Shown here piece by piece: positions 1-64,000 of a DNA stretch of 64,000 nucleotides. Source of the DNA: Chitinophaga pinensis (GTDB lineage: Bacteria; Bacteroidota; Bacteroidia; Bacteroidales; GCA-2748055); the NCBI GenBank assembly GCA_945863035.1, contig CAMAZH010000001.1, forward strand, positions 64,420-128,419, in the 5' to 3' direction. The position numbers and the translations under genes were made by a program. Within the stretch, counting starts at the first letter, position 1. The number at the start of each line of letters is the position of its first letter. The notes beneath the pieces were generated by a model, which saw only the letters and a program-made list of their open reading frames with translations, did no database searches and was not told where the DNA came from.

Positions 1-1
1 T

Positions 2-3000
2 TTAATTTTTTGAAAATAATTTTTGTATTTCCTGTTCTCCATAATTTATTCTAATAATAAATGTGCCTTTAGCAAAACTGCTGATGTCAATTTGAAACAG
101 CCCTTGTCTTTTTTCATTGGATTGATAGATTGTTTTCCCTGTAATATCTTCAATAATCAGCCGTTTAATATGTATATCTGCCCCATCAACGAATAATACA
201 TTATTTGCGGGGTTTGGGAAGATCTTCATCTCTTTGTTGTTTCGGATATCTTCTGTGCTTGTGGTAATAACAATATATTTTTTTGAAACTGATGCAGCTT
301 CACAATAGATGCTGTCGCCGCTAAGGGATGCTTCCAGCGTAACATTTACTCTGTTAGATAAAAGTACAAGCGTATCCCCATGCATCTCAATATTATTTCC
401 GGTTACTTTGATTATGGGCGTCAGACCAGAGCTTGACGTGATGTTAAAAATAAATTTATTGTCACCCAGCGATGTGGCATTTGCCGGCAGAGTTATAGAT
501 TGTATCAGACATATAGGACTGAGAAATTCACTGCCGATGATTGCATCCATACCGAATGGTGTCACCCATTTCACCGTAAGGTGGTCGTTGCCAAAGCCTT
601 CTTTCATAAGTGCTTCAATATAATAGGAGTGTCCGCCAACGAGTGTTATGGAATCTGATTTCTGTGTGTTAAATTTATCATATTCATATTGCCCGGTCCA
701 TCCGTTATGGTAGGCAATCTTTACTTTATTATAGGTGTCTGTGTCTGAACTTAACCACAACTCTACCTGGTCGTCTCCTGCAATATAGAAAATATAATCT
801 CCGGTATAGGGAGCACAAATGTACCCTCGCAGGCGTACGCCGAAATCATCCTGATTGAATGAGCCTACGTTCATGCTGTTTAGCGTATCGGTTTCGTGTG
901 GGGCAGTGTTTACAGGTATATCAGATACAGCGCTACCTGAGATGTCATTCCACTTCTCCAATGTAATATAGCCGGCAGCATCGGTACATTGGTGGTTTGG
1001 TAGCAATACATTGAATTTCCTCATGACCTTTACTGCTTCGCATGTAGATTCACTCCCGGCTTGAGTGGCTGTGATGCTTACTTTACCTACAATGCCTTCA
1101 AGTGTTACGGTATTTCCTGTCAGGGTCGCCGGTCCGCTGATGCTCAGAGATACAGGTAATCCTTTATCAGATATTGCGTTGATGGTAAAAGGACTGTCAG
1201 TTGCAATTTTATCGGGGATGGTATCAATGGTAATCACCTGTGGTGTGCAGTCATGTATGATGTTAAACGAATCCCGTATTCTTGACGGACATACGTTGAT
1301 ATCGCCGTCCAACGACACCCGGTATTTTACCGTACCTTTCCATCCGGTTAGTGTAATAGTATCCTGGCTTACCGTGGCAGGTCCTGATAGGATTGAATAG
1401 TTTAATAACCATACAGGGTCAGATGAGGCCATTATTTTAAATGGCTCTGCGGAGGATAAGGGATCAGCGATTGGTGTGAACATGATGACAGAGGGCTTAC
1501 AGACTTTCGTTTGGGTGAAGTTCATTTTGTCTATGCTCATGTTTCCTTCAATAATCAGGAGTTGCATTACGTGTATTCCGCTGTCCAGCGTGGCGGTTGT
1601 ATTTACCCTACTCCAGGCACCGGCTGTTTTGTCGAAACTGATCACATCGGCTGTGTCGATGCCATTGTAGATGAATTTTATTTTGTTGTTATCATGATCT
1701 GCTTTGACAACAAGTTCTACATCAAATATCCCTGCACTATTGATAAGCAGGGTATATTCCAACCATTCGCCTGTTACGGTATTGGTAATTGCGTATCCTC
1801 CAGTGTTAATTGTATCAATGTCAGGTCCATCGTGGCGATAAAAACCGTTCAGGTTAATGATGTCAGCATCATGGAATGCCTCACCGGGACAGCCACCATC
1901 ATAGTTTTCGGCTTCGATGGTGCCGGGAAGTTTGTTTGAGGAGAAGGCTGATTGTGGGATATTGCAAACAGGAACACTTATGTTGAGGTAGTCTATAATA
2001 AAACGCGAAGTGTTTTTGTTGGGATCTTTCCAGGGTTCTGCAATGCCTGTTATCAAAGCATTTTGTGTGGAGGAATATATCACATACGACTGAGCGGTCT
2101 GTGACCAGAGGCAGTAGGTAAGGTCGGGTGCCAGTACCAGAATGAATTGTTCTGCTTGTTGTGGTGTGTCTCCTGCAGCCACAAGTTTATCGCCGCTGAT
2201 GGTAATATATTTATTCTGCCCGATAGAGAATAGTGAGTATGTGCCATTTTCATTATCATACAAATAATATTGCTGATCAGCAGCCACGGTTGATGAGATT
2301 GGGTTGAGTGCGGTTGACGAAGCACTTACATTTTTGTTTTGCGACACGCTTTTTATGCTGATGGCTTTAATAACAGGAGGGGGTATTGCACCGGATACTT
2401 CACTGCCGGAGAATTTCCACCAGTTGAAATAGAAACCGCCGGTTTTGAAAACAAAAAACAAGTCATGAATACCGGTCGCACCGCTAACAGCTGTGCTTAT
2501 GGTCTGAAATGATTCATCACCTCCGGTGGCCGGTATATTAATAGTTCCGACAAGAGTACCATTCAGAGAGTCTAAGCGAATCTCAATCTGTCCGTTGCTG
2601 TTTTGAGAAGCCACGCGTGTTTCAACGGTAGTGGCTCCTTCACCAAAATCCACCCCGAAAACTTTTATCCAGTCGTTGTGGTTGATACTTCCCACCTTTT
2701 GTTCATTATAGACTCCATCGTCATTTGTTTTATAAACCTCTATACCCGACTCCCTGCCAATGGTTTCCGCTTCCTGTCGGATAAAAGGGTTGAGGTATTT
2801 TACCTGCTTCAGACCTTCCTGAGTAACTGTCTGGGGCACAAAGGTGCCATCCGGATTGAAATAGATCCGGTCAAGACCAACATTTCTGTGGAATCCACAT
2901 TGGTCGGTCTGATCCGCCAATACCAATCCGTGATATACATTATACCAGTTGCCCTGATAGTTGAAAACAAAAGGTTGTGAGTTGCCACCCGGCGTAAAAC

Positions 3001-3721
3001 CCATAAACCGACCAAAGGGTCCCCCAGGTTCTATGATGGGTCCGGCAGGGGTTTCCAAAAATGTGTAACGATGAAACCATAAGCCCTGCATGGGTTCGGT
3101 AGCCCACATATCTTCATCGCGGAAAGTCTGGTACATATAATAATATTTTCCATTGAAATAACCTAAGTGTGGTGCCTCATAAGAATCTTTCATGGCTGCA
3201 TAGCCACTTTCTTTCTCAAACTCATACATATTTTGTTTTAGCTTCCTCATGTCTCCGCTGGGGAAGGTACACCAAGGGGTACCATCTTCGTCAATCATCA
3301 CGCCGATATCCACCACATGACCGTTCGCCATCAGGCTCCCTCGTTTGTCTTCCCATGGACCAAAGGGAGTGTCAGACTCCACCACGCCGGTTCCTACCAT
3401 CGGCTCACAAAAGTAAATGTAGAACTTGCCATTGTGATGCACGAATTCAGGTGCCCAAAACTGTGAGTTGATATATGGGATGTCCGACGGATGAATAATA
3501 ATCCCATGGTCGGTCCAGTTGAGCAGGTCGTCGGACGAAATCAGGTTGTACCCGCCCATTATCGGGGCACAAGGATCTGTGTCATGCGATGTAAGCATGT
3601 AAACTCTTCCATTATAAACTATTACACTGGCATCTGCAGTGAAACGTTGACTGAAAATAATCCAGTTTGCCTGAACTTGAATTGTGCAGACAAGCAGAAA
3701 CATAAAAATTAAATTTTTCAT
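2..3721 (-). CDS. Secreted multidomain glycoside hydrolase: GH43-like catalytic domain, CBM6-like modules, Ig-like repeats, PA14-like domain, T9SS C-terminal sorting domain
   Basis: ORF 2..3847 trimmed to the ATG at 3719..3721, which gives the signal peptide MKNLIFMFLLVCTIQVQA; the 42 upstream codons are not signal-like. GH43-type motifs: ADASVIVYNGRVYMLTSHD, FWAPEFVHHNGKFYIYF, YEAPHLGYFNGKYYYMY. CBM6-like blocks: NDWIKVFGVDFGEG..IEIRLDS and LPGTIEAENYDGGCPGEAFHD. PA14-like block: GVRLRGYICAPYTGDYIFYIAGDDQVELWL..YYIEALMKEGFGNDHLTVKW. The C-terminal FPNPANNVLFV..GTFIIRINYG matches a T9SS sorting domain. Stop TAA at 2..4. Confidence 0.85.
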   Translation of the reverse strand: MKNLIFMFLLVCTIQVQANWIIFSQRFTADASVIVYNGRVYMLTSHDTDPCAPIMGGYNLISSDDLLNWTDHGIIIHPSDIPYINSQFWAPEFVHHNGKFYIYFCEPMVGTGVVESDTPFGPWEDKRGSLMANGHVVDIGVMIDEDGTPWCTFPSGDMRKLKQNMYEFEKESGYAAMKDSYEAPHLGYFNGKYYYMYQTFRDEDMWATEPMQGLWFHRYTFLETPAGPIIEPGGPFGRFMGFTPGGNSQPFVFNYQGNWYNVYHGLVLADQTDQCGFHRNVGLDRIYFNPDGTFVPQTVTQEGLKQVKYLNPFIRQEAETIGRESGIEVYKTNDDGVYNEQKVGSINHNDWIKVFGVDFGEGATTVETRVASQNSNGQIEIRLDSLNGTLVGTINIPATGGDESFQTISTAVSGATGIHDLFFVFKTGGFYFNWWKFSGSEVSGAIPPPVIKAISIKSVSQNKNVSASSTALNPISSTVAADQQYYLYDNENGTYSLFSIGQNKYITISGDKLVAAGDTPQQAEQFILVLAPDLTYCLWSQTAQSYVIYSSTQNALITGIAEPWKDPNKNTSRFIIDYLNISVPVCNIPQSAFSSNKLPGTIEAENYDGGCPGEAFHDADIINLNGFYRHDGPDIDTINTGGYAITNTVTGEWLEYTLLINSAGIFDVELVVKADHDNNKIKFIYNGIDTADVISFDKTAGAWSRVNTTATLDSGIHVMQLLIIEGNMSIDKMNFTQTKVCKPSVIMFTPIADPLSSAEPFKIMASSDPVWLLNYSILSGPATVSQDTITLTGWKGTVKYRVSLDGDINVCPSRIRDSFNIIHDCTPQVITIDTIPDKIATDSPFTINAISDKGLPVSLSISGPATLTGNTVTLEGIVGKVSITATQAGSESTCEAVKVMRKFNVLLPNHQCTDAAGYITLEKWNDISGSAVSDIPVNTAPHETDTLNSMNVGSFNQDDFGVRLRGYICAPYTGDYIFYIAGDDQVELWLSSDTDTYNKVKIAYHNGWTGQYEYDKFNTQKSDSITLVGGHSYYIEALMKEGFGNDHLTVKWVTPFGMDAIIGSEFLSPICLIQSITLPANATSLGDNKFIFNITSSSGLTPIIKVTGNNIEMHGDTLVLLSNRVNVTLEASLSGDSIYCEAASVSKKYIVITTSTEDIRNNKEMKIFPNPANNVLFVDGADIHIKRLIIEDITGKTIYQSNEKRQGLFQIDISSFAKGTFIIRINYGEQEIQKLFSKN

Positions 3722-3852
3722 TTGCTTTTTATTCTTTAATCCTCCTACGTGTTCTCCTTCGGAGGATGCGAAGGAAGTGGTTAAACTCCCCGATCCTCTG
3801 CATCGGAAATAAAGAGTCCAGAGTTTTACTCCGGGGTTTAATACCATTTATT

Positions 3853-6800
3853 CTATTTCTTAATAATTATTTTTTTAGGAATGATTCCGTCTCCCGTTTT
3901 ACACTTGATAAAATACATTCCGTTTTGTAATTGGCCAAGATCAAGGATTAAAGATTCTGTATTTGTTTGATTTATTTGGTAGACCACTTTGCCCAGCATA
4001 TCGCTAATTGTTATTTCGCTGATCTGCAACTCAAAATTCGAAATATAAAGCACATCTTTTGCCGGGTTTGGGTACATCTGGATTTCCGGGTTCGCATTGG
4101 ATGCTTCTGCGCCGGTTGGTTTGCTGAGGTTGAAAACCTGTAATTTGTCCACTGCCCTGCAATACTCCTCGTCTCCTGCCTGGGAGGCTTTTATGGTGAC
4201 CCTTACCCTTTCTGCATTAATAGTGATTGTATCTCCGTTAAGAGATGCATCTCCGGCTGTTAGTTGGAGTGAAACAGGAAGGCCGGATGAAGAAGAAGAT
4301 TGTAAAAGGAATCTGTTTCCACCCAAAGATGAGAAAGTGGAATTTAAGGTAATGGTTTGTATCTTGCAGGGTAAACTCAGGAACTCACCGGGAATTACCT
4401 CGTTAATGCCGTAAATCGTTGCCCATCTGACAGCCAGGTTATCTCCTCCTGCCCATTCTTTCATAAGTGCTTCAATGTAATATTTTTGGCCGCCGGTAAG
4501 TGCAACAGGTGCCGAGGTCTGCTCAGGAAATTTGTTCCATTGATACTCATCGGCCCAACCAGGAACATATGCGATCCGTTGTTTGTTGGTTTTAGTATCA
4601 TCGGTACTCAGCCAGAGTTCACCGTTATCATCGCTTGCAATGGAGAACACATACTCAGCAGTATAGGGTGCGCACAGGAATCCACTCAGTCTCACACCGT
4701 ATTTATCGCCTGTATTGGTAGGAATCTCCATTTTCGTTAAGGTATTGGTGGTATTGGGAATCTGGTTCAACGGAATACTGCTTATCCCATCGCCTTCAAT
4801 ACCAGTCCACTTTTCCATTAGTATCAAACCCTCCGTTCCGGTACATTGGTGTGCCGGCATTTTAACCATTATGTTAAGGAAGGTATCTTCAACCGGGCAA
4901 TATGCAGCATTTCCCTCTTGCGTGGCATTAAATTTAAGCGTTCCCAGCACACCATCAAGTGTTACAACATTCCCGTTTAGTGTAGCAGGCCCCGACCGTA
5001 TTCCCAGTTCAACAGGTAATCCGGAATTTGCTGTTGCCGTTACAACAAACCCGGGACTGTCTGCAAAAATTGCAGGAAGAGGATTGTAGCTTATAGTCTG
5101 AGCTAAGCAATCGTGAATAATGGTAAACGAGCGTTCTTTGCTGGCGGGACAATACATATCGTTACCCGGTTGGCTTGCCATTACGGTTACACTCCCTTTA
5201 TAATAACTGAGCAGGAGAGTATCTTTGTTAATCGTTGCGGGTCCTGAAACAATACTGAAAAACACCGGCAGTATGGAAGGCACGGATGCATGCAGGCTTA
5301 TCTTTGGAACGCTGGACATGATATCAGGGATTGAATCAAAAACCACACCTTGCGGAGTGCAGGTATCCAGTAGGGAAAATGAAAACCGGTCAAGAAATAG
5401 TCCATTGTCAGCCTGATCAATATTAACCCTCATTAGCTGTTTTCCCGCGTGGAGAATTATCGTGTCGGAAACTGAAATCAGGTTTTGCTTTCCACCTGTA
5501 TTGTTAACCAAGATACTCCTGGTTTTAGTCAAATCATCAAATGAAACATGAAAGGTGTTATTGTCTTTGGCGGCAGCTACAATCATATCGAGTTTGTAAA
5601 TACCTGAAGTATCGGCAAAAATCGTGTATTCAAGCCATTCTCCGCGGGTAATGCTGCTAACCGCATATCCATCAGTGATAGTATCAATATCCACCCCGTC
5701 GTTTCTGAAAAAGCCATCTTCATTTGTGAAAAAAGCATCGCGCCAGGCTTTGCCATGACAGCCATTATCATAGTTTTCAGCTTCAATGATTCCGGGAATA
5801 GTATGTGGATTAAACGATGACTGCTCTTCATCACAGCTTACTGTTAATCCCCATGCATCGAGATCCATGCTGCCGTCAAAAACGATCTTCACAATGTGAT
5901 TGCCTTCAGACAGGTGGATTTTGTTGGATACAAACAGAAATTCCTCAAATTCACCACCGGTTGATGGCAGCTGAAGTATGCCAGTCTCGTCGACACCATC
6001 CACTTCAATATGAAAAGCACCGCTATTGTCTTTTGCATAGGCATAAACAACAGGTGTGTACAATCCTTCGGATGCAGCAAAAACAGAATACGCCAGCCAT
6101 TCACCGGCAGAAGTATTGCCAATGGAAATTCCTTTATTGTCAGGTAGATAGTCCATATCTACAGCATCGTTTCTGTACTGATATGCCCAGCCGATATGTT
6201 TTGTGGTATTGTCGTGGAATCCATTTCCTTCGCCGCCGTTGTTATAGTTTTCTGCTTCAATTATTCCGGGGAGGTTATATGGAACGCCGCCGAAGGCCGA
6301 TTGATCCTGAAGTTCCGAAAAACGGTAACTCAATCTGGTTTGGGGTGCAGCATCACCGTTTTCCCAGAAGTCCATGGCTGTTGGGTTGGCCGATAAACAA
6401 TTGTCGCTCCATTTAAAGTCGAAAGCCAGAGAAGTCTGATTCATCCCCAGCATGATTCTGGGAATTGATATTTCGAGTTCATTTCCCGCTGTTTTAAAAA
6501 TCCCATTTGATACCTGGCTCCAGTTGCCGTTATCATAAGCATCTATTGAACAATTAACACCATCGCGTAAGTAATTGATGCGCAAATCATAGCCTTCCCA
6601 TCCGGTGTTTTTTCTTCTGTCAGTATCAATAAACAGAACCATCCATTGCGAGTCGGTTGACGGAGAGAGTGCAGCTTTGGTTTTTACATAAAAGAAAACA
6701 TTTTCCGGGTTAAAGGCAGCGCGACTTTCTATTATGTCGTTTCGTGCAGTATTGTTTTTATACCATAGAATTTCTTTCGTACCTTCTATATATGTTGGAT

Positions 6801-8226
6801 TACCGCGGAAATCCCTGTTTGAAATGTCGTCCGGAGCATCCAGGTAAACAGGTTTCACTTCAGCCCATTCGGTGAAAGAACCGTCAATAATAATTTCTGT
6901 TGGTCCATTTGGCATTTCCGGTCGCGTCATACCTTTATGGATGCGCAGGTGACCAGCTGTTTGCCAGTAATAGTTATCTTTATACAGGTCTTTCATGGGT
7001 TCGAGGTCACCGGAGAATTCAGGATTGAACATATCAATAAATACCCCTTCGCCCTTGTCCGCATTTACTGGTTTCCCCAACCAGTTCATGTTGGTTTCCC
7101 TCCAACAGGCGGCCCACCATTCATTGTATCGTGCTGCAAGAACCATAGGAGCACCCGAGGCATGCGCATTATTCCAGTCTCTTTCGTTTCGCAAACCCTT
7201 GTCCACATCGGGAGTAAGCCACCGACTGTTGTAGTTTGAAATGTCAAGATTGTAACCCTCAACGCTTGTCGTTCCTTTAGTTTGTAGCCCATCGAAAATC
7301 GGGGCTCCAACCGCTTTACCCGTTCCATAGCATTCAATATTCCCAGCCAGGTCATAAGCGGGGAATGTGCCCCAGGTGTTCCATACGTGTTTCCATTCAG
7401 GTTGTGTTCCGGGCATATCAAAGATTACCCGGAAGGTGAAAATTTCCTTGAATTTACGAAGCAGGGCAGGGTCACTGAACTTCGTGGAATCAAGGTCTTT
7501 GGTATAACCAACTCTAAATCCAGGGGTTGTATTGGGCATGCTTCGGTCGAGTCCGGCCATAATATGTACCATAGGTCTGTCCTGATAATAGAATAGCATA
7601 TTATCGTATTTATGGTCTTTATAAATCAGGTTATAGCAAAACTCCATAGATTGTTCAATATCGGTACTTAACCAGATAGATATTCGGGGAACAGGAACAC
7701 CTTGATTCTGGAGTTCAGTGCCTATTTCCAGGTATTGTTTCAATATAGCCCAGTTCTCGCTTTCTGAAGGGTTCCAGTTATTCCATCCTCCTCCACCATT
7801 GGTGAAATCCCAAAAAACATATTCAAAACCGGCAGTTCCCATGTCAACCAATTGCTTTCGGATAACCCATGGGTCAGCCCCATGATAGTAACCACACCAT
7901 GGCTCGGCCCACGACCAGTTTGGATAAATCAGACTCCCGGCAGGATCAAACTCAAACCGTCGGTTAAAAGGATTGTTGGTTAAAAATTTGTTTACATCGT
8001 AATAATTGCCAATGCGATTGTTCCAGCCGGGAAACGCGCTGAACAGTGTTCCAAACCAACGGTCTTCCCTTGGCGCGCCTGCTTCAGCCCATGTAGGCAG
8101 ATGGCGACCCAGCATATCGGTTCCTACGGTGCCTGTCCATGGAATCACTTGCGCAGGAGTGGATTTCTGCCCATATATTGCTGAACATGCAACAAAAAAC
8201 AAAGAGATTAAAAATGTTCTAGCCAT
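3853..8226 (-). CDS. Secreted multidomain protein: unassigned GH-like N-terminal region (paralogue of 25145..26923 and 39838..41685), two CBM6-like modules, Ig-like repeats, PA14-like domain, T9SS sorting domain
   Basis: Signal peptide MARTFLISLFFVACSAIYGQ. Residues about 20-640 share colinear motifs with the 592-aa and 615-aa proteins: ADPWVIRKQL..FWDFTNGG, FNPEFSGDLEPM, ARNDIIESR..LFIDTDRRKNTGWEGYD, GDAAPQTRLSY. CBM6-like: GIIEAENYNNGGEGNGFHD and GIIEAENYDNGCHGKAWRD. PA14-like: GVRLSGFLCAPYTAEYVFSIASDDNGELWL..YYIEALMKEWAGGDNLAVRW. Sorting domain: MYPNPAKDVLYIS..GMYFIKCK. Confidence 0.85.
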   Translation of the reverse strand: MARTFLISLFFVACSAIYGQKSTPAQVIPWTGTVGTDMLGRHLPTWAEAGAPREDRWFGTLFSAFPGWNNRIGNYYDVNKFLTNNPFNRRFEFDPAGSLIYPNWSWAEPWCGYYHGADPWVIRKQLVDMGTAGFEYVFWDFTNGGGGWNNWNPSESENWAILKQYLEIGTELQNQGVPVPRISIWLSTDIEQSMEFCYNLIYKDHKYDNMLFYYQDRPMVHIMAGLDRSMPNTTPGFRVGYTKDLDSTKFSDPALLRKFKEIFTFRVIFDMPGTQPEWKHVWNTWGTFPAYDLAGNIECYGTGKAVGAPIFDGLQTKGTTSVEGYNLDISNYNSRWLTPDVDKGLRNERDWNNAHASGAPMVLAARYNEWWAACWRETNMNWLGKPVNADKGEGVFIDMFNPEFSGDLEPMKDLYKDNYYWQTAGHLRIHKGMTRPEMPNGPTEIIIDGSFTEWAEVKPVYLDAPDDISNRDFRGNPTYIEGTKEILWYKNNTARNDIIESRAAFNPENVFFYVKTKAALSPSTDSQWMVLFIDTDRRKNTGWEGYDLRINYLRDGVNCSIDAYDNGNWSQVSNGIFKTAGNELEISIPRIMLGMNQTSLAFDFKWSDNCLSANPTAMDFWENGDAAPQTRLSYRFSELQDQSAFGGVPYNLPGIIEAENYNNGGEGNGFHDNTTKHIGWAYQYRNDAVDMDYLPDNKGISIGNTSAGEWLAYSVFAASEGLYTPVVYAYAKDNSGAFHIEVDGVDETGILQLPSTGGEFEEFLFVSNKIHLSEGNHIVKIVFDGSMDLDAWGLTVSCDEEQSSFNPHTIPGIIEAENYDNGCHGKAWRDAFFTNEDGFFRNDGVDIDTITDGYAVSSITRGEWLEYTIFADTSGIYKLDMIVAAAKDNNTFHVSFDDLTKTRSILVNNTGGKQNLISVSDTIILHAGKQLMRVNIDQADNGLFLDRFSFSLLDTCTPQGVVFDSIPDIMSSVPKISLHASVPSILPVFFSIVSGPATINKDTLLLSYYKGSVTVMASQPGNDMYCPASKERSFTIIHDCLAQTISYNPLPAIFADSPGFVVTATANSGLPVELGIRSGPATLNGNVVTLDGVLGTLKFNATQEGNAAYCPVEDTFLNIMVKMPAHQCTGTEGLILMEKWTGIEGDGISSIPLNQIPNTTNTLTKMEIPTNTGDKYGVRLSGFLCAPYTAEYVFSIASDDNGELWLSTDDTKTNKQRIAYVPGWADEYQWNKFPEQTSAPVALTGGQKYYIEALMKEWAGGDNLAVRWATIYGINEVIPGEFLSLPCKIQTITLNSTFSSLGGNRFLLQSSSSSGLPVSLQLTAGDASLNGDTITINAERVRVTIKASQAGDEEYCRAVDKLQVFNLSKPTGAEASNANPEIQMYPNPAKDVLYISNFELQISEITISDMLGKVVYQINQTNTESLILDLGQLQNGMYFIKCKTGDGIIPKKIIIKK

Positions 8227-8388
8227 AATATGCCGAGTGTTTAATAGGGTTTTAAACAGTTGAAAAGCATCATTGTACGATACTTCTTATAGTTTATCCA
8301 AAGGTAATGATATTCAAAGCCCTAAGTAATGCACTACTTGGGCATTATCTTGCACCAAATATACCTGGCTTCAAGTGAAATGTGTTTC

Positions 8389-10089
8389 TTACTTTTTGAT
8401 AATAAATTTTTCAGTCGAAATTTCATTACCAGTTTTTATCTGTAATAGATACATACCTTCCGGGAAGTCAGAGACGCTTATACTTGATGTATTTGTTACA
8501 GATTTGATTTTCCTGCCGCTGATTTCATAAATATGAATTTCATCTGCCTGCTTACTTATCCTGATATTATCATTAACCGGGTTTGGATAAATTGAGAAGG
8601 TTGAAGCTTTCTGTTTGTCGGCGATTCCGGTGCCTAATGAAAGTTTTTCAGTGCTTCCGCTATGCATATGGATATCAACAGCAATCTTGTTTGCTTCCCA
8701 AATGGCTTTTTTTTCAGGAAACCAGTTCAGGTCGCCAAGGGGGAGCCCTTCGATGGATGCGCTTAACAACTGGGGATTTTTGTATTTTCCGTTAAAGACA
8801 GGCCATGCCTGATTATATGACGGGTCGCCATCGAGATCCCAATGCCAGTTTGCCCATTTCGAAGCCGGAGGATACTGGTCGGAGGGGTAACCCATATCAC
8901 CGGTCTGGGTTGCGTAATTCATCCATGAAACCAGGGAGTCAGACATTTTATAAATTAGTTCGTCTTCCCATTGTGGATCTATATTTTCAAGGTTATTACC
9001 CAGCTGGAAATTCGGAAAACTTACTTTGTCATTGAATATGGCAGTTTCTCTTGAAACCCCGCTTGAGTCAACCGGCCAAACCCAGGGTAGCAGATAGAGA
9101 GGCGATTTCCCATCGGCGGCACCTTTGGTATTCAAATCGTTAAGAAGGGTAGTGAATCCCGGATTCCGGTATAGCATATTATACTGGATATATTGCACTC
9201 TTTCAGAGGGAAGCGTTTCACCAGGAATAGTATCGGCGAATATCAGTCCGACATTCGGAGCTGCAGCATCCATTGCAGGCAACGAGGTATTCCATGAACG
9301 CGGAACAAGCCGGGTTGCAACATCGAACATCAGGTTGTTGGTCCAATAGAATTCTTCTTCCCACACTCCCCAGTCTATCATGCATTTAACCAATGCGATG
9401 GTATTGTGGTTAAATTTTTCATAACCATGCTTGTTATGATTAAAATTGCTGTTGTGAATACCTGAACCAATGCATACAAAAGTGTTGTTTTCAACATAGA
9501 TGGTATCGTATCCTATGTCGCCATTACCATTCCAGTGATCAAAAACAAAGCCATCCCACAAACCGGTTCGATGTCCCTGCCTTACAACGAGATTATCGGT
9601 AAAGTAAGTCTTAGTAGAGGCTGAAGTGACTTTTATACCGTTTCCCTTGGAGATAGGGTCCAGAATACAATTCTGAATAATAATCCGGCCATTGTCCTTG
9701 CTCTGGTTTATACATTCCTGGGCAACGACACCGCCAAGGTCAGCATTCACGACATAAACGTTTTTAAGAGTAAAATCACCCTTGATATCAAACATTTTAC
9801 TGAATACAGCTCCTCCTGCATCGATGTTGGTTTGGAGGGTTGCGGGCATTTTTCCTCCGGAAGGTACTTCTCCGATGATCTGCAGATGGTAATCAACAAT
9901 TTCAATTATTTCATCCAGTTGATACCAGGATTCTGCTCTTAGCTGGTATATTTTGTTACCTCCGTTGGCTTTAATTGCAGCATTTAAGGTTCCAACTCCG
10001 GGCTCAACGATCAGAATGTCCTGAGAGCTGACATTCATGCAAAAAAACAATACCAGCAAGGCCGGGAAAAAATTTAGTTTTCTTTTCAT
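8389..10089 (-). CDS. T9SS-sorted beta-helix-like protein encoded directly downstream of a TonB-dependent transporter (function unknown; candidate surface glycan-binding protein or depolymerase)
   Basis: ORF 8389..10131 trimmed to the ATG at 10087..10089. The resulting N-terminus MKRKLNFFPALLVLFFCMNVSSQD aligns with MRKINSLFILLAAFMIQMNVSAQD of the paralogue at 57276. Rung-like repeats typical of right-handed parallel beta-helices: FTLKNVYVVNAD, IIIQNCILDP, TYFTDNLVV, IYVENNTFVCIG, FNHNTIALV, FYWTNNLMFDV. The C-terminal IYPNPVNDNIRIS..GMYLLQIKTG..KFIIKK matches a T9SS sorting domain. No lipobox Cys and no TPR/SusD-like character. Confidence 0.8.
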   Translation of the reverse strand: MKRKLNFFPALLVLFFCMNVSSQDILIVEPGVGTLNAAIKANGGNKIYQLRAESWYQLDEIIEIVDYHLQIIGEVPSGGKMPATLQTNIDAGGAVFSKMFDIKGDFTLKNVYVVNADLGGVVAQECINQSKDNGRIIIQNCILDPISKGNGIKVTSASTKTYFTDNLVVRQGHRTGLWDGFVFDHWNGNGDIGYDTIYVENNTFVCIGSGIHNSNFNHNKHGYEKFNHNTIALVKCMIDWGVWEEEFYWTNNLMFDVATRLVPRSWNTSLPAMDAAAPNVGLIFADTIPGETLPSERVQYIQYNMLYRNPGFTTLLNDLNTKGAADGKSPLYLLPWVWPVDSSGVSRETAIFNDKVSFPNFQLGNNLENIDPQWEDELIYKMSDSLVSWMNYATQTGDMGYPSDQYPPASKWANWHWDLDGDPSYNQAWPVFNGKYKNPQLLSASIEGLPLGDLNWFPEKKAIWEANKIAVDIHMHSGSTEKLSLGTGIADKQKASTFSIYPNPVNDNIRISKQADEIHIYEISGRKIKSVTNTSSISVSDFPEGMYLLQIKTGNEISTEKFIIKK

Positions 10090-10163
10090 AGTATTAGGTT
10101 TATAGTTAAATAAGAGTTTTGATATTTTCAATAAAATTTTTCCTGTATGCGAAATGCTCAGAA

Positions 10164-13124
10164 CTAAAAGCGGTATCGGATTCCGGTATCAAAAGTCCAT
10201 CCATATCGCTCAAGATAGGATGGTCTGGCATCTCCCCAATTTCTTGATTTTTCAATAAAATCATTCATATTGGCAATATTTCCGATTATTTCGAAGCCCG
10301 TAAATCTTTTTTTAAGCTTCTGAGTAAGCTGAAGATCCCAACGATAAAAGCTTTCTTTCATCGAGTACAGCTCTTTTAGCTGGTTATATCCGGTAAAAAT
10401 TTTACCATTGTACTGAAAGGATAACCATGAGTTAAATCCTTTACGGTTGAAGCCTAAAGATGCATTGACAATATGTTTTGGCTGGAAAAGCATAGGTCCG
10501 GTAATTGTGGAGTCAAATCTGACTTGTACCGGCCTGCCTCCCCCTGCCGGAACTATGTTCCTTTTTTCCGAAAACGGATATTGTGTTTCTGAATCTGTGT
10601 AGGTGTAATTTGTTGAAATAGTAAAGTGCTTGAGTACATTATGCAGGTACCAGAATGATGTTTGCACTTCCACTTCCAATCCTTTGATAAAAATGGGATA
10701 ATTGTGATTTTCTATCACACTCATGTTCACCTGGTCCAGGTCTCCGAATGGTTCAACCAAAGGATCTCCTTTCAAACGGGTATAACCTCTGCCCCAGATT
10801 TTGTTTTCAACGGTTTTGTAGAAGGCTCCAATTGAGACCAAACCGATTTTGTTCCCATGAAAGGTCATTTGCCCGTCATAATTCTTCCAGAATTCTGTAA
10901 GGATATCTGGATTTCTTGCCGTGTATGAAAATGGAGGAAATCCAGCATTGATAAATGTGTTGGGGGAAATCTGGTTCATGTCAGGTCTGCTCAGCGTATG
11001 GGTATATGCAAGATGCGTGTAAAAGGAGGGTGATGGTTTAATTCTTAGGTGGATCATCGGAAGCAGGAACTCATCGGAACGGTCTGCCTCTCTCGGGCTT
11101 CCGGGGATCGGCTCATAGATTGGATCAGGGAGACTGGGATTAAGAGCCATGTAGCCAGCCATAGAGGAATTTGTTGTTTCGTATCTGACCCCGGGCATTA
11201 TCATGAGCCATTTTCCGAGATTCAACTCTGTCATCAGGTAACTGGCGTAATATTGCTCTTTAATGTCCTGGTCATCCATAATGCAGCTGGAAATGTCCTG
11301 ACCGAACCCGAATCTGTCTTTAGCTCCGAAAATCGCCTGCCATACTTCTGGACCCTGGGCATAGTAGTAATCAGACAGATCCACCCAGGTATCTGTTATT
11401 TCGTTAAGCCTGCCGATATCGTATGTCCATCCAAAATCGTACCTGCCATCCAGGAAATTATCCAATTTGTTCTCCTTCAAGCCTATGGCCGACACTTCCT
11501 GGGATAGTCCTGATCTTACAATCCAATCAATTTTGTCATCCAGCATTTTCTTACCCTGATCATTGACGATAAGAGTCTGATTGCCGTTTGTGACATCCTG
11601 AACCCTGTTGCGGGTTCTGTGTGTTGCTCCGAATTTCAAATAACCGGTAACACCCTTGCCTAATTGATATGGAATTTCGATGTTTAAATATTCCGTGAGA
11701 TTATCCTCTTTCATTTTCCCGGTATATTGACCAAATGATGTCAGTTTCACATTCTGAAGAGAATCGCCGTTATCTGAAAATAACGGAATAATCTCAGAAG
11801 GATCCAACTTCTGATCATCATTGGTGAAGGTGTGGCCAACACTTGCTCCCTCATACATGTAGTTCCAGTTTCTGGATTGAGGATCATCCATTTTGCTGGT
11901 TGAATATGCCAGTCCGTAATCCAGTTCCATGTTCAGGAAATTCAATCTTGTTAAGCCGTTTAGTGCAGACTGCCAGATATTATTGTTTCTTAATGGATTG
12001 TCATGAAAATTGTAACTTACATCACCTTTCCCGGTTATATTGTAGTTTTTTGTCTGACGGTTATGATCATCTTTCGAATAATTGTAAATACTGAAAAGGG
12101 AGATGGTGGTTGATTTATGTGGGCGATAATCCATTGAGATCATGGCTGATCGCCTGTATTTCGTGGTCTGGATATTATTCAGGCTGGCTCCTGTCAGCAG
12201 TATTTCAACATCGTCGGATTTTTCAAGGCCATAACCGGCACTCATAGTCTGTGTGCTGCGGTTTACCCTTTCTGCATTAGCGGAGATAAAAACGCCTAAC
12301 TTTTTATTAAACAGCCGGTTGCTTATTTCAGCCTGCATTTTGTAATTTCCAAAGTAGTTATTCATGTTGTTGTATCCGCCCATGGCCATTACATTGGAGT
12401 GCAATCCGTCAGGCGTTTCTTTGAGCTTGAAGTTCACTGATCCGGCAACTGAATTTGCTTCCATATCAGGTGTAAGAGCCTTGAATACTTCTACACCTTG
12501 CAAGGCGTATTGGGAAATTCCCGACACATCAGTTTCACTGCCTGATCCCATTGATGCGGGCATTTTTATCCCGTTCAGGGTTACTGCGGTATAGCGTTGT
12601 TCCAATCCACGGATTACAATCGCGGTTCCTTCGCCGCCGCTCCTTATGACAGAGATTCCAGGAAGTCTGCCGATAGCTTCAACGGCATTAGCATCTGGGT
12701 TTTCCTGAAGACGATCGGATGACACAACATTTTTAATTGTATTGGAGTTAATCTGTTGATTACGGGCCCCAATCTGACCCTTTGCCTGTGCACTAACCAC
12801 TACTTCTCCAATTGTTTCGATATTTGCGTTTAGCGAAACATCAATATTCCGGGCTGAGCCTATTGCAATAGTATCCGAATGAAATCCGATAAATGAGTAT
12901 ACGAGGGTCGTCTTTTCGCCCGGAACAAGCAGACTGTATTTTCCATCGAGACCGGTAACGGTTCCTCGTGTGGTGCCTTTGATGACCACAGTGGCTCCAG
13001 GAAGGATATCTCCGGTTTCTTTATCCCTTACCGCACCAAAAACGCGAATATCGCCCTGGGCGTTCAAAATCAAATGAAAAAACATAAAAAAACCAAGTAA
13101 AGTAACTATTCGAAAATTCATCAT
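10164..13124 (-). CDS. TonB-dependent outer-membrane transporter with CarboxypepD_reg-like N-terminal domain (not obviously SusC-type)
   Basis: Signal peptide MMNFRIVTLLGFFMFFHLILNAQG. CarboxypepD_reg-like block: VRDKETGDILPGATVVIKGTTRGTVTGLDGKYSLLV. Plug motif: DRLQENPDANAVEAIGRLPGISVIRSGGEGTAIVIRGLEQRYTAVTLNG. A long barrel region follows. The C-terminus GWTFDTGIRYRF ends in Phe, as expected for an OM beta-barrel. Confidence 0.9.
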   Translation of the reverse strand: MMNFRIVTLLGFFMFFHLILNAQGDIRVFGAVRDKETGDILPGATVVIKGTTRGTVTGLDGKYSLLVPGEKTTLVYSFIGFHSDTIAIGSARNIDVSLNANIETIGEVVVSAQAKGQIGARNQQINSNTIKNVVSSDRLQENPDANAVEAIGRLPGISVIRSGGEGTAIVIRGLEQRYTAVTLNGIKMPASMGSGSETDVSGISQYALQGVEVFKALTPDMEANSVAGSVNFKLKETPDGLHSNVMAMGGYNNMNNYFGNYKMQAEISNRLFNKKLGVFISANAERVNRSTQTMSAGYGLEKSDDVEILLTGASLNNIQTTKYRRSAMISMDYRPHKSTTISLFSIYNYSKDDHNRQTKNYNITGKGDVSYNFHDNPLRNNNIWQSALNGLTRLNFLNMELDYGLAYSTSKMDDPQSRNWNYMYEGASVGHTFTNDDQKLDPSEIIPLFSDNGDSLQNVKLTSFGQYTGKMKEDNLTEYLNIEIPYQLGKGVTGYLKFGATHRTRNRVQDVTNGNQTLIVNDQGKKMLDDKIDWIVRSGLSQEVSAIGLKENKLDNFLDGRYDFGWTYDIGRLNEITDTWVDLSDYYYAQGPEVWQAIFGAKDRFGFGQDISSCIMDDQDIKEQYYASYLMTELNLGKWLMIMPGVRYETTNSSMAGYMALNPSLPDPIYEPIPGSPREADRSDEFLLPMIHLRIKPSPSFYTHLAYTHTLSRPDMNQISPNTFINAGFPPFSYTARNPDILTEFWKNYDGQMTFHGNKIGLVSIGAFYKTVENKIWGRGYTRLKGDPLVEPFGDLDQVNMSVIENHNYPIFIKGLEVEVQTSFWYLHNVLKHFTISTNYTYTDSETQYPFSEKRNIVPAGGGRPVQVRFDSTITGPMLFQPKHIVNASLGFNRKGFNSWLSFQYNGKIFTGYNQLKELYSMKESFYRWDLQLTQKLKKRFTGFEIIGNIANMNDFIEKSRNWGDARPSYLERYGWTFDTGIRYRF

Positions 13125-13196
13125 TATTGGGCAAATTATTAATTTGTATTATTTGACATACTGATACTATTCATTTTCTTACAGAGAATTGTTTAC

Positions 13197-16100
13197 TTAG
13201 GGATTAAACAGTATTTTTTTCATAAGCAGGCTATCCCTTGTTTTTAATTGATAAAAATAGACACCTGCCGGAACGTGTTGGCCTGAAAAGTTTGTTCCAT
13301 CCCATGAGCATTGATACAATCCTGGTTCATGGTTCTGGTTGACCAGAGTATTTATAACCTGTCCGGTTAAATTAATGATGTTTATTGTTACCATATCTTT
13401 TTTGGCAATACGGTAACTGATATGGGTAAGAGTGGAAAAGGGATTTGGGTAATTCTGAGCCAAATCAGCTTTATCGCCAAACTTTAAAACATCACTGACG
13501 CTTTGAATAACACTTGTATTGTGTCGACCGGGACTGCCTCCATTTTCACCGCTTGCTTTCCAGTTTGAACCTATTTCATTATCGCTATGAGGGTTTGTAA
13601 GTTCAATGCTCGATCCATTTACTGGTATTTCAGGCCATGGTGCAGTAATTCCATAGTTAACAAAGTCGATCAAATCCATTTTGCTGTTATAGAGTTCAAC
13701 TGATTCCCCTGTGGAAGAAAGTCCAAAATCAAAATTTCCGATTATATTATTTATTTCAGGGTGAGTTTCTTTAAAGCTGTTTGTATCGCGGCAAATGACA
13801 AGAAAACCGGAAGGCTGCATCAGGATTTTTGCGGGAAAGCTAAACCGGTGGTCTGAGGGTGCATCCTTAAATATCCAATTACTTATATCAGCAGTCACAT
13901 CAGAATTATTATACAGTTCTATCCAGTCCTTGCTGTCGGCGATTTCATCAGAGATATATTTGATTTCGTTGATTACAATATTGTTAGGATTGAATTCTGA
14001 AAATTCGAAGAAGGCAGTCAGGTTTGAGATCGTTTTAACATCTGCTTTTCGCGTTGGTGATGTATTTCCATCTGACCATCTTGTGAATTTGTGATTAGGA
14101 AAAGTCATGGCTTTAAGGGTAATAGGTACCTCCGGAAAGTATTTGCCGCTCCATGGGTATGCCGGGCAGATAATTGAGTTGATTCGGACCATACCCATGG
14201 TCGTATCCGAAACTGAAATTGTAATTGATTTCTGCCGGCTCAACTTAAACTTCATCATCAGATGGGTAAACTGATAATTTGGGCGGTTTGTGGCAAATTC
14301 TGTAATTATAGATATCCCATTATACCATTTTTCAGTGCTTTGAGAAAGCAATTGGTAATAACGGGGGATTTCAGGTTCGTATAGTTTTACAAAATCCTCA
14401 AGAAGGAGGTTCACTCTTTCAGGAAGGAAAGTGGAATTCAGATGATCGCAAAAGGTATTAATAAAGGAATTCCTGAACTCTAGGTTCTTTAACAGATTTC
14501 TTAAAAGAAATGTTGAGTGCGGTGGATTAGGCCAATCCGGACCATTTTCTTCCGTTGCAAGTTCGAGAGTATTGTTCCTGAAAAACAATTCTCCATCCTC
14601 AACTTCAAATTCGTATAATAAACCAAAACCAAAATCTGTATCATACATGAGCCATCGCCACTTACTGCCTGGCTCATTGCTCTTCCACCATTTGATGTTA
14701 TTTCCTGGCCAGTCTGTGTTATCGAAGAAGATTTGTGCAACAGAATAGTCAATGAAGTTATTTATATCAATATTCTGGCTGATATAATTGTAGGCGGCAC
14801 TGTCAGATAAATCATTCAGGCTGATATAATCAATCAGCTCTTTGTAATTGTCAACCTTACCTTCAATGACCACAATTGAGCTATTGTTTGGAACATATCC
14901 CAGGATGTTGATACTATCGGGTTTTAGTTTAGTATGAGAAGCGATAAAATTCCGGTTGATTTTTTCTTGGATGTTTCTGATTCCCCAATAGTTTCCATTC
15001 AGATATACCACTGCAGGACGAAACATGGAGAGTTCCAAATCCATGTTATTCCTTAAAAGATTTTGCATGAAGCAATCTCTGAGCATTGTATTCTGAACGT
15101 CATTCCCTGAATTGCGGAGTACAATGCTATTGAAATTGATTAAATCTTTGTTATTGAATATGTTATAATCAATAGACTGTTGGCCGTATTTCGATCTGGC
15201 CATAACAGATAATGATTTATATGGATAAATACGGGTAAGTCCTCCATGAACCTGAATTCCTGCATCCAGACTGAATCCATGGATGCCATCTGGTTCAAAA
15301 AATTCAATATGTGCAGGCCTTTCCCAATTCTGGAAGAGATTGGACTGCTCGTGCGGATTTGTTAATACAAAAATTCCGAAATCTGCATTATAGAGGTTTT
15401 CCGGATCGGTTGTTACAGAAATTGCAGCAAAGGAATTATGCTCGTTTATAAAAAAAGATTTAGTTGCAGTCCTACTGGGCAGGAGATTGGATGAAAATGC
15501 TTTTGCGCGTATTGTACTTGTTAAGTCAACAGATAATGGAGATGTATATAAGTTTGATTGTTCTGATGGATCGCTGCAATCGGTTGTATAGTAGATTCTG
15601 CTTTCATGGGCAGGGGAAGATAGTGATACTTCAATTGAATGATTGTAAAACCCTTCACGTAAAGAAAAAAGTGGGGTTGTGCTTCTTCCCGGAAAGACAT
15701 TTTCCGAATTAGCAGAGCCCGGAGTAGGCTCAAGGAAATAAACCAAGCTGTCGGTGTTAGCTGATAGCCTTCCAAAAGAAACATCAGCTTCAGATACTGT
15801 GGTTTTAACTGAATCAATTATTTGGCCGGATGGATTTGTTAAAAACAAGTTTTCGCCTGAGGATTTTAAGGAAAAGTTGGTGTGTAGTTCGTTTATTTTC
15901 CTGTATATTCTTGAAGCAGGTATAGGTTCTTCAACTACGTTGTTTGGCAGCTGCCAGCGCACAGCCAGGTTATCACCGCCAATATTTTCTTTCATCAAAG
16001 CTTCAATATAATAGTATTTTCCTGCTTCAAGTCTTATTTTTATTGATTTCTGTTCGGAGTATTTTTCCCATTCGAGCGGGTTTGTCCAACTTGGGACTCT

Positions 16101-16691
16101 GGCTATTTCTCTGGCATTGAAGGAATTCATATCAGGGCTGAGTCGCAATGAACCATTGTCATCACTCGAAATCCAAAAAGTATAATAGCCGGTTAATGGG
16201 GCCAATAGGTATCCGAAAATACGCTGACCATAGTAATCTCCAATATTTGTTGGAGAATGAAAAAAATCATTTATTATTCTTTCTTCGGATGGCGTGTCAG
16301 GAAAATTCGGATTGCTAAGGAGGTATTCAATACGGTCTCCCTGAATATTGTAAAAAAACTGAGATATAAGTCCGTTTTGCATTTGTCCTGAAGAGGATTT
16401 GCGATTTTTTCCTGAAGCCCATACCAACAGAAATTCTCCGGGTTCTAAAACAAAACTGGGAAAAATCCATTTGAAAAGATTGCTGCTTTCGTCACTAAGT
16501 GCAAAACCTTCAAGGTTTAACGATCCTATATCCTTGTTATGGAGTTCTACCCAGTCTTCATAATCTCCGTCTTCGTCTTTAATTATACTTACATTCAAAG
16601 GTGCAACTTCATTAATTACAAGATTTTGCGTGTATGCAAATATATTATTTAACAGAAAGAGCAAAAGCAAGTAAATTATTTTATAAATCAA
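13197..16691 (-). CDS. CotH kinase-like protein with two lamin-tail (LTD) domains, a PA14-like domain and a T9SS sorting domain
   Basis: The start is TTG (caa on the plus strand at 16689..16691), followed by a hydrophobic signal IYKIIYLLLLFLLNNIFAYTQ. LTD-like: LVINEVAPLN..DGDYEDWVELHNKD..LEPGEFLLVWASG and IVINEIKYISDEIADSKDWIELYNNSD. PA14-like: QRIFGYLLAPLTGYYTFWISSDDNGSLRL..YYYIEALMKENIGGDNLAVRW. CotH-like: VLRNSGNDVQNTMLRDCFMQNLL..VVYLNGNYWGIRNIQEKINRNFI and DNTDWPGNNIKWWKS..WRWLMYDTDFGFG. Sorting domain: NYPNPFSTLTHISY..GVYFYQLKT. Confidence 0.8.
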   Translation of the reverse strand: MIYKIIYLLLLFLLNNIFAYTQNLVINEVAPLNVSIIKDEDGDYEDWVELHNKDIGSLNLEGFALSDESSNLFKWIFPSFVLEPGEFLLVWASGKNRKSSSGQMQNGLISQFFYNIQGDRIEYLLSNPNFPDTPSEERIINDFFHSPTNIGDYYGQRIFGYLLAPLTGYYTFWISSDDNGSLRLSPDMNSFNAREIARVPSWTNPLEWEKYSEQKSIKIRLEAGKYYYIEALMKENIGGDNLAVRWQLPNNVVEEPIPASRIYRKINELHTNFSLKSSGENLFLTNPSGQIIDSVKTTVSEADVSFGRLSANTDSLVYFLEPTPGSANSENVFPGRSTTPLFSLREGFYNHSIEVSLSSPAHESRIYYTTDCSDPSEQSNLYTSPLSVDLTSTIRAKAFSSNLLPSRTATKSFFINEHNSFAAISVTTDPENLYNADFGIFVLTNPHEQSNLFQNWERPAHIEFFEPDGIHGFSLDAGIQVHGGLTRIYPYKSLSVMARSKYGQQSIDYNIFNNKDLINFNSIVLRNSGNDVQNTMLRDCFMQNLLRNNMDLELSMFRPAVVYLNGNYWGIRNIQEKINRNFIASHTKLKPDSINILGYVPNNSSIVVIEGKVDNYKELIDYISLNDLSDSAAYNYISQNIDINNFIDYSVAQIFFDNTDWPGNNIKWWKSNEPGSKWRWLMYDTDFGFGLLYEFEVEDGELFFRNNTLELATEENGPDWPNPPHSTFLLRNLLKNLEFRNSFINTFCDHLNSTFLPERVNLLLEDFVKLYEPEIPRYYQLLSQSTEKWYNGISIITEFATNRPNYQFTHLMMKFKLSRQKSITISVSDTTMGMVRINSIICPAYPWSGKYFPEVPITLKAMTFPNHKFTRWSDGNTSPTRKADVKTISNLTAFFEFSEFNPNNIVINEIKYISDEIADSKDWIELYNNSDVTADISNWIFKDAPSDHRFSFPAKILMQPSGFLVICRDTNSFKETHPEINNIIGNFDFGLSSTGESVELYNSKMDLIDFVNYGITAPWPEIPVNGSSIELTNPHSDNEIGSNWKASGENGGSPGRHNTSVIQSVSDVLKFGDKADLAQNYPNPFSTLTHISYRIAKKDMVTINIINLTGQVINTLVNQNHEPGLYQCSWDGTNFSGQHVPAGVYFYQLKTRDSLLMKKILFNP

Positions 16692-16752
16692 GGCAAGGAT
16701 GTTTTAACAGTGAAGAAATAATCAAATCTTTAATGAGAACTATCTGAATACA

Positions 16753-16793
16753 GATAAATAAAATAGTGAGGAAGAGTTGCCCCTTCCTCACTA
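16753..16793 (-). terminator. Rho-independent terminator-like hairpin downstream of the 1219-aa gene
   Basis: Perfect 11-bp stem: tagtgaggaag at 16764..16774 pairs with cttcctcacta at 16783..16793. The loop is 8 nt (agttgccc). On the minus strand the hairpin is followed by TTTTATTTAT (complement of 16754..16763). It starts 11 nt after the stop at 16805..16807. Confidence 0.7.
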
Positions 16794-16804
16794 TAATATT
16801 GATT

Positions 16805-19800
16805 TTATTCAACTACAAATTTGGATATCATGGACTCGTTATTCTTAACGATCTTAAGAAGATACAAGCCTTTTCCATATTTAGCAGCATTAACGGAGGT
16901 TACATTATCTGAACTTTTTAAGTTCATAAGCAACTTACCATCCATCGAATAAATCTGTATCAAAGCATTACTTGTTTCAGTAATATTCAGGACATCAGAA
17001 GTCGGATTCGGGTAAATCCCTACTTTACTAAAGGTTTCGGAATTTACACCAATAGTGGAAGGCTTAAGAATAATCTTGACAAGATATTTCTTAACCGTCA
17101 TGCCGTCTTCTGCTGTTACAGTTATTGTTACAGTTCCATTAACATTCACAATGCTTACCGATGCGTTTGGATCATTCGTAACAGCAGTAGCAACTGTATC
17201 AGCTCCCTCTGTTAATTCAACTCTGTAGGATGCTGTTGCAGGGGCGAAATTACTCAGTTGCACACCTCCAATCAAGAGTGAAGAAAGCGTAGCGTCATTA
17301 TTTCCGAGGTACCCTTCATATGAAAACACCATATTGTTCAGGTCGAATCCGCCTGCCGCATCGTTAATAACGAAAGATAAAATGTGATCGCCTTTCAGCA
17401 GGTTCATGCTTGTATCTAATGACCATGGTATAAAATCAGCAGGGGCGGGGAGTTCAACCTGAGATAGCACCGGACTTCCGTCGATCAGTACACTGAACTT
17501 TTCATTATACCATCCATGAATGGTGGCGAAATTGAAGGTGACATTATACAATCCTGATTCAACCACCCGGATGTCGAAGTTTAATTTGTCATCGACATCG
17601 GTCCAGCCTACCTGGTATCTGCCATTACCGCCGCCAATATCAACACCTTCATTTGGACGATATCCACCGCCATTGTTGCTGGCATCCTTGTCTTCATAAC
17701 CAACGCCCTGGCCTCCATCGTTGAAGTTTTCAAATTCGAGAATTACGGTTTCGTTGGAAACAACAGGTAATACAGTTATGGGTCTTGCGTTTGAGAACCG
17801 GATATAATCGAAGGCAATTTTTCCTGAGTCTGCAACATCAACAGCGTCAAGGCGGAATTGAGCTACAATGAAGCCGGGGTTCCAATTATTAACGCCTGTG
17901 AGGTTTACGAGAACATCCCGGTATTGATTGTCGTTGGGAACTAACGGGAAGGTTATTACCGAAATATTGTAATCTTTATCAAACACAAGAATCTGTCCTC
18001 TGTCATCTGCAGTCTCGTTTTTAACACCAATGGAAAGCCATTTAATATCTCCAACGGTCCATCCTGTAAGTTGGTCGCCCCATACATATGGATCTGCTCC
18101 TGTAACTTCTATTACCATTTTTCCATCTGCAATTGAAGCGTTTGCACTGTTCGCTCCAGCAATACCCCATCCTGTTGCGTTATCAAAATTCCATGCAGTG
18201 GTTTGTTCAACAACACTGATTGATAGTGTGCCTTTTGTGCCCGATCCATCATTTGCTGTTGCAGTTACAGTTACATTACCTGGTAAAATCCCGGTTAGTA
18301 ATCCGTTAGCATCAATTGATGCAACACTTTCCGGATCAACAGAGAAGGTAACATTTTTATTAGTAGTATTCAATGGCATTACTTCAAACAATATTTGAAG
18401 CTTATTTCCCGTGGAAACAATTGTTCTGCCATCTTGCCCCGTCAATGAAATTGAACCAGCCGGCATTTGGTCTTTAGAAACAGTTATTGATTTGTTGCCT
18501 GAAATTCCTGAACCATCTTTGGCTGTTGCAGAAACAAGAACAACACCATCCGAAACTACCGTCAAAACCCCGGTATTAGCATCGATTGTTGCAAAAGCAT
18601 CATTATCAACCGACCATGTAACCGACTGAGCTGAAATGGCTGGTGTCACCGCTGCGCTTAGCGTTACTGTGCTACCAACACCATAAACAGCATCAAATGG
18701 GCTCGATACCTGAATGGACACGGCTGGTGGACGTTGGGAAACGAATTTATAGAAATCCACATAATAAGTACCCGCATCTACTCCTTTTGGCCCGTCGAAT
18801 CTGATCTCGTTGATATATTCAGGAATACTTCCCCACCAGCTTTTCGGATCATTCAGATCGATCATAACATCTGTAAATTCAGTAGCATTTGTTGGAATAT
18901 TCACTCGGTTAAGTCCATACCAGTTACCATTGTGTATTGCTGTGAACCCAACCCCATTTCCAGATGATTCATTTTTTATTCTCATCCAGAAAAAGTTATT
19001 GCCTTTTAGTGGCCAGTAAACCATGGAATCAGACCATACGTTCGGCTCTTGATATGGAAGGCCAGAGGTAATGTTCATTATCATCATTTCATCTGCAAAG
19101 GATACAGTTCCGGCTGTTTTCTCCAGATTCAGTCCCGTGTTGGCCGGATCATTAAATTCCCATGCGGTTCTGATTTCATAGGAATCAAGTACAGTAATCT
19201 CGATAGAACCAATAACATCAGGTTTTATCTTGGATGCTGCATACACAGTAACTGTGCCTGCTGTAAGGGGGGTCAGTTTACCATCTACACTAATTGTGGC
19301 AATGTTTTCATCACTTACTGACCAGATTACACCGGTTTTGATATAAGCCACAACGCTTTCTTTAAACTTTACATCAGCCTTTAATTGAATCAGGTGGTCC
19401 AGTCCATATGCGGTAGTATAGGGAGAAGAAATTGCTACTTTTGAAACGGAATCTGCAAAAGGAAAGTCTTCTACAAACCGATAAAAATCAATGAAATACT
19501 GACCTGTGTCAACTCCTTTAGGTCCGTCGAAACGTATATCACTCAGACTGTCAGGGAAACTGCTCCACCAGTTTTTCGGTTCCGTAAGATCAATTATAAC
19601 ATCCCTGAACATACTATCATTTGTTGGGATTTTTACCCGGTTAAGCCCATACCAGTCTGGTCCGTGGGTTGCTGTAAAACCAACATCATTACCTGCAGAT
19701 TCATTTTTAATCCGCATCCAGAAATATTTCAGATCGCCCATTTTCCAGTTATCCATAGTTTGGGTCCATACACATGGCTCTTGCCATGGAAGGCCAGAGG

Positions 19801-20464
19801 TGATGTTCATTTTCATCATTTCATCTGCAAAGGATGCCGTTCCGGCTGTTTTCTCCAGGTTTAATCCCGTGTTGGCCGGATCGTTGAAATCCCATGAGTT
19901 CATCTGGGGAACAGCATATACATCACCAATATTAAATAGTTCCAGGTTGTCAAAATATGTAGTAGCTTCTGCGGTAGTATTGCCCCACTCATCGCTGAAA
20001 TATACTTCTACCTTTGAAAAAGAGATATCCGTCAATGCATTGTTAAACTCCGCAATGCTCCATTGACCGGACGGGAAGGTTGTATTGCACCATCCTTCCG
20101 CCTTGGTAACATTATCTGCACTTACGAATTTCAGATAAACATATGATGGCCGTTCTTTAGGATAAACATTAATGCGGGCTTTACTTTTCCCATGAAGTGT
20201 GACCTCCTGGTCAAAAACGAATTTAATCCCGCTGTTCCAGTTTCCAGCCTGGCGCTTACCCATGTAAACCTTATCGGAGTTATTGATAACTGCTTTGCCA
20301 GGATTATCAGCAATACCATGCTCTACGTGGCCCCACGCCGACTCGAGTGCATATCCACCGGAAGGCAATGGTTTTTCAAAATCCATCAGCACATTGATAT
20401 GCTGAGCATGCAGCATAAATATCGCTGATATCAGCAAAGAAATAGTAATTGTGAGTTTTTTCAT
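16805..20464 (-). CDS. Large non-catalytic T9SS-sorted surface protein: three copies of an unrecognised ~140-aa module, Big_2-like Ig domains, CBM6/35-like module, cadherin-like beta-sandwich
   Basis: Signal peptide MKKLTITISLLISAIFMLHAQ. Repeated module at residues 190-331, 434-575 and (diverged) 757-890. Big_2-like segments: TVTVYAASKIKPDVIGSIEITV, VLVSATAKDGSGISGNKSITV, VTVTATANDGSGTKGTLSISV. CBM6/35-like: ILEFENFNDGGQGVGYED..YQVGWTDVDDKLNFDI. Cadherin-like beta-sandwich: NDATLSSLLIGGVQLSNFAPATASYRVEL..VTAEDGMTVKKYLVKI. Sorting domain: IYPNPTSDVLNIT..GLYLLKIVK. I saw no recognisable catalytic domain. Confidence 0.85.
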   Translation of the reverse strand: MKKLTITISLLISAIFMLHAQHINVLMDFEKPLPSGGYALESAWGHVEHGIADNPGKAVINNSDKVYMGKRQAGNWNSGIKFVFDQEVTLHGKSKARINVYPKERPSYVYLKFVSADNVTKAEGWCNTTFPSGQWSIAEFNNALTDISFSKVEVYFSDEWGNTTAEATTYFDNLELFNIGDVYAVPQMNSWDFNDPANTGLNLEKTAGTASFADEMMKMNITSGLPWQEPCVWTQTMDNWKMGDLKYFWMRIKNESAGNDVGFTATHGPDWYGLNRVKIPTNDSMFRDVIIDLTEPKNWWSSFPDSLSDIRFDGPKGVDTGQYFIDFYRFVEDFPFADSVSKVAISSPYTTAYGLDHLIQLKADVKFKESVVAYIKTGVIWSVSDENIATISVDGKLTPLTAGTVTVYAASKIKPDVIGSIEITVLDSYEIRTAWEFNDPANTGLNLEKTAGTVSFADEMMIMNITSGLPYQEPNVWSDSMVYWPLKGNNFFWMRIKNESSGNGVGFTAIHNGNWYGLNRVNIPTNATEFTDVMIDLNDPKSWWGSIPEYINEIRFDGPKGVDAGTYYVDFYKFVSQRPPAVSIQVSSPFDAVYGVGSTVTLSAAVTPAISAQSVTWSVDNDAFATIDANTGVLTVVSDGVVLVSATAKDGSGISGNKSITVSKDQMPAGSISLTGQDGRTIVSTGNKLQILFEVMPLNTTNKNVTFSVDPESVASIDANGLLTGILPGNVTVTATANDGSGTKGTLSISVVEQTTAWNFDNATGWGIAGANSANASIADGKMVIEVTGADPYVWGDQLTGWTVGDIKWLSIGVKNETADDRGQILVFDKDYNISVITFPLVPNDNQYRDVLVNLTGVNNWNPGFIVAQFRLDAVDVADSGKIAFDYIRFSNARPITVLPVVSNETVILEFENFNDGGQGVGYEDKDASNNGGGYRPNEGVDIGGGNGRYQVGWTDVDDKLNFDIRVVESGLYNVTFNFATIHGWYNEKFSVLIDGSPVLSQVELPAPADFIPWSLDTSMNLLKGDHILSFVINDAAGGFDLNNMVFSYEGYLGNNDATLSSLLIGGVQLSNFAPATASYRVELTEGADTVATAVTNDPNASVSIVNVNGTVTITVTAEDGMTVKKYLVKIILKPSTIGVNSETFSKVGIYPNPTSDVLNITETSNALIQIYSMDGKLLMNLKSSDNVTSVNAAKYGKGLYLLKIVKNNESMISKFVVE
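18740..19897 (-). repeat. Intragenic duplication (period 732 nt) encoding two copies of the unrecognised module plus the intervening Ig-like segment
   Basis: Copy A is 19472..19897 and copy B is 18740..19165. Plus-strand 19044..19167 aligns to 19776..19899 at an offset of exactly 732 nt, with about 14 mismatches in about 124 nt counted by eye. Similarity is lower elsewhere in the unit. The antisense shadow ORFs 18810..19019 and 19506..20066 in the track show the same repeated peptide (FVGIFTRLSPYQ). Confidence 0.85.
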
Positions 20465-20880
20465 AGTGATTTGATTTTAGTTTAAAAAATAAATGATATT
20501 TAATTTCTGTTTTGTTGTTTTGATTGGATTATTTTCATATTTGTTTTATTGTTAAGAATTACCGAATGTTTACAGGTTTTTTTGAAGGCTTCTACTTATA
20601 AAGTAAAACTTAATATTTTTGGTGGACTTTTGTTTTTCTTCCAATCTTTTTTGAAAGAGTCTTAATTAATACAAATCCCTTGTAATTGTAAAGTGAAATA
20701 TTTTTGCATAGAGGGGGTAAAGCGACTCTACTGCATTGATATGCAGATAGATAGTTTGTGTAGTATAGGTCGGGATTTCGGATCGGTGGAAGTCGATTCT
20801 GGAGAAACCAGAATATAATTTGGGCCGTGATAAAAATTCGGGATCACAGTTCTGTATTCCGTATTCCGGAATTAGGCAAG

Positions 20881-23800
20881 TTATTTTCTGAGATTCTTTA
20901 TAAATTCACTTGGAGATATACCTTTTTCCTTTTTGAACATTGTAGAGAAATATGCGGGATTGGACACCCCGACTTTTATACAAATTTCTGTAATTGGACA
21001 GTCTGTCTGCTGCATGATTTCTACAGCTTTCCTAACACGATAAGTGTTAATATAGGCATTTGGGGTAGTATTAGTAACAGACAAGAATTTTCTGTGAAAA
21101 TTTGAACGGCTCATATTCATTTGCATGGAAAGATGTTCAACGTTCAGTCCTTCATTTTCGATATCCCTTTCCAGTATCTGGTTTAATGTGTTTACAAATG
21201 ACTGATTTTCATGGCTGATGAAATTCATCTTTAAATTATGGAAAAGTCCCTGTTGAAAAAGAAGATGCATTTTTTCGCGCCGGTCAAACAGATTATCAAC
21301 AATTGCGATCAAATAGTCTGGATCAAAGGGCTTACTGATATAAAAGTCAGCTCCTTTTTTTAATCCTTCAATCTGGTTTTCTAATTCAGAACGTGCAGAG
21401 AGGAGAATAAAAGATATGTGATTCAAGACCTCATTATTCTTGATGTTGTTGCAAAGCTCCAGTCCGCTCATTTCAGGCATCATTACATCACTGATAATAA
21501 GATCGGGTAATTCCTGTTTTATCTTTTTCAGACCCTCAAGCCCGTTATAGGCCGAGATAACCGAGTATCGGGTGCTTAGAATATTTGCAATCAGGTTATT
21601 CAATTCGATATTATCTTCAACAATAATAATTGAATAAGCTCTTTTTGTTTCTTCAGAATCGGTAAGTTCTTCTTTTTTGTTAATCTGCGGAATTACAGTG
21701 ACAAATTCTTTTCTGAGGCCCGTCATTTCATCTTCTGTCCAAACACCAGTATCCAATGGTAAAATAAAAGAAAATACCGAACCGAAATTCTTTTGGCTCT
21801 CCACACGGATATCTCCCTTGTGCAAAACAGACAGTCTTCTTGAGAAATTAAGACCGAGCCCTGTGCTGGAATAGTCAGAATAGAATTTATTGTTTGTGCG
21901 GTTATATCTTTCAAAAATACTGCGTAATTGATTTATGTCAATCCCTGATCCATTATCCTTAACGGAAATTTCCAAATATCCGGCTTGAGAAATGGGAAAA
22001 GTCATTTCCTTCAGTTTTTCATAATTCTTTTGAGCTTCTTCTGTGGAAATATTATTTACAAAAACTTCGATAAATCCTTTTTGTGGAGTATATTTTATGG
22101 AATTACTGATAAGATTCGACAAGATTATTTCCAGCTTTTCCGGATCAAAAATCATCTTAGAAACAGAATCAGATGGTTTAGAGTAGGTCAGACTAATCTT
22201 TTTAAGATTGGAATAATGAATAAAACCTTTGATTATTCTTTCTATTTCATCAGAAACAGAAGCTTCGATAAGGTCAATTTTCACGGTGTCGCTTTCCAAC
22301 TCGCGAAAATTGAGGATTTGGTGGATTAGTTTTAGTAAGCGTTCTGTATTATACTTTAAACTGGCATACACCTCAAGAGATTTATCATCTCTTTTCAACT
22401 GTTTTGAGATCATGTAAACGAGACCGGAAATAATGCTTAACGGAGTTTTTAACTCGTGTGAAATATTTGCGAAAAACCTCAGTTTCATTTGATGAACTTC
22501 CTTTTCCCGAATCCTTTCGTTATGCTCAACTTCAAGATTCTTTTTATAGAATTTCGCCCTTAACATAAGTCTGAAAAGTACTAAAAGAACCATGATGAAC
22601 ACAAGACTATACAAAACAAAGGCCCACCACGTCAACCAGGGAGCATGTTTAATACGAACCGACAGGTTCACAGGATTAGACCATTCTGTATTATTGGTGC
22701 AGGATCTTACCTTGAAGGTATAGCGACCAGCGGGTAAATTTGAGTAGGCGGCATAGGTGGCATCTCCAACACTTTGCCATTTCTCGTCAAAACCTTCCAG
22801 CATGGTTTCGTATTCAACTTTACTCTCTGCACCATAATGAAAGGCGATATAGTCAATCCGAAATGATTTTTGATTATGGTTCAGGGACAGACTGGCTGTA
22901 TAAGATATGCTCTTTTCCAGCAGATGCTTGCTGCCACCAGGCAGAACTGGTTCATAGTTTATCCGCAAGGATCGTAAAACCACTCCGGTAAGAGGAAGCT
23001 CATTTACTAATATTTTCTCAGGTTTGAAATGTGTTACACCTTCATTACCCCCGAAGTAGATCATCCCTGTTTTATCTTTATAAACAGCTTTCTGGTGAAA
23101 TTGCTGATTATTTATTCCTTCATTAATATAGTAATTTACAAAATTGTTTTTTTTCTCAAAGCAGGATAGTCCGTATGAGGTGCTGATCCATAGGTTTTTG
23201 GCTGAATCTTCAATAATGCCGTAAATATCATTACTGGGAAGTCCGTTATTCCTGTTAAGCACATTTATTTCATTATTGTGCAAATCAAATCGGATCAGTC
23301 CCCAGTTAAAGTTGCCAATCCAGAGAATACTGTCACTATCAACATAAATGGTGCAAAACTCTTTTGCCTTCCATTGTTTGAGCTGCTTGTCGGGAGATAA
23401 TTCACTAATCTTGTTTGTGGCTGGCGAAAATATGTACAACCCTTCGAGAAATGTACAGATTAAAAGATCGTTGTGGTTAAAGGGAATAATCTGTCTTACA
23501 TTAGGCCCAAAATCCATCATTCGTTTTTCGAAGATCCCATTTTCATCAAAAATGAGAAGACCGCTTCCGGTGCCCGCATATACTTTGCCATCAGTAGTAG
23601 CTGTAAGTGAAACAATTTCACCTCCCCCGGATGGGAAATTCAGATTTCGAAAGGTGGATGTGGAAGGATTGAATATTTGCAGTTTATCGGGCTGACCTAC
23701 CCATATTTGTCCCTGTCTATCGCAATACAAGGCAGAAACATGGTTATCAGAAAGAAGGCTGTTGTTCTTGGTAAAGTGTCTTGTCCGTTCTCCTGAGCGG

Positions 23801-24951
23801 TCAATTACAATCAACCCATCATAGCGTGTTCCAAAAAACAATGATTCTTCTTTATCGGAGATGATACAATTCGTAAATTTCCCATCGGTTGCATTTAATA
23901 TTGATTTTTCAGGATTGAAACATCTTCTTTGATGATAGGATACAATAATTCCTTTATCAAAAGTTCCTATCCAGATATTTTGCCGTTTGTCAATAAAGCA
24001 ACATGTAAGGCTGTTGGATGATAAGCCGGAATTGTCGCCGATAACATAATGATTAACATCGTCATTGTGCGGATTATAAGTAAACAAACCATCTTTATAT
24101 GTGCCAATAAGAATCTGTCCTGATCCATCTTCCTGTAAAAATCGTATATCCTTGTTTTTAAGTGCCCAAAGGCTGCCGTATTTTTCGTCGGGGATTTTCT
24201 TATTGCTGATAAAGTCATATAAAAATAGTCCTTGATTAGTTCCAATCCAAAGCATATCCCTCACACATTTAATCGAATAAACAGTGATATTGGCAGGTAA
24301 TCCTATTTCTTTTGGATTAACATATCGCGAAAAAATTCCTGAAGCAGGATTTACGAGTGCAATGCTTTTATCTTCTTGTAAAATCCAGATTCCATAATCT
24401 GAATCTGAAAAGATATAATGGAACCTGAAAGTATCTTCTGCCAGTTCCAATCCTCTGAATTGGAGCATTTCCTCATCAAATACTGAAAGTTTTTCAAATA
24501 GATAATTACTATAATAATTGCCCTGCCAGCTACAGTTATTGTTTTCCCATTGTCCGGTATTGATCTGCATCATTTCCTCTAAACGGTTATTATAATAATG
24601 CTGTCCCTTGTTTGTCGAAACAAAGATGCCTTTTTCACCTGCTCGTAATGAATTAATATAATCGTGCGAAATCACATTCTCTTTATCAGGGTCAAACAGA
24701 AAATGCTCAAATTTTTGCCCGTCGTAACGATTCAGTCCACGAGCTGTTCCAATCCACATATAGCCAAGTTCGTCCTGACAAATTCCTTTAATTTGCAGAT
24801 TTGACAGCCCGTCTTTTAATGTGATACTTTCAAATACGGCAAAAGAACCTGATTCTGTCAGGTTTTGGGAAAAGGATGTTCCTGATATTCCACAAATAAT
24901 GGTTATCCAAAGGATTAGCTGTTTTTTCAAATTAGAAAATTCTGTCATCAT
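20881..24951 (-). CDS. Hybrid two-component system sensor kinase/response regulator with AraC-type DNA-binding output (HTCS, PUL-type regulator)
   Basis: N-terminal signal/anchor. Long periplasmic region with repeated propeller-type sensor motifs: MWIGTARGLNRY, LWIGTNQGLFLY, IWIGTFDKGI, LWISTSYGLSCF. TM segment WWAFVLYSLVFIMVLLVLF. H-box FFANISHELKTPLSII. HATPase: VKDNGSGID..GLGLNFSRRL. Receiver: IIIVEDN..LIISDVMMPEMSGLEL..ISKPFD. AraC HTH: SRSNFHRKF..NPAYFSTMFKKEKGISPSEF. Confidence 0.92.
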   Translation of the reverse strand: MMTEFSNLKKQLILWITIICGISGTSFSQNLTESGSFAVFESITLKDGLSNLQIKGICQDELGYMWIGTARGLNRYDGQKFEHFLFDPDKENVISHDYINSLRAGEKGIFVSTNKGQHYYNNRLEEMMQINTGQWENNNCSWQGNYYSNYLFEKLSVFDEEMLQFRGLELAEDTFRFHYIFSDSDYGIWILQEDKSIALVNPASGIFSRYVNPKEIGLPANITVYSIKCVRDMLWIGTNQGLFLYDFISNKKIPDEKYGSLWALKNKDIRFLQEDGSGQILIGTYKDGLFTYNPHNDDVNHYVIGDNSGLSSNSLTCCFIDKRQNIWIGTFDKGIIVSYHQRRCFNPEKSILNATDGKFTNCIISDKEESLFFGTRYDGLIVIDRSGERTRHFTKNNSLLSDNHVSALYCDRQGQIWVGQPDKLQIFNPSTSTFRNLNFPSGGGEIVSLTATTDGKVYAGTGSGLLIFDENGIFEKRMMDFGPNVRQIIPFNHNDLLICTFLEGLYIFSPATNKISELSPDKQLKQWKAKEFCTIYVDSDSILWIGNFNWGLIRFDLHNNEINVLNRNNGLPSNDIYGIIEDSAKNLWISTSYGLSCFEKKNNFVNYYINEGINNQQFHQKAVYKDKTGMIYFGGNEGVTHFKPEKILVNELPLTGVVLRSLRINYEPVLPGGSKHLLEKSISYTASLSLNHNQKSFRIDYIAFHYGAESKVEYETMLEGFDEKWQSVGDATYAAYSNLPAGRYTFKVRSCTNNTEWSNPVNLSVRIKHAPWLTWWAFVLYSLVFIMVLLVLFRLMLRAKFYKKNLEVEHNERIREKEVHQMKLRFFANISHELKTPLSIISGLVYMISKQLKRDDKSLEVYASLKYNTERLLKLIHQILNFRELESDTVKIDLIEASVSDEIERIIKGFIHYSNLKKISLTYSKPSDSVSKMIFDPEKLEIILSNLISNSIKYTPQKGFIEVFVNNISTEEAQKNYEKLKEMTFPISQAGYLEISVKDNGSGIDINQLRSIFERYNRTNNKFYSDYSSTGLGLNFSRRLSVLHKGDIRVESQKNFGSVFSFILPLDTGVWTEDEMTGLRKEFVTVIPQINKKEELTDSEETKRAYSIIIVEDNIELNNLIANILSTRYSVISAYNGLEGLKKIKQELPDLIISDVMMPEMSGLELCNNIKNNEVLNHISFILLSARSELENQIEGLKKGADFYISKPFDPDYLIAIVDNLFDRREKMHLLFQQGLFHNLKMNFISHENQSFVNTLNQILERDIENEGLNVEHLSMQMNMSRSNFHRKFLSVTNTTPNAYINTYRVRKAVEIMQQTDCPITEICIKVGVSNPAYFSTMFKKEKGISPSEFIKNLRK

Positions 24952-25078
24952 AATATGTTTCAGAATTTAAAAGGCAATACTGGTTTGCTATATATACAAA
25001 TATAGCACTGATTTGCATTAAAGACAGGAAAGACTTCAGTTTTGTTCTCATAGCATATGGTTTATCAGATCAAAGCTC

Positions 25079-25104
25079 AAAAAACAATGATGTCACCATC
25101 ATTG
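25079..25104 (-). terminator. Rho-independent terminator-like hairpin downstream of the 592-aa gene
   Basis: caatgatg at 25085..25092 and catcattg at 25097..25104 form a perfect 8-bp stem with a 4-nt loop (tcac). On the minus strand the hairpin is followed directly by TTTTTT (complement of 25079..25084). It lies 40 nt after the stop at 25145..25147. Confidence 0.6.
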
Positions 25105-25144
25105 CAGTGGCAGTCCAAATTGTTTTAAATGCATACTGTCTTAT

Positions 25145-26923
25145 TTAATACAGGGATTTGCCAAAATAAAAATTAAACCTTCTGTCTGGAGCGGCATCCC
25201 CCTGGATAAAAAAATCTGAAATATTTTCCAGAGAACCTGTGTTATCGGCCCATTTAAAATAGATTTCAGGCTCTCCCGTTATAAATCCGATAGACTTTGC
25301 AGAAATAGATAATTCAAGGGAGCTCCCCTGGAAAGAGTAAGATATTTTAACGGGATTAGTCCATTCTGTGCCATTCCATTGCTTAAGAGTGGTTTCATGG
25401 GATGAGAGAACTTCATGATTTACAAGATAGTCATAGCCTTCCCATCCTGTACTTTTACTGCGATCCGTATCCAAAAGCAGATACATCCAGCTGCTATCTG
25501 TATTTGGAGTTAAATCCTTTTTAGTCTTTACCATAAAATAAATAGTATCGTCATTAACGTTAACACGTGATTCAATAATATCATTTCTTCCTGAATTGTT
25601 TATCATAACAGTTGTTGTATCATACCCGGGGAAGTTCCTGTGCATCGCATCACCTGAAGGATCCCAAAAAGCAGGAGAAACATCATCCCATTCAGAAAAC
25701 AGGCCATCAATAACTATTTTTTTTGGCGTAGAAACTGGCTGAGGCTTATTCATGCCTTTAAATTTGCGAATGTTTGAGATCATCTGGTAATACAGGTTAT
25801 CAGTATGACCGTCTTTCATTGGTGCAATGTCGCGATTAAACTCTTCAGTAAAAACATCCACAAACCATGAATCGCCATTTTGTATTGGCCGTCCAGCGTA
25901 TTGTGAATTGCCATTCTCCCATATACACCGTTGGGCAATCCATTCATTCCATTGAGTTATCATAATTACTTCAGGGTCAATATTCAATGCCCTGTCCCAT
26001 TGTTCTGCAAACTGCAAGCCATGCCCCGTAGATCCGGTCAGATATTTTTCATTTACTGAAGGTTGATTATCCTGGTTAAAGCTGTTCCCAAGAGGATTTT
26101 GGGGGTGGTGAGCCGCCGAAACAGAAATTTGCTCCGGAATTGCTGGCGATTTGCTCCATCCCCAGTTCTGCGGGTATTTATCCAGCCACTGCCAATGATT
26201 GGCTTCTTTTTCTGTGTTTGTCCATGCCCAGCTGTATTTCATTGTGAAAAATTCTTTCACTTCACTCCGAAGGGTACTGTCATTGAAGTCGCACATAATC
26301 AGCGGTTTTCCCTCCCATTGGAACCATAGCTCCGTGAATCTGTTTATTGAATAGAATTTATCATACAGTTCTTGCACAACTTTGGCAGAAGAAGAATTAG
26401 TGATAAAAGTGATTTGAGGGGTTGCAATGCCGTCGTTTCTCATTTGCAGGGATATCTCGCAAAGAGTAATGACTGTTTCAAGGTAGGTGTATCCGTTGGT
26501 TACATCAAAAAAAATAAAATCTACATTGGCATTGCTTAACATTTGCAAATCACGTCTAATTACCCATGGATCATTGGAACGATAATATCCCTGTTCTGGT
26601 TCTCCCCAGAAATGGAATTCACCGATGTTGCCCCAACCCGGATTTTTGTTGCTTAAAGGAGTCTGCGGATATTGGTCCAGAATTTTTGTGATATCAAGAA
26701 CCCGGTTCCCGTGATACCCCTGCCAGATATAGTAGAACACGCCAACAATTTTCCCTTCACACAGCCCTCCTGTCTGATAAAATTCCGGTAAGGTTCTGCC
26801 CAGGGCGTCTGTGGCTACCCAATCGTCAGCAAAGGATTTATATTGAGTGCAATTCTGAGCAGATGAATATGCTGAGTTCAGAAGAATAATCCCAGTGAAA
26901 AATAAGGCTTTAAGTTTTATCAT
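25145..26923 (-). CDS. Secreted protein of an unassigned GH-like family (TIM-barrel-like N-terminal region plus conserved C-terminal beta-rich domain)
   Basis: Signal peptide MIKLKALFFTGIILLNSAYSSAQ. Motifs shared with 39838..41685 and with the N-terminus of 3853..8226: DDWVATDALGRTLP, VGVFYYIW, WGEPEQGYYRSNDPWVIRRDLQMLSNANVDFIFFDVTNG, ITQWNEW, EEFNRDIAPM, SGRNDIIESR..LLLDTDRSKSTGWEGYDY, GDAAPDRRFNF. Confidence 0.8.
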   Translation of the reverse strand: MIKLKALFFTGIILLNSAYSSAQNCTQYKSFADDWVATDALGRTLPEFYQTGGLCEGKIVGVFYYIWQGYHGNRVLDITKILDQYPQTPLSNKNPGWGNIGEFHFWGEPEQGYYRSNDPWVIRRDLQMLSNANVDFIFFDVTNGYTYLETVITLCEISLQMRNDGIATPQITFITNSSSAKVVQELYDKFYSINRFTELWFQWEGKPLIMCDFNDSTLRSEVKEFFTMKYSWAWTNTEKEANHWQWLDKYPQNWGWSKSPAIPEQISVSAAHHPQNPLGNSFNQDNQPSVNEKYLTGSTGHGLQFAEQWDRALNIDPEVIMITQWNEWIAQRCIWENGNSQYAGRPIQNGDSWFVDVFTEEFNRDIAPMKDGHTDNLYYQMISNIRKFKGMNKPQPVSTPKKIVIDGLFSEWDDVSPAFWDPSGDAMHRNFPGYDTTTVMINNSGRNDIIESRVNVNDDTIYFMVKTKKDLTPNTDSSWMYLLLDTDRSKSTGWEGYDYLVNHEVLSSHETTLKQWNGTEWTNPVKISYSFQGSSLELSISAKSIGFITGEPEIYFKWADNTGSLENISDFFIQGDAAPDRRFNFYFGKSLY

Positions 26924-27079
26924 AATACAATTGTTTTTGAGCTGATTATTCGGGATTTACCGAGATAGGGAATTTTTTGGTCTTCGAAACTTTTTTCCCC
27001 ATAAATCAGCATGTTGCGGCATCCCTCAATACCTGCTTTAAATGCCAGAAGCATCAGGCATTTTAATGATCCGGAGCAG

Positions 27080-30000
27080 CTACCGGGTAACATTTACAAT
27101 CTGTTTTGAATTTATACTGATTAAACGGCAGGACTTAATAGAACAGGGACCAGATAGTCCGGCATCGAATAGATTCTTACTTACGGCATTCTTTAGTACG
27201 TGGTTATCATCGTTTGCATTTCTGAATTCTTCATAATGCATGAAGTAGGATACTCTTTCCTCAAGGGGAAATTCCATATCACGAACAATCCTGTTATTCC
27301 AGGTATTGGTAACTTCAATCACCAATCTGTTTTCCCCATGCATTAATGCATTTGTGATATCAACCACAAAAGGACTGGTCCAAGCAAGGCCTGCATCCTT
27401 CCCATTCAGTTCCACACGGGCAATATTATCAACTTTCCCAAGGTCGAGATAATAAAGATATTCTTTGTCAACTGGATTATTATCGAAATCGAAGGTGGTT
27501 TCGTATCTTGCCGTACCTGAAAAGTGCTTTACATCTGGATTATCATGTTTTGTTAATGAAAACAGGGTATCGGTTAAAATTGAAAAATCCTTTTCAATGC
27601 CTTTGTTTGCCTCAAAAGAAATTTTCCATCTGCTCTTGATTGGAAAACTACATAAACTGTCATTAATTTCAATATTTTCTCCTGAACCGTCTGAAAACAC
27701 CAATTCATAATTGCCAGCTTGACTAACCGTGAGAACCGGTTGATCAGCCGGACAAAAAGAGGTATTATACAGTTTGCTGTTTGCTGCCAATGATATTGGA
27801 ACCGAGTTGTATTTAAACGAAGTGAGATGTTTCTGCTTTTTAAAAGCTTTACCAAAGATGATAAATATTGATTCATAAGGTGCTAAGTCTAACCGTAATG
27901 TAACCCTTTCATCTTCAATGGTGTAGGCGTAAACCTTTTGTATTGTTTTGGTCTGCGGATTCCAGATCTCAGGTATTTTGCCACTTTGCCTGAAACTGCA
28001 TTCTATTTTTCTAACACAGTTCTGTTGATTTGAAATGAAATAAATATCCTCATTGTTAAACTTCTTATGTATGAATTTCATCGAGTCATTTTCATTAAAA
28101 ATCAAATCTGGTTGGATTTTCTCTTTTACTAGTACGTTTTCGAGTGTTTCACCCCAATATACTTGCCCCTTGCCATACACATGTGTGGTAATTTCCTTCC
28201 CGTTGCAATCTCCCCATACGGCATTAACTAATTTCTTAAATTCCTTGCTGTTTGAATCATGATTCATTAGCCCAAGGACATCAGCGGGTTTAGGACCAAC
28301 TACTATTAAACCTGCACTTACAAATTCCTCCATTTTTTTTATTAGTTCAATGCTGTATTTCCCATTACCCAGGAAGGATTCATCCGGCAAAATCAAAATT
28401 TTATGGGATGCACCATTGGGCAGCGTTAATTTTCCGTTTTCAATATAAGCAAGATTCAAAAGTGCATCTGCATTAATTGACAAATAGTGATATCCTTCGG
28501 GAATTTCAACATTAAGCTGATCGGGGAGAAGTCCACGATTCGGGATATCCATACCGGTGAAACACAAGATATCGGCCATCTGATATCCTTTCTGAAGAAT
28601 TGACTGGCAGGTAGTAATATAATCGATCCATGCCCTCGACTGATTCCACCAGGTTTGTCCCCTGTTAAAATGCAGACCGATATGATCCAGAGTTGCGCCC
28701 GGTTGTTTTCCGACAAAAGGCTGCTGGACATAAACATGAAAGAAGATCTTGTTAACTCCTTTACAGAAATTATAATCACCCTGTGCTTTTAATGCAAAGG
28801 GGTGTTCGTACCATTTTGATTCCAGATCAGTGAATGATTCTGCCTGAACTATATTCCGGTTATAGATGTGTGCGGCCGATGCAGCTTCAAGAATATCTTC
28901 GGGTTTGTCGTAAGGTGAGGGATCGTCCCGCCAGAATTCACCCATGGGCAAGTCTGTATATTTATGGTGAAGCATTCCATCAGAGATCATCACAGGGCCG
29001 GTCGCCTCCGCAGAGAAAAGGACACCCTTCTCATGAGCCATGGCAGCCAACTTTCCATAAAAATTATCATTCATCAATTCGGCAATGGTAAGCCTGAAAT
29101 CATACAAGAAATTTTCATATTCTTCCAGTGAACCGACAGGTATGCCAATCAATACAGGCAACCAGGGAAGAGGGTCATAGCCCCTTCTTTGTTGAAACTC
29201 AGTGATTAATTTGTCTGTCCAATTTTGGGTACAGGCTTCCCAGCTATCTACATGTATCAGGGGAAGAGCCTTGCCGACCTTATCACTTCTTATTTCTTTC
29301 ATGGTTCTGCTGAGCCACCCATCAAACAAGATGCGGGTAGCCTCTTCACTCAGTTTATCTGATTCCAGTCCCTTTCCTCCTCCACCGGTTTCATTCTCTT
29401 CACCGGTGATGGTATATCCCAGCCTTAGTAAGGTCCACTTTCCCGCTGGCACATTCCAATGTATTACTCCAGTAGAATCAAGGAGCTCAGACACATTAAT
29501 AATTTCTTTTGGATCGATTGAGATACATACCGGATCAATCGTCTTGCATTGCGGAGCTATCCTGCTCCGAAATGCTGCTTTTGCCTCGATGTGATCTATC
29601 CAAGGAAAGGGAGACAACTCAATTTCGCTTAAGTTCAGCAATTTCTGGGTTGACCCTACATACCTCATGGTAACAGGCAAATCAACTCCGGTATCAAACA
29701 GAAATCTGAATACTTTGGCCGTAGTTTCCGGAATCCGGAATGTAACCGGACAACCATCCTCTTGCCATGAATGCTGATCGGGTTCCAGGTGTGCGACCGG
29801 TTTGAAATTCTGGCCATCCTGGCTTACCTGGACTTCCATTGATGCTGCATAGAAGGGATATCCCATCCAGGAGCCGATTGGGGAAAAAATACGAATCGAA
29901 CGACACAGAAACGGCTCCTGAAATGTAATTTGAAAATAATTCTGTCCCTCTGCCTGTATTGCCTGATCTTTCACATTACCATCAAATAGTCTCCGGACAT

Positions 30001-30634
30001 CAAGTCCCGGAATATTGGACTGACATGAAAAGTTATACTCCGAAATTCCTTTGGATATCCCTTTAATATCAGGAATGGCATAACAAGCTATATCTTTATA
30101 ATACCTGTGCTCCGCTTTCAGCTCTTCGCCCAAATTCTGATATGTCCCTGAGAATAATGGAGGCATCGGGACATTATAACCAATCTGCTGTCCTCCTTCA
30201 ACAGTTGATATACTCCAGACTAGTTTTTTCATACTCAATTCAGGACTGATCATTGGCCCACCTGCTGTAGCCCATCCATCGCATGCACTCATACCAATCT
30301 GAATATCAATCCTTTTTGCTTCAGTAAAAGTATGTCTGATCAGATCCCACCATTCAGGACTCATCTGTTCATAAGCCCTTTCAAGCCCTTTGCGGTGAAT
30401 GGTATCTCCGATAAACATCATCATAGCTCCGCCAATACCAATATTCTTCATCGCCTCGAGATCGGCAGTAATGCCTTCTTTTGTAACATTCCCATTCATC
30501 CAGTACCAATAAACCCAAGGCATTGCATCAGGCGCCGGATTATAAAATGCCTTCTTCAACTTCTGATGGTCAGAAGAGCAGGAAATAAACAGAATAATCA
30601 AGCAAAAATAAATCAGCGTTCGCATATATGGCAT
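27080..30634 (-). CDS. GH106-like glycoside hydrolase (alpha-L-rhamnosidase-type family), possible lipoprotein
   Basis: The N-terminal motif is AMPWVYWYWMNGNVTKEGITADLEAMKNIGIGGAMMMF. The C-terminal sugar-binding-like block is FSGTARYETTFDF..LDLGKVDNIARVELNGKDAGLAWTSPFVVDIT..ENRLVIEVTNTWNNRI. From memory, these are hallmarks of the roughly 1100-aa GH106 family; this needs dbCAN confirmation. Possible lipobox LFISC. An alternative start is the ATG at 30625 (MRTLIYF). Confidence 0.65.
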   Translation of the reverse strand: MPYMRTLIYFCLIILFISCSSDHQKLKKAFYNPAPDAMPWVYWYWMNGNVTKEGITADLEAMKNIGIGGAMMMFIGDTIHRKGLERAYEQMSPEWWDLIRHTFTEAKRIDIQIGMSACDGWATAGGPMISPELSMKKLVWSISTVEGGQQIGYNVPMPPLFSGTYQNLGEELKAEHRYYKDIACYAIPDIKGISKGISEYNFSCQSNIPGLDVRRLFDGNVKDQAIQAEGQNYFQITFQEPFLCRSIRIFSPIGSWMGYPFYAASMEVQVSQDGQNFKPVAHLEPDQHSWQEDGCPVTFRIPETTAKVFRFLFDTGVDLPVTMRYVGSTQKLLNLSEIELSPFPWIDHIEAKAAFRSRIAPQCKTIDPVCISIDPKEIINVSELLDSTGVIHWNVPAGKWTLLRLGYTITGEENETGGGGKGLESDKLSEEATRILFDGWLSRTMKEIRSDKVGKALPLIHVDSWEACTQNWTDKLITEFQQRRGYDPLPWLPVLIGIPVGSLEEYENFLYDFRLTIAELMNDNFYGKLAAMAHEKGVLFSAEATGPVMISDGMLHHKYTDLPMGEFWRDDPSPYDKPEDILEAASAAHIYNRNIVQAESFTDLESKWYEHPFALKAQGDYNFCKGVNKIFFHVYVQQPFVGKQPGATLDHIGLHFNRGQTWWNQSRAWIDYITTCQSILQKGYQMADILCFTGMDIPNRGLLPDQLNVEIPEGYHYLSINADALLNLAYIENGKLTLPNGASHKILILPDESFLGNGKYSIELIKKMEEFVSAGLIVVGPKPADVLGLMNHDSNSKEFKKLVNAVWGDCNGKEITTHVYGKGQVYWGETLENVLVKEKIQPDLIFNENDSMKFIHKKFNNEDIYFISNQQNCVRKIECSFRQSGKIPEIWNPQTKTIQKVYAYTIEDERVTLRLDLAPYESIFIIFGKAFKKQKHLTSFKYNSVPISLAANSKLYNTSFCPADQPVLTVSQAGNYELVFSDGSGENIEINDSLCSFPIKSRWKISFEANKGIEKDFSILTDTLFSLTKHDNPDVKHFSGTARYETTFDFDNNPVDKEYLYYLDLGKVDNIARVELNGKDAGLAWTSPFVVDITNALMHGENRLVIEVTNTWNNRIVRDMEFPLEERVSYFMHYEEFRNANDDNHVLKNAVSKNLFDAGLSGPCSIKSCRLISINSKQIVNVTR

Positions 30635-30656
30635 ATAGGTTAATATTACGGTTATT

Positions 30657-32864
30657 TTATTGGATCATCTGCCTGTAAAGTTCCTGGTCATATTCTTCCA
30701 GACCAAAAATACCATTCAGCTGGCTGGTCGTAACCCAAGGCAGCCAGCCGCGGTGGAGTCCATTGCCGCGCACGGGAGCTAAACTCCAGTGCTCCTGTTG
30801 CCATCCGGGTCCGTTCAAATCGTATAGTCTGCCAGGAATTGCAAGCATTTGCTTGGTATTGTGCAATAATATTTCTGATACTTCCAGATAATGGTCATCA
30901 TTAGTGTATTTAGCCATTTTGGCAAATTCGTCAACATCGAACGCCATGTAGCAATCGGTAAGAGAATGACCTGATGATATCAGCTGCAATCCAACGGTGG
31001 AATTGCCCCTTTTCCATTGTAATTGTTCATCTTTACTATCAGAAGGCATGGGAACATTCCAGGCATATATCCAGGTTTCAGAAAAATCAGCAGCCATTTG
31101 AGCTCTCCTGAGCCATTTTTTGTTTTTTGTATGTTCGTAAAGCATGATATAAGCTTCGAGCGAAAGTGTTCCAGCTTCCTTGTCGATCACATCAGGGTTA
31201 TCAATGGTTCCTCCCACAAAGACGCCATGGATTTGTCCGGAATCCCAGCAATAATCAGCGGCTTTTACAGCAGCATCAAGATAATTTGTTTGGCCGGTTG
31301 CCTTGCTCATCAGAATTAGAAAAGGTACTGCATTATAACTTGCCGAAGCAGATTTTTCTGCAACTTCCCCGGTCCCGACTATCCATTTTCGGGGGAAACC
31401 GCCTTCGCTGTTCTGCTGGGTTAATAACCAGTCGGCAAACGATTTGTTCCAGGCAATATATTCCTTGTAATGGTAACTGCCCGAACCTTCTCTTAATACG
31501 GCTTTCATCATGGCTTTCAGGTCATCGCCAAACGAGCGCAGATAGACCTGGCCGGGAGTCAGTGCTATAGTAAACTCCCCCGTTTCCATATTAAAACCTT
31601 CTCCAACTGGTGGATTTAGAGGCATACGGATAAAACTGTCAAAGATCCTGTAGGCCAATTCCCGGTATTTAGCGGCATTGGGATTTGCGGAATCAAGACT
31701 TCCATACAGCAGATAATTGGATACCTCGAGAGCTTTGCCAACAAATCCGAGGATTGTTTGTCTTGCATAATCCTTGCTTTCATTTTTTGCGGCTGATTGG
31801 TAAAGCCGTATTCCGGCATGATTGGGAGTAACCTGAATTAATCCAGCGAGCATATCAAGCATGCTTGTTTTAGCTAACTCGATATCCTGTTTGATTACAC
31901 GGGGTTTCAAAGTTTGCCATGCCCATCGCCAGGCTTTAACATAGAATTCAGAAAAAGTTTTTTCGTCTGAAAACCGGAAAGAAACAGAATATGTTTGTTC
32001 AAAGCCATTTATTACAGGATGATAACGCCTGCGCCATTGGTGCTTTTGTCCGTTGGGATAGGTTGCTCCCTGATAGGTATATTCTCCTTCGGAACAAGGG
32101 AAGTGATATCCAATTGCATAAAAGCCATCCTTATTGACAAGACCAACGGCTCCCAATAGCACTTGATGATTTATGAGAGTTTTACATTCAATGTCCTGTG
32201 AATCCAATGTATCTGTTTCTCCGTTTGGCAGAGGATTGAGTATCGTAACAGCCGACATGTCATTTGCCAGTAATCCCAGCATTGGAGAAGGTAAACGGTC
32301 TTCTCGTATCCAGAGCGTTCCCTTTCCTGCTAAATATAAATCTTTGCCACCAATAGCTGAATCCGTAAGATGCGCAGTGCTTCCGTAAATCATGCCAGGG
32401 GCAAAAATATTCACATCCTCCCTTGCAAATTTCTGAGCGGTTTTTAACTCAACTGATGAAAGAAAGCCTTCATTACTATTTCCTTCAACCTTCACTTTTC
32501 GCTTCAGGAAAAGGATGTTTTCCGAAATCTTCCATTCATCATTAAAAATATAAGATGCGGAAACTGTAGTAACTGTTGCTTTTCCTTTAAAACCAGAACC
32601 AGACTTTTCGTAGCTGCTGTAGCCTGAAAATAGTTTAGTGATTGAATCTTCAGAATGATAAATTTCAACTCCACATGCCGGTGAAGGCGAAACTGCATTT
32701 AATGATTGATTGTCAACTGAGATATCCCATCTGCCTTCAGAATTCTTTTGCAGTATTACTCTTGCCCCGTTTTCCAGCCTCCCAAGGTTTTCTCTTTCGG
32801 TGCATGATTCGAAAGCGAACATAGCCAATATTGCCGAGCTGATTATGATGTTTTTAATCTGCAT
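30657..32864 (-). CDS. Unknown lipoprotein-like protein: beta-rich N-terminal half plus alpha/alpha-toroid-like C-terminal half (candidate uncharacterised CAZyme)
   Basis: Signal with Cys: MQIKNIIISSAILAMFAFESC. The C-terminal half has helix-repeat character and a LLTQQNSEGGFPRKW motif that resembles the Q-x-x-x-G-G-F/W motif of alpha/alpha-toroid (terpenoid-cyclase-like) repeats. Also YLDAAVKAADYCW and SLEAYIMLYEHTKNKKWLRRAQMAADF. I could not assign a family by eye. Confidence 0.75.
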   Translation of the reverse strand: MQIKNIIISSAILAMFAFESCTERENLGRLENGARVILQKNSEGRWDISVDNQSLNAVSPSPACGVEIYHSEDSITKLFSGYSSYEKSGSGFKGKATVTTVSASYIFNDEWKISENILFLKRKVKVEGNSNEGFLSSVELKTAQKFAREDVNIFAPGMIYGSTAHLTDSAIGGKDLYLAGKGTLWIREDRLPSPMLGLLANDMSAVTILNPLPNGETDTLDSQDIECKTLINHQVLLGAVGLVNKDGFYAIGYHFPCSEGEYTYQGATYPNGQKHQWRRRYHPVINGFEQTYSVSFRFSDEKTFSEFYVKAWRWAWQTLKPRVIKQDIELAKTSMLDMLAGLIQVTPNHAGIRLYQSAAKNESKDYARQTILGFVGKALEVSNYLLYGSLDSANPNAAKYRELAYRIFDSFIRMPLNPPVGEGFNMETGEFTIALTPGQVYLRSFGDDLKAMMKAVLREGSGSYHYKEYIAWNKSFADWLLTQQNSEGGFPRKWIVGTGEVAEKSASASYNAVPFLILMSKATGQTNYLDAAVKAADYCWDSGQIHGVFVGGTIDNPDVIDKEAGTLSLEAYIMLYEHTKNKKWLRRAQMAADFSETWIYAWNVPMPSDSKDEQLQWKRGNSTVGLQLISSGHSLTDCYMAFDVDEFAKMAKYTNDDHYLEVSEILLHNTKQMLAIPGRLYDLNGPGWQQEHWSLAPVRGNGLHRGWLPWVTTSQLNGIFGLEEYDQELYRQMIQ

Positions 32865-33074
32865 TTTCGTAATTGTTTTATTTGATTATCAACTTGCCGT
32901 ATTCATCCATTGAAATCCAGTAATTGGTTTGAATACCCATCCAGGTCATCAGATTTTTACGACTGTTTCCATCATCATCGCGAATAGCTGTTTCAAAACC
33001 AATTGTAAATGCGTATTATTTTCATTAAAAATTATTTAAAGATTTGGATGCACAAGCGGCATTAAGGTAATTGA

Positions 33075-35918
33075 TTAATGGGTTGCCTTAGTTGCGAGCA
33101 GTTTTTCCAGGAGTTCAAATGAAAACTCATCTTTTGGCATGAACTTTTCACCGGCCACATAATTCATCAGACTTTGCATGAGTTGACGGGCAGCCGGACG
33201 GTTTGCTGCATCTGTCTCCAGGTCCATGGCACAAACCAGCAGCTTTCCGTTTCCGGCTTTTACTTCGAAAATTGTACCTAATTTTGCATTCCGGTCATAA
33301 TTATCAATAACCTGAAGGATTGGCCTGAATTCTGAGGGTGTTTCGTCAAGCAGAATTGCTTTGGAACGGTGACATACATCTGATGCAGTTCTTTCCATTT
33401 CCAAGGCCATTTCTTCAGGAGCCCCGGCAACACGGAAAGAATTGGCCGCGGTGAAATGTCCCAGCAAATCGGCCCACTGCCAGTTACTGTGTTCTTCAGT
33501 TGGGAAACCCTCAAATGCCGGATGCCCGGGATCACACAATATTCCCATCGTTCCAATCTGGTTAAATAGCCGGGTGCACCAGAAAACAGGCATAAAGCTA
33601 CCGGGCAATGCATTCCGGCCCGGCTGTGCCTCTGGCAGAAACCGCAATGAATCCGGCAGAACCATTCCCTTGTGAAAAGCGATGATCCCTTCTTCCGGAG
33701 AGGAAAACAGTAGCACCCGTTCACCCTTTGCAAGCGCATTCTTTGTGAATTTATCAAAAGCATACGCTATCCTGATGTTTTTCGGGATTTGTGTTTTCAC
33801 ATCAGGATACACCCATATTTCCCAGCTGTTTGATGTGCCTGCAGCACTTAATGTAACAAGGATTTTCTTGGAAGATGGAACATTAGTTAATGGAACATTG
33901 ATCTCTCCGAGTTTAGTGATCCGGCCGGTTTTGATCTGTATTGCAGGTAAATTCCCGCTGGCAATTTCACTTCCGTTGGTTTCAGTGATTTTCCATTCGG
34001 GCGAAACCCGGATTGCAGCCGGGCCGTAATGCGCAATCTCTGCTTGTGCTTTAAAGGATTCATTTGCCAACAGCACCCGTTTCGGCATGCGCATCAGACA
34101 AACTGTGGGAGAGCAAAAGCGGCGGAACTCGTCCGGGGTAATTAGTCCTTTCGAATCCCAAAAGGCATCGAGCCAGCCAACAATTGCAGTTCCCTGTCCC
34201 GGATAATCACGGGCTTCAAGAATCTGGAAACCGCCGTATGGAAAGGTTCGCAGACTGGCTTCAATCTCATCCTTGTAGAGCAAAACGCTTAACTTTCCGC
34301 TGGACTTAAAAAATGAATATGCCAGATCGGACATATTATGGGTTTCCAGGGATTTTTTATACGCTTCAAAATTCAGTGCTTTCAGAGTGCCTTTATATTT
34401 GCTGGCTTCGTTAAGATCAGGATACATACTCCATTGTCCAACCTCATGGGCAAAAGTAGGAACAGGTGCACCGGTATTCCGGTTTGTGTTTTCTGTTCCG
34501 GCAATCCATCCGGTAGATGCAGACCAGCGATCCCAATCGGTTCGGGGACCAATAGTCCCGCGCTGACCTATTTCAAAGAAGTCTCCGGTTTCTTCCGTGT
34601 TTCCTGTTTCACACCGATACAGGCGGCGCGAATCCTTTTCCCTGCCAAACCTGGTTAGTTCATCTAAAGTACCGGCAGACTCGTTACCCATGGCCATAAA
34701 TGCGAATGAAGGGTGATTACCGTATGTTTCCAGTATCAGGTTCAGTTCATCCCTGATAAACTGGTCGCGGACAGGATGCTGGCCGAAATGGGGTGCATCC
34801 ATGGTCCACAGCGGAAGCTCTACCTGAAAGAGAAATCCCAGCTCGTCGCCAGCTTCAAAGGCGGCAGCAGGCGGACACCAGGAATGAAAACGCATAAAGT
34901 TAAAGCCATAGTCATGGCAGATACGCAGCACCCTTAGCCACGATTCTTTATCCATGGGAGGATAACCGGTAAGGGGGTAAATACATTCATCAACTGGACC
35001 ACGCATCATGATTGGCCTGCCATTCAGCACAAATTGTTTGTCTTTTATTTTCAGGGATCTGTTGCCGTAAGTAATGGCCTTTGAGTCTTTCCACTTTCCT
35101 GATGTCAGTGATACGTTCAGCTGTCTTATTACGGGTGAGAATTCGTCCCAGTTATTCTCTTTTTCTGTAAAGGGAATTTCAACCACTGCACCACCCGCGG
35201 GAATTCTGTATTTGTTTGACTGGAGTTCAACCTCAGCATCCTTCCCTGTTTGATTTCCAACATTGACTTTTAATGAAGCCGGGAAAACCTGCACACCTTT
35301 AATCCATATCGGATCTGTAGCGTTCAGCTCAATTCTTCCTATAATACCATTCCAGTTCCCCTGAGTATCTTCAGTAATTGCGTGCGCCCATGTTCCGATT
35401 GGTATTTTGTATGTATTATCAATACAAATAGTTAGCAAATGTTTTCCGGGACTTAAAGAACCAAGGTCATAGACATGTGGTGTGCTAAGGCTATTCTGCA
35501 TTCCATAGGGTTTTTCGTCTATCCAGACATTGGTCTCCCAGTGGCAGCGCTCCAGGAATAATTCAATTCGTTTATCACTCCAGGCTGAGGGTATAACTAT
35601 TTCTTTTTGGTACCAGGCTTTTCCTTCATATTTGATTATCCGGGTAAGTTTACCAACAGCAGCTTCTGTAAATTTCATGCCATATCCGCCCTGTTCGCAG
35701 GATCCCGGCAAATCAATTTTGTTCGGAAGTCTCGTCCTGAACCATTCCTCATGTATACCGGTTCCCTGAGGATCAAGTTTGAACTTCCATTGACCGGCTA
35801 AAGAAACCGGCTTTGAATGTTCAGCGGTCGGAGTGCATGAAAAAAATCCAATCCCGATACCAAATGAAAGAAAAAACGATACTATGGTTTTACAAAGGAA
35901 TTTAGTCAGAGTTTTCAT
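33075..35918 (-). CDS. GH2-family glycoside hydrolase (beta-galactosidase/beta-mannosidase-like), possible lipoprotein
   Basis: Signal with Cys: GIGFFSC. GH2 N-terminal sugar-binding pattern: GKAWYQKEIVIPSAWSDKRIELFLERCHWETNVWIDEKPYG. TIM-barrel segments: HDYGFNFMRFHSWCPPAAAFEAGDELGFLFQVELP and NHPSFAFMAMGNESAG, which contains the N-E acid/base-type dyad. Confidence 0.8.
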   Translation of the reverse strand: MKTLTKFLCKTIVSFFLSFGIGIGFFSCTPTAEHSKPVSLAGQWKFKLDPQGTGIHEEWFRTRLPNKIDLPGSCEQGGYGMKFTEAAVGKLTRIIKYEGKAWYQKEIVIPSAWSDKRIELFLERCHWETNVWIDEKPYGMQNSLSTPHVYDLGSLSPGKHLLTICIDNTYKIPIGTWAHAITEDTQGNWNGIIGRIELNATDPIWIKGVQVFPASLKVNVGNQTGKDAEVELQSNKYRIPAGGAVVEIPFTEKENNWDEFSPVIRQLNVSLTSGKWKDSKAITYGNRSLKIKDKQFVLNGRPIMMRGPVDECIYPLTGYPPMDKESWLRVLRICHDYGFNFMRFHSWCPPAAAFEAGDELGFLFQVELPLWTMDAPHFGQHPVRDQFIRDELNLILETYGNHPSFAFMAMGNESAGTLDELTRFGREKDSRRLYRCETGNTEETGDFFEIGQRGTIGPRTDWDRWSASTGWIAGTENTNRNTGAPVPTFAHEVGQWSMYPDLNEASKYKGTLKALNFEAYKKSLETHNMSDLAYSFFKSSGKLSVLLYKDEIEASLRTFPYGGFQILEARDYPGQGTAIVGWLDAFWDSKGLITPDEFRRFCSPTVCLMRMPKRVLLANESFKAQAEIAHYGPAAIRVSPEWKITETNGSEIASGNLPAIQIKTGRITKLGEINVPLTNVPSSKKILVTLSAAGTSNSWEIWVYPDVKTQIPKNIRIAYAFDKFTKNALAKGERVLLFSSPEEGIIAFHKGMVLPDSLRFLPEAQPGRNALPGSFMPVFWCTRLFNQIGTMGILCDPGHPAFEGFPTEEHSNWQWADLLGHFTAANSFRVAGAPEEMALEMERTASDVCHRSKAILLDETPSEFRPILQVIDNYDRNAKLGTIFEVKAGNGKLLVCAMDLETDAANRPAARQLMQSLMNYVAGEKFMPKDEFSFELLEKLLATKATH

Positions 35919-35929
35919 GATTAGTAATC

Positions 35930-38548
35930 TTATTTGACCATTAATTTGTGAGAAGAAAAAGAGGCGTCCCCTTTTAATGTTAATAAGTAAATTCCTGTAT
36001 GGAGTGAAAAACTGATTGTTTTCATTCCGGTAAAAGATTCTTCATTTTTAAAAACAGATCTTCCCAGAGAGTCAAAAATTGTAATTTCATCCACACTTAT
36101 ATTATTAGAGTTCAATGTTACCTGGTCCTTTGCAGGATTCGGATAAACATCAATCAATTCATTCAGGTTTTTTTTTTCAATCCCTGTTGGAACATGGAAG
36201 GTCAGTTTGTTAATATTAAACCCGCCCGAAGAATTTATAACATAAATTTTCATGACATACCTGCCTGCATCCAGGTACATTCTTTTTCTAATGTTTGTCC
36301 ATGATTGTACTCCCCCGGTATTATTAACAGTGAGTTGGCCGGTCTTGTTAATTCCGTTAAACTCTAGCTGGAATTTATTGTTGTCTGATGCTGAAGCAAC
36401 CCTGATATCGACGTAAATCAGGCCTGATTGAGTAACATCCACGGTGTATTCAAGCCTTTCCCCGGTGGATATCCAGCCAACGTTATATCCTCCTCCTTCA
36501 TCTGATGTGTTTTCGATGTCTACATGAGTAATGCGATATTGACCGCCGTTGTTAATTTCATCAGAATCAAAATAAGCATCATCGGGACAACCCAGGTCGA
36601 AATCCTCTGCTTCAATTATCCCTGGAATAGATAGTGTTTTAAAGGGTAAACGTTGATCGGAACATACAATAAATGAATAAACAGGAGGACAGAAGGGGAA
36701 TGACTGAAGTGATTTTTTTGAGTAATGGATTTCCAACTTATCAGCACTATTATTTACGCTTACAAATTCAGCTCTGTCAACAGAGGAACATCGTTTACCG
36801 TCGTGCCACTGGTGGTAAATAACCAGCATTCCGCTACTGTCGGGAGTAGTGGTAAAACTGCAATGGCCCGGGCCTGTTTTCCCATCCCACATGATGGGAT
36901 TGCCGGGATTAAGGGTCCAGGGACCAGCCGGGCTGTCTGCCGTAGCATATCCTATACCATAATTGTTACCCGTACCATTGCCCGAGTAAACCAGGTAATA
37001 CTTGTTTTTATGTTTAAGCATTTGGGGTGCTTCGCGCACGCATTCGGTAATCCAACCTTCAGGGTGGGTGCCGTCGCCAAGGCAATGTTTTGGTGATGTA
37101 ATGGCGGAGAGGTCACTGTTTAATTCGCCCATCCATATGCCTGATGTTCCGCCGCATCCGCCCTCATTCCAATAGATATATTCCTTTCCGTCATCGTCCT
37201 GGAAAAAATGGGAATCTATCGACCACCTGTCGAGGAGCGGACCCGCATGATGTTTAAAAGGGCCGGCAGGGGAGGAGGCTTTTGCAATATACAGCCTGGT
37301 GTCTTGCGTATAAAACATATAGAACAGCCCATCTTTTTTTCTCTTCGAGACCTCCGGGGCCCAGGTCATTCCTATATCTCCAGGGGTATCCAGCACATTA
37401 CCCAATACATCCCAGTTAACCAGGTCTTTTGAGCGTGATGTGCGGCGATTGGTATTATACAAATAATAATATCCATCGCCCTTATGATAGCAGATGCCTG
37501 GATCTGGTGATTCTGTGTGGATAACGGGATTGGCAAAAGAAAGATACCGGTCGCAGGTGCCATGTGCACTATCCGGACAGGCAGAAGGTTCACCGGTTGC
37601 CACAGGTATTCCGAAAACAGGAATATCGTCTTTGAAATAGAATTCCTGCATTCGGGCATCCCGGGTGGCAAATCCGTTCCTGTTGTTTTCATATTTTCCG
37701 TGATATACCAGCCACCATTCACCACCTGGTGTCTGAAGGCACGAATGGTGCCCCACTGCATATGCATTATTACCGGGGAATTTCTGAAAAACGGGTTGGG
37801 CCGACTTGCTCCAGGATGAAGGATCCATGTAATTACTTCCAACAGCTGCGCTAAGCATTCCCAAACAGTAATTTTCGTAATGGCATTGACTGGCCGAATA
37901 TACAATGTGCAATTTGTTGCCATGAAGTAAAAATTCAGGACCTTCGTTAACGTTGCTTACTTGTTTTTCCCAACTGTACATTGGATAGGAAAGACGAACA
38001 GGGCTTCCATCAAGTGTGTAAGGGTTGCTCATTTTCGTCATCCAGATTTCCTGTCCTGCTGAGCCATCCATTTTTGACCAGGCCATATAAATCTGCTTAT
38101 TGTCAGGGTCTTGCCAAACCGTGGCATCAATGCCATTGCTTAATGTTGAAAATTGAGATTTCAGTGTATAGGAACCTAAAGCATCCTGTGAATTGCCTTC
38201 GAGTACAATGATATTGAACCAGAAATTTCCCGTATTGAAGCAAGTGTAAATATACCATTTGCCATTCAGATAATGTATTTCCGGTGCCCAGATATCAGGT
38301 TTTCCGCCCCATACACTTTTCGATTCTCCCTTGAAAATATCCTGAAGAGTAAGCGACTTATAGATCCGTACATCACCACCGGTAGTATGACAGCCATAGT
38401 AGAAACCTTCTTTATACATTACAAAGGGATCGGGGGCATCACCGCTTTTTAAGGGATTGGTGAAGTTACATTGTGCTGCCAATTGCTCTATTGACAAAAA
38501 AATAAGGAGAATAATTGTTAAAAAATTCAATTTCATTTTCAGAGGCAT
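35930..38548 (-). CDS. Secreted protein with two tandem GH43-like catalytic modules, a CBM6-like module and a T9SS sorting domain
   Basis: Module 1: GDAPDPFVMYKEGFYYG, IWAPEIHYLNGKWYIY, NEGPEFLLHGNKLHIVYS. Module 2: ESPDPGICYHKGDGYYYLYNT, TWAPEVSKRKKDGLFYMFYT, REAPQMLKHKNKYYLVYSG. CBM6-like: IPGIIEAEDFDLGCPDDAYFD. Sorting domain: VYPNPAKDQVTLN..GIYLLTLKG. An alternative start is the ATG at 38536. Confidence 0.85.
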   Translation of the reverse strand: MPLKMKLNFLTIILLIFLSIEQLAAQCNFTNPLKSGDAPDPFVMYKEGFYYGCHTTGGDVRIYKSLTLQDIFKGESKSVWGGKPDIWAPEIHYLNGKWYIYTCFNTGNFWFNIIVLEGNSQDALGSYTLKSQFSTLSNGIDATVWQDPDNKQIYMAWSKMDGSAGQEIWMTKMSNPYTLDGSPVRLSYPMYSWEKQVSNVNEGPEFLLHGNKLHIVYSASQCHYENYCLGMLSAAVGSNYMDPSSWSKSAQPVFQKFPGNNAYAVGHHSCLQTPGGEWWLVYHGKYENNRNGFATRDARMQEFYFKDDIPVFGIPVATGEPSACPDSAHGTCDRYLSFANPVIHTESPDPGICYHKGDGYYYLYNTNRRTSRSKDLVNWDVLGNVLDTPGDIGMTWAPEVSKRKKDGLFYMFYTQDTRLYIAKASSPAGPFKHHAGPLLDRWSIDSHFFQDDDGKEYIYWNEGGCGGTSGIWMGELNSDLSAITSPKHCLGDGTHPEGWITECVREAPQMLKHKNKYYLVYSGNGTGNNYGIGYATADSPAGPWTLNPGNPIMWDGKTGPGHCSFTTTPDSSGMLVIYHQWHDGKRCSSVDRAEFVSVNNSADKLEIHYSKKSLQSFPFCPPVYSFIVCSDQRLPFKTLSIPGIIEAEDFDLGCPDDAYFDSDEINNGGQYRITHVDIENTSDEGGGYNVGWISTGERLEYTVDVTQSGLIYVDIRVASASDNNKFQLEFNGINKTGQLTVNNTGGVQSWTNIRKRMYLDAGRYVMKIYVINSSGGFNINKLTFHVPTGIEKKNLNELIDVYPNPAKDQVTLNSNNISVDEITIFDSLGRSVFKNEESFTGMKTISFSLHTGIYLLTLKGDASFSSHKLMVK

Positions 38549-38551
38549 AAA

Positions 38552-39841
38552 TTATTTTAAAAACTCAATTTTCTGCAACACCATTCCGTAATGACTTCCC
38601 GGTGGATTTTCTTTTATCTTCACGCCGTTCCAGTCGGTTGCGAAATTGCCCGAATACATAAGCCATGCTGTTTTTCCGTCATTGCTGATGAATTTTGAAG
38701 GGATATTCAGGAAATAAGCCTGTTGTCCAAAATCCTTCATATAGGTAACCAGTTTCCATTCGTCGGTCAGCTTATCTGATTCCATGATGTAGGAATTCAT
38801 TTTGGAGCATGTATTTCCTCCATCGGTAACACACATCAGGTATTTTTTAAGCGGAGCATTGTAGGTTACCGTAACGCAACCCATGTTATTGTTCCATTCG
38901 AGCAGGGGCTTAATCTTATTAAAGTCGCTAGTCCAAACTGGATTTCCGTTTTTATCGTTTCCCGCAAAGAATTCGTATTTACTAATGTCGTTTATATTTT
39001 CAATAGTAGGTGTTACACGAAACAAGTATATCTGGTCGCCGGTTATCCATGATGCGTTGTAAAAACGAGGTTGCGTGTCGTTAATATCGGCGCCATGGGC
39101 CACCAGATATGCTTTCCCATCGGGTGAATGTTGCATGTTTTTGCCAAAATCGACAAAATGTGGCGACCCTATTTTTACAGGAAATCCATTCAGTCCTGTT
39201 TCGTTAAAAACAGGTTTTTCGGGTGTGTGCTCACATTCCTTCCAGGAACGTCCAAAATTGGTTGAATAGCGGAAACCCACAAACGGGCCAATCCATGGCC
39301 AGTTGTAAACCATATTTCCGTAACGGGTTGAACCTGCCGGGTCAAGGCAATAGGTACCATAATACCATACTCCGTTGTAAACCAGACTGCCACAAGGATA
39401 TCGCCCGTGATAAGGCAATGATGTGGCATGTGAAAGGCCAAGGCTATAAATATTCAGTTGTAGAGGATCATCCCCTTCAATAACAGCCTGCCCCGTTGAG
39501 GTGCGTTCCAGGCCATATCCCTGAGGAGCATTTCCATCGGAGATTGAAAGATCATTCCCTCCATCTAAGCGGGGACAATGGCCATCGGTATAAGGGGAAT
39601 ATAATTTATCGTCTTCAGCCCATGAAGGATACCAGGTATCAGCTACATGAAAACCGCTTTTGAGACCGGGAAATTTAATTCCGGTTAACTCTTTCGATTG
39701 TTCAAACGGACAATCTGCAGGCGTTTCCGACCTCCAAACAAAGGGTTTATAGCTTAATGTGTCGGGCTTAACCTGTGAGTATGCAATATTCACAAACAGC
39801 GAACAGAAAGTGTAAAGCTTTATAAAACCTGATTTTTTCAT
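38552..39841 (-). CDS. Secreted hypothetical protein, probably beta-propeller-like; function unknown
   Basis: Signal MKKSGFIKLYTFCSLFVNIAYSQ. The composition is rich in beta-strand/Trp-Tyr segments: WYPSWAEDDKLYSPYTDG, GSLVYNGVWYYGTYC, GFRYSTNFGRSWKE, SPDGKAYLVAHGA, TAWLMYSGNF. Its ATG overlaps the stop of the upstream gene (ATGA at 39838..39841). No family assignment is possible by eye. Confidence 0.75.
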   Translation of the reverse strand: MKKSGFIKLYTFCSLFVNIAYSQVKPDTLSYKPFVWRSETPADCPFEQSKELTGIKFPGLKSGFHVADTWYPSWAEDDKLYSPYTDGHCPRLDGGNDLSISDGNAPQGYGLERTSTGQAVIEGDDPLQLNIYSLGLSHATSLPYHGRYPCGSLVYNGVWYYGTYCLDPAGSTRYGNMVYNWPWIGPFVGFRYSTNFGRSWKECEHTPEKPVFNETGLNGFPVKIGSPHFVDFGKNMQHSPDGKAYLVAHGADINDTQPRFYNASWITGDQIYLFRVTPTIENINDISKYEFFAGNDKNGNPVWTSDFNKIKPLLEWNNNMGCVTVTYNAPLKKYLMCVTDGGNTCSKMNSYIMESDKLTDEWKLVTYMKDFGQQAYFLNIPSKFISNDGKTAWLMYSGNFATDWNGVKIKENPPGSHYGMVLQKIEFLK

Positions 39842-41685
39842 TTTTCAATTTTGCTTTTTGCAATATAGTGATAATTAAACCTTCTGTCCGGTGCTGATTC
39901 ACCATTCAGAAAGAAAGCGCTGATGTCTTTCAAATCGGCCGGATTATCAGCCCAATGGAAATAGAAATCAGGTAAAGCAGAAATGCCAATACTTTTCTTT
40001 GGAATACTGATTTCCATTTCTGTGCCTTTCATTCTGAAACTTCCTGTTCCGGTTTTTTTCCAATCTTTCCCGCTCCACGATTTGACACTTGTTTTTTCTC
40101 CATCTTTTTTGCCATAATTGATTACATAATCATAGCCTTCCCAACCTGTTTTTTGATCCTTATCAGAATCGATGAATAAAAGCATCCAATTCTGGTCTTG
40201 GCAGGAAGTAAGGCCATTGGCTGTTCTTACATAGAAATAGATATTTTCTTCATCGAAGGTGACTTTTGAGTTGGTAATGTCGTTGCGACCGGAAGTGTTT
40301 ACCAGTATTTCGCTGTTATTCACGTTCATAAAATTACGGTGCTGGCAATCACCTTCGGGATCAATGAAATCGGGAGCAACATCATTCCATTCCGAAAAAG
40401 CCCCATCAATTATGATTGTTTTTGCAGGGGAGGCGGACTCTTGTTTGCTCAAACCTTTAAACTTTCTGATATGCGAAACCATCTGGTAATAATACGCATC
40501 AGTGTAACCGCCTGTCATAGGTTCAATATCCCGATTGAACTCCATGTTGAATTCATCAACAAAAAACCATCCGTGGGGAATATGGTTACCGAGCGAGTCT
40601 TTTGAAAGGCAAATGGCCTGGTTGACACATCGCCACGAAGGATCGTTCCATTGTTTGCGCATAAAAGGATGCGGGGCATTGGCTGATGAAGGCCAGGCTG
40701 CGGCCGTGAGTTCATTCCAGCCGGTAATGCAGATAATTTGTGGATTTACTTCATGTGCCCTTGCCCATTGTTCTTCAAAAAAATTTCCTTGCGGCGTTTG
40801 ATCACTTAACCAATATTTGTCATATGGAGGAGTATAGCTGGTTGTCGAGCTTGATCCTTGCAATTCAGCATTCCATAGTGGAGACCCCATCGATTTTGTA
40901 ACTGAAATCTGCTCAGCAATCCCGTTACGGAAAAAGGCATCCTGGGGAACACTGTCGAGGAAGTTCCACTGTTTGGGTTCGAATGCCCACGTATAGCGCC
41001 AGGTAAACATGTTCTGAACCAATTCCTCCCTGCAACGTTCACATTGTTTTTTGCATTTTTCGCCACTTGCCATGATCAGGGGTTTGCCTTCCCACATAAA
41101 AATAAGTGGGTTATATTCAGGTTTGTTGTAAAAGTTATCCAATAAGCAGTTCATGGCAGCGTTGTAGCCTTCATTCAGAAAGAAAACAATTTTGGGAACA
41201 GGAATTTTTTGCTTATGCATTTCGAGCGCAACAGTCATAAAATTGCTGAGGGATTTGCAGCCCTGATCGCCGTTGGTAAAATCAATAAAGATGAAGTCAA
41301 CACCGGCATTGGCAAGCATTTGAAGATTTCTGCGGGTGCTCCAGGGATCAGAAGGGTGGTAGAATCCGTTTTCAGGCTCGCACCAATAATAATCCGAACA
41401 TTCAAAGGCGGGACTTTCAGGGTTTTCGTTAATCAGTTCCTGCACTATCTTTTGTTTTCCGTCTTTTAAACGCACATAAGGATGCCAGAGCCAGTAGAAT
41501 ACCCCGATGTATTTATCCGGTTTGGATTCGTCCGATTCAATATATGTCGGGAGAACTCTCCCAAGTCCGTCAGTGGCAACCCAATTGTCGCTGTATGCCT
41601 TAATTGGGGGAGTATTCTGGCCACATATCAGCCTGGCCGAAAACAGTAGTATTATGGCAGAAAGTAATGATAAATTCTTTTTCAT
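39838..41685 (-). CDS. Secreted protein of the same unassigned GH-like family as 25145..26923
   Basis: Signal MKKNLSLLSAIILLFSARLICGQ. Shared motifs: SDNWVATDGLGRVLP, IGVFYWLW, WCEPENGFYHPSDPWSTRRNLQMLANAGVDFIFIDFTNG, ITGWNE, EFNRDIEPM, SGRNDITNSK..LLFIDSDKDQKTGWEGYDY, GESAPDRRFNY. Confidence 0.8.
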   Translation of the reverse strand: MKKNLSLLSAIILLFSARLICGQNTPPIKAYSDNWVATDGLGRVLPTYIESDESKPDKYIGVFYWLWHPYVRLKDGKQKIVQELINENPESPAFECSDYYWCEPENGFYHPSDPWSTRRNLQMLANAGVDFIFIDFTNGDQGCKSLSNFMTVALEMHKQKIPVPKIVFFLNEGYNAAMNCLLDNFYNKPEYNPLIFMWEGKPLIMASGEKCKKQCERCREELVQNMFTWRYTWAFEPKQWNFLDSVPQDAFFRNGIAEQISVTKSMGSPLWNAELQGSSSTTSYTPPYDKYWLSDQTPQGNFFEEQWARAHEVNPQIICITGWNELTAAAWPSSANAPHPFMRKQWNDPSWRCVNQAICLSKDSLGNHIPHGWFFVDEFNMEFNRDIEPMTGGYTDAYYYQMVSHIRKFKGLSKQESASPAKTIIIDGAFSEWNDVAPDFIDPEGDCQHRNFMNVNNSEILVNTSGRNDITNSKVTFDEENIYFYVRTANGLTSCQDQNWMLLFIDSDKDQKTGWEGYDYVINYGKKDGEKTSVKSWSGKDWKKTGTGSFRMKGTEMEISIPKKSIGISALPDFYFHWADNPADLKDISAFFLNGESAPDRRFNYHYIAKSKIEK

Positions 41686-41751
41686 CTGATTAGGTTAAGT
41701 GTCTTTGCCTTATTGCGTCCGGATAGAGTTCTTCCGTTATAAACTCCAAGC

Positions 41752-44700
41752 TCACTCCCCCCTGATTACTTCTATCTCTGCCAGTTGCATCGCATATTTT
41801 CCGAAATACCTGGTTTTTCTGAGTTTGTGGGCTTCAATTTTTATGTACCGTACCGGTTGAGGAGTTATGCTGAATTGTTCAGGTCCGGTAATATCTTTTG
41901 GCTTTTGCTCTGTAAATTGTATTTCAGAAGCGGGATTCATGTAATCCTCCCTTTGTGCAACCTGAGTCCAGTCTATACCATTAACGGATACTAAAATAGT
42001 GAAAGAATGAGGAAAACCGTCGAATGACTGATCGATTTCCCTTGAATTCACAAATGGCTCACTGCAATGCGTATGCTGCCATGCGTCGCCATGATCCAGC
42101 GGCCAAAGGTCAATACGTTTTACCTTCACCGGCTCCTCCAAATCAATCTGCACCCATTCTGTATGAAAGGCATCTTCATGCAGATCGCTGGTCCATCCGC
42201 GATGTCCTGCGCGGGTATTAATTCTTGTGCCATCGGTTAGTTTTTCTACTGACCAGTTTGGTATTTGATTTGTAAAAACATCAGCAATCCCTTCCAGCCT
42301 TGCTAGCTCGGACATTTTTACATTGTCCATAAGTCCATTGTTTTCTTCAGGCATGAAATCGCTGGAAGAAGTAACGGGTTTATATAAAGCAGCATTCCAG
42401 TAGGGCAGGGAAGAAGGCAAAGATTCGACTGGTGAAATCCGGTAAATTATTCCCGGCTTTGTTTCAAATGTATAAACCTGACCGTAAAAAGTATCTTCCA
42501 GGATGCTTTCTGGAATATTTCCAAACTGATCAGTAATTCTAATCGTATTGAACTGCCAGGGATTCAAAACTTTACAGACTCTTCCATTTTCGCTGAATAT
42601 AGAAAAAGGCTGAATAACTCCATTCTTCTTAACAGCATTAACAAGGAAAGCACCTGTTGTCCTGAGTTTTTGGAAACCGGCGTCAGGTAGATGCCAGCAG
42701 GGAAACAGGCGAATAAACCCTTCATGACTTTGAAGAAGCATACTGTTTATCGATTCAACTATTGAGGTGCCTTCTGTGTTGCTTCCCCCGCTTTTAAAAT
42801 TGCTTATCCCGAGTCCGGAATAATAAGTTTTAAACCGTTCCAGAATTTCAGGTGGATGGTGCGCAAGCCGGGCGGCAATGGAAAATATCTGCGTAGGGTT
42901 GTTCATCCATTCGACATAGTATTGAGGTTTAATTATAAGCGTATTTCGTGCAGTATTTAACAATGAAGGACTGGAACTCATTGTAACCTGCTCTGTTGGA
43001 AAAACCGGGTAAAGAATCCAATCTTGTTCGGTTAGCAATGGATTCAACGATTCTTCGCTCCAGGCAAATACTTTTCTGCCATAAGCGTAGCTCAAAGGAT
43101 ATTCGCTCATGTGAAGAAGAAAATCCTTCCATTGGGCAATTTCTTTTTCCCCATAACCAGTGTCGAATCCTTCCGCATTGAGTTCATTAGTAATTTCGAT
43201 CATCGATTTATAAAACCTCTGCAGAAACGCAATTCCGGTGATCCCATTGAACTTGTCATTTCCTGCCCCTTCCATTGGAGCGCTGTTTACAACAACATAC
43301 CTGTAATTCCCATTTAGACTTACTTCCTTGTTTTTCAGTAAATCATAGTCCCAGTAATCGGCAACATCCTTCAGAAAATCATAATTATTTTTCATCCAGT
43401 TAATGTCATAAGTGTAATACCAGTGATTAATCTGATTTAAGGAGGCTTCCACTGCATGGGTACGCTGATCTATTGTCTGGGCTTCATTCAGGTGCCCGGG
43501 AGCAGTAGCTACAAAGAAAACAGTTCCCGGTAATCCCAGTTTCGCTGCATGTCGACGGCCGAAAACATTTGATTCGTTCACAGTGCGGTCATAAGGTTCG
43601 GAAAGTTCTACCCTGTTGGAAGAGAAAGCCCCGTAATACGTGGCCTGATTGTTATAATTCCAATGGTAATCGCCTCCCCATGGAACCATATCATTAACAG
43701 GCCATCCGTTGCATGCGGCCGGCCATTGTCCGGGTTTATTAGCACATGCGAAAACGTAAAGAGCTCCATAGTACACCCTTTCAACCAGATGCTCATCTTT
43801 TAAATCAATAAATGATTTGTTCCAATATGCTGACCACCAGACTCTGTGTTCGGCGATAATTCTTTCAATGGATAATTCATCCAAAGTTTTCAGATCTTTG
43901 AGTAAAGCGGGAACAGGATTTTCGGGATTCATGGTAATGGGTAGTCCTGTAGAATGAACTTTTGTTATGATGAATCTTTTTTCACCGGGCAATAAGGTGA
44001 ATGTTGATGTAGTATTGACATTCTGATTGCCCGGTTCATAGCTCCAGTTGTTTTTTAATGTAATGTTTTCTGTTTTTCCAAAAATACGTGTGCCAACTGC
44101 AGCCCACATTCTGAATTCCCTGCTTCCATAATCATCATGTGCAGGGGGAACATTGGTTTTACGGCTTACCCAGGCAACCGGACTCTGACTTCCGGTTTTT
44201 CCTGCCTGAATTTCAAATGGATTTGTTTTAATACGGTATTGATCTGTGACCGTCTCCACAACAACAGAGACAATTCTTATACCTGTATTTGATATTTCAT
44301 TGATCAGATAATTATCAGCAGGATGAGGGGTGATGGATCGTATTTCGATCGATTCATCACCTTGTGTTAAAGAAGTTTTAACTTCTGCAAACCTTAGGTT
44401 CTGGGTTTGTCTAAAGCTAGTGTTTATTAACGATGGAAAACTTATCCGCAGGTATCCCGGAAGTACATTGGCACTCTGCCAGCCATCGTTTTCCGGCTCA
44501 TTGCATTTATCGCGCCAGAAATCAGTTTTACCCAGGAAAAAAGTAAGGCTGTTAGATGTGCTGCCGGTTGTAATCATCAGGCATCCATTACCCATTACAG
44601 GCGAATGATCCATGGTGAAAAACCCTCCTTCAGCTATTTTCGGAGCACTAATGGTCATGCTGCAGCGATCAAGTATCGATTCGACTGTATTTGACTGACC

Positions 44701-44811
44701 GAAGGCAACTGGAACGCAAAAGAAGGATATCAATAAGCAAAGCAAGGCCGAGTCCCTGCTGATGCTTATTAGATGGAACTTTGAAACTCCGGTGAAACTG
44801 GATCGGTTCAT
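41752..44811 (-). CDS. GH95-like glycoside hydrolase with C-terminal discoidin (F5/8 type C, CBM32-like) domain
   Basis: The N-terminal block SPVMGNGCLMITTGS..LTFFLGKTDFWRD resembles the GNG..lWs block of the GH95 N-terminal domain. WGGDYHWNYNNQATYYGAFSSNRVELSEP resembles the GH95 catalytic-domain block W..y..NiNlQMnYW..n..E. The C-terminal region WNAALYKPVTSSS..KLTDGTRIN..WVQIDLEEPVKVKRIDLWP is discoidin-like. The family call is from memory of motifs and is moderate. Confidence 0.6.
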   Translation of the reverse strand: MNRSSFTGVSKFHLISISRDSALLCLLISFFCVPVAFGQSNTVESILDRCSMTISAPKIAEGGFFTMDHSPVMGNGCLMITTGSTSNSLTFFLGKTDFWRDKCNEPENDGWQSANVLPGYLRISFPSLINTSFRQTQNLRFAEVKTSLTQGDESIEIRSITPHPADNYLINEISNTGIRIVSVVVETVTDQYRIKTNPFEIQAGKTGSQSPVAWVSRKTNVPPAHDDYGSREFRMWAAVGTRIFGKTENITLKNNWSYEPGNQNVNTTSTFTLLPGEKRFIITKVHSTGLPITMNPENPVPALLKDLKTLDELSIERIIAEHRVWWSAYWNKSFIDLKDEHLVERVYYGALYVFACANKPGQWPAACNGWPVNDMVPWGGDYHWNYNNQATYYGAFSSNRVELSEPYDRTVNESNVFGRRHAAKLGLPGTVFFVATAPGHLNEAQTIDQRTHAVEASLNQINHWYYTYDINWMKNNYDFLKDVADYWDYDLLKNKEVSLNGNYRYVVVNSAPMEGAGNDKFNGITGIAFLQRFYKSMIEITNELNAEGFDTGYGEKEIAQWKDFLLHMSEYPLSYAYGRKVFAWSEESLNPLLTEQDWILYPVFPTEQVTMSSSPSLLNTARNTLIIKPQYYVEWMNNPTQIFSIAARLAHHPPEILERFKTYYSGLGISNFKSGGSNTEGTSIVESINSMLLQSHEGFIRLFPCWHLPDAGFQKLRTTGAFLVNAVKKNGVIQPFSIFSENGRVCKVLNPWQFNTIRITDQFGNIPESILEDTFYGQVYTFETKPGIIYRISPVESLPSSLPYWNAALYKPVTSSSDFMPEENNGLMDNVKMSELARLEGIADVFTNQIPNWSVEKLTDGTRINTRAGHRGWTSDLHEDAFHTEWVQIDLEEPVKVKRIDLWPLDHGDAWQHTHCSEPFVNSREIDQSFDGFPHSFTILVSVNGIDWTQVAQREDYMNPASEIQFTEQKPKDITGPEQFSITPQPVRYIKIEAHKLRKTRYFGKYAMQLAEIEVIRGE

Positions 44812-44843
44812 TTTTTAGTACGCTAACGTAAGAATTCTACCTT

Positions 44844-47800
44844 CTAATTCTCTACCGGAATAACCTCAATTCCGGAAACACAGGGAAATCCTTTAATTTC
44901 ATCAAAGGCAATGTTAATATAACCGTCCGTCACCTCGATATTCTTCAGTTGTTTAGCATGAGCTTTTCTGAAACCTGCCTCTTTGTGGATGTCCAATCCC
45001 GAAATCATTTTCTTACCTTCAACTGATACATCAAAAACCCGCTCATTGTCTTTGTCTGTTTCCAGCTCAGAAAAATACAGGTTAACATCGTACGTTCCGT
45101 TTAACACCTCAAAATAGTAATAGAGCTTTGTTGTGTCGCAGGTAGTGAACTGCCAATTCAGCAAATATTCAGCATTGGGATATTCGATTTTAGCTACTGT
45201 TCTCGTGTCGCAGCGTTTTCTGCAGCTCTGGAAAATTTCATTGCCGCTGGATCCGGTAATTGTTGATTCCGTTATGAAGTGGTTTCCAAAATCAAATCCG
45301 TAATCAGGCATCCATTCCACATTATTATTGTCCACATAATAATCTCCACCGGCGTTGATGCGGATAATCCCCTGTTCATATTTTTTACCGGTCACAAATA
45401 TTTCTTTCATTTGCCTGAAATCTTCCGATGAACTTCCAGCCATTAATTGAAACTTACCGGTTTCTACAATAAAGTCATTTTGTTTTATATCCCAGAAGGC
45501 CATTTCTTTTGCGGGGAAAGAAAAACTAACCGTTTTTGTTTCGCCGGGTTCTAAAGAAATCTTTTCGAACCGGATCAGTTTTTTCAGGGGAGTTTTAACA
45601 GATGATTCCATATCGTTGTAATACAATTGGACTACTTCAGAGCCTTTAACCGTACCCGAATTTTTCAAATCGAGGCTTAGTAGAATTGTATCATGGGCAT
45701 TATAGGTTTCCTTGCTTGTATTAATATTGCTGTATTCAAATTTTGTATAGCTGAGTCCGAACCCAAAAGGAAATAGAACTTCATCCTCGAAATACAGGTA
45801 GGTTCGGTTATGCAGTCTGTGACGGTAATTTGTAAATGGGGGCAACTGGTCAACAGATTTATACCATGTCATAGGAAGTTTACCACCGGGATTGAAGTTT
45901 CCAAACAATACATCAGCAACAGCCGTTCCCTGCGTTTGTCCGGCGAACCAGGCTCCAGCAATTGCCGGGATGTTTTCCTTTTCCCAGTCGATGATCAGGG
46001 GAAAACCGACAGCCATGACCAATATTACATTAGGATTGACCTCGTAAACTCTTTGAAGCAATTCTCGCTGTATACTTGGAACATTGAGGTTAGCAGGATC
46101 GAGGCCTTCATTTGCCACTGTCAGATCAGTGCCATAAACAAAAATGACCTGTTCACTTTCGCAGGCGATTTTGATCGCTTCATCAAAACCCGAAATATCA
46201 TTTCCGATAACATTAGAACCCCTTGCATACTTAACAGTTACAGCAGTTTTAGTGGGCGTGTAGTTCTCTTTTTCAGGAATGAAAACGAATGACTCAAGAT
46301 TAAATAAAATACCATCTCCCCCTTTTACGGAAAAGTATATATCATGAATCCCACTGCTTTTTTTCAGGGAGGTTGTTATTGTTTTAAGGTTTTTCATATC
46401 GCCGGTATCTTCAACCTTCACAATCCCGATCAACTTACCTTTTTTACTATCCAGGCGGATTTCAATGATGCCGCCTGCACCTTTACATGCTGCAATAGTT
46501 TGGATTGCTCTGGTGCCGTTTGCCAGATCGATGTCTTTGAACATGAGCCAGTCGCCATCCTTAATCTCAAGCACATGAAGCCGGCCGTCCTCACTGGTGT
46601 TTTGCTTTTCAAATGAGCTGAAATCAACAATTTTGGTAATGTAACTCCCCTGATAGAATCGCTCAGCTTTTAATTTTTGGAATCCGTCCTGTGCTGCACC
46701 TGTAAGGTACCGGATTCCCTGTAAAATAGTTACAGCCTGGTTAGGGAAACCAGTATATCCTCCATATTCGGGTTCTTCTGCTTTTATCCCGATAACTGCA
46801 ATAGATTTGATTTTATCTTTATTTAGGGGCAGGGTGTTATTCTCATTTTTCATCAGCACGATCGATTCTCTGGCAATTTCCAAAGCAAGATTCTGATGTT
46901 CTGAACAATTCAGAAGACTGTCAGGATAATTACGATAAGGAACATTTTCTTTTGGATCCAGATCACCCAACATAAACCGGGATTTTAAAACCCGTTTTAG
47001 GGCAAGGTCAATATCTTCTTCTTTCAGGTAGCCCTTTTCGAAAGTTGATTTAAGATATTTACTGTAATAATCGCCGCAATTCAGGTCAGTTCCTGCAGCG
47101 ATGGCAAGCTGAACGGCTTTTTCATTTTCAGTAACATAATACTGCCGATTTACGATATCTGAAACGGCCCAGCAGTCTGACACAACATACCCATTGAATC
47201 CCCACTCATCCCTGAGCACTTTATTCAGAAGCCATTTATTGGCACAATTAGGGATGCCATTAAGCCCACGATAAGTACACATGATGGATACCGACTTTGC
47301 TTCCTTAACGGCTGCCTCAAAAGCAGGCATATAATATTCACGAAGATCACGCATATCCGTGAAGGATGATGATATACTCCTTTGAAATTCTGAATTATCA
47401 GCGACGAAATGCTTTACGGTCGCAACTGCCTGCAGATAATCCGGATTATTTCCCTGTATCCCTTTTACAAATGATACGCCCATTCTGGCAGTGAGATACG
47501 GATCTTCACTGTATGCCTCTTCAGTTCGTCCCCAGCGCGGATCACGAGCAAGATTAATTGTTGGACTGAAATAGGTCAGACCTTTTCCGGATTGATTATT
47601 AAAAACCCTTGCCTCGACACCGATAACATTTGCCATTTTCCGGATAAGTTCGGGATTCCAGGTGCTTCCGAGTCCGATTACCTGCGGAAAAACTGTTGCC
47701 TCCTTCCAGCGGGCCACTCCATGAAGAGCCTCGCTCCAGTATCCCCACTGTTTCAGGCCTAAGCGAGGTATAGCAACTGCATCAAAATGCAACTGGCTGA

Positions 47801-47960
47801 TTTTTTCATCAATTGTCATTCGCGCTACCAGGTCATCAATTCGTTGATCTGATGAAAGGGCAGTGTTCTGATAGGGGGAATCATTTTGTGCATGAATGCT
47901 TAACGCGAAAGACAAAATGACAATATTCAAGGCGATTTTTTTTATAATAATTCTTTTCAT
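44844..47960 (-). CDS. GH3 beta-glycosidase with an inserted CBM6-like module and a C-terminal malectin-like domain
   Basis: Signal MKRIIIKKIALNIVILSFALSIHAQ. GH3 motifs: YWSEALHGVARW, VKHFVADNSEF, GFNGYVVSDCWAV (nucleophile Asp context). Inserted block: KDGDWLMFKDIDLANGTRAI..GIIEIRLDSKKGKLIGIVKV..GIHDIYFSVKG. C-terminal region: IRINAGGDYYVDNNNVEWMPDYGF..VFDVSVEGKKMISGLDI. Confidence 0.88.
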   Translation of the reverse strand: MKRIIIKKIALNIVILSFALSIHAQNDSPYQNTALSSDQRIDDLVARMTIDEKISQLHFDAVAIPRLGLKQWGYWSEALHGVARWKEATVFPQVIGLGSTWNPELIRKMANVIGVEARVFNNQSGKGLTYFSPTINLARDPRWGRTEEAYSEDPYLTARMGVSFVKGIQGNNPDYLQAVATVKHFVADNSEFQRSISSSFTDMRDLREYYMPAFEAAVKEAKSVSIMCTYRGLNGIPNCANKWLLNKVLRDEWGFNGYVVSDCWAVSDIVNRQYYVTENEKAVQLAIAAGTDLNCGDYYSKYLKSTFEKGYLKEEDIDLALKRVLKSRFMLGDLDPKENVPYRNYPDSLLNCSEHQNLALEIARESIVLMKNENNTLPLNKDKIKSIAVIGIKAEEPEYGGYTGFPNQAVTILQGIRYLTGAAQDGFQKLKAERFYQGSYITKIVDFSSFEKQNTSEDGRLHVLEIKDGDWLMFKDIDLANGTRAIQTIAACKGAGGIIEIRLDSKKGKLIGIVKVEDTGDMKNLKTITTSLKKSSGIHDIYFSVKGGDGILFNLESFVFIPEKENYTPTKTAVTVKYARGSNVIGNDISGFDEAIKIACESEQVIFVYGTDLTVANEGLDPANLNVPSIQRELLQRVYEVNPNVILVMAVGFPLIIDWEKENIPAIAGAWFAGQTQGTAVADVLFGNFNPGGKLPMTWYKSVDQLPPFTNYRHRLHNRTYLYFEDEVLFPFGFGLSYTKFEYSNINTSKETYNAHDTILLSLDLKNSGTVKGSEVVQLYYNDMESSVKTPLKKLIRFEKISLEPGETKTVSFSFPAKEMAFWDIKQNDFIVETGKFQLMAGSSSEDFRQMKEIFVTGKKYEQGIIRINAGGDYYVDNNNVEWMPDYGFDFGNHFITESTITGSSGNEIFQSCRKRCDTRTVAKIEYPNAEYLLNWQFTTCDTTKLYYYFEVLNGTYDVNLYFSELETDKDNERVFDVSVEGKKMISGLDIHKEAGFRKAHAKQLKNIEVTDGYINIAFDEIKGFPCVSGIEVIPVEN

Positions 47961-48588
47961 AAAATATGATTTCTTAAATTAAATAAGCACCATTTAATTC
48001 AATAGTGTTTCTTTCTCCAACATCGAAACAAAATTAGCTTTTATAAAACCTCGACTTGTTATCCTATTTGGGAATTGTTTTGCACAAAACAATTCGCTGT
48101 ATTGATTATAAATAAGAGAGAAGACTGAAGACATGGTAAATAAATTCTTTCATTTCATATCATGCAACGGCAATCATATGCGATCATTTATTAAAAACTG
48201 ATAGATTAGTTTGTCAATTTTGACACAAATTATTATAAAATGAAATTTTTGAATTTCATAAGGGTATCTAACGTTAGAGTCCTCAATATTAATTTGTTAA
48301 ATCAAATGCATATAAAAGGCGTTCAAAATTCTATTATCTTATATGACCTTGTAAAAGATAATAATTTATTTAATTTTGATAATTTAATTCTGTAATTCTA
48401 ATGAATCTTTGCAGTTAATTGAATTTTTTTTCAATCCAATATTTAGGAAACAATAAGTAAAATGTTTTTAAAGCGGCAGGAAATGAAGTTACTTAAATTC
48501 GAAAATAATTTTTGAAGTTGTTTCTTAGTTCCTTTTACAACAAATTCTATTCAGCCTGAAATAATAAATCTCGTAGCTTATTAATTTT

Positions 48589-51500
48589 ATGAATAGACAG
48601 AAAAAAACCAATCGGAGTTTTTCACTACATAATAATCTCACGATTATTCTCATTGCCCTTTCATGTTCCTTTCTACAGGAGACTTTCTCCCAGTCAAAAG
48701 ATATTAAGTTTCGCCGGTATACTGCTGATGATGGTTTAATGCATAACACTATTTGCTCTGTTGTACAGGATAAAAAGGGTTTTATATGGATTGGTACCGG
48801 GGGAGGTGGGTTATCAAAATTTGACGGAAGAAGTTTTACTAATTACAGCAATGAGAAAAATAAACAAGGAAGCCTGGGGGGAAATACTGTGTTTTCATTA
48901 TTACTCGACAGTCGGGGAGTGCTCTGGGCAGGTACCCTTGATGGCGGAGTAAGCAAATACATACCTGAAACGAATTCCTTTGTTGTTTTTAATCATTCAG
49001 ACAATAATCCTGGAACTATTGATAACGATTATGTCCGCACTCTTTTCGAGGATAGCGAAGGAACGATATACATAGGCACATTAACAGGACTTAATTTGCT
49101 CGATCCGGTAAGTGGTAAAATTACCAGGGTTAATTGCAGAGAGCAAGGACAGATTTTTTCAATCATTGAAAATGATAAAAAGCAAATTATTATCGGTTCC
49201 AACATGGGCTTACTTTACCTTGATAAAAAATTAAATGAACTTATTCCTTATTCATTTTCAGATAAAAAATTATCGGGGCTGGTTCAGGACATATTTCCTA
49301 TGATTCAGGATAGCAAAGGAAGCTACTGGCTTGGCACTAATAAAGGTCTTGTTAAAATTTCCGATCTTGATGAGGAAATCTACGAGCATTTCCCTTATGA
49401 TCCCATGAATCCTAATTCAATGCTGACTAATACGGATATCCGTGTTATACAGCAAGACAAGGAAGGGAAAATATGGATAGGGAGTGATAAGGGCCTTAGT
49501 TATCTGGATCCTGTTACAACTGATTTCCGACATTATCAGAATAAGGTTGATGACCCGCTTAGCCTTAGTGATAATAGCATATATGATATTTTTATAGATA
49601 ATTCAAACAATTTCTGGATAGGGACAGCAAACAACGGGCTTAATTTCTTTACAACCCAGGATCCGAAATTTGAAATTTACCAGCATATTATCGGTGAGTC
49701 AAATTCTCTGAATAATAATATAATAAACTGCTTCGCAGAGTACAATGATATGCTCTACATCGGTACATTGGGGGGCGGGTTAAACTCGCTGAACAAGAGA
49801 ACAGGAAAGTATAAATTCTATACCTACGAAGGAAAGGATGTGAATTCAATTAGCAGTAATAATATTCCTGTGGTATATCTCGATCATGATAAAAAATTAT
49901 GGGTTGGTACTATGGATAATGGGTTAAACCTGTTTGATGAACAAACAGGAAGGTTCAAACGCTTTTTTGAAGGGTCAAGGGTGCTTTCCGTTATCGATGA
50001 TGATAATCCTGAATATCTGTGGATTGCCAATTTCACGCGTTTGATCAAAATGCATAAGAAGACAGGGAAATTTGTATCCTTTCAAAGCGGCCCCCAGGCA
50101 GATAGCCTGAATCCATTTCCAACACTTGTTTACAAAACCTCTGATAAAAGATTGTGGATCGGGAATAACGATAAAACCGGGTTGGCCTGGTTTGACGAAT
50201 TAAATAAGCGGTTTGTCAATTATAGTAATATAAAATCAGATACCAATAGTCTGAGTAACGATGCAGTTATATCAATGTGGGAAGATATTGATGACCATCA
50301 ATTATGGATTGGTACAAAAGACGGCCTGAATACATTCGATTATCTTAATAACAGGTTTAAATTATATACAACTAACAATGGCTTGCCATCCAACAATATT
50401 TCCGGAATAATCCAGGATAACCAGGGAAATATCTGGATTAGCACTCATCATGGACTCTCCTGTTTTAATAAATCCACCGGAGAATTTAAGAATTACTCGA
50501 AAGAAGACGGACTGCAGGGAGTCGAATTCAGTTTAAATGCTTGTTTCAAAGCAGATGACGGGAAACTTTATTTTGGCGGAAAGAATGGTTTTAACACTTT
50601 TTATCCGGAGAATATTAAAATTGATTCTGTTGTTTCTCCTATTGTATTTACGGGTTTTTACATTAACAATCAACCAGCCAGCTTTGGAGGAAAGGACTCT
50701 GTTCTGAGGTATCACATTACTGAAACAAAAGAAATTACATTACTTTATAAACAGCGTTCATTCAGCATTGAATTTGTCGCTTTGAATTTTCTGGCTCCAA
50801 ACAGCAGCAGGTATGCATATAAACTTGAAGGGTTCAATGAAGACTGGCTGGAAGATCAGTCTTCAAACAAAGCTGTTTTCACAAACGTGCCTGCAGGCGA
50901 ATATGTTTTTCTCGCTAAATCATCAAATGGTGACGGAATATATAACGAAAAACCTATTAAGCTCAATATTTCTGTTCTTCCCCCTGTATGGAAAACAATC
51001 TGGGCTTACGGGTTATATTCACTTGTAATTATTCTGACTCTCGGTCTTTTTGCAAAATACCTTAATGATACAGCTTCAAAGAAACAAAGAATTAAAATTC
51101 AAAAACTTAATGATCAGAAAGAGAAGGAAATTGCTCATCTGAAAATTGAGTTTTTCACCAATATTGCCCACGAGATCAGGACCCCGCTGACCTTAATTAG
51201 TGGCCCACTAGAACGATTAATCAAATCCGGAAACAATTCTGCTGAAATTCAGGAAGAATATGAGCTCATGCATAAGAACACCCGTCATTTAATGAAACTT
51301 GTTAATCAGTTAATGAATTTCAGGAAAATTGAGGATAATAAATACACCCTTAACTATAGCAGAGTTAATATTGTAGAAATTCTCAGGGAATTATATACCA
51401 GGTTTACGCCATTGGCAAGACAGAAAAATCTGGATTTCCATTTCGTATCTGATTTTGAGTTTATTGAAATCACACTGGATTATGAATTGCTTATCAGCGC

Positions 51501-52722
51501 AGTAAGCAATCTTTTGACAAATGCCTTTAAATTTACCAAATCAACAATTGAATTATCACTTACGAAATCAGTTGATGGTATCGCCGGTACATTTGTAAAT
51601 AATTCAGTATTGATCAGCGTCAGGGATGATGGTTTGGGAATTCCACAGGAAAAGTTGAAAATGATTTTTGATCCTTTCTTCCAGATTAAGGATAGAAAAG
51701 AAGAAAATCCGTCTTTTTCAGGAATTGGCCTGGGTTTATCCTATACCAAATCAATTGTGGAATTGCATGCTGGAATATTGCGCGTGGAATCTACACCTGG
51801 ATTTGGATCGAAGTTCACTATTGAATTGCCTGACAAAAATATTGAGGCAGTACCAAATCAATCCTTCGGATTGAATATCCATAATGATATTAATGAATTT
51901 GTGACAGACCTTATTCTTAATGGTTCAGATAACAAAGAAAATGGCTCCAGGGGTGTTTTTCTTACATCTGCTCATTCAGAAATCCTGATTGTTGAGGATA
52001 ACGATGATCTACGCATGTTTTTATCCAAACAGCTCCAGAGAGAATATATAATTCACCTTGCAGAGAATGGCTTAAAGGCACTTGAAATTCTGAAAAAACG
52101 TGAAATTGAACTCATCATTACAGATGTAATGATGCCTGAAATGGATGGGATTGAATTATGCAAACAGGTTAAAAATACTTTTGAAACCAGCCATATTCCT
52201 TTAATTATCCTTACGGCTAAAGCAACAATAGATTCCAAAGTTGAGGGAACAGAAACCGGCGCAGATGCCTATGTTGAAAAACCGTTTTCATTTGAGTATC
52301 TCTCTGCTTTGATTAAGAACCTGATCGAAAACAGGGCAAAGCTAAAAGCAAAGTTTATGCAGCAACCTTTATCAAATCCGATTGAAATCGCTAGTTCAAA
52401 AGCAGATGAAAAATTCCTGAATACAATCCATGAATTAATTATGGCAAACCTCAGCAATCCGGATTTTTCGATAGACGAGCTGGCACAGTCAATTTCTATA
52501 AGCCGTTCAGGTTTCCATAAAAAGCTGAAAGGCATTTCCGGGCTCACTCCAAATGATTATATAAAACTTATCCGTCTTAAAAAAGCAGCAGAACTCTTAA
52601 AAGAAGGTCAATTGAGAGTAAACGAGATTTGCGATATGGTCGGCTTTAATTCTCCTTCATATTTTTCCAAGTGCTTCCAGGAGCAATTTGGCATGCTTCC
52701 CAGTGATTTTGCCAGAATGTAA
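48589..52722 (+). CDS. Hybrid two-component system sensor kinase/response regulator with AraC-type output (second HTCS)
   Basis: Propeller-type sensor repeats: FIWIGTGGGGLSKF, LWAGTLDGGVSKY, YWLGTNKGLVKI, IWIGSDKGLSYL, FWIGTANNGLNFF. TM segment IWAYGLYSLVIILTLGLF. H-box FFTNIAHEIRTPLTLISG. HATPase: VRDDGLGIP..GIGLGLSYTKSIV. Receiver: ILIVEDNDDL..LIITDVMMPEMDGIEL..VEKPFS. AraC HTH: SRSGFHKKLKGISGLTPNDY..SPSYFSKCFQEQFGMLPSDF. Confidence 0.92.
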   Translation: MNRQKKTNRSFSLHNNLTIILIALSCSFLQETFSQSKDIKFRRYTADDGLMHNTICSVVQDKKGFIWIGTGGGGLSKFDGRSFTNYSNEKNKQGSLGGNTVFSLLLDSRGVLWAGTLDGGVSKYIPETNSFVVFNHSDNNPGTIDNDYVRTLFEDSEGTIYIGTLTGLNLLDPVSGKITRVNCREQGQIFSIIENDKKQIIIGSNMGLLYLDKKLNELIPYSFSDKKLSGLVQDIFPMIQDSKGSYWLGTNKGLVKISDLDEEIYEHFPYDPMNPNSMLTNTDIRVIQQDKEGKIWIGSDKGLSYLDPVTTDFRHYQNKVDDPLSLSDNSIYDIFIDNSNNFWIGTANNGLNFFTTQDPKFEIYQHIIGESNSLNNNIINCFAEYNDMLYIGTLGGGLNSLNKRTGKYKFYTYEGKDVNSISSNNIPVVYLDHDKKLWVGTMDNGLNLFDEQTGRFKRFFEGSRVLSVIDDDNPEYLWIANFTRLIKMHKKTGKFVSFQSGPQADSLNPFPTLVYKTSDKRLWIGNNDKTGLAWFDELNKRFVNYSNIKSDTNSLSNDAVISMWEDIDDHQLWIGTKDGLNTFDYLNNRFKLYTTNNGLPSNNISGIIQDNQGNIWISTHHGLSCFNKSTGEFKNYSKEDGLQGVEFSLNACFKADDGKLYFGGKNGFNTFYPENIKIDSVVSPIVFTGFYINNQPASFGGKDSVLRYHITETKEITLLYKQRSFSIEFVALNFLAPNSSRYAYKLEGFNEDWLEDQSSNKAVFTNVPAGEYVFLAKSSNGDGIYNEKPIKLNISVLPPVWKTIWAYGLYSLVIILTLGLFAKYLNDTASKKQRIKIQKLNDQKEKEIAHLKIEFFTNIAHEIRTPLTLISGPLERLIKSGNNSAEIQEEYELMHKNTRHLMKLVNQLMNFRKIEDNKYTLNYSRVNIVEILRELYTRFTPLARQKNLDFHFVSDFEFIEITLDYELLISAVSNLLTNAFKFTKSTIELSLTKSVDGIAGTFVNNSVLISVRDDGLGIPQEKLKMIFDPFFQIKDRKEENPSFSGIGLGLSYTKSIVELHAGILRVESTPGFGSKFTIELPDKNIEAVPNQSFGLNIHNDINEFVTDLILNGSDNKENGSRGVFLTSAHSEILIVEDNDDLRMFLSKQLQREYIIHLAENGLKALEILKKREIELIITDVMMPEMDGIELCKQVKNTFETSHIPLIILTAKATIDSKVEGTETGADAYVEKPFSFEYLSALIKNLIENRAKLKAKFMQQPLSNPIEIASSKADEKFLNTIHELIMANLSNPDFSIDELAQSISISRSGFHKKLKGISGLTPNDYIKLIRLKKAAELLKEGQLRVNEICDMVGFNSPSYFSKCFQEQFGMLPSDFARM

Positions 52723-53138
52723 CTGAAACCTTTCTTTCCTTCACTCTTGGGCCAGATAACCATTTTCCTTTATGGTTATGGCTTTCGGGTCAAGCCTTAT
52801 GATTCGGAAATTTGAATTTAAACCATGCAAAGTGTGGACCGAAACAGGTTCGGATAAATGCTGGTCTATTCTTTATTCTTTCGTTTTTGTGATGCATGTT
52901 CCAATATTTTATCATTTTTTAGAGAATTATTGCATTTTTTCCAAACATTTTGCATGGATTTGCAATATTGTTTTATGCTTTTATCTATGCTCTGCCCTAA
53001 CTTTAATTAAAGTTTAATTCACACTGCATGCGATTTTTTTTAACTAATAAGGAAAAAATTATTCCGGTTTTAATAGGACTTATCATTTTGGTTATGGTTT
53101 TATTCCTTATCGTTATAACCTAGTTTAACACATAAAAA

Positions 53139-54080
53139 ATGGATAGTTTCTTTAAATATCTTACACCTGCAAGAGAAGATGAAAAATGGGGACTATTTTT
53201 AAAGGTTGCCGGACGAGAGGTTATTTCTCAAAAAGCCAAATACCCTACCAATACACACCCTAACAATTACTTCTTTATTTGGGATAACGGTAGGGTACTG
53301 AATGAATTCCAGATTAATTATATTACAAAAGGTTCTGGAGTATATGAAGATGCTTCAGGAAAATATGCAGTGAGACAGGGATCAATCCTGATAACTAAAC
53401 CTGGCGTATGGCATAGGTACCGTCCGGATTTCAGAACAGGATGGACTGAGAATTACATTGGATTTGATGGTTCCATTGCAAAGGCACTCATTATGAATCC
53501 TATGTTTTTTGACAATAAGCCTATAATACATATAGGAGAGCGTGAAGAATTCGTTGACACCTATCAAAAGCTTTACGATTACATTTTGGAAGAAAAGCCA
53601 GGTTATCAGCAAGTTTCTGCAGGAATGATTATGAAGTTGTTGGGCTATATTGTTTCGTGCAAAAAACAAGGATCCTTTTCCGGAAAAAGAATCGAAAAAA
53701 TCATACAGGAGGTTTGCTTTTACATCCGTGAAAACCTGGAAAAGGATTTGGATTTTAAGAAGATCGCAGATGATCATAACCTTGGATATTCATATTTCAG
53801 AAAAATGTTTAAGAAATACACAGGAGTTCCTCCTGTAAAATATCATCTTGATCTGAAATTAATCCGGGCAAAAGAAATGATTCTCTCCTCAAATAAAATT
53901 ATTAAAGAAATTAGCTATGATCTTGGATTTCAGTCCATTTATTATTTCAGCAGGGCTTTTAAGAATAAGATGGGGGTTTCTCCTATCGAAATCAGGCAGT
54001 GTCAGAAAAGTATCGAAAGCGAGAAGATAAGAAACGCTACCTACCATGAAAAGTTGCCTTTGGAAATGGAATGGGTGTAA
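53139..54080 (+). CDS. AraC-family transcriptional regulator (cupin-like sensor domain plus HTH)
   Basis: The N-terminal cupin-like block is FQINYITKGSGVYEDASGKYAVRQGSILITKPGVWHRYRP. The C-terminal AraC HTH is LGYSYFRKMFKKYTGVPPVKYHLDLKLIRAKEMI..GFQSIYYFSRAFKNKMGVSPIEI. It sits 123 nt upstream of the second transporter gene on the same strand. Confidence 0.88.
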   Translation: MDSFFKYLTPAREDEKWGLFLKVAGREVISQKAKYPTNTHPNNYFFIWDNGRVLNEFQINYITKGSGVYEDASGKYAVRQGSILITKPGVWHRYRPDFRTGWTENYIGFDGSIAKALIMNPMFFDNKPIIHIGEREEFVDTYQKLYDYILEEKPGYQQVSAGMIMKLLGYIVSCKKQGSFSGKRIEKIIQEVCFYIRENLEKDLDFKKIADDHNLGYSYFRKMFKKYTGVPPVKYHLDLKLIRAKEMILSSNKIIKEISYDLGFQSIYYFSRAFKNKMGVSPIEIRQCQKSIESEKIRNATYHEKLPLEMEWV

Positions 54081-54203
54081 TATATTATAAGACCGTAATT
54101 GATGCCAAAAAATGTAAATGAAGTATCGTTTAGTGTATTGATAGAAGCATTCAACTAAAATAAATTTACAATCTTATATCTTAAACTACTAACTGGCAAA
54201 AAC

Positions 54204-57179
54204 ATGAATGGTAAACTTCTACTTCTTTTTCTTTTCTTTTACTGCTGTGTTGGCAGTATATTCTCTCAGGGAGGTAATATCAGAATATCCGGAAAAGTAA
54301 CCGATGGAATTACCGGGGAACCTCTCCCTGGTGTAAATATTCTTATTAAAGGAACCTACACAGGAACTGTATCAGGTCTGGATGGCAATTATACAATTAT
54401 GGTTCAGGGAGCTGATAAAGTCCTGATTTTCTCATTTATTGGTTACTCGGTACAGGAAATTCCTGTTGATAACAAAAGGGTAATTGATGTCAATCTGACG
54501 GCTGACTTAAAAACTCTTGAAGAAGTTGTTGTCACTGCTCAAGCGCAGGGCCAGGTTGGAGCAAGAAGCCAGCAGATCAACTCCAACACCATTAAGAATG
54601 TTGTTGCTCCCGACCGTTTACAGGAGAACCCGGATGCAAATGCTGTGGAAGCCATCGGAAGACTTCCGGGCATTTCAGTTCAGCGCAGTGGAGGGGAAGG
54701 TTCAAGTCTGGTTATAAGAGGGCTTGAATCAAAATACACATCCATTACCATGAACGGGGTTGCAATGCCATCAACAGCCGGTGGTAATGACAGGAGTACT
54801 AACATAAGTGGAATTTCGCAGTATATGCTGCAGGGTGTTGAAGTGTTTAAAACACTTACAGCCGATCAGGAGGCTAATTCAGTGGCTGGATCCATTAACC
54901 TGAAGCTAAAAGAGACTCCCAAAGGCCTTCATACCAATCTGATGGCTCAGGGAGGGTATAATGCACTAAATAATTATTATGGTAACTACAAGCTTCTCGG
55001 CGAGGTTAGCAACCGCTTTTTAAATGAAAAAGTTGGCATGTTTTTCTCCATTAATGCTGAAAGCGTTAACAGAAGTGTTGAAACGATGAGCGCCGGATAT
55101 AGGATTGAAGGCATCGATGTAAATGATCCCTTATTAATTACAAATATTAACCTAAATAAGATTACCACAATCAAGCACAGGAAATCGGCTATGCTTTCTC
55201 TTGATTATAAAATTCATCCCTCTACCACCTTAATGTTATACGGACTATATACTTATGCGAATGATGATCATGAAAGACAGTCAAAATCGTATGGAGTTAC
55301 CGGTGCGGGAAGTGTTGGATATAATTTTCATGATAATCCTTACCGCAACGACAAAATCTTCCAGACAACTCTAAGTGGTGAAACCAAGCTGAAATTCCTT
55401 AACATCGACATGGACTATGGTATTGCCTATTCTCAGAGCAATACAGATGACCCGGATTCACGCAACTGGGGATATACATTTGAAAATGCATCCTCAGATA
55501 ATATTACAACAATCGGGAACAGGCAATTTGATCCTTCTGAATTGATTCCCATGTATACGGATAGCCCTGACTCGCTGCAAAACCTGAAATTATCAGGGTT
55601 CGGCCAGTATATGGAAAAAGCCGAGGAAAAAAACTTGACCTATTATATGAATTTTAAAGTGCCTTATGCAATAGGAGACTGGTTCAATGGTTATGTGAAA
55701 TTCGGGGGCACCATTCGTAATAAACAAAAGGTTAAAGATAAAACTGAAGGTGGACAAAACATTTTGGCCAATCAGAATGGACCCAGGATGCTTGCTGATT
55801 CCCTGGATTGGATTGTCCGGAATCAGTCAGAAAATATTACTGCTATTGGATTGAAGGATTATAATGTTGGAAAAGTACTGGACGGGCAGTATGATTTCGG
55901 GTATTATTTTAATTTCGACCGGCTTAACGCTTTAACTGATACCTGGGTAGAGGTTTCAGAATATTGGTACGCAAAGCCTTATGCCGAATGGATGACCCAG
56001 TTTGGAGAGAGATCAAAGATCGGATTCTCACAGAATCTTTCTGCATGTTATATGGACGACCAGAATATTGAGGAAGACTATTACGCCGGTTATGTCATGA
56101 CCGAAATGAATTTTGGCAGGTATGTAATGTTTTTACCAGGTGTACGCCTTGAAAATACGGATGGATACATGAAGGGCTGGAAGGCTGTGCAGCCTACCCT
56201 TACAGATCCTATTATTGCCCCGCTAGTTGGTAGTCCCGACTCTGCAGAACGAAGTGATAAATTCATCCTTCCTATGGTTCATCTGAGGATTAAACCAATA
56301 AAATCAGCGTACCTTCACCTATCTTATACACAAACACTCAGTCGGCCTGATTTTAATGCCCTTTCTCCAAATGTTTATATCAATACAGGTTTTGCTCCTT
56401 TCACTTTTAATGCTCAGAATCCATATCTTAAGGCTGAATATTGGACAAATTATGATGCCCAGCTGACTTTTCATGGTAATAAGATCGGATTGGTTTCAGT
56501 TACGGGATTTTATAAAACAGTTGAGGATAAAATCTGGAACAGAAGTTTTACACGATTGAAAGGTGATCCAATTCCCGATCCCAATTTTACAGATAATAAT
56601 CTGGTTAACGTTAGTCAATGGGAAAATCACAAAAACACAATTTTTGTAAAAGGTCTGGAATTTGAATTGCAGACAGCATTCTACTATCTGCCAAAACCTT
56701 TCAGCTTTTTCACCCTCTATGCTAACTATACTTTTACAAACTCGGAAACGCAGTACCCACTTAGTTGGGTGGAAAATATAATTCCACCAGCAGGAGGAAG
56801 GCCCGTTCCAACAAGATTTGACTCTACCATTGCTGGGCCAATGCTGTACCAGCCAAAGCATATTGCAAACATATCCCTTGGCTTTAACAGAAAAGGATTC
56901 AATGCATGGCTTTCATACCAGCATAACGGGGAGATTCAAACTTCAAAAAATCTGAAGGGAAGTTTCAGGGAAGAAGATCTGAAAAGCAAGTTTTCACGAT
57001 GGGACATGCAGGTCACAAAGAAAATCCCTTTGAAAATACCCGGAAGTATCGAAGTGCTTGGAAATCTTGCTAACCTCAGTAATATTATGGAAAAGCAAGA
57101 GAAAAAGGGTGATCCTCGACCAACTTACCTGGAGCAATATGGCTGGACTTTTGACCTTGGGGTAAGATATAAATTTTAA
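54204..57179 (+). CDS. TonB-dependent outer-membrane transporter, paralogue of 10164..13124
   Basis: It is colinear with the first transporter along its whole length. Examples: VTDGITGEPLPGVNILIKGTYTGTVSGLDGNY; DRLQENPDANAVEAIGRLPGISVQRSGGEGSSLVIRGLESKYTSITMNG; C-terminus GWTFDLGVRYKF. Identity looks like roughly 55-65 percent by eye. Confidence 0.9.
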   Translation: MNGKLLLLFLFFYCCVGSIFSQGGNIRISGKVTDGITGEPLPGVNILIKGTYTGTVSGLDGNYTIMVQGADKVLIFSFIGYSVQEIPVDNKRVIDVNLTADLKTLEEVVVTAQAQGQVGARSQQINSNTIKNVVAPDRLQENPDANAVEAIGRLPGISVQRSGGEGSSLVIRGLESKYTSITMNGVAMPSTAGGNDRSTNISGISQYMLQGVEVFKTLTADQEANSVAGSINLKLKETPKGLHTNLMAQGGYNALNNYYGNYKLLGEVSNRFLNEKVGMFFSINAESVNRSVETMSAGYRIEGIDVNDPLLITNINLNKITTIKHRKSAMLSLDYKIHPSTTLMLYGLYTYANDDHERQSKSYGVTGAGSVGYNFHDNPYRNDKIFQTTLSGETKLKFLNIDMDYGIAYSQSNTDDPDSRNWGYTFENASSDNITTIGNRQFDPSELIPMYTDSPDSLQNLKLSGFGQYMEKAEEKNLTYYMNFKVPYAIGDWFNGYVKFGGTIRNKQKVKDKTEGGQNILANQNGPRMLADSLDWIVRNQSENITAIGLKDYNVGKVLDGQYDFGYYFNFDRLNALTDTWVEVSEYWYAKPYAEWMTQFGERSKIGFSQNLSACYMDDQNIEEDYYAGYVMTEMNFGRYVMFLPGVRLENTDGYMKGWKAVQPTLTDPIIAPLVGSPDSAERSDKFILPMVHLRIKPIKSAYLHLSYTQTLSRPDFNALSPNVYINTGFAPFTFNAQNPYLKAEYWTNYDAQLTFHGNKIGLVSVTGFYKTVEDKIWNRSFTRLKGDPIPDPNFTDNNLVNVSQWENHKNTIFVKGLEFELQTAFYYLPKPFSFFTLYANYTFTNSETQYPLSWVENIIPPAGGRPVPTRFDSTIAGPMLYQPKHIANISLGFNRKGFNAWLSYQHNGEIQTSKNLKGSFREEDLKSKFSRWDMQVTKKIPLKIPGSIEVLGNLANLSNIMEKQEKKGDPRPTYLEQYGWTFDLGVRYKF

Positions 57180-57275
57180 AATTGAAAAGACTTTTTTAAG
57201 AGCAATTGATATAGTTTTCGTCACAGATATACAATTATTGTCAGTTTTTTAATTACTAATTTTAAACAATTCACT

Positions 57276-58967
57276 ATGAGAAAGATTAACTCTTTATTTA
57301 TTTTGCTGGCTGCATTCATGATTCAGATGAATGTTAGTGCACAAGACGTGCTGGTCGTTGAACCAGGCGTTGGAACTTTGAATGCAGCTATTACTGCCAA
57401 CGGCGGTAATAAGATTTACCAGCTTAAAGCTGGTGAATGGTACCAGTTAGATGGTATTGTTGAGAACGTTGATTACCATCTTCAGATTATTGGTGAAGTG
57501 CCTGCAGCAGGAGCAGTACCTGCAACCCTGCAGACAAATGCTGATGCTGGCGGTGCGGTTTTTGGGAAAATGTTTGATGCAAAAGGTGACATTACTCTTA
57601 AAAACGTCTATTTTGTGAATGCTGACCTCTCGGGCGTATTACCTGAAAGATTCATGACCGCAAGTGATTCCGGTTCAAGAGTTATCATCGATAATTGTAT
57701 TCTTGACCCTGTATCAGGAAATAATGGTATTGTTATTGAAGGAGGAAATGCAAAAGTCTATTTTACAAACAATAAGGCTATCCGCACAGGACATCAGCTA
57801 AATCCTAACTGCGGGCATTTCTTTATAACTGATGGGGCTCCTTATTCTCTTGATACTCTTTTGGTTGAAAACAATACATTTGTGTGTGCAGGAACAACTT
57901 TGTGGGCCGGTGGTTTTAATAAGTATGCCCAGAATTACGTTAAATGGAACCACAATTCCATTATTTTACAGAAGAGTCAGATTAAATGGAGTATCTGGGA
58001 AAAAGACTATTTCTGGACCAATAACCTTATGTTCGACGTTCAGACACAGCCCTGGAACACCCCCTGGCAACCTATGCCCGGAGCAGATGTAAGCAAACCA
58101 AAACCCTGTCTGATTTATGCTGACACAATTCCTGGTGAGGTATTACCTTCCACCCGCACAAGTCTTGTTGCTTTCAACCTTCATTACAGGAATCCCAAAC
58201 TGTATACTCTGGTTGATCAGCTGAATGTTCAGGGAAAGGCAGACGGAAAAACACACATTTATCTGATGCCTATGATTTGGCCATCTGATTCACTGGCTAT
58301 TTGCAGAGAAACTGAAATGTATGCAAATAAAACAGCTTTCCCAAAATGGGACTATAATAATACAATTACTGATGTTGATCCTTTATTTGTTGATCAGAAT
58401 ATTTACAAACATTCAGACAGTCTTGCCAAATGGACTGATTATGCCACTCAGATACATGCAATGGGTTATCCTTCAGATAATTACCCGGCAGCTTCACTTT
58501 GGACACAGTGGCATTGGGATCCAGACGGAGATGTTTCAAACAACTCTACATGGCCAGTATTTAATGGCGTTTACACAAAGGCTGATTTATTAACTGCTTC
58601 TTCGGAATCCTTACCTTTAGGTGACCTTAACTGGTTCCCAACTCAAAAAGCACTTTGGATGGCCAACAAAGCTAAAGCAGATGCGCATCTTGCAACAGTT
58701 CCCAATACAAGAATTGACCTTACTGTTGGCGTTAAGAACACTGTTTTAAATTCAGTAAATGTATATCCGAATCCTGTTGCTGATGTTCTTTATGTATCAG
58801 GAAATATTAAATCTGATATCTCTATCATAACTGTGGACGGACGTCTGGCAAGAAGTGTAAAAAATGCCACTTCTGTAAATGTGTCAGATCTCAGTAATGG
58901 AGTTTACATAGTCAGGATTAATCAGAATGGTGCAAGCTCTTCACAAAAAATACTTATTAGTAAGTAG
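57276..58967 (+). CDS. T9SS-sorted beta-helix-like protein, paralogue of 8389..10089, again directly downstream of a TonB-dependent transporter
   Basis: Signal MRKINSLFILLAAFMIQMNVSAQ. QDVLVVEPGVGTLNAAITANGGNKIYQLKAGEWYQLDGIVENVDYHLQIIGEVP is nearly identical to the paralogue. Rungs: ITLKNVYFVNAD, VIIDNCILDP, VYFTNNKAI, LLVENNTFVCAG, VKWNHNSIIL, YFWTNNLMFDV. Sorting domain: VYPNPVADVLYVS..GVYIVRINQ..KILISK. Confidence 0.8.
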   Translation: MRKINSLFILLAAFMIQMNVSAQDVLVVEPGVGTLNAAITANGGNKIYQLKAGEWYQLDGIVENVDYHLQIIGEVPAAGAVPATLQTNADAGGAVFGKMFDAKGDITLKNVYFVNADLSGVLPERFMTASDSGSRVIIDNCILDPVSGNNGIVIEGGNAKVYFTNNKAIRTGHQLNPNCGHFFITDGAPYSLDTLLVENNTFVCAGTTLWAGGFNKYAQNYVKWNHNSIILQKSQIKWSIWEKDYFWTNNLMFDVQTQPWNTPWQPMPGADVSKPKPCLIYADTIPGEVLPSTRTSLVAFNLHYRNPKLYTLVDQLNVQGKADGKTHIYLMPMIWPSDSLAICRETEMYANKTAFPKWDYNNTITDVDPLFVDQNIYKHSDSLAKWTDYATQIHAMGYPSDNYPAASLWTQWHWDPDGDVSNNSTWPVFNGVYTKADLLTASSESLPLGDLNWFPTQKALWMANKAKADAHLATVPNTRIDLTVGVKNTVLNSVNVYPNPVADVLYVSGNIKSDISIITVDGRLARSVKNATSVNVSDLSNGVYIVRINQNGASSSQKILISK

Positions 58968-58987
58968 TCTATCTTGGTTTGTATCTG

Positions 58988-59024
58988 AAAAGGAGAGTTT
59001 CTGAAAAGAAACTCTCCTTTTTTT
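58988..59024 (+). terminator. Rho-independent terminator after the second transporter/beta-helix pair
   Basis: aaaaggagagtttc at 58988..59001 pairs perfectly with gaaactctcctttt at 59008..59021. The loop is 6 nt (tgaaaa). A T-run continues to 59024. The element starts 21 nt after the TAG stop at 58965..58967. Confidence 0.85.
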
Positions 59025-59312
59025 ACCAAACACAATTGTAACTTATTGTTTGCATTGATTGTATTCGAGTAAATCAAAATCGTATTGACATATCTATTTT
59101 AATGAATTCTTTTAATTTCATTTTATAGCAACTAGCATTCAGATCTTAGCAATTCAATTGTTTTTTAATAAAAAATTATCATATAAAAGATTAATAATGA
59201 AGATTATAGCTAAATATTTCGAATTATTAATACATTTTATGTACTTTAAATGCACCTTCTGAAAGAACATTTACAGTAAATTATAAAATATCAACAAGAA
59301 ATAGCAGCGCAA

Positions 59313-62300
59313 ATGAAAATTCAGCATCCTTATTGTCCTAATTGCTTCAGGATACCCTTATTATTTGCCATAATACTGTTTCAACTTTCAATCCAAAGTT
59401 GCAAAATCGCAGGACCAAAAGAAATCTCTTTCGATACTATTGAGCAAGCTTTCGTAACAATTCCCGATAGCATACAAACAAGCGTTTACTGGTACTGGTT
59501 ATCCGACAATATTTCTAAAGAAGGTGTTATTAAGGATTTGCATGCTATGAAAGAAGTCGGTATCAACCGGGCATTTATTGGCAATATCGGGCTTTCTCCG
59601 AACGAAACATCCTATGGAAAGGTAAAGATTTTTAGTGAGGAATGGTGGGATATCATGCACACAGCCTTGAAAACGGCTTCCGAATTAAATATCGAAATCG
59701 GGATATTCAACAGTCCTGGATGGAGCCAGTCAGGCGGGCCATGGGTGAAGCCTTCTCAATCAATGAGATATCTTGCTTCTTCGGAAACCCGAGTAACAGG
59801 TCCAAAGCAAGTATCACTTAAACTGAATCAACCGGCGGATGATTTTCAGGATGTAAAAGTTTTAGCCTTTAAGCTCAGTGACGATTATTATAAAAGCTTT
59901 TCTGACTGGAATTTCGAGATTAGTTCTGTTCCCGTAATAAGAAATTTGCATTTACTTACCGACAAGGATGATTCAAGCGGCATCGATTTGCCTACTCAAA
60001 AAGAACTTACTATTGATTTTACAGTTGAATCGCCGCAAAAGGTGAGGAGTATTATTATCCAACCCTCTATAAAGCCAATTTTGATTCAGGCTGAATTGTT
60101 TGCGAAAATTGGAAATGACTTCAAGTCGGTACGGAAATTCGAAATAAACCGGAGTAATTCCATGCTGGTTGTCGGATTTAAGCCCTACGGACCTATTGCA
60201 ATTTCAATACCACCAACTACTTCTTCGGTTTTCCGCATAGTATTTACCAACCCAAATCCAGCTGGTGGGATTGCAGAGATTGAGTTTTCCTCCAGACCGA
60301 TTATTGAAAGCTACATTGAGAAAACTTTAGCGAAAATGTATCAAACGCCACTTCCATACTGGCATGAATATATGTGGGAGGACCAGCCTGTTGTTGATGA
60401 TACTGCCTTGCTAATCCAGCCCGGAGATGTTCAGGATATCACTCAGTATTTGTCTGCAGATGGAATCCTGACATGGGATGTTCCTGAAGGTAGCTGGACG
60501 ATACAAAGGACCGGAATGACTCCGACCGGAGTTGTAAATGAACCAGCCTCACCGGAAGGTACTGGTCTGGAAGCTGACAAAATGAGCCGTGAGCATATTG
60601 AATCCCATTTTGATGACTTTCTGGGAGAGATTATGCGCCGCATTCCTCCAGAGGATCGGAAAACTTGGAAAGTTTGCGTGCAAGACAGCTATGAACGCGG
60701 AGGTACAAACTGGACTGATCGTTTTATTGAAGCTTTTAAGGAACGATATAAATACGATCCGGTTCCTTTTATCCCTGCTTATTATGGATATGTTATTGGC
60801 AGTCAGGATCAGTCCGACCGATTTCTATGGGATGTAAGGCGATTGGTCGCAGATAAGGTTGCGTATGATTACGTGGGAGGACTTAGGGATATTTGCCACA
60901 AAAATGGATTGACAACCTGGCTTGAAAACTATGGACACTGGGGATTTCCCGGGGAATTTCTGCAATATGGAGGGCAATCGGATGAGGTAGCCGGGGAATT
61001 CTGGAGCGAAGGTGAACTGGGTGATATAGAAAACCGGGCTGCTTCTTCCTGCGCACATATTTACGGAAAGAAAAAGGTATCTGCTGAATCATTTACTTGC
61101 GGATTCAAAGCGTATTCCAGATATCCTGCAACTATGAAGAAAAGGGGAGATCGTTTTTTTACCGAAGGAATCAATAATACACTCCTTCATGTGTATGTTC
61201 AGCAGCCTTATGAAGATCTGGTTCCCGGAGTAAATGCATTTTTCGGAAATGAGTTCAACAGGAATAATACCTGGTTCCCATATATGGATTTGTTTACCCA
61301 GTATCTGAAACGCACCAATTTTATGCTGCAACAGGGTCTGTATGTTGCTGATGTTGCATATTTCATTGGTGAAGATACTCCAAAAATGACAGGTGTTCGT
61401 GATCCTGAAATCCCTCGTGGTTATTCGTATGATTATATTAATGCTGAAGTACTTTTAACCCGTGCCTCAGTAAAAGATAAAAAACTTGTGCTTCCCGATG
61501 GGATGTCGTACCGGATTTTGGTGCTTCCTAAATTAAAAACCATGCGTCCGGATGTTCTGCGTAAGATTAAGGAACTTATGAACGCTGGACTGGTGGTTTT
61601 GGGTTCGGCTCCGGATCGTTCACCAAGTCTTGAGAATTTCCCTTCTGCTGACAGGGAAATCCAACAGATTTCAACAGAAATCTGGGGCGATTTAAATGGT
61701 ATTGAGCCGCTTTCCAAAAGTTTCGGAAAAGGCTTGATTCTTTCTGGATTTGATATGCAGAAAGCTCTTGACCTTATTGACATTATCCCTGATTGCAAAC
61801 TTAATGAGTCTGATTCAAGTTTATTTATTCATAGAACATTACCCGATGGTGAAATGTATTTTATTAGTAACCAAACTGATCGTACCGTATCAATTAAGCC
61901 GCAGTTCAGGGTAAAAGGAATGAGTCCGGAATTATGGAACCCAACTTCTGGAAAAATGAGGTATCTTCCCGATTTTGAAATGTCCGAAAGCGCAACAACT
62001 ATCCCATTAATTCTGGAAGCATATGAAAGTCAGTTTATCATTTTCAGGAAGAATGCATCGAATTCCAGAAACAAGGAACAAAAGAAAAACTTTCCTGAAC
62101 CAAAAGTTTTGCTTGAGGTTAAAAGCCCATGGATGGTAACTTTTAATCATGCGATGCGCGGACCAAAGTTCCCTGTGGTTTACAATATTCTGGAAGATTG
62201 GACGTTTTCTGATAATGACAGTATTAAGTATTATTCCGGAACAGCTACTTATACAACAAGTATTCAGTTAGATCAGGTTCCGGTTGGTGAAAAAGTATTT

Positions 62301-62591
62301 CTTCACCTGGGTAATCTATCAGCTATTGCAAAAATAAGGATTAATGGGGCAGACGCTGGTGGAGTGTGGACTGCTCCCTGGCAGATTGAAATTGGAGATT
62401 TTCTTAGGGTCGGTGAAAATGTATTAAATATTGAAGTAGCTAATACCTGGGTCAATCGTCTGATTGGTGATGCAAGCCTTCCTGAAAAGGATCGCAGAAC
62501 CTGGTCAAACCAAATTCCATATACTGCTCATAGTCCCTTGCAAACTTCCGGACTAACCGGACCTGTTAAAATATTTTCAGTCACATACTAA
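59313..62591 (+). CDS. GH106-like glycoside hydrolase (second copy), possible lipoprotein
   Basis: Signal with Cys: LFQLSIQSC. N-terminal motif: TSVYWYWLSDNISKEGVIKDLHAMKEVGINRAFIGNIG. C-terminal block: YSGTATYTTSIQLD..LHLGNLSAIAKIRINGADAGGVWTAPWQIEIGDFL..ENVLNIEVANTWVNRLIGD. It is colinear with 27080..30634. The family call is from motif memory. Confidence 0.65.
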   Translation: MKIQHPYCPNCFRIPLLFAIILFQLSIQSCKIAGPKEISFDTIEQAFVTIPDSIQTSVYWYWLSDNISKEGVIKDLHAMKEVGINRAFIGNIGLSPNETSYGKVKIFSEEWWDIMHTALKTASELNIEIGIFNSPGWSQSGGPWVKPSQSMRYLASSETRVTGPKQVSLKLNQPADDFQDVKVLAFKLSDDYYKSFSDWNFEISSVPVIRNLHLLTDKDDSSGIDLPTQKELTIDFTVESPQKVRSIIIQPSIKPILIQAELFAKIGNDFKSVRKFEINRSNSMLVVGFKPYGPIAISIPPTTSSVFRIVFTNPNPAGGIAEIEFSSRPIIESYIEKTLAKMYQTPLPYWHEYMWEDQPVVDDTALLIQPGDVQDITQYLSADGILTWDVPEGSWTIQRTGMTPTGVVNEPASPEGTGLEADKMSREHIESHFDDFLGEIMRRIPPEDRKTWKVCVQDSYERGGTNWTDRFIEAFKERYKYDPVPFIPAYYGYVIGSQDQSDRFLWDVRRLVADKVAYDYVGGLRDICHKNGLTTWLENYGHWGFPGEFLQYGGQSDEVAGEFWSEGELGDIENRAASSCAHIYGKKKVSAESFTCGFKAYSRYPATMKKRGDRFFTEGINNTLLHVYVQQPYEDLVPGVNAFFGNEFNRNNTWFPYMDLFTQYLKRTNFMLQQGLYVADVAYFIGEDTPKMTGVRDPEIPRGYSYDYINAEVLLTRASVKDKKLVLPDGMSYRILVLPKLKTMRPDVLRKIKELMNAGLVVLGSAPDRSPSLENFPSADREIQQISTEIWGDLNGIEPLSKSFGKGLILSGFDMQKALDLIDIIPDCKLNESDSSLFIHRTLPDGEMYFISNQTDRTVSIKPQFRVKGMSPELWNPTSGKMRYLPDFEMSESATTIPLILEAYESQFIIFRKNASNSRNKEQKKNFPEPKVLLEVKSPWMVTFNHAMRGPKFPVVYNILEDWTFSDNDSIKYYSGTATYTTSIQLDQVPVGEKVFLHLGNLSAIAKIRINGADAGGVWTAPWQIEIGDFLRVGENVLNIEVANTWVNRLIGDASLPEKDRRTWSNQIPYTAHSPLQTSGLTGPVKIFSVTY

Positions 62592-62608
62592 AAATAATAG
62601 TTATCTCT

Positions 62609-64000
62609 ATGAGTACAAAAATACTGCTAAAGTACAGAAGGTCTGGGTTAAGGTTAATACCATTGTTTTCTTTTGGGTTATTATTCTTTGCACAAGTAAG
62701 TTCTTTAAATGCCCAGACCGAAACAAGCCGGCCTGCATGGATAAAAACGGACGTGCAGCACGGTTACAAGCGAACCAATTCTTCCAATCAGTCTGTGGAA
62801 TTGAAAAACGAGTTTATCCGCTTGAAAATGTTCCGGAGAATCGGTGGTTGGGGTTGGGGTGAGGTTTATACCGGAAATGGAAAATTTATGGCGGTTCTGG
62901 ATCACCTCGGAGAAGTTAAACTCCGCGATCAGGATATCCCTCTTCGTCTCGAGTCTGATGATGTGGAACTTATATCCGGACCGGAAGGCGAAACATTATT
63001 ATTTAAAGTCAAAGCAGTTGTTGTTAAAGATAAATTGAAAGGGACTTCATTCGAGGAGTGGATGAGCTATCCCTTGGATAAACCGTGTCTCACAGGGGAA
63101 GTTCGGGTCACCCTGATAAAGGGGAAACCTCTTGTTAAGCTATCATACCGCCTTGTTGCTACCGGTAATTACTTTGCAAGCTACATTCGTGGTCCCTGGC
63201 TGAAAGTGGGCGAGTCGTCCTTTGGCGTCAATAAAGATGATGCCATATTCCCGGGCGTTGAATGGACAATACAGGATGAGTGGTCTAGCGGTCAGGATTG
63301 GTTCAAGGATCCCTGGGCATTGCGTTCGGTTCCTCATCCCTATAAGGTATCGATTCCCATGATGGCCTTGAGCTATCAGGGAACGGGAATTGGACTGAGC
63401 TGGGACCCGGAACAGGTGTCGGCACGTTGGTTCAATCTCAGGTCATACAGGCCTCAGCCTGTGTTTGCCGTACCGAATTTTATCGATCGCGCCAACAACA
63501 GTCTTCTTGGCATCATGATTCCCGATGCTACGGTTGAAGGACATGAAAATGAAACGGTTTCTGCTAATCCGGTTGAATTGCGTATTGGAGAAATGGTGAA
63601 CTTCGACGCGGAAATATGGTTGTCCGAAGGAAACAGCCTTGATGTGGTAACCGACTGGGTCAAGCGAAATGAGATGCCCCAGCCTCCCGCTCCCCGCTGG
63701 AACTATAAGGAAACGCTCGACCGCTTGGCAAACGCATACAATACAAATCTCTGGCATGAGGGTGAGGGTTTTGGTATCAGGCAGCGCGAGGAGGATCAGA
63801 TTCGGCCAACGGTTCCTGCATTTCTGGAGCGCTATGTCAGCGAGAACAAGGACAGTAAGCTATCAAAAGAACTGAAGAAAAAAATCGACTGGTGTAAGGC
63901 TCAGACGGCCAATCCCCCGAAAAACAAAAACGAGGAGATGGAAAACCTGGTGAAGCGCGGCGATCATATCCTGACACTTCAGATGAAAGACGGATCTTTT
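62609..64000 (+). CDS. Secreted hypothetical protein, 3'-truncated by the window end (464 codons seen); possibly the same architecture as 30657..32864
   Basis: This ORF is not in the supplied track because it has no stop. I translated it by hand from the ATG at 62609..62611, which lies 17 nt after the upstream stop, and found no stop codon through position 64000. The N-terminus MSTKILLKYRRSGLRLIPLFSFGLLFFAQVSSLNAQ is signal-like. The track ORFs overlapping it (62844..63038 and the minus-strand ORFs at 62705..63757) are short shadow ORFs. Confidence 0.75.
   Translation, partial: MSTKILLKYRRSGLRLIPLFSFGLLFFAQVSSLNAQTETSRPAWIKTDVQHGYKRTNSSNQSVELKNEFIRLKMFRRIGGWGWGEVYTGNGKFMAVLDHLGEVKLRDQDIPLRLESDDVELISGPEGETLLFKVKAVVVKDKLKGTSFEEWMSYPLDKPCLTGEVRVTLIKGKPLVKLSYRLVATGNYFASYIRGPWLKVGESSFGVNKDDAIFPGVEWTIQDEWSSGQDWFKDPWALRSVPHPYKVSIPMMALSYQGTGIGLSWDPEQVSARWFNLRSYRPQPVFAVPNFIDRANNSLLGIMIPDATVEGHENETVSANPVELRIGEMVNFDAEIWLSEGNSLDVVTDWVKRNEMPQPPAPRWNYKETLDRLANAYNTNLWHEGEGFGIRQREEDQIRPTVPAFLERYVSENKDSKLSKELKKKIDWCKAQTANPPKNKNEEMENLVKRGDHILTLQMKDGSF

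Follow-up and report, generated by a model that had tools for sequence, protein, structure and literature searches.

A probable SusD-less glycan-utilization cluster with a TonB-Xanth-Caul-type receptor and a T9SS-sorted beta-helix partner

What kind of glycan system is encoded by a long, one-directional array of carbohydrate-active genes in which a SusC/SusD pair is missing? The window (the whole stretch of 64,000 nucleotides analyzed here) belongs to an uncultured Bacteroidales bacterium and contains 16 ORFs, all co-directional on the minus strand from 47960 down to 2 (g01 to g16, numbered by rising coordinate), with a divergent plus-strand set (g17 to g21) beyond them. An earlier note on this DNA had described the 16 genes as a PUL-like mega-locus; the gene count and direction are borne out by the ORF layout, and the domain content of the 21 genes agrees with a carbohydrate-utilization cluster. 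The note made no mention of the regulator g07, the TonB-dependent receptor g04, the CotH/LTD protein g05, three GH99/71-like domains, the beta-helix protein or a 735-aa family. We consider it likely, with a probability of about 0.7, that the 16 genes form a SusD-less glycan-utilization cluster in several transcription units, with a TonB-Xanth-Caul-type receptor and a T9SS-sorted beta-helix partner as its import core.

Receptors and their T9SS-sorted partners

The array encodes one TonB-dependent receptor (receptor A, g04, 10164..13124, minus strand), in which Pfam and TIGR01782 delineate a CarboxypepD_reg N-terminal extension, plug and barrel, and the plus-strand set encodes another (receptor B, g19, 54204..57179). 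Against TIGR01782 (TonB-Xanth-Caul), whose cut-off is 310 bits, g19 scored 330.6 over model positions 1-868, and g04, matching over its full length, fell slightly short at 277.9. The SusC/RagA model TIGR04056 gave 81 bits for g04 and 106 bits for g19 against a cut-off of 368, with matches confined to residues ~27-176. Judged by these profiles, the receptors belong to the TonB-Xanth-Caul type and not to SusC/RagA. None of the 21 proteins matched a SusD family (PF07980, PF12741, PF12771 or PF14322) at E ≤ 1e-3. A canonical PUL in the sense of PULDB has an adjacent SusC-like/SusD-like pair; here each receptor gene is followed by one for a T9SS beta-helix protein, a difference that the label "PUL-like" conceals.

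The partners (partner A, g03, 8389..10089, minus strand, directly downstream of g04; partner B, g20, 57276..58967, plus strand) are T9SS-sorted proteins of ~565 aa whose body carries no Pfam model; PF18962 and TIGR04183 are the only matches in g03, and its fold is taken from the model of g20. That AlphaFold2 model (pLDDT 89.3) is a predicted right-handed beta-helix, whose nearest fold in Foldseek is that of the PL6 alginate lyases, by a partial match (E = 5e-5, TMq 0.30, ~270 columns, 12-17% identity). The earlier observation of no obvious GH28 or PL in the locus stands at the sequence level, with the caveat of this structural proximity. As a PL6 candidate the partner has an invariant K233, no conserved Arg one coil later, and a fold match that is only partial.

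The partner's strictly conserved position after the receptor gene, the many invariant Trp residues of its C-terminal subdomain, the absence of a sequence-level lyase signature or of any match to a PDB lyase, Pfam, PL or GH family for its body, and the lack of the GH88/GH105 genes needed for a lyase route in this locus and in three annotated related loci would all suit a non-catalytic surface glycan-binding protein or "lid," a SusD/SusE analogue, or a released glycan-capturing shuttle. This reading, which we hold to be possible but on balance doubtful, has to contend with the invariant residues D117, D193, H226 and K233 on the beta-helix and with nearest folds that are lyases. Beta-helix proteins in glycan loci are, moreover, usually enzymes.

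The pairing extends well beyond this genome. The partner family comprises at least 284 clusters at 90% identity (450 clusters at 50% identity, at E ≤ 1e-3) and was found in 527 stretches among 185,579 species genomes; each of the 40 partners sampled has a T9SS C-terminal domain, and no Pfam model covers the body of any of them. Among the 62 loci of other genomes with enough upstream DNA (Bacteroidales, Ignavibacteria and Cytophagales), a homologous receptor lies directly upstream on the same strand, ending within 600 nt, in 56, at a median gap of ~130 nt, and five of the six exceptions have just one or two inserted genes. The receptor and T9SS beta-helix partner recur as a pair in hundreds of species, and it is from gene order that we read a putative physical or functional coupling between them. 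Rhamnosidases (GH106 or GH78-like) or a GH99/GH71-like family often lie downstream of the pair; in 30 of 57 loci the next 10 kb contain GH106 or a GH99/71-like gene. Three Pfam-annotated neighborhoods contain receptor, partner, GH78-like, GH106, GH2, GH43-CBM6 and CBM6-PA14-T9SS genes, together with either a hybrid two-component system (HTCS) regulator or an ECF sigma/anti-sigma pair with an STN-domain receptor.

In the window itself, g17 to g21 appear as a paralogous regulator/receptor/partner/GH106 set, divergent on the plus strand, that ends in a GH106 protein with a lipobox signal peptide (g21, 59313..62591). Identities between array and plus-strand paralogues are 57% for the receptors (g04/g19), 51% for the partners (g03/g20) and 29% each for the HTCS and GH106 pairs. 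Both HTCS proteins (g07, 20881..24951, minus strand; g17, 48589..52722, plus strand) combine a periplasmic Reg_prop/Y_Y_Y sensor with HisKA, HATPase, REC and AraC HTH domains in one polypeptide, and the cluster is probably controlled by the hybrid two-component regulator. The set also includes an AraC-family regulator with cupin and HTH domains (g18, 53139..54080), homologues of which, at 52-61% identity, adjoin the receptor/partner cassette in three related loci (L026, L030 and L042). A gene for a 726-aa uncharacterized protein, taken from the contig gene table and giving no NCBIfam match, starts at 62608 and runs off the window (62608..64000, plus strand); the contig continues with a GH43-CBM6 gene and then a second CotH/LTD/T9SS gene.

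Export classes and enzyme families

Seven proteins (g01, g02, g03, g05, g06, g12 and g20) exceed the curated cut-offs of both PF18962 and TIGR04183, in agreement with the seven T9SS C-terminal domains noted earlier. Each pairs this domain with an N-terminal Sec signal peptide, the combination expected of type-A cargo, and the partner profile matches C-terminal domains solved in the Flavobacterium johnsoniae T9SS translocon (8glj, 8glk). These seven are predicted T9SS type-A cargo, which could either remain anchored at the surface or be released; the T9SS core genes lie outside the window. Export classes were assigned from lipobox and small-residue/Gln patterns, with lipoproteins called by a PROSITE PS51257-like lipobox rule. 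This rule is passed by g09, g11 and g21; g10, the fourth protein for which a signal peptide with a Cys had been proposed, is marginal, failing through a Glu at -2, and its closest homologues have a lipobox Cys in the corresponding position. The rule also fits g02, yet that protein has a T9SS C-terminal domain and a "YG-Q" site of signal-peptidase-I type. The remaining proteins are predicted substrates of signal peptidase I, and almost all have Gln at predicted +1. Of the two export routes proposed before, both the T9SS and the lipoprotein route are retained, and a periplasmic class is counted as a third. The accompanying division of labor, with endo-acting or binding proteins sent through T9SS and exo-enzymes kept as lipoproteins, is not supported. 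Three of the catalytic domains in the T9SS cargo belong to GH43, whose members are mostly exo- or debranching enzymes.

Pfam and NCBIfam agree with the earlier family calls of three GH43, two GH106, and one each of GH95, GH2 and GH3 (respectively g01 with two domains of g12; g09 and g21; g15; g11; g16). The GH43 protein g01 (2..3721, minus strand; long ORF to 3847) scores 100.7 bits with PF04616 and carries two CBM6/35 domains, a PA14 domain and a type-A T9SS C-terminal domain; over its C-terminal ~650 aa it shares 40% identity with g02. In g12 (35930..38548, minus strand) two GH43 domains (328.7 bits across both), visible as an internal repeat (279 aa, 25% identity), precede a CBM6/35 and a T9SS domain. 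The GH106 proteins g09 (27080..30634, minus strand) and g21 score 652 and 756 bits with PF17132 (GA 29), placing both in the alpha-L-rhamnosidase family. The GH2 protein g11 (33075..35918, minus strand) is a relative of the BT4151-type exo-beta-1,4-galactosidase. The GH106 linkage and the other enzyme specificities are uncertain because the equivalog scores fall far below cut-off: g09 reaches 276 bits of 1300 with NF049897 (BT4145 type), whose cut-off g21 also misses, and g11 reaches 793 bits of 1500 with NF049890 (BT4151 type). The GH95-family protein g15 (41752..44811, minus strand; PF22124 58 bits, GA 27), with a sub-threshold F5/8-type-C match, is very divergent, its best match among weak PDB GH95 hits being E = 4.5e-9 over 83 residues. 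The array's first gene, g16 (44844..47960, minus strand), encodes a GH3 with inserted CBM6, Fn3-like and malectin domains.

Other products of the array, all from the minus strand, are less easily classified. The 735-aa family of g10 (30657..32864; marginal lipobox at Cys21) gave only sub-threshold hints of GH127, GH76 or PL10. The 429-aa protein g13 (38552..39841) was considered as DUF4185, which we take to be an endo-D-arabinanase family, and rejected at 31.1 bits with PF13810 (GA 39.5); it has no sequence relative in the PDB. Among the T9SS cargo, g05 (13197..16691) combines PA14, CHB_HEX_C/Fn3_assoc, CotH and two lamin-tail domains, and g06 (16805..20464) an uncharacterized ~680-aa N-terminus, three Big_2 domains and a weak CBM6; g06 homologues come after the partner gene in two related loci (L063 and L076).

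One GH99/GH71-like family occurs three times in the array: in g08 (25145..26923), in g14 (39838..41685; 39% identical to g08), and as the ~640-aa N-terminal domain of g02 (3853..8226). In g02 this domain is followed by two CBM6/35 domains, PA14 and the T9SS domain, and it shares 29% identity with g08 and g14 along ~620 aa (E = 1e-75 to 1e-79). Neither g08 nor g14 matches any Pfam or NCBIfam model. The family shares a TIM-barrel fold with the GH99 endo-alpha-mannosidases/mannanases and GH71 alpha-1,3-glucanases (Foldseek E = 1e-6, TM ~0.5 normalized to the target), as well as an N-E-W motif with one GH99 catalytic Glu (profile against 4acy, E = 2e-4). It differs from them in identity (~15%), in an additional CBM9-like C-terminal beta-sandwich, and in the second Glu of NEWHEG: in the profile-PDB alignment the first Glu is retained (E327) and Ala stands opposite the second. 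Assignment of g08 and g14 to GH99 was rejected on this ground and for want of a PF16317 match, which only a few distant homologues of the family carry.

Taken together, these features allow a more far-reaching reading, which we offer tentatively and think rather unlikely to be right in both its parts: that the receptor and its T9SS-anchored partner form a dedicated surface complex, a third architecture by which FCB-group bacteria capture and import glycans, and that the co-occurring GH99/71-like proteins make up a new glycoside hydrolase family whose substrate is the polymer, probably rich in rhamnose, that this complex handles. If true, this architecture would stand alongside SusC/SusD and the partner-less CUT transporters, and a T9SS cargo protein, not a lipoprotein, would feed or cap the transporter.

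Substrate, mechanism and transcription units

In the cluster as we read it, the T9SS cargo (the partner, g02, g01, g12, the Big_2 protein g06 and the CotH protein g05) would work at the cell surface or outside it, binding the polymer and breaking it into fragments, with the partner, encoded at the usual position of SusD, capturing or cutting glycan beside its receptor. The receptor would then take up oligosaccharides, lipoprotein and periplasmic exo-enzymes (GH106, GH2, GH3, GH95-like, g08, g14, g10 and g13) would complete the breakdown, and the HTCS would detect a periplasmic product.

A hairpin and the regulator gene divide the array into an enzyme block (g16-g08) and a receptor block (g05-g01), and the receptor/partner cassette is accompanied elsewhere by varying enzyme sets, as would be expected of independent neighboring systems for different glycans that are co-directional by genome organization only. 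We regard this mosaic as unlikely: members of the GH99/71-like family lie on both sides of the regulator (g02; g08 and g14), as do GH43-CBM6 proteins (g01; g12), GH106 adjoins the plus-strand cassette, and in one related locus (L025) GH3, HTCS, receptor, partner A and a g02-like gene lie side by side on a single strand.

A branched heteroglycan with rhamnose in it is the probable target. The earlier proposal of a branched glycan with rhamnose, fucose, arabinose and galactose is plausible in its rhamnose component (two GH106 here; GH106/GH78-like in related loci). Pectin, namely rhamnogalacturonan-I (RG-I) with arabinan or galactan side chains and the partner as a rhamnogalacturonan lyase, is a quite improbable substrate, even though GH43 domains are present, the partner's beta-helix resembles PL1, PL3, PL6 and PL9, and the best NCBIfam matches of the GH106 and GH2 proteins are to BT4145 and BT4151 of the Bacteroides thetaiotaomicron RG-I PUL. 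Beyond the low equivalog scores, it is opposed by the absence of GH28, GH105/GH88, PL1/9/11 and CE8/12 from the 21 proteins and three related loci, and by the cassette's recurrent companion, the GH99/71-like family, for which we know of no role in pectin degradation.

The spacing of the genes bears on how they are transcribed. The tiny spacers reported earlier were reproduced exactly: a 4-nt overlap at 39838..39841 (g14/g13), 3 nt at 38549..38551 (g13/g12), 5 nt at 3848..3852 (g02/g01, with the long g01 ORF), 11 nt at 35919..35929 (g12/g11) and 22 nt at 30635..30656 (g10/g09). The trimmed g01 start at 3721, which leaves a 131-nt spacer, is the likelier one, because the Sec signal peptide of the long ORF (to 3847) does not start until Met43 (MKNLIFMFLLVCTIQVQA). 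Six other spacers in the array measure 113-416 nt. As reported before, terminator-like hairpins occur at just two minus-strand sites in the array's intergenic DNA, between g06 and g05 (16794..16763, 14 pairs and a T-rich tail) and between g08 and g07 (25105..25084, 9 pairs and TTTTTT); a weak 7-pair hairpin (3834..3818) is also intergenic if g01 starts at 3721. Terminator-like totals are close to chance (19 observed against 18.3 expected, 23 against 18.1 and 22 against 15.7). The Bacteroidetes -7 motif TAnnTTTG lies upstream of g16 (-76), g07 (-53) and g02. A single operon of canonical PUL type that joins all 16 genes in one transcript, the view attributed to the earlier note, would fit the shared direction, the many tiny spacers and the presence of an HTCS and a TonB-dependent receptor, and is nonetheless very unlikely, because two hairpins, the 113-416 nt gaps, an embedded HTCS gene and the TAnnTTTG motifs interrupt the array, SusD is absent and the SusC/RagA model does not accept the receptor. 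Several transcription units are most likely, with boundaries predicted from the hairpins, the gaps and the short -7 motif that give g16-g08, g07, g06, g05-g03 and g02-g01.

Comparison with known systems

The cluster resembles canonical Bacteroidota PULs in its grouping of CAZymes, a TonB-dependent importer and an HTCS, in the CarboxypepD_reg extension of its receptor and in its lipoprotein or periplasmic exo-enzymes; canonical PULs are under HTCS or ECF-sigma control, and one related locus likewise has an ECF sigma/anti-sigma pair with an STN-domain receptor. It departs from them in lacking SusD, in a receptor outside SusC/RagA, and in a T9SS beta-helix protein that replaces the alpha-helical lipoprotein after the receptor. 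With the B. thetaiotaomicron RG-I PUL (BT4145-BT4183) it shares the best equivalog models, NF049897 (g09/g21) and NF049890 (g11), which are named from that system, but at 20-50% of the cut-offs, without GH28, GH105 or PL9/PL11, and with a different export and import architecture.

CUT loci of Xanthomonas and Caulobacter comprise a TonB-dependent transporter, CAZymes and a regulator without SusD (PMC13543919). Our cluster shares with them the TIGR01782 "TonB-Xanth-Caul" receptor barrel and the absence of SusD, and is set apart by its Bacteroidales/Ignavibacteria hosts, its Bacteroidota-type receptor N-terminal extension and its conserved T9SS partner. The Proteobacteria with CUT loci, to our knowledge, have no T9SS. 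The chitin utilization locus of F. johnsoniae couples the T9SS-secreted ChiA to SusC/SusD-like importers, and like it the present cluster unites a T9SS-secreted depolymerase (here putative), TonB-dependent importers and periplasmic enzymes in one locus. The chitin locus retains its SusC/SusD pairs, whereas here SusD is absent and, in an arrangement fixed across phyla, a T9SS protein is encoded right after the receptor.

Receptors and their T9SS partner proteins

The window lies on a 145.5-kb metagenome contig (ENA ERZ27280308 k141_256685), and the closest relatives of its proteins are encoded by uncultured Bacteroidales, in MAGs that carry the label Paludibacter, Draconibacterium, or Prolixibacteraceae and in many cases derive from lakes or sediments. 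Sixteen ORFs of 429 to 1457 aa fill positions 47960 to 2 on the minus strand (the array, g01 to g16), and five further ORFs (g17 to g21) run on the plus strand from 48589, with a sixth leaving the window at its right end. The array includes a complete hybrid two-component system (HTCS) regulator (g07) and a TonB-dependent receptor (g04), neither of which had been described in the earlier note.

None of the proteins of the window matches a SusD family. The receptors g04 and g19 (plus strand) carry a Bacteroidota-type CarboxypepD_reg extension and plug. The SusC/RagA model covers only their first ∼150 residues (81 and 106 bits, respectively, against a cut-off of 368), and TIGR01782 (TonB-Xanth-Caul) matches both at full length (278 and 331 bits against a cut-off of 310). 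Directly 3' of each receptor gene, at gaps of 74 and 96 nt using likely starts, lies a gene for a ∼565-aa partner protein (g03 behind g04, g20 behind g19); the receptors are 57% identical and the partners 51%. Beyond this cassette the plus-strand set continues on the contig with GH106, a 726-aa unknown, GH43-CBM6, and a CotH/LTD/T9SS protein. Given this receptor/partner paralogy and the continuing GH106, GH43-CBM6, and CotH/LTD/T9SS genes, the plus-strand set is a partly paralogous sister locus of the array.

The T9SS C-terminal sorting domain (CTD) is the sole recognizable domain of g03 and g20. Clustered at 90% identity, their family forms 284 or more groups, each bearing the name "hypothetical" or "T9SS sorting domain protein," and a search with the body only, lacking signal peptide and CTD, returned 450 clusters at 50% identity with an E value of ≤1e-3 (37 with ≤1e-30). 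All 40 aligned members contain the CTD and none matches a Pfam model in the body, which is more conserved than the CTD. Ten distant relatives that we scanned all match the CTD, six of them also match PF13229 (Beta_helix), and two of these six carry CBM35 or CBM6 as well. An AlphaFold2 model of the partner (pLDDT 89.3, pTM 0.80) shows a right-handed parallel beta-helix (residues ∼25 to 300), a helix-rich subdomain with many invariant Trp residues (300 to 480), and the CTD; residues D117, D193, H226, and K233 are invariant and sit amid asparagine-ladder positions. The top PDB matches of the model are PL6 alginate lyases (E value of 5e-5, ∼270 columns, TMq of 0.30, 12 to 17% identity). At the sequence level, PDB and Pfam searches tied the partner to none of the lyase or hydrolase families, the only significant PDB sequence match being to the CTD. 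The partner may either cut glycans or only bind them. A phage tailspike or endorhamnosidase-like identity is unsupported; a Foldseek search against viral structures matched only the CTD and weak generic beta-helix depolymerases.

Conservation of the receptor/partner cassette

Scanning a single genome for each GTDB species, we recovered 527 stretches encoding a partner relative and examined the best 80. Among the loci in this set with at least 3.3 kb of upstream sequence, 56 of 62 have a homologue of g04 or g19 on the same strand ending no more than 600 nt upstream of the partner (median distance, ∼130 nt). Five of the six exceptions retain the receptor, with other genes lying between it and the partner: a second partner-like gene (L020), other T9SS proteins (L012 and L032), or an ORF of 423 aa (L017) or 528 aa (L038). 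The examined loci belong to Bacteroidales, Cyclobacteriaceae/Roseivirgaceae, and Ignavibacteria/Melioribacteraceae, and the carriers are mostly freshwater, sediment, and digester MAGs. Tandem cassettes occur in several loci (L031, L039, L041, and L074), L020 places two partner genes behind one receptor, and a single MAG contig (L004 and L025) carries A-type (g04/g03-like) and B-type (g19/g20-like) cassettes within 54 kb, as the window does. When we asked whether the A and B types of receptor and partner co-segregate, they agreed in 31 of 66 loci, a figure that carries little information because the receptor A and B scores are near ties. We note that hits in L039, L041, and L074 are fragmented, suggesting frameshifts or pseudogenes in long-read MAGs, and that L061 (CAZBLA010000045.1), binned as "Candidatus Micrarchaeota archaeon," encodes a receptor, a partner, and a GH99/71-like gene and is almost certainly a mis-binned bacterial contig.

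The surroundings of the cassette also recur, with a GH99/71-like family within 10 kb downstream in 23 of 57 loci and GH106 in 11 of 57. One Pfam-annotated neighborhood reads HTCS, receptor, partner, GH78-like, GH20, GH78, GH106; a second, ECF sigma, anti-sigma, STN-domain receptor, partner, GH78-like, GH2, GH106, CBM6-PA14-T9SS; and a third, GH106, GH43-CBM6, receptor, partner, GH78-like, CBM6-PA14-T9SS, CotH-T9SS. At L083 (4946..9838) the receptor has an STN domain and is preceded not by an HTCS but by an ECF sigma/FecR-type anti-sigma pair, so the cassette is wired to both classic PUL regulatory schemes.

Transcription units, export signals, and enzymes of the locus

The tiny spacers listed in the earlier note between array genes were reproduced exactly. 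In the long g01 ORF a signal peptide starts only at Met43, making the start at 3721, with a spacer of 131 nt, the likelier one. Two terminator-like hairpins reported previously were also recovered, at 16794..16763 (14 pairs) and 25105..25084 (9 pairs followed by TTTTTT). They are the sole minus-strand sites of a terminator scan within the intergenic DNA of the array and lie 3' of g06 and g08; because site totals across the window are at chance level, it is their position rather than their number that carries weight. Together with gaps of 113 to 416 nt in the array and short TAnnTTTG motifs upstream of g16 (−76), g07 (−53), and g02 (−137 and −80), the hairpins suggest putative transcription units g16-g08, g07, g06, g05-g03, and g02-g01. 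A weak 7-pair minus-strand hairpin with a poor T-tail at 3818..3834, intergenic between g02 and g01 only if g01 starts at 3721, may be a chance occurrence. A sigma-70 promoter scan of the window, using a consensus unsuited to Bacteroidota, gave chance-level results, and an Rfam scan of the window returned zero RNA families. GC content is lowest in the regulator regions 20001..26000 and 48001..54000 (0.335 to 0.37 versus 0.39 to 0.45 elsewhere).

All seven proteins previously proposed as T9SS cargo exceed both curated cut-offs (PF18962 and TIGR04183). Four enzymes had been assigned Cys-bearing signal peptides; g09, g11, and g21 fit a PROSITE-type lipobox rule, but g10 fails it, with Glu at −2. 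The closest g10 homologues have a lipobox Cys at the same position as that of g10. A small residue followed by Gln (the "Q-rule") is a pattern of Bacteroidota signal peptidase I substrates, and it ends the signal peptide of nearly all other exported proteins, 15 in number (g02 to g08, g12 to g17, g19, and g20; for example, SA-QD, HA-QN, and FG-QS). Its absence from the four Cys-bearing proteins supports the split between signal peptidase I and II substrates. The suggested division into endo-acting T9SS cargo and exo-acting lipoproteins is not established; GH43 accounts for three of the T9SS catalytic domains. The N terminus of g02 (8185..8226) matches the lipobox rule (FFVA-C14) despite its T9SS CTD, and a YG-Q site five residues past the Cys would fit signal peptidase I. 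Behind unrelated catalytic domains (GH43 in g01, GH99/71-like in g02), these two proteins share a ∼650-aa C-terminal module of CBM6/35, PA14, linker, and T9SS CTD at 40% identity; the module looks like an interchangeable stalk for display or binding, and its PA14 segment resembles that of the CotH protein g05 (47% over 98 aa).

The earlier CAZy calls stand for GH43 (g01 and twice in g12), GH106 (g09 and g21), GH2 (g11), and GH3 (g16), as does GH95 for g15, a divergent member. The proteins g08 and g14 and the N-terminal ∼640 aa of g02 are paralogous to one another (29 to 39% identity). Their family exceeds 2,700 relatives; many of these are fusions with CBM6/PA14/T9SS modules, as g02 is, and one bears the NCBI name "GH71/99." The family profile matches Bacteroides GH99 endo-alpha-mannosidase (E value of 2e-4) and shares with GH99 the motifs PE.G.Y...DP and NEW, but conservation does not extend to the second Glu of NEWHEG; tested for membership of GH99 proper, the family fell outside it. 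A model (pLDDT 85) shows a TIM barrel matching GH99 and GH71 (E value of 1e-6, TM of ∼0.5 on target) and an additional CBM9-like beta-sandwich, and we read this family as a predicted, uncharacterized GH99/71-clan hydrolase. The g10 family comprises at least 295 hypothetical proteins from several phyla, with hints of GH127, GH76, and PL10 in g10 that are all sub-threshold, as is a DUF4185 match in g13. Identification of the g10 family as a PL10 pectate lyase was set aside, the profile match being marginal (E value of 0.005). PDB sequence searches with g14, g10, and g13 gave no significant match. The 726-aa gene 3' of g21 is not detectably a g10 paralogue, with one 24-aa motif aligning (E value of 0.004).

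Between the HTCS g17 and the receptor g19 lies g18 (53139..54080), an AraC-family cupin regulator with homologues of 52 to 61% identity a few kilobases from the cassette in L026, L030, and L042, directly upstream in L030 only. A second regulator, of monosaccharide type, may thus act on the plus-strand cassette. A protein combining a CotH-kinase fold with lamin-tail, PA14, and T9SS CTD (g05, 13197..16691) adjoins the array receptor; past the window edge the plus-strand locus closes with a second copy (19093..21692 of the compared region L001), and a third occurs on a Draconibacterium-like contig (L085, 19616..21746). The summary of the 80 genome loci lists no g05 homologue, and we know of no role for CotH in glycan loci.

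Proposed function and relation to known systems

We read the receptor as a glycan importer, mainly because the cassette is linked to PUL-style regulators and rhamnosidase families, and for the same reason propose a rhamnose-containing branched heteroglycan as the substrate, which is as far as the evidence reaches. We hypothesize that T9SS cargo would bind and fragment the polymer outside the cell, with the partner active at or near its own receptor, and that the receptor would import the oligosaccharides, whose hydrolysis lipoprotein and periplasmic exo-enzymes would complete, the product being sensed by the HTCS. The best equivalog matches for GH106 and GH2 come from the B. thetaiotaomicron RG-I PUL, with scores at 20 to 50% of cut-off, and neither the window nor three annotated related loci contain GH28, GH105/GH88, or a known PL family. 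With such low scores and those families absent, a pectin-specific reading is weak.

As a gene cluster the locus is unremarkable among environmental Bacteroidota, and what merits pursuit is the conserved pairing of receptor with T9SS partner, along with the enzyme families that lack annotation. PUL prediction tools, like much of Bacteroidota glycobiology, recognize glycan import by the SusC/SusD pair, and SusD-less loci of the present type are therefore invisible to such tools. Conservation of the cassette in hundreds of species of Bacteroidales, Cytophagales, and Ignavibacteria points to an unrecognized, widespread polymer-uptake route in anoxic environments, and the partner, GH99/71-like, and g10 families are large candidate new carbohydrate-active families without functional annotation. 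In the open-access literature we found no description of the receptor/T9SS-partner cassette or of the GH99-like family; a 2026 review of glycoside transporters does not mention type IX secretion, and a 2024 T9SS review draws no link from T9SS cargo to TonB-dependent importers, a connection that the cassette offers in testable form. The locus functions like a PUL but fails the PUL-defining SusC/SusD test. By its barrel the receptor falls in with the receptors of proteobacterial CUT loci, which are SusD-less TonB transporter loci; unlike them, the present system is found in phyla that possess a T9SS and includes a constant T9SS partner.

Follow-up and report, generated by a model that had tools for sequence, protein, structure and literature searches.

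Results

A predicted type IX secretion cargo in a glycan-utilisation locus

The window (the whole 64,000-nt stretch of DNA analysed here) holds a glycan-utilisation locus with two hybrid two-component sensors (HTCS), two TonB-dependent transporters (TBDTs), two copies each of GH106 and GH43, GH95, GH3 and GH2, and many type IX secretion system (T9SS) CTDs. The gene studied here lies on the minus strand (Table 1); the ORF list and the translation confirm that it codes for 1219 aa, and the consensus strings of an earlier, sequence-only reading of this DNA agree with that translation. The same reading had placed the gene behind a 416-nt gap to the HTCS gene and in front of its own terminator. The gap is present, and a GC-containing hairpin (16794-16763) with a T-run after it stands directly past the stop codon. 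With this gap on one side and a strong hairpin on the other, there is no support for the gene being transcribed together with the transporter. A scan of the upstream region for sigma-70-type promoters returned sites no more numerous than in shuffled sequence. The TBDTs nearby belong to TIGR01782 (Xanthomonas/Caulobacter-type) and are not SusC, and neither SusD nor a SusC/D pair is encoded at the locus. Other unannotated domains, probably enzymes, are also encoded there.

Table 1. Features of the gene, its flanks and its neighbours (positions within the window)
Feature	Position	Strand	Remarks
1457-aa protein: ~600-aa domain without assignment, CBM6/35, PA14, T9SS CTD	3853-8226	-	travels with module proteins
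580-aa T9SS protein, downstream	8389-10131	-	travels with module proteins elsewhere
TIGR01782-type TBDT, downstream	10164-13124	-	travels with module proteins elsewhere
CotH/LTD/PA14 T9SS protein, downstream	13197-16691	-	travels with module proteins elsewhere
Intrinsic-terminator-like hairpin, 12-14 bp stem then TTTTATTTAT	16763..16794	-	begins 11 nt past stop codon
Whole gene, predicted 1219-aa non-catalytic T9SS cargo	16805..20464	-	stop codon 16805-16807; identical to library protein P0001
T9SS type A sorting domain, aa 1148-1219	16808..17023	-	PF18962, TIGR04183
~100-aa beta-rich domain, aa 1049-1147	17024..17320	-	sub-threshold DUF5018, 26 bits vs cut-off 38
CBM6 module, aa ~896-1048	17321..17779	-	phmmer vs PDB 2y8k/5la2/5g56, E 1.6e-15, residues 906-1045
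M3 (module copy 3), aa 755-895	17780..18202	-	family HMM i-E 3e-38, best of three copies
Big_2 Ig-like spacer 3, aa 665-754	18203..18472	-	best Pfam Big_2 stretch 680-743; PDB 7quz E 1e-9
Big_2 Ig-like spacer 2, aa 580-664	18473..18727	-	phage tail tube protein Ig-like domain 8hqz, E 7e-9
M2 (module copy 2), aa 432-579	18728..19171	-	67% identical to M1
Big_2 Ig-like spacer 1, aa 336-431	19172..19459	-	Pfam Big_2; phmmer vs other spacers E 1e-8, 3e-7
M1 (module copy 1), aa 188-335	19460..19903	-	blastp self-comparison; family HMM i-E 8e-33
N-terminal domain, aa 22-187 (166 aa)	19904..20401	-	distinct from repeat module
Signal peptide, aa 1-21 (MKKLTITISLLISAIFMLHA, then Q)	20402..20464	-	read from translation; cleavage site inferred by eye
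AT-rich intergenic region, 416 nt, HTCS stop to start codon	20465..20880	-	presumed promoter location
HTCS, upstream, likely locus regulator	20881..24951	-	Pfam Reg_prop, Y_Y_Y, HisKA, HATPase_c, Response_reg, HTH_AraC

Three module copies in a multidomain protein

Comparison of the protein with itself by blastp recovers three copies of one module, the third diverged, as the sequence-only reading had described. M1 and M2 share 67% identity over 146 aa (E 4e-72), and M3 is 30% identical to M1 (E 6e-18) and 23% identical to M2 (E 1e-12). At the DNA level the first two copies are 75% identical, and their codons differ at 30 of the 98 identical residues, indicating an old duplication held by constraint at the protein level. 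M3 has the canonical form of the family, with W-x-F, GW, DPY, KNET, PND, RLD and DYIRF motifs. Pfam recognises three Big_2 stretches in the protein (E 1e-25), and the three spacer segments are related to one another by phmmer.

The leader is of the signal-peptidase-I type without a lipobox Cys, and the mature protein would begin with Gln. The N-terminal domain that follows has no Pfam match even at E 10 and is shared, among 150 family members, by just P0002 and P0003, the closest relatives (64-66% identity). Its best PDB match, 8qx6_A, is non-significant (E 0.35); this entry, named 'PKD domain-containing protein', may be the crystal structure of the CBMxx of Cf-SGBP, a protein discussed below. 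A further module copy in this domain was considered and rejected (hhalign against the module family, probability 0.3%).

Toward the C-terminus, Pfam CBM_6 scores slightly under its cut-off (25.3 against 28.9 bits, E 2e-5), and the PDB matches in Table 1 place a CBM6 where a CBM6/35-like module had been read. The sorting domain (1150-1218) matches PF18962 (53 bits, E 3e-14) and TIGR04183 (45.9 bits, cut-off 23). Searches of Pfam, NCBIfam and PDB sequences found no catalytic domain. Spacers, sorting domain and lack of a catalytic domain all agree with the sequence-only reading; its 'cadherin-like' domain is not confirmed, as residues 1049-1147 give only the sub-threshold DUF5018 match and a weak Ig-like similarity to the Big_2 spacers. 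Judged by these sequence features, the protein is a supported Sec/T9SS cargo without a detectable catalytic domain.

The module defines a widespread family

An exhaustive profile search of 1.84 billion representatives detects the module in 212 protein clusters at E<=1e-3, 60 of them at E<=1e-10, with one to five copies per protein. It is found in T9SS proteins of Bacteroidota, in S-layer and discoidin proteins of Paenibacillus and in a roseophage baseplate protein, among others, and conserved across the family are the motifs W-x-F, GW, DPY, KN-T, PND, W, R-x-DP, G and DYI-x-F. When 40 diverse modules were compared with Pfam, none had a significant family match; sporadic weak matches to CBM11, CBM64, CBM17/28, CBM6 and Mann_GBD_bact occurred at E 0.002-0.03. 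NCBIfam likewise gave no module match, and any one family of either database was matched by at most 2 of the 40, never significantly. Source annotations never name the module, calling the proteins 'Ig-like domain-containing', 'hypothetical', 'discoidin domain-containing' or 'S-layer homology domain-containing'. The module had been called unrecognised on first reading, and with respect to Pfam and NCBIfam it is: neither yields an established CBM or DUF family that it matches with confidence. By sequence comparison, the ~145-aa module is a real, conserved family outside these two databases.

Full-length homologues carry a T9SS CTD in 22 of 42 cases and Big_2 in 20 of 42. Some bear GH5, GH28, beta-helix/CEMIP, heparinase II/III, SASA, GDSL esterase or CBM6/35 domains; most have no catalytic domain, and some modules sit in RHS/CDI-toxin or S-layer proteins. 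The diversity of catalytic partners suggests that the family is polyspecific or that its role is not substrate-specific.

Relatives have similar surroundings, in which a TonB-dependent transporter occurs with a T9SS protein of ~575 aa, proteins bearing CBM6/PA14, and rhamnosidases. Module proteins are flanked by GH3, CBM6/PA14, CotH, GH43 and GH78 at one locus (L001) and by sulfatases, GH106 and rhaM at another (L003), while at a third (L089) the module protein has a TBDT, a 575-aa T9SS protein, a CBM6/PA14 protein and a GH106 fragment as neighbours. The sequence-only reading had proposed to check for the module in other T9SS proteins next to TonB-dependent transporters; it does occur in other T9SS proteins, at least one of them directly beside such a transporter (L089). 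From the neighbours in L001/L002, L005 and L089, we judge the downstream block 3853..16691 to be conserved.

A predicted jelly-roll with CBM-like neighbours

An AlphaFold model of M1 (m2f88e1335c54), built from a 40-sequence module alignment, predicts an all-beta jelly-roll of nine strands (pLDDT 83.7, pTM 0.80). Foldseek places this single repeat among CBMs: the best PDB matches are nearly all CBMs or CBM-like CAZyme domains (E ~1e-5, TM 0.5-0.7, identity <=17%), including CBM70 (4d0q), CBM29 (1gwm), CBM4, CBM28, CBM11 and CBM8, with further matches to the chondroitinase ABC N-domain, a xanthanase and a GH50 N-module. The fold is not confined to CBMs: among adhesins it is that of the gingipain cleaved-adhesin domain (4itc), and it recurs in phage tail fibres and in CIA30, a complex I assembly factor. 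At these TM scores and identities, the resemblance of the modelled module to CBMs is a generic likeness of fold. The most strongly conserved residues, in the first and last strands, look like core or structural positions, with no obvious aromatic platform.

A profile of the 40 sequences, searched against all PDB chain sequences, finds a phage megatron protein alone below E 0.07: the module aligns with the roseophage R4C protein over residues 488-626 (8gtc_M, E 3e-6), and no CBM family of solved structure is matched, CBM67, CBM84, CBM70 and 8qx6 included. The deposited 8gtc megatron model is backbone-only. Six of the 40 modules match a related phage family, phrog_2589, 'tail protein'.

Discussion

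On balance, and with moderate confidence, we favour the reading that this protein is a non-catalytic, beads-on-a-string, multivalent glycan binder exported by the T9SS, with the CBM6 and all three modules as its putative CBMs. Its jelly-roll shape, like that of known CBMs, and its place among sugar-degrading genes make the module a reasonable candidate for a new carbohydrate-binding family, and comparison with Pfam, NCBIfam and PDB sequences plausibly sets it apart as one. That proposal, already made by the sequence-only reading, stands as regards the lack of a Pfam or NCBIfam family, the CBM-like predicted fold and the CAZyme fusions, though the phage domain (8gtc_M) gives the module a precedent.

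We propose that export would proceed through Sec followed by the type IX secretion system, and that the protein would probably end up tethered to the outer surface of the Bacteroidota cell or shed from it. It would present, in order, the N-terminal beta domain, three jelly-roll modules with Big_2 spacers, the CBM6, the ~100-aa beta domain and the sorting domain. By avidity, the three modules and the CBM6 may keep a complex branched glycan close to the cell, probably one with rhamnose, arabinose or xylose because of the neighbouring GH106, GH43, GH95, GH2 and GH3 genes. T9SS-secreted enzymes from the locus could then cleave the held glycan and the TonB-dependent transporter take up the fragments. 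The hybrid two-component sensor encoded next to the gene probably governs expression.

Other readings of the modules deserve weight. That they belong, as divergent members, to a CBM family already in CAZy or to a recent InterPro or DUF entry, in an ordinary multi-CBM T9SS protein, would fit the fold neighbours, which taken as a set are CBMs, the isolated weak CBM matches in Pfam, and the frequency with which CBM families are newly made, examples being those of Cf-SGBP (CBMxx/yy; bioRxiv 10.1101/2023.09.07.556657) and of several 2026 papers. Yet the scarcity and non-significance of matches among the 40 modules, the PDB-chain search with its lone phage hit and the silence of source annotations make this unlikely. 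We consider it equally improbable that the modules are structural or adhesive beta-sandwiches serving protein-protein, cell-cell or cell-surface attachment, in a T9SS-exported adhesin or matrix component whose place in a glycan locus is a coincidence. The conserved residues do appear structural, the fold is shared with gingipain cleaved-adhesin domains, tail fibres and CIA30, and most homologues lack a catalytic domain, some being RHS/CDI-toxin or S-layer proteins; but the module is consistently associated in cis with GH5, GH28, lyases, esterases and CBM6/35 and in trans with glycan-degrading genes at four independent loci, the protein itself contains a bona fide CBM6, and the general view of such domains in phage baseplates is that they bind surface polysaccharide (PMC10276861).

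A cryptic enzyme, with the N-domain or the module providing a new small lyase- or esterase-like activity that the other domains target, would fit an N-domain that matches nothing in the databases searched and is conserved in the two closest relatives; jelly-roll folds do include lyases and hydrolases (PL7, GH16), and the locus encodes other unannotated, probably enzymatic domains. We regard this as very unlikely: domains of 140-166 aa are small, jelly-roll enzymes usually having 200 aa or more; up to five copies per protein is typical of binding and not of catalytic domains; 148 of 150 family members lack the N-domain; and no catalytic family is matched.

The preferred reading, a multivalent glycan binder, has several known counterparts. 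In the megatron baseplate protein of roseophage vB_DshS-R4C, residues 482-629 were labelled a 'carbohydrate-binding domain', solely from topological similarity to CtCBM11 (PMC10276861). Among solved structures, this domain (8gtc chain M) alone shows detectable sequence similarity to the module, and the match spans the module's full length; the domain occurs once, as an insertion in a baseplate protein of a phage, whereas the module is repeated here in a predicted T9SS surface protein. Type B beta-jelly-roll CBMs (CBM4, 6, 11, 28, 29, 70) match the module in predicted fold and size (~140-150 aa), in multi-copy modular usage and in fusion to CAZyme catalytic domains; they (Pfam CBM_4_9, CBM_6, CBM_11, CBM_17_28) show no family-level sequence match and <=17% structural-alignment identity.

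The role we propose, multivalent non-catalytic surface glycan capture beside an outer-membrane transporter, is also that of the SusE/SusF lipoproteins of Bacteroides PULs, and the SusE/F comparison in the sequence-only reading stands only as a functional analogy. In membership it does not: the protein lacks a lipobox and a SusC/D pair, its neighbouring transporters are of the TIGR01782 type, its domains are unrelated to SusE/F, it has its own terminator, and its anchor would be a T9SS CTD and not an N-terminal lipid. T9SS-dependent export of long CBM/Ig-like proteins is described for 'Ca. Paraporphyromonas polyenzymogenes' cellulases (PMC5831590) and Cytophaga hutchinsonii CHU_1279 (PMC12016534), and this multimodular route may be an alternative or complement to SusD-type capture in Bacteroidota. 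As presented there, those proteins carry known CBMs and/or catalytic domains, whereas the protein described here has no catalytic domain and a dominant module outside Pfam and NCBIfam.

The protein type itself is already known, Cf-SGBP of Christiangramia forsetii being an example, with four repeats of a then-new laminarin-binding family, 'CBMxx' (bioRxiv 10.1101/2023.09.07.556657). The two have no sequence relationship, and the module profile does not match 8qx6; Cf-SGBP is a lipoprotein of a canonical SusC/D PUL with laminarin as its proven ligand, whereas our protein is a T9SS cargo with neither lipobox nor SusC/D. The internal copies of Cf-SGBP, 47-84% identical, likewise belonged to a previously unclassified beta-sandwich CBM, and one of its structural neighbours, the GH50 N-terminal module (4bq2), is also among the Foldseek matches of our module. 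Both are non-catalytic, elongated Bacteroidota surface proteins, by prediction in our case, that combine Ig-like modules with duplicated beta-sandwich CBM or CBM-like modules, and both are encoded in a glycan-utilisation locus.

Domain architecture of the target protein

The 1219-aa target protein is encoded by a genuine open reading frame on the minus strand, and its translation contains the strings quoted in the sequence-only reading. Self-comparison with blastp bears out the close repeats described there, with M1 and M2 sharing 67% identity over 146 aa (E 4e-72), and also the diverged third copy: M3 is 30% identical to M1 (E 6e-18) and 23% identical to M2 (E 1e-12). The DNA of M1 and M2 is 75% identical, and 30 of the 98 identical residues use different codons, which argues that the duplication was not recent and that the protein sequence has been under constraint. 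The flanks are also as first described: a 416-nt gap follows the stop codon of the hybrid two-component sensor (HTCS), and a terminator-like hairpin (12-14 bp plus a T-run) starts 11 nt past the target's stop codon. A sigma-70 promoter scan returned 13 sites against 16 expected. No other ORF in the window carries a module copy detectable with the family HMM, and a genome-contig scan with the whole protein as query returned no relatives.

The target has the features of type A T9SS cargo, combining a signal peptide with a C-terminal sorting domain (CTD) that scores 45.9 bits against TIGR04183 (cut-off 23) and 53.4 bits against PF18962 (cut-off 27). Eight window proteins bear the same CTD, and no por, gld or spr genes of the T9SS machinery lie within the 64-kb window. 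Residues 906-1045 belong to CBM6, matching the CBM6 region of 2y8k, 5la2 and 5g56 (phmmer E 1.6e-15), though at 25.3 bits the Pfam CBM_6 score falls short of its 28.9-bit cut-off. The earlier label 'cadherin-like' for residues 1049-1147 is not borne out, the sole match there being a sub-threshold one to DUF5018. The apparent absence of a catalytic domain is supported: zero catalytic-family matches occur anywhere in the target among Pfam, NCBIfam and PDB sequences.

The N-domain has no Pfam match even at E 10, and its best PDB match, the 165-aa 'PKD domain-containing protein' 8qx6_A, is non-significant (E 0.35). Of the 150 best members of the family, only the target's two closest relatives have it. 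We considered and rejected the idea that it is a fourth diverged module copy: the family HMM (--max) returns no match in this region, for which the hhalign probability is 0.3%. A further CBM-like domain, itself diverged, is one possibility.

Coordinates of features in the target protein, the window and the loci of relatives (aa, residues of the target; other numbers, nucleotides)
Feature	Position	Strand	Basis or content
Target ORF	window 16805-20464	-	1219 aa
Signal peptide, MKKLTITISLLISAIFMLHA/Q	aa 1-21		no lipobox cysteine; read from sequence
N-domain	aa 22-187; window 19904-20401	-	166 aa
Module copy M1	aa 188-335		self-comparison and family HMM
Big_2 spacer	aa 336-431		Pfam and spacer similarity
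Module copy M2	aa 432-579		self-comparison and family HMM
Two Big_2 spacers	aa 580-664 and 665-754		Pfam E 1e-25, 3 stretches; mutually related
Module copy M3	aa 755-895		self-comparison and family HMM
CBM6	aa ~896-1048		PDB 2y8k/5la2 E 1.6e-15; Pfam slightly below cut-off
Beta-rich domain	aa 1049-1147		sub-threshold DUF5018 only
T9SS type A sorting domain	aa 1148-1219		PF18962, TIGR04183
HTCS	window 20881-24951	-	
Other regulators	window 48589-52722 and 53139-54080	+	with the preceding row, two HTCS and one AraC-type in total
TBDT and T9SS partner, pair 1	window 10164-13124 and 8389-10131	-	
TBDT and T9SS partner, pair 2	window 54204-57179 and 57276-58967	+	
TBDT and T9SS partner, P0008 locus	L089 207-5014		
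~600-aa domain, window	25145-26923; 39838-41685; N-terminal ~600 aa of 3853-8226	-	two stand-alone, one fusion with CBM6/35, PA14 and T9SS CTD
~600-aa domain, homologues	L089 ~9995-11722; L005 ~5788-7701 and 8624-10516; L001 ~3211-5130		28-49% identity
735-aa protein	window 30657-32864	-	sub-threshold GH127 and GH76 matches only
429-aa protein	window 38552-39841	-	sub-threshold DUF4185
1164-aa CotH protein	window 13197-16691	-	PA14, chitobiase-C/Fn3-associated, CotH kinase-like, two lamin-tail domains
CotH protein, P0002 locus	L001 13090-16623		
P0004 region	L003 (JGI 3300003272, contig Cyano_1000135) 3064-19504		five-module protein

The module family

An exhaustive search with the three copies as a profile against 1.84 billion cluster representatives found the module in 212 proteins at E<=1e-3 and in 60 at E<=1e-10, the target itself being the top match. 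Members carry 1-5 copies, in tandem or with ~90-aa Ig domains between them, and the HMM boundaries of the module are sharp across about 150 proteins. The family consensus reads W-x-F..(E)GW...G.L...TG.DPY....KN.T....PND..Y..Y..DL...W.G.I..LR(L/I)DP...G...DYI.F. M3 is the canonical form, while M1 and M2 represent a derived subtype common only to the target and two relatives, P0002 and P0003.

The module is absent from Pfam and NCBIfam families. M1 has no Pfam match; when 40 diverse modules were scanned singly against Pfam, the best E was 0.0017 and no family was matched by more than two of them, and no family, CBM_4_9, CBM_6, CBM_11, CBM_17_28, CBM64, CBM96, HL_N-beta and DUF4979 included, was matched at its curated threshold. 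NCBIfam gave nothing within the module regions. Identity with Pfam HL_N-beta, a domain present in four homologues, was rejected: none of the 40 isolated modules matches it, its matches in homologues fall outside the modules, and the modules of P0004 and P0008, both included in our 40-sequence family profile (A2), gave none. In public sources these proteins go only by the names 'Ig-like domain-containing protein [Bacteroidota bacterium]' (MEN8203869.1), 'discoidin domain-containing protein [Paenibacillus nasutitermitis]' (WP_188993014.1), 'S-layer homology domain-containing protein [Paenibacillus sp. MY03]' (WP_087566072.1) or 'hypothetical protein'. The Paenibacillus members extend the family past Bacteroidota. 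Our literature searches found no paper on this module in bacteria, and from sequence comparison we conclude that the family is real, widespread and unannotated.

A Pfam scan of 42 full-length homologues revealed the module's associations in cis. A T9SS CTD occurs in 22 of the 42 and Big_2 in 20, with CBM6 in four and CBM35 in three; single or few homologues carry GH5, GH28, right-handed beta-helix, CEMIP/G8, heparinase II/III C-terminal (Hepar_II_III_C), SASA and GDSL esterase, or WbsX domains, and SLH, RHS and CDI-toxin contexts also occur. Homologues thus place the module within or appended to carbohydrate-active enzymes, as in the CAZy definition of a CBM; the target itself has no catalytic domain. 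Mix-and-match domain combinations of this kind are typical of CBMs, and they make one single ligand for the whole family unlikely.

Predicted fold and structural relatives

With the three-copy alignment as input, AlphaFold modelled M1 at a mediocre pLDDT of 71; with 40 family members, pLDDT rose to 83.7 and pTM reached 0.80, all five models exceeding 81. The predicted fold is a compact nine-strand beta-sandwich. In the model, one uninterrupted stretch of sequence thus folds as a self-contained, independent unit, which is another element of the CAZy definition. Foldseek comparison of this single repeat with the PDB returned 110 matches at E<=1e-3, and nearly all of the top ones are CBMs or CBM-like CAZyme domains: the hyaluronan-binding module CBM70 (4d0q), CBM29 (1gwm), CBM4-2, CBM28, CBM11, CBM8, the chondroitinase ABC N-domain (2q1f), a xanthanase (6fhj) and the GH50 N-terminal module (4bq3). 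At TM-scores of 0.5-0.7 and identities of <=17%, the likeness of the M1 model to CBMs is one of fold class, not of family membership. The same fold is seen in a gingipain adhesin domain, CIA30 and many phage tail proteins.

Searching the A2 profile against 177,635 distinct PDB sequences gave only one sequence match, to 8gtc_M, the 'megatron' protein in the baseplate of roseophage vB_DshS-R4C; its residues 488-626 align with positions 3-138 of the 143-position profile (E 3e-6). No CBM family with a solved structure was matched at the profile level; the runner-up, chondroitinase ABC (E 0.07), aligned over the last strand only. Residues 482-629 of the R4C megatron were termed a 'carbohydrate-binding domain' since their topology resembles CtCBM11, with no binding experiment reported (PMC10276861). 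Consistent with this match, six of the 40 modules, though not M1, match phrog_2589 'tail protein' (best E 4.9e-9). By profile similarity, then, the module is homologous to the R4C megatron carbohydrate-binding domain and phrog_2589.

Window locus and loci of relatives

The window is a large glycan-utilisation region. Its glycoside hydrolases comprise two GH106, two GH43, GH95, GH3 (with CBM6 and malectin) and GH2, and it further encodes two TonB-dependent transporters (TBDTs), a GH127/GH76-like protein, a DUF4185-like protein and a CotH/LTD/PA14 protein. With two HTCS and an AraC-type regulator present, the region may well consist of two or three sub-loci, if not more, that are regulated separately and have one set each of TBDT, T9SS partner and GH106. 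In both window TBDTs the barrel matches TIGR01782 (TonB-Xanth-Caul type), whereas SusC is matched by no more than the N-terminal ~150 aa; the window contains no SusD-like gene, so it is not a canonical PUL.

Several further features of these loci were noted. Twice in the window and again in the P0008 locus, a TBDT is directly followed by a ~565-580-aa protein whose sole recognisable part is the T9SS CTD, and SusD is absent. The paired TBDT has a carboxypeptidase-regulatory-like N-domain and the TIGR01782 'Xanthomonas/Caulobacter' barrel, which sets it apart from SusC; its two partner proteins in the window are paralogues with 51% identity, and inspection of their sequences suggests a beta-helix. 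The TBDT and its partner may form a conserved pair that replaces SusC/D. The window also has three copies of a ~600-aa domain that lacks annotation, and homologues of this domain adjoin module proteins at three further loci; searches of Pfam, NCBIfam and PDB sequences gave it no match, and it may be a new catalytic family (glycoside hydrolase or lyase). The 735-aa protein and the 429-aa protein, whose start shares 4 nt with the stop of an upstream 615-aa gene, are both probably glycoside hydrolases of divergent sequence. Directly downstream of the target lies the 1164-aa T9SS protein with a CotH kinase-like domain, which occupies the same place in the P0002 locus. Its relatives are common in Bacteroidota, Balneolales, Verrucomicrobiota, Chloroflexota and other MAGs, many from soda-lake sediment, the best among 80 loci being 47% identical (an uncultured Bacteroidetes MAG). 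None of these 80 loci, drawn from species-representative genomes, has a module within 10 kb, which confines the CotH pairing to close relatives (the window and L001/L002).

Gene contexts of relatives, obtained by exact-protein look-up, reveal associations in trans. The locus of P0002 (57% identical) runs GH3, CBM6/PA14 T9SS protein, P0002, CotH, GH43 and GH78 rhamnosidase; P0009 neighbours a GH63-like protein and CBM6/PA14 T9SS proteins. That of P0008 (27% identical; a Bacteroidota MAG) runs TBDT, 575-aa T9SS protein, P0008, a protein with the ~600-aa-type domain, CBM6, PA14 and T9SS CTD, and a GH106 fragment, its TBDT being 39% and its 575-aa protein 31-34% identical to those of the window. 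Shared neighbours across these loci indicate that module proteins travel with a recurring gene set. Around P0004 lie sulfatases, a GH106 and the rhamnose mutarotase rhaM, suggesting a role for some members of the family in utilising a sulfated, rhamnose-containing glycan; this protein sits between two sulfatases and the GH106 rhamnosidase, with sulfatase fragments and rhaM close by. A rhamnosidase is present in four of five informative loci. Together with the recurring gene set, this supports the involvement of module proteins in glycan utilisation and is a weak hint that the substrate contains rhamnose.

Discussion

The analysis establishes the repeats, the domain architecture, the family, its fold class and its associations in cis and in trans; the mechanism that follows is a proposal. 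We propose that the target is exported by Sec and translocated by the T9SS, after which it either stays on the outer surface or is shed from it, both fates being possible for cargo with a type A CTD. With Ig domains as spacers, its three modules and CBM6 would bind avidly to a branched heteroglycan and hold it close to the T9SS-secreted enzymes of the locus; the fragments would enter through the TBDT and be sensed by the HTCS. We consider this mechanism, from export to sensing, reasonably probable overall, and we think it likely that the module binds carbohydrate; that the ligand contains rhamnose is a tentative suggestion. A broader reading would make the module the founder of a new carbohydrate-binding family common to Bacteroidota T9SS surface proteins, Paenibacillus S-layer proteins and roseophage baseplates, recognising a rhamnose-containing heteroglycan that is sulfated in some lineages. 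The target would then be the glycan-capture part of a SusC/D-independent uptake system comprising T9SS-anchored binders and enzymes, a Xanthomonas-type TBDT paired with the ~575-aa T9SS protein, and the ~600-aa putative enzyme family. Taken jointly, these propositions are doubtful.

Three other explanations bear on this proposal. The module might already hold a CAZy family number, as its CBM fold class would allow; given the blank results from Pfam, NCBIfam and the profile comparison with CBM families of solved structure, we regard this as unlikely. A non-glycan adhesive or structural unit would suit the S-layer, RHS and CDI-toxin contexts and the gingipain adhesin domain among proteins of the same fold, and is similarly improbable beside the CAZyme domains found in cis and the glycan-related gene set. 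That the target is a cryptic enzyme, acting through its N-domain or the module, draws on the blank annotation of the N-domain; with zero catalytic-family matches in the protein, we hold it to be very improbable. What stands of the sequence-only interpretation is a credible candidate new CBM family inside a familiar type of protein, and this is not surprising, since new CBM families are described regularly.

Should the module bind glycans, it would add one more CBM family and offer a lead to the substrate used by a gene set of uncultured Bacteroidota that is conserved yet unannotated (module protein, TBDT, ~575-aa T9SS protein, ~600-aa domain and rhamnosidases) that apparently works without SusC/D. 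It would also link bacterial glycan-foraging modules to phage baseplate receptor-binding domains. The SusD-less pair of TBDT and ~575-aa T9SS protein and the thrice-present ~600-aa domain may equal or exceed the module in interest.

The earlier interpretation drew a functional analogy to SusE/SusF-type surface glycan-binding proteins; as a member of that type the target fails in both testable respects. SusE and SusF have a lipobox cysteine, whereas the target lacks cysteine in its first 30 residues and its leader ends ...FMLHA/QH; they are encoded beside a SusC/SusD pair, whereas the window's transporters are not SusC and no SusD-like gene accompanies them. The closest functional precedent is Cf-SGBP of Christiangramia forsetii. 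This surface protein, likewise non-catalytic, combines two Ig-like modules with four internal duplicates of a beta-sandwich CBM that was unclassified at the time, and binding to laminarin was demonstrated (bioRxiv 10.1101/2023.09.07.556657). With non-catalytic surface proteins built of repeated, newly recognised CBMs already known, the design principle put forward for the target is of an established kind and the gain from it is incremental.

Follow-up and report, generated by a model that had tools for sequence, protein, structure and literature searches.

Three open reading frames in the 64,000-nucleotide stretch of DNA analyzed here (the window) are, judged by sequence similarities far beyond chance, real paralogues from an uncharacterized two-domain protein family, a promising candidate for a new glycoside hydrolase (GH) family. 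It forms a branch of its own within the GH99/GH71 (beta/alpha)8-barrel superfamily, with which it has profile and fold similarity and a conserved order of motifs. We consider it probable that this branch is an unclassified family of secreted glycoside hydrolases acting on rhamnose-containing glycans together with rhamnosidases and GH43 enzymes; within this reading, hydrolase activity, endo action and a rhamnose-containing substrate are properties that we infer.

The preliminary description of this DNA reported three paralogues with a colinear motif set, and all three open reading frames are indeed present, on the minus strand, with the motifs visible in their translations. Paralogue 1 (39838..41685, minus strand; 615 aa) consists of a signal peptide, a GH99/GH71-like barrel and a CBM9-like domain, as judged from its translation and an AF2 model, and a 100% identical protein is encoded on ENA contig ERZ27280308 k141_256685. 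Paralogue 2 (25145..26923, minus strand; 592 aa) has the same two-domain architecture and is 38% identical to paralogue 1 over its full length (BLASTP, E 9e-146). Paralogue 3 lies within an open reading frame of 1457 aa (3853..8226, minus strand), of which about residues 20–640 form the family region (6307..8169, minus strand; BLASTP); residues 7–636 are 29% identical to the 615-aa protein (BLASTP, E 1e-78). Its C-terminal extension (3853..6306, minus strand) carries two CBM6/CBM35 modules, a PA14 domain and a T9SS sorting domain (Pfam: CBM_6, E 4.5e-21, in two stretches; PA14, E 1.6e-7; Por_Secre_tail, E 1.8e-15). The translations of all three paralogues have N-terminal signal sequences. In an alignment of 82 family members, most of the motifs noted earlier are invariant or nearly invariant columns (WVATDxLGR, GxFY, WxEPExGYYxSxDPW, VDFxFxDxTN, WNE, EFNRD, GRNDI, DxDxxxxTGWEGYDY, and APDRRFN). 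Paralogue 3 keeps YNEWWA (E-x-x-A), DFTN and the D of VFIDMF, and its motifs have partly diverged, with EFSGD instead of EFNRD and APQTRLSY instead of APDRRFNY. Within the family, one window copy falls into each of three different clades, and the copies are thus old paralogues rather than recent duplicates.

The N-terminal domain had been likened to GH99/GH71-style barrels, with an AlphaFold model and a Foldseek search proposed as a check, and the model of paralogue 1 (pLDDT 91.4, pTM 0.92) confidently predicts such a fold. Strands and helices alternate in a (beta/alpha)8 barrel of about residues 28–415 (40441..41604, minus strand), an assignment on which the AF2 model, the profile match and Foldseek agree. 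Foldseek against the PDB ranked GH99 structures first (including 4ad1 and 4acz; E about 1e-5, probability 1.0, TM (target) about 0.5) and GH71 next (AnGH71C, 9fnf; E 9e-5, with an rmsd of about 20 A over both domains), with 12–15% identity and no other family among the top matches. Searching the PDB with a single sequence gave no match; the family profile matched solved GH99 enzymes at E 9.4e-8 in a search of PDB sequences, and the motifs PExGxYSSxDP, GKPL and FNEW are colinear with GH99 in the profile alignment. The distinct beta-rich C-terminal domain that had also been described is likewise borne out. About residues 418–610 of paralogue 1 (39856..40434, minus strand), which include the conserved DxDxxxxTGWEGYDY, were modeled separately by AF2 (pLDDT 91.8) as a CBM9-like beta-sandwich. 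Its best Foldseek matches, at E-values from 1e-3 to 4e-3, were the CBM9 modules 7nwo (E 1.3e-3) and 1i82 (E 4.3e-3) and the glucodextranase 1ug9 (probability 1.0, TM 0.4–0.5), and it had no match to CBM9 in Pfam.

As the preliminary description had suspected, none of the established families that we compared accommodates these proteins. No Pfam or NCBIfam model scores above its cut-off for the family, and GH195 is ruled out by the comparison given below. Paralogue 1 has no match to the GH99 model PF16317, and paralogue 2 matches it weakly (E 0.003, 17.2 bits vs. a cut-off of 33). Such weak matches occur in 40 of 82 family members, the best at E 1.7e-7, and the gathering score of the model is not reached. 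For GH71, there was no Pfam match at E<=1 and no GH71 chain in the profile search of PDB sequences at E<=10. The conclusion that the family belongs to no CAZy family is therefore supported, though not proven, by Pfam, NCBIfam, the PDB and the literature. The family is large and widespread: homologues at E<=1e-30 form about 1,500 clusters at 50% identity and are found in Bacteroidota, Verrucomicrobiota, Planctomycetota, Armatimonadota, and Paenibacillus, in bacteria from soil, freshwater, marine and gut habitats, including Alistipes.

The preliminary description had singled out the N-E dyad of the WNE motif as a catalytic candidate, and the alignment supports this for one of the two catalytic positions of GH99. 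In paralogue 1 the motif reads GWNELTA (40702..40722, minus strand; translation, aligned to FNEWHEG of BtGH99). N324-E325 is invariant, and in the profile alignment, where the family's WNEWxA falls on FNEWHEG, E325 takes the position of the first of the two catalytic Glu residues of GH99 and A328 that of the second. The first position is Glu in 83 of 83 non-gap alignment rows and the second is Ala in 81 of 83. Hence neither the E-x-x-E dyad of GH99 (E333/E336 in BxGH99) nor the D-x-x-E dyad of GH71 is kept, the family having E-x-x-A at the homologous position. With Ala standing in for the second Glu, a partner acid would have to be supplied by the end of a different strand. The absence of the canonical residue also makes an unusual mechanism, or an inactive enzyme, possible. 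One candidate replacement acid is D135 in DFTN (41272..41283, minus strand), where D135 and N138 are invariant, lie at the end of a barrel strand and align with TWWG of GH99. A second candidate is D377 in DEFNMEFNRD (40528..40557, minus strand), which is invariant and follows the last barrel strand (residues 372–376 in the AF2 model), ahead of a loop with E382, R385 and D386. Residues invariant in the family alignment include N324, E325, D113, D130, D135, N138, D377, R385 and D386.

The gene neighborhood points to rhamnose. In the window, a GH106 alpha-L-rhamnosidase (27080..30634, minus strand; PF17132, E 1.9e-195) belongs to the gene array of paralogue 2 and lies immediately upstream of it, and a second one is encoded at 59313..62591 (plus strand; PF17132, E 5.7e-227). 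Directly downstream of paralogue 3 is an enzyme with GH43, CBM6, PA14 and T9SS domains (2..3847, minus strand; Pfam), and a double GH43 enzyme with CBM6 and T9SS domains is found at 35930..38548 (minus strand; Pfam). The pectin enzymes GH28, PL and GH105, which would be expected if the substrate were a classical rhamnogalacturonan, are absent from the window locus. Paralogue 1 has a DUF4185-like gene as its operon partner (38552..39841, minus strand; PF13810, E 1.8e-7, below the cut-off of that model), the start of which overlaps the paralogue 1 stop by 4 nt. Conservation of this downstream gene beside the closest homologues was considered and rejected; the gene at the same position in locus L004 is unrelated to it. 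That L004 gene may itself be another distant branch of the superfamily.

Elsewhere, alpha-L-rhamnosidases (GH78, GH78-like and GH106) are the commonest neighbors of the family. Of 78 genome loci, drawn from many phyla, 25 hold one, a raw count set against an estimated background rate. They are often adjacent to the family gene on the same strand, and the association recurs in several of the family's clades; in about two thirds of the loci, no rhamnosidase lies within 10 kb. Across the 78 loci the top neighbor clusters are GH78-like six-hairpin enzymes (13), sulfatases (12), GH106 (11), GH78 (9), and GH43 (8). Rhamnosidases are also neighbors of the family gene in five of six independent Pfam-labeled metagenome or genome contigs, one of which (L081) has a minimal GH78-to-family gene pair among housekeeping genes. 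In some Pfam-labeled polysaccharide utilization loci (PULs), the family gene comes first after SusC/D, beside GH106, GH78, GH43, esterases, an FGGY kinase and LutABC. Some members belong to gene clusters for exopolysaccharide biosynthesis that include GT2 and Wzi genes, and others lie beside ABC sugar transporters. The mannosidase families GH92, GH38, GH76 and GH125 and alpha-glucosidases are not among the neighbors in the genome loci and Pfam-labeled contigs. Homologues carry fusions to modules like those of paralogue 3 (CBM6/35, PA14, and T9SS). In other organisms, the architecture of the window's double GH43 enzyme is found fused to the family, as in protein P0130, which combines two GH43 domains, CBM6, the family domain, PA14 and T9SS.

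Under the reading that we favor, the substrates would be complex glycans containing L-rhamnose, often sulfated, acetylated or decorated with arabinose, and the family would cooperate on them with exo-alpha-L-rhamnosidases (GH78 and GH106) and GH43 enzymes. Versions with T9SS and CBM6/35 modules, such as 3853..8226, would most likely act outside the cell and make the initial endo-type cuts, and the short versions (615 and 592 aa) would probably act on imported oligosaccharides. From its position in the alignment, E325 is predicted to be the catalytic base or a nucleophile-side residue, with the partner acid supplied by D135 (of DxTN) or D377.

It is possible, though rather unlikely, that the proteins are instead exo-acting or oligosaccharide-specific glycosidases that remove the residue next to rhamnose (e.g., the uronic acid in Rha-GalA, Rha-GlcA or Rha-IdoA repeats) in alternation with a rhamnosidase. 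A minimal two-gene unit of GH78 and the family gene, outside any PUL in Alistipes-type genomes, would suit such a division of labor, as would the short paralogues 1 and 2, which bear a signal peptide only. Moreover, the invariant basic residues R385, K201, R407 and K410 could accommodate a carboxylate or sulfate group, and charge repulsion would be lower with Ala than with Glu. Against this, many members have CBMs and T9SS tails or are encoded first after SusC/D, as is typical of polymer-active surface enzymes, and the families closest in structure, GH99 and GH71, consist of endo-acting enzymes with open clefts (PMC12394665). Uronic-acid-specific partners (GH28, GH105, and PLs) were not seen either.

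A different proposal concerns the chemistry. GH99 enzymes use an unusual neighboring-group mechanism through a 1,2-anhydro-sugar (epoxide), and L-rhamnose has the manno configuration, its axial 2-OH lying trans to the anomeric bond, so that the retained GH99 Glu could drive an epoxide mechanism on it. The family would then be a new GH family that is endo-acting within backbones that contain alpha-L-rhamnose (such as rhamnans, sulfated rhamnans or rhamnoglycan exopolysaccharides), using the GH99 Glu on the mirror-image sugar; because the substrate is an L-sugar, the general acid would sit on another strand, having moved to D135 or D377. As a complete account we hold this to be unlikely.

That the family already sits within a recently created, characterized CAZy family is improbable. 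New GH families appear every year, and GH195 was traceable only by full-text search. On the other hand, Pfam and NCBIfam have no model for the family, and the PDB up to April 2026 holds no solved structure closer to it than GH99. The openly accessible literature on GH99-like families, endo-rhamnosidases, rhamnanases and rhamnan PUL enzymes has no characterized member, and homologues at NCBI are nearly all named "hypothetical protein." GH190–GH202, considered as a possible home, offered nothing relevant (GH191 is GH114-like and GH192–194 are beta-1,2-glucanases).

We find it very improbable that the members are non-catalytic glycan-binding proteins with a pseudo-enzyme barrel from which the general acid of GH99/GH71 has disappeared, as the almost universal Ala at the second dyad position and the joining of the barrel to a CBM9-like domain might suggest. 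At the ends of the barrel strands, acidic and polar residues remain strictly conserved across the roughly 1,500 clusters and many phyla, as one would expect if they formed an active site; fusions of the family to true catalytic modules resemble multi-enzyme proteins; and binding in PULs is already served by SusD or SGBPs. Finally, GH99 is the closest family by profile and fold and a few NCBI homologues are named "glycoside hydrolase family 71/99 protein," but that these are ordinary divergent GH99, GH71 or GH195 members (endo-alpha-mannanases or alpha-1,3-glucanases) is hardly credible given the sub-threshold PF16317 scores, the lack of a GH71 match, the broken dyad, an hhalign probability of 0.3% against the GH195 barrel, and neighbors that are rhamnosidases, GH43 enzymes and sulfatases rather than mannosidases or alpha-glucosidases.

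Rhamnose-rich glycans are abundant carbon sources and include the pectic RG-I and RG-II, arabinogalactan proteins, gums, the green-algal ulvan and rhamnan sulfate, and bacterial and microalgal exopolysaccharides. For many of them, few or no endo-acting enzymes are known. A large, widespread family repeatedly paired with GH78 and GH106 is thus a concrete, testable candidate for one of the missing activities and for a new CAZy family. The GH99/GH71 active site is already known to support two different mechanisms, and the altered motif, in which one Glu is kept and its partner has become Ala, may be a natural experiment in which this site has been rebuilt in a third way.

Among known systems, the GH99 endo-alpha-1,2-mannosidases/mannanases (BtGH99, BxGH99 and human MANEA; PF16317) are the best profile and fold match. 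Both families have a (beta/alpha)8 barrel with a colinear FYYxW early strand, a PExGxYSSxDP loop, a GKPL strand, and an xNEW motif that carries the first catalytic Glu. In contrast to GH99, the family has Ala for the second of these residues (BtGH99 E332, BxGH99 E336), DxTN for TWWG, and an additional C-terminal CBM9-like domain, and its genomic partners are rhamnosidases where those of GH99 are mannosidases. The GH71 alpha-1,3-glucanases (AnGH71C, 9fnf, and Agn1p; PMC12394665) have a GH99-like barrel with a tightly associated C-terminal beta-sandwich, a two-domain plan that the family may share; the family differs in having no sequence-level match to them, no D-x-x-E dyad (D265/E268 in AnGH71C; PMC12394665), another genomic context, and a C-terminal domain closest to CBM9 rather than to the GH71 sandwich. 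Compared with the CBM9 modules themselves (TmXyn10A, 1i82; C. kristjanssonii, 7nwo), this domain has a similar beta-sandwich fold, but at 12–14% identity, and it is strongly conserved and built into the enzyme rather than being a detachable module. GH195, the only newly described GH99-like family found in our literature search, comprises the endo-(6-sulfo)-alpha-1,3-mannanase PbSulf1-GH195 of Polaribacter (PMC13063451). Distantly related to GH99 and recently split off, it is T9SS-secreted, belongs to PULs of marine Bacteroidota and works with sulfatases (PMC13063451). Our reference for it was a metagenome gene nearly identical to that of Polaribacter (L080:11631..14045), recovered via a published primer of a neighboring gene; the primer site within the gene itself matches at 16 of 17 bases. 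The hhalign comparison mentioned above, of the family profile with the barrel of this Pb1059 homologue, led us to reject GH195 as the identity of the family. The GH195-type mannan PUL context (GH92 and S1_51 sulfatase) also differs, with no GH92 cluster among the commonest neighbors of the family. The GH195 homologue keeps the E-x-x-E dyad (FDEMDEG) and continues into a beta-helix, whereas the family has E-x-x-A and continues into the CBM9-like domain.

Three minus-strand open reading frames at 39838..41685 (paralogue 1, 615 aa), 25145..26923 (paralogue 2, 592 aa) and 3853..8226 (paralogue 3, 1457 aa) were found where the preliminary description had placed them, and the motifs that it listed as shared are present in the translations, most of them at positions that are invariant, or almost so, in an alignment of 82 family sequences (A1). 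Sequence comparison leaves no doubt that they are paralogues: the full-length alignment of the 615-aa with the 592-aa protein has 38% identity (E 9e-146), and that of the 615-aa protein with residues 7-636 of the 1457-aa protein has 29% identity (E 1e-78). They fall into three separate clades of the family and are therefore old paralogues, and two of the three types are also represented on a related MAG contig (L059). Each begins with a hydrophobic signal sequence, and paralogue 3 additionally carries two CBM6/35 modules, a PA14 domain and a T9SS sorting domain (Pfam).

AlphaFold2, run on A1, gave a confident two-domain model of paralogue 1 (pLDDT 91.4, pTM 0.92), in which an alternating strand/helix barrel (residues about 28-415) is followed by a beta-sandwich (residues about 418-610). 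The distinct beta-rich C-terminal domain claimed previously is thus recovered. Modelled alone (pLDDT 91.8), it matched CBM9 modules best (7nwo, 1i82), followed by glucodextranase 1ug9 (Foldseek E 1e-3 to 4e-3, probability 1.0, TM about 0.5). Strong conservation of R450, R467-N468-D469, W500 and the DxDxxxxTGWEGYDY motif in this domain indicates that it is integral to the protein rather than a loose module.

No Pfam or NCBIfam model scored above its cut-off for the family region of the three paralogues; the sole Pfam signal there was to GH99 (PF16317; 17 bits in the 592-aa protein, cut-off 33). Weak PF16317 matches occur in 40 of the 82 aligned members (best E 1.7e-7), and GH71 matches in none of the 82. 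Searched against all PDB sequences, the A1 profile reached GH99 enzymes only, with colinear motifs and BtGH99 as the best match (4acy, E 9.4e-8). The fold comparison proposed in the preliminary description likewise returned a barrel with GH99 first: the full model of paralogue 1 matched GH99 enzymes (Foldseek E about 1e-5, TM about 0.5, 12-15% identity), then GH71 structures (9fnf, 9m6l, 8yfh), and no solved structure among PDB entries to April 2026 was closer than GH99. Taken together, the weak PF16317 matches, the profile search and the Foldseek ranking show that the family truly belongs to the GH99/GH71 barrel superfamily, as a distant branch, in line with the barrel type first suggested.

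In a full-text literature search, GH195 was the sole new CAZy family described as a distant GH99 relative; it comprises the endo-(6-sulfo)-alpha-1,3-mannanase domain of Polaribacter PbSulf1-GH195 (PMC13063451). That paper gives no sequence, and we located a homologue through the neighbouring gene, Pb1060, for which a cloning primer has been published. This primer recovered a near-identical metagenome contig (L080; JGI Ga0209194_1000023), whose upstream ORF matches 16 of 17 bases of the Pb1059 reverse-primer site and in which 11631..14045 is a partial, near-identical copy of PbSulf1-GH195 (PF16317 E 5.5e-8). Its barrel is followed by a right-handed beta-helix region and then a T9SS tail; the passages of the paper that we consulted (PMC13063451) do not mention the beta-helix. 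Identity of our family with GH195 was rejected, the family profile aligning to the L080 barrel with a probability of 0.3% (hhalign). GH191-194 are unrelated to the window family according to the literature, and nothing fitting was found there for GH190, GH196-202, GH99-like families or endo-rhamnosidases/rhamnanases. Annotations of homologues read 'hypothetical protein' in almost every case and 'glycoside hydrolase family 71/99 protein' in a few. On the Pfam and NCBIfam models, the GH195 comparison and the literature covered here, the family is unlikely to have a CAZy assignment already, and it is best described as an uncharacterised, probably unclassified branch of the superfamily with a rebuilt catalytic centre.

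The family is large and widespread. Its 90%-identity clusters numbered over 3,700 in a word-indexed search. HMMER, run exhaustively over 1.84 billion representatives clustered at 50% identity, retrieved 1,478 proteins at E<=1e-30 and 2,755 at E<=1e-10. Genomes with members include, among other Bacteroidota, Spirosoma, Fibrella, Echinicola, Polaribacter, Marinoscillum, Paludibacter and the gut genus Alistipes, as well as Verrucomicrobiota, Planctomycetota, Armatimonadota, Fibrobacteres, Paenibacillus and further groups. Many members are multidomain, with fusions such as GH43-CBM6-family, DUF5722-family, G8/CEMIP beta-helix-CBM96-dockerin-family, SLH-LamG-family, and GH43 x2-CBM6-family-PA14-T9SS, the last being in effect a fusion of two separate window genes.

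Within the window, paralogues 1 and 2 belong to a single array of co-directional genes that begins at 47960 and ends at 25145 (GH3, GH95-like, paralogue 1, DUF4185-like, double GH43, GH2, (alpha/alpha)6-like, GH106, paralogue 2). A hybrid two-component regulator (Reg_prop/Y_Y_Y-HisKA-HATPase-receiver-AraC) lies at each end (20881..24951, minus strand; 48589..52722, plus strand), and together with a further AraC regulator at 53139..54080 they suggest that glycan utilisation in the 64 kb is organised in two or more units under separate regulation. There is a 4-nt overlap (39838..39841) between the stop codon of paralogue 1 and the start of the next gene downstream, which is DUF4185-like (38552..39841; PF13810 E 1.8e-7, below cut-off), and this overlap suggests translational coupling; this partner is not kept beside the closest homologues of paralogue 1. 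Another putative glycosidase of the operon, at 30657..32864 (minus strand, 735 aa), has sub-threshold GH127 and GH76 (alpha/alpha)6 matches at residues about 518-664 only and no homologue in 78 comparison loci. Paralogue 3 is flanked by a SusC-like gene with a T9SS protein on one side and a GH43-CBM6 enzyme on the other; a second GH106 lies at 59313..62591. Directly after both SusC-like genes (10164..13124, minus; 54204..57179, plus), SusD is absent, its place being taken by T9SS-tailed proteins of ~570 aa (8389..10131, minus; 57276..58967, plus) that are paralogous (51% identity) and have no Pfam domain beyond the sorting tail and no PDB relative. A similar pair, SusC-like with a T9SS protein of ~586 aa, also lies upstream of the family in Bacteroidales MAG loci (L002, L004, L006, L018, L051, L067). 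The locus also encodes a T9SS-secreted protein with CotH kinase-like, two lamin-tail, PA14 and chitobiase-C/Fn3-associated domains (13197..16691, minus).

For other genomes, we clustered all ORFs within 10 kb of a family gene in 78 loci and ran Pfam on cluster representatives. The commonest neighbour was a GH78-like six-hairpin protein (13/78 loci), followed by sulfatases (12), GH106 (11), GH78 (9) and GH43 (8), with SusC and SusD also among the commonest. At least one rhamnosidase occurs in 25 of the 78 loci, often directly adjacent and in the same orientation. Weak GH106-like proteins, GH78 fragments or MGH1/GH78-like six-hairpins turn up in a few more loci, and the association is spread over several clades. 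Rhamnosidase-type context was also present in five of six extra contigs with precomputed Pfam labels, one of them from an isolate and the others from metagenomes. Among the 90%-identity clusters, the one with most members (247 sequences) has a minimal two-gene unit in which a GH78 rhamnosidase gene is followed after 43 nt by the family gene; this unit, seen in L081 (ENA ERZ28657224 scaffold_66) and in L012, L015 and L016 (Alistipes), lies amid housekeeping genes and has no SusC/D. Gene order is SusD-GDSL esterase-six-hairpin-family in L083; SusC-SusD-family, then esterases, GH43, GH95, GH106 and GH78-like genes in L084 and L085, where the deoxyhexose catabolism genes FGGY kinase and LutABC adjoin; and two SusC/D pairs-family-sulfatase-GH78-like-GH78-GH106 in the isolate, Echinicola (L086). 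A non-catabolic setting in Fibrella, Spirosoma and Cytophagales (L014, L019, L037, L043), with several GT2 genes, Wzi and a PF12708 rhamnogalacturonase-A/epimerase-like beta-helix and no PUL, has the look of a cluster for exopolysaccharide or capsule biosynthesis, so that some members may serve in chain trimming. Two genes downstream of one member, L004:16646..17902 (418 aa, no Pfam hit) carries 'SDINVTRSILQQIKNAGINTVAVDWTNP', resembling the family SxDPWVIRRNLQxLxxAGVDFLFLDxTN block (hhalign E 7e-4, probability 26%), and may be another distant branch of the superfamily.

Conserved polar residues at strand ends and homology to two endo-acting GH families, together with secretion signals, CBM/T9SS appendages, GH43 fusions and a position right after SusC/D, make it most likely that the family is a glycoside hydrolase whose substrate is a polymer or large oligosaccharide. 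Its recurrent partners, which are rhamnosidases of three unrelated families, rhamnose-catabolic genes and, in marine loci, sulfatases, make glycans that contain L-rhamnose the candidate substrate class. The bond cut may lie inside a rhamnan, beside rhamnose or at an adjoining uronic acid, with endo or exo action. The genomic link to rhamnose-glycan degradation is strong, and the family offers a sound target for biochemical study more than anything conceptually surprising.

GH99 and GH71 have a common D/E-x-x-E dyad on one loop, serving a retaining 1,2-anhydro-sugar mechanism in GH99 and a classical inverting one in GH71 (PMC12394665). In the profile alignment, WNEWxA of the family falls on FNEWHEG of BtGH99, so that E325 (615-aa protein) occupies the first catalytic Glu position (E329 in BtGH99, E333 in BxGH99) and A328 replaces the second (E332 and E336). 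The N-E dyad remarked on earlier is indeed conserved: a second alignment, built independently from 87 genome-locus sequences, has N324 and E325 in 83 of 83 non-gap rows, and A328 in 81. D135 and N138 (DxTN) are invariant at or just after a predicted barrel strand, where GH99 has TWWG; D377 is invariant after the last predicted strand, and D113, D130, E258, R385 and D386 are further invariant residues at or just after predicted strands. We infer that D135 or D377, both candidates, supplies the missing acid. Since L-rhamnose is manno-configured, the retained Glu could, with the acid relocated, drive a GH99-type epoxide mechanism on an L-sugar, a speculative and chemically coherent scheme that we consider improbable. 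GH99 is E-x-x-E and the GH195 homologue keeps E-x-x-E (an intact FDEMDEG) together with a beta-helix, whereas the window family, in all three paralogues, has E-x-x-A.
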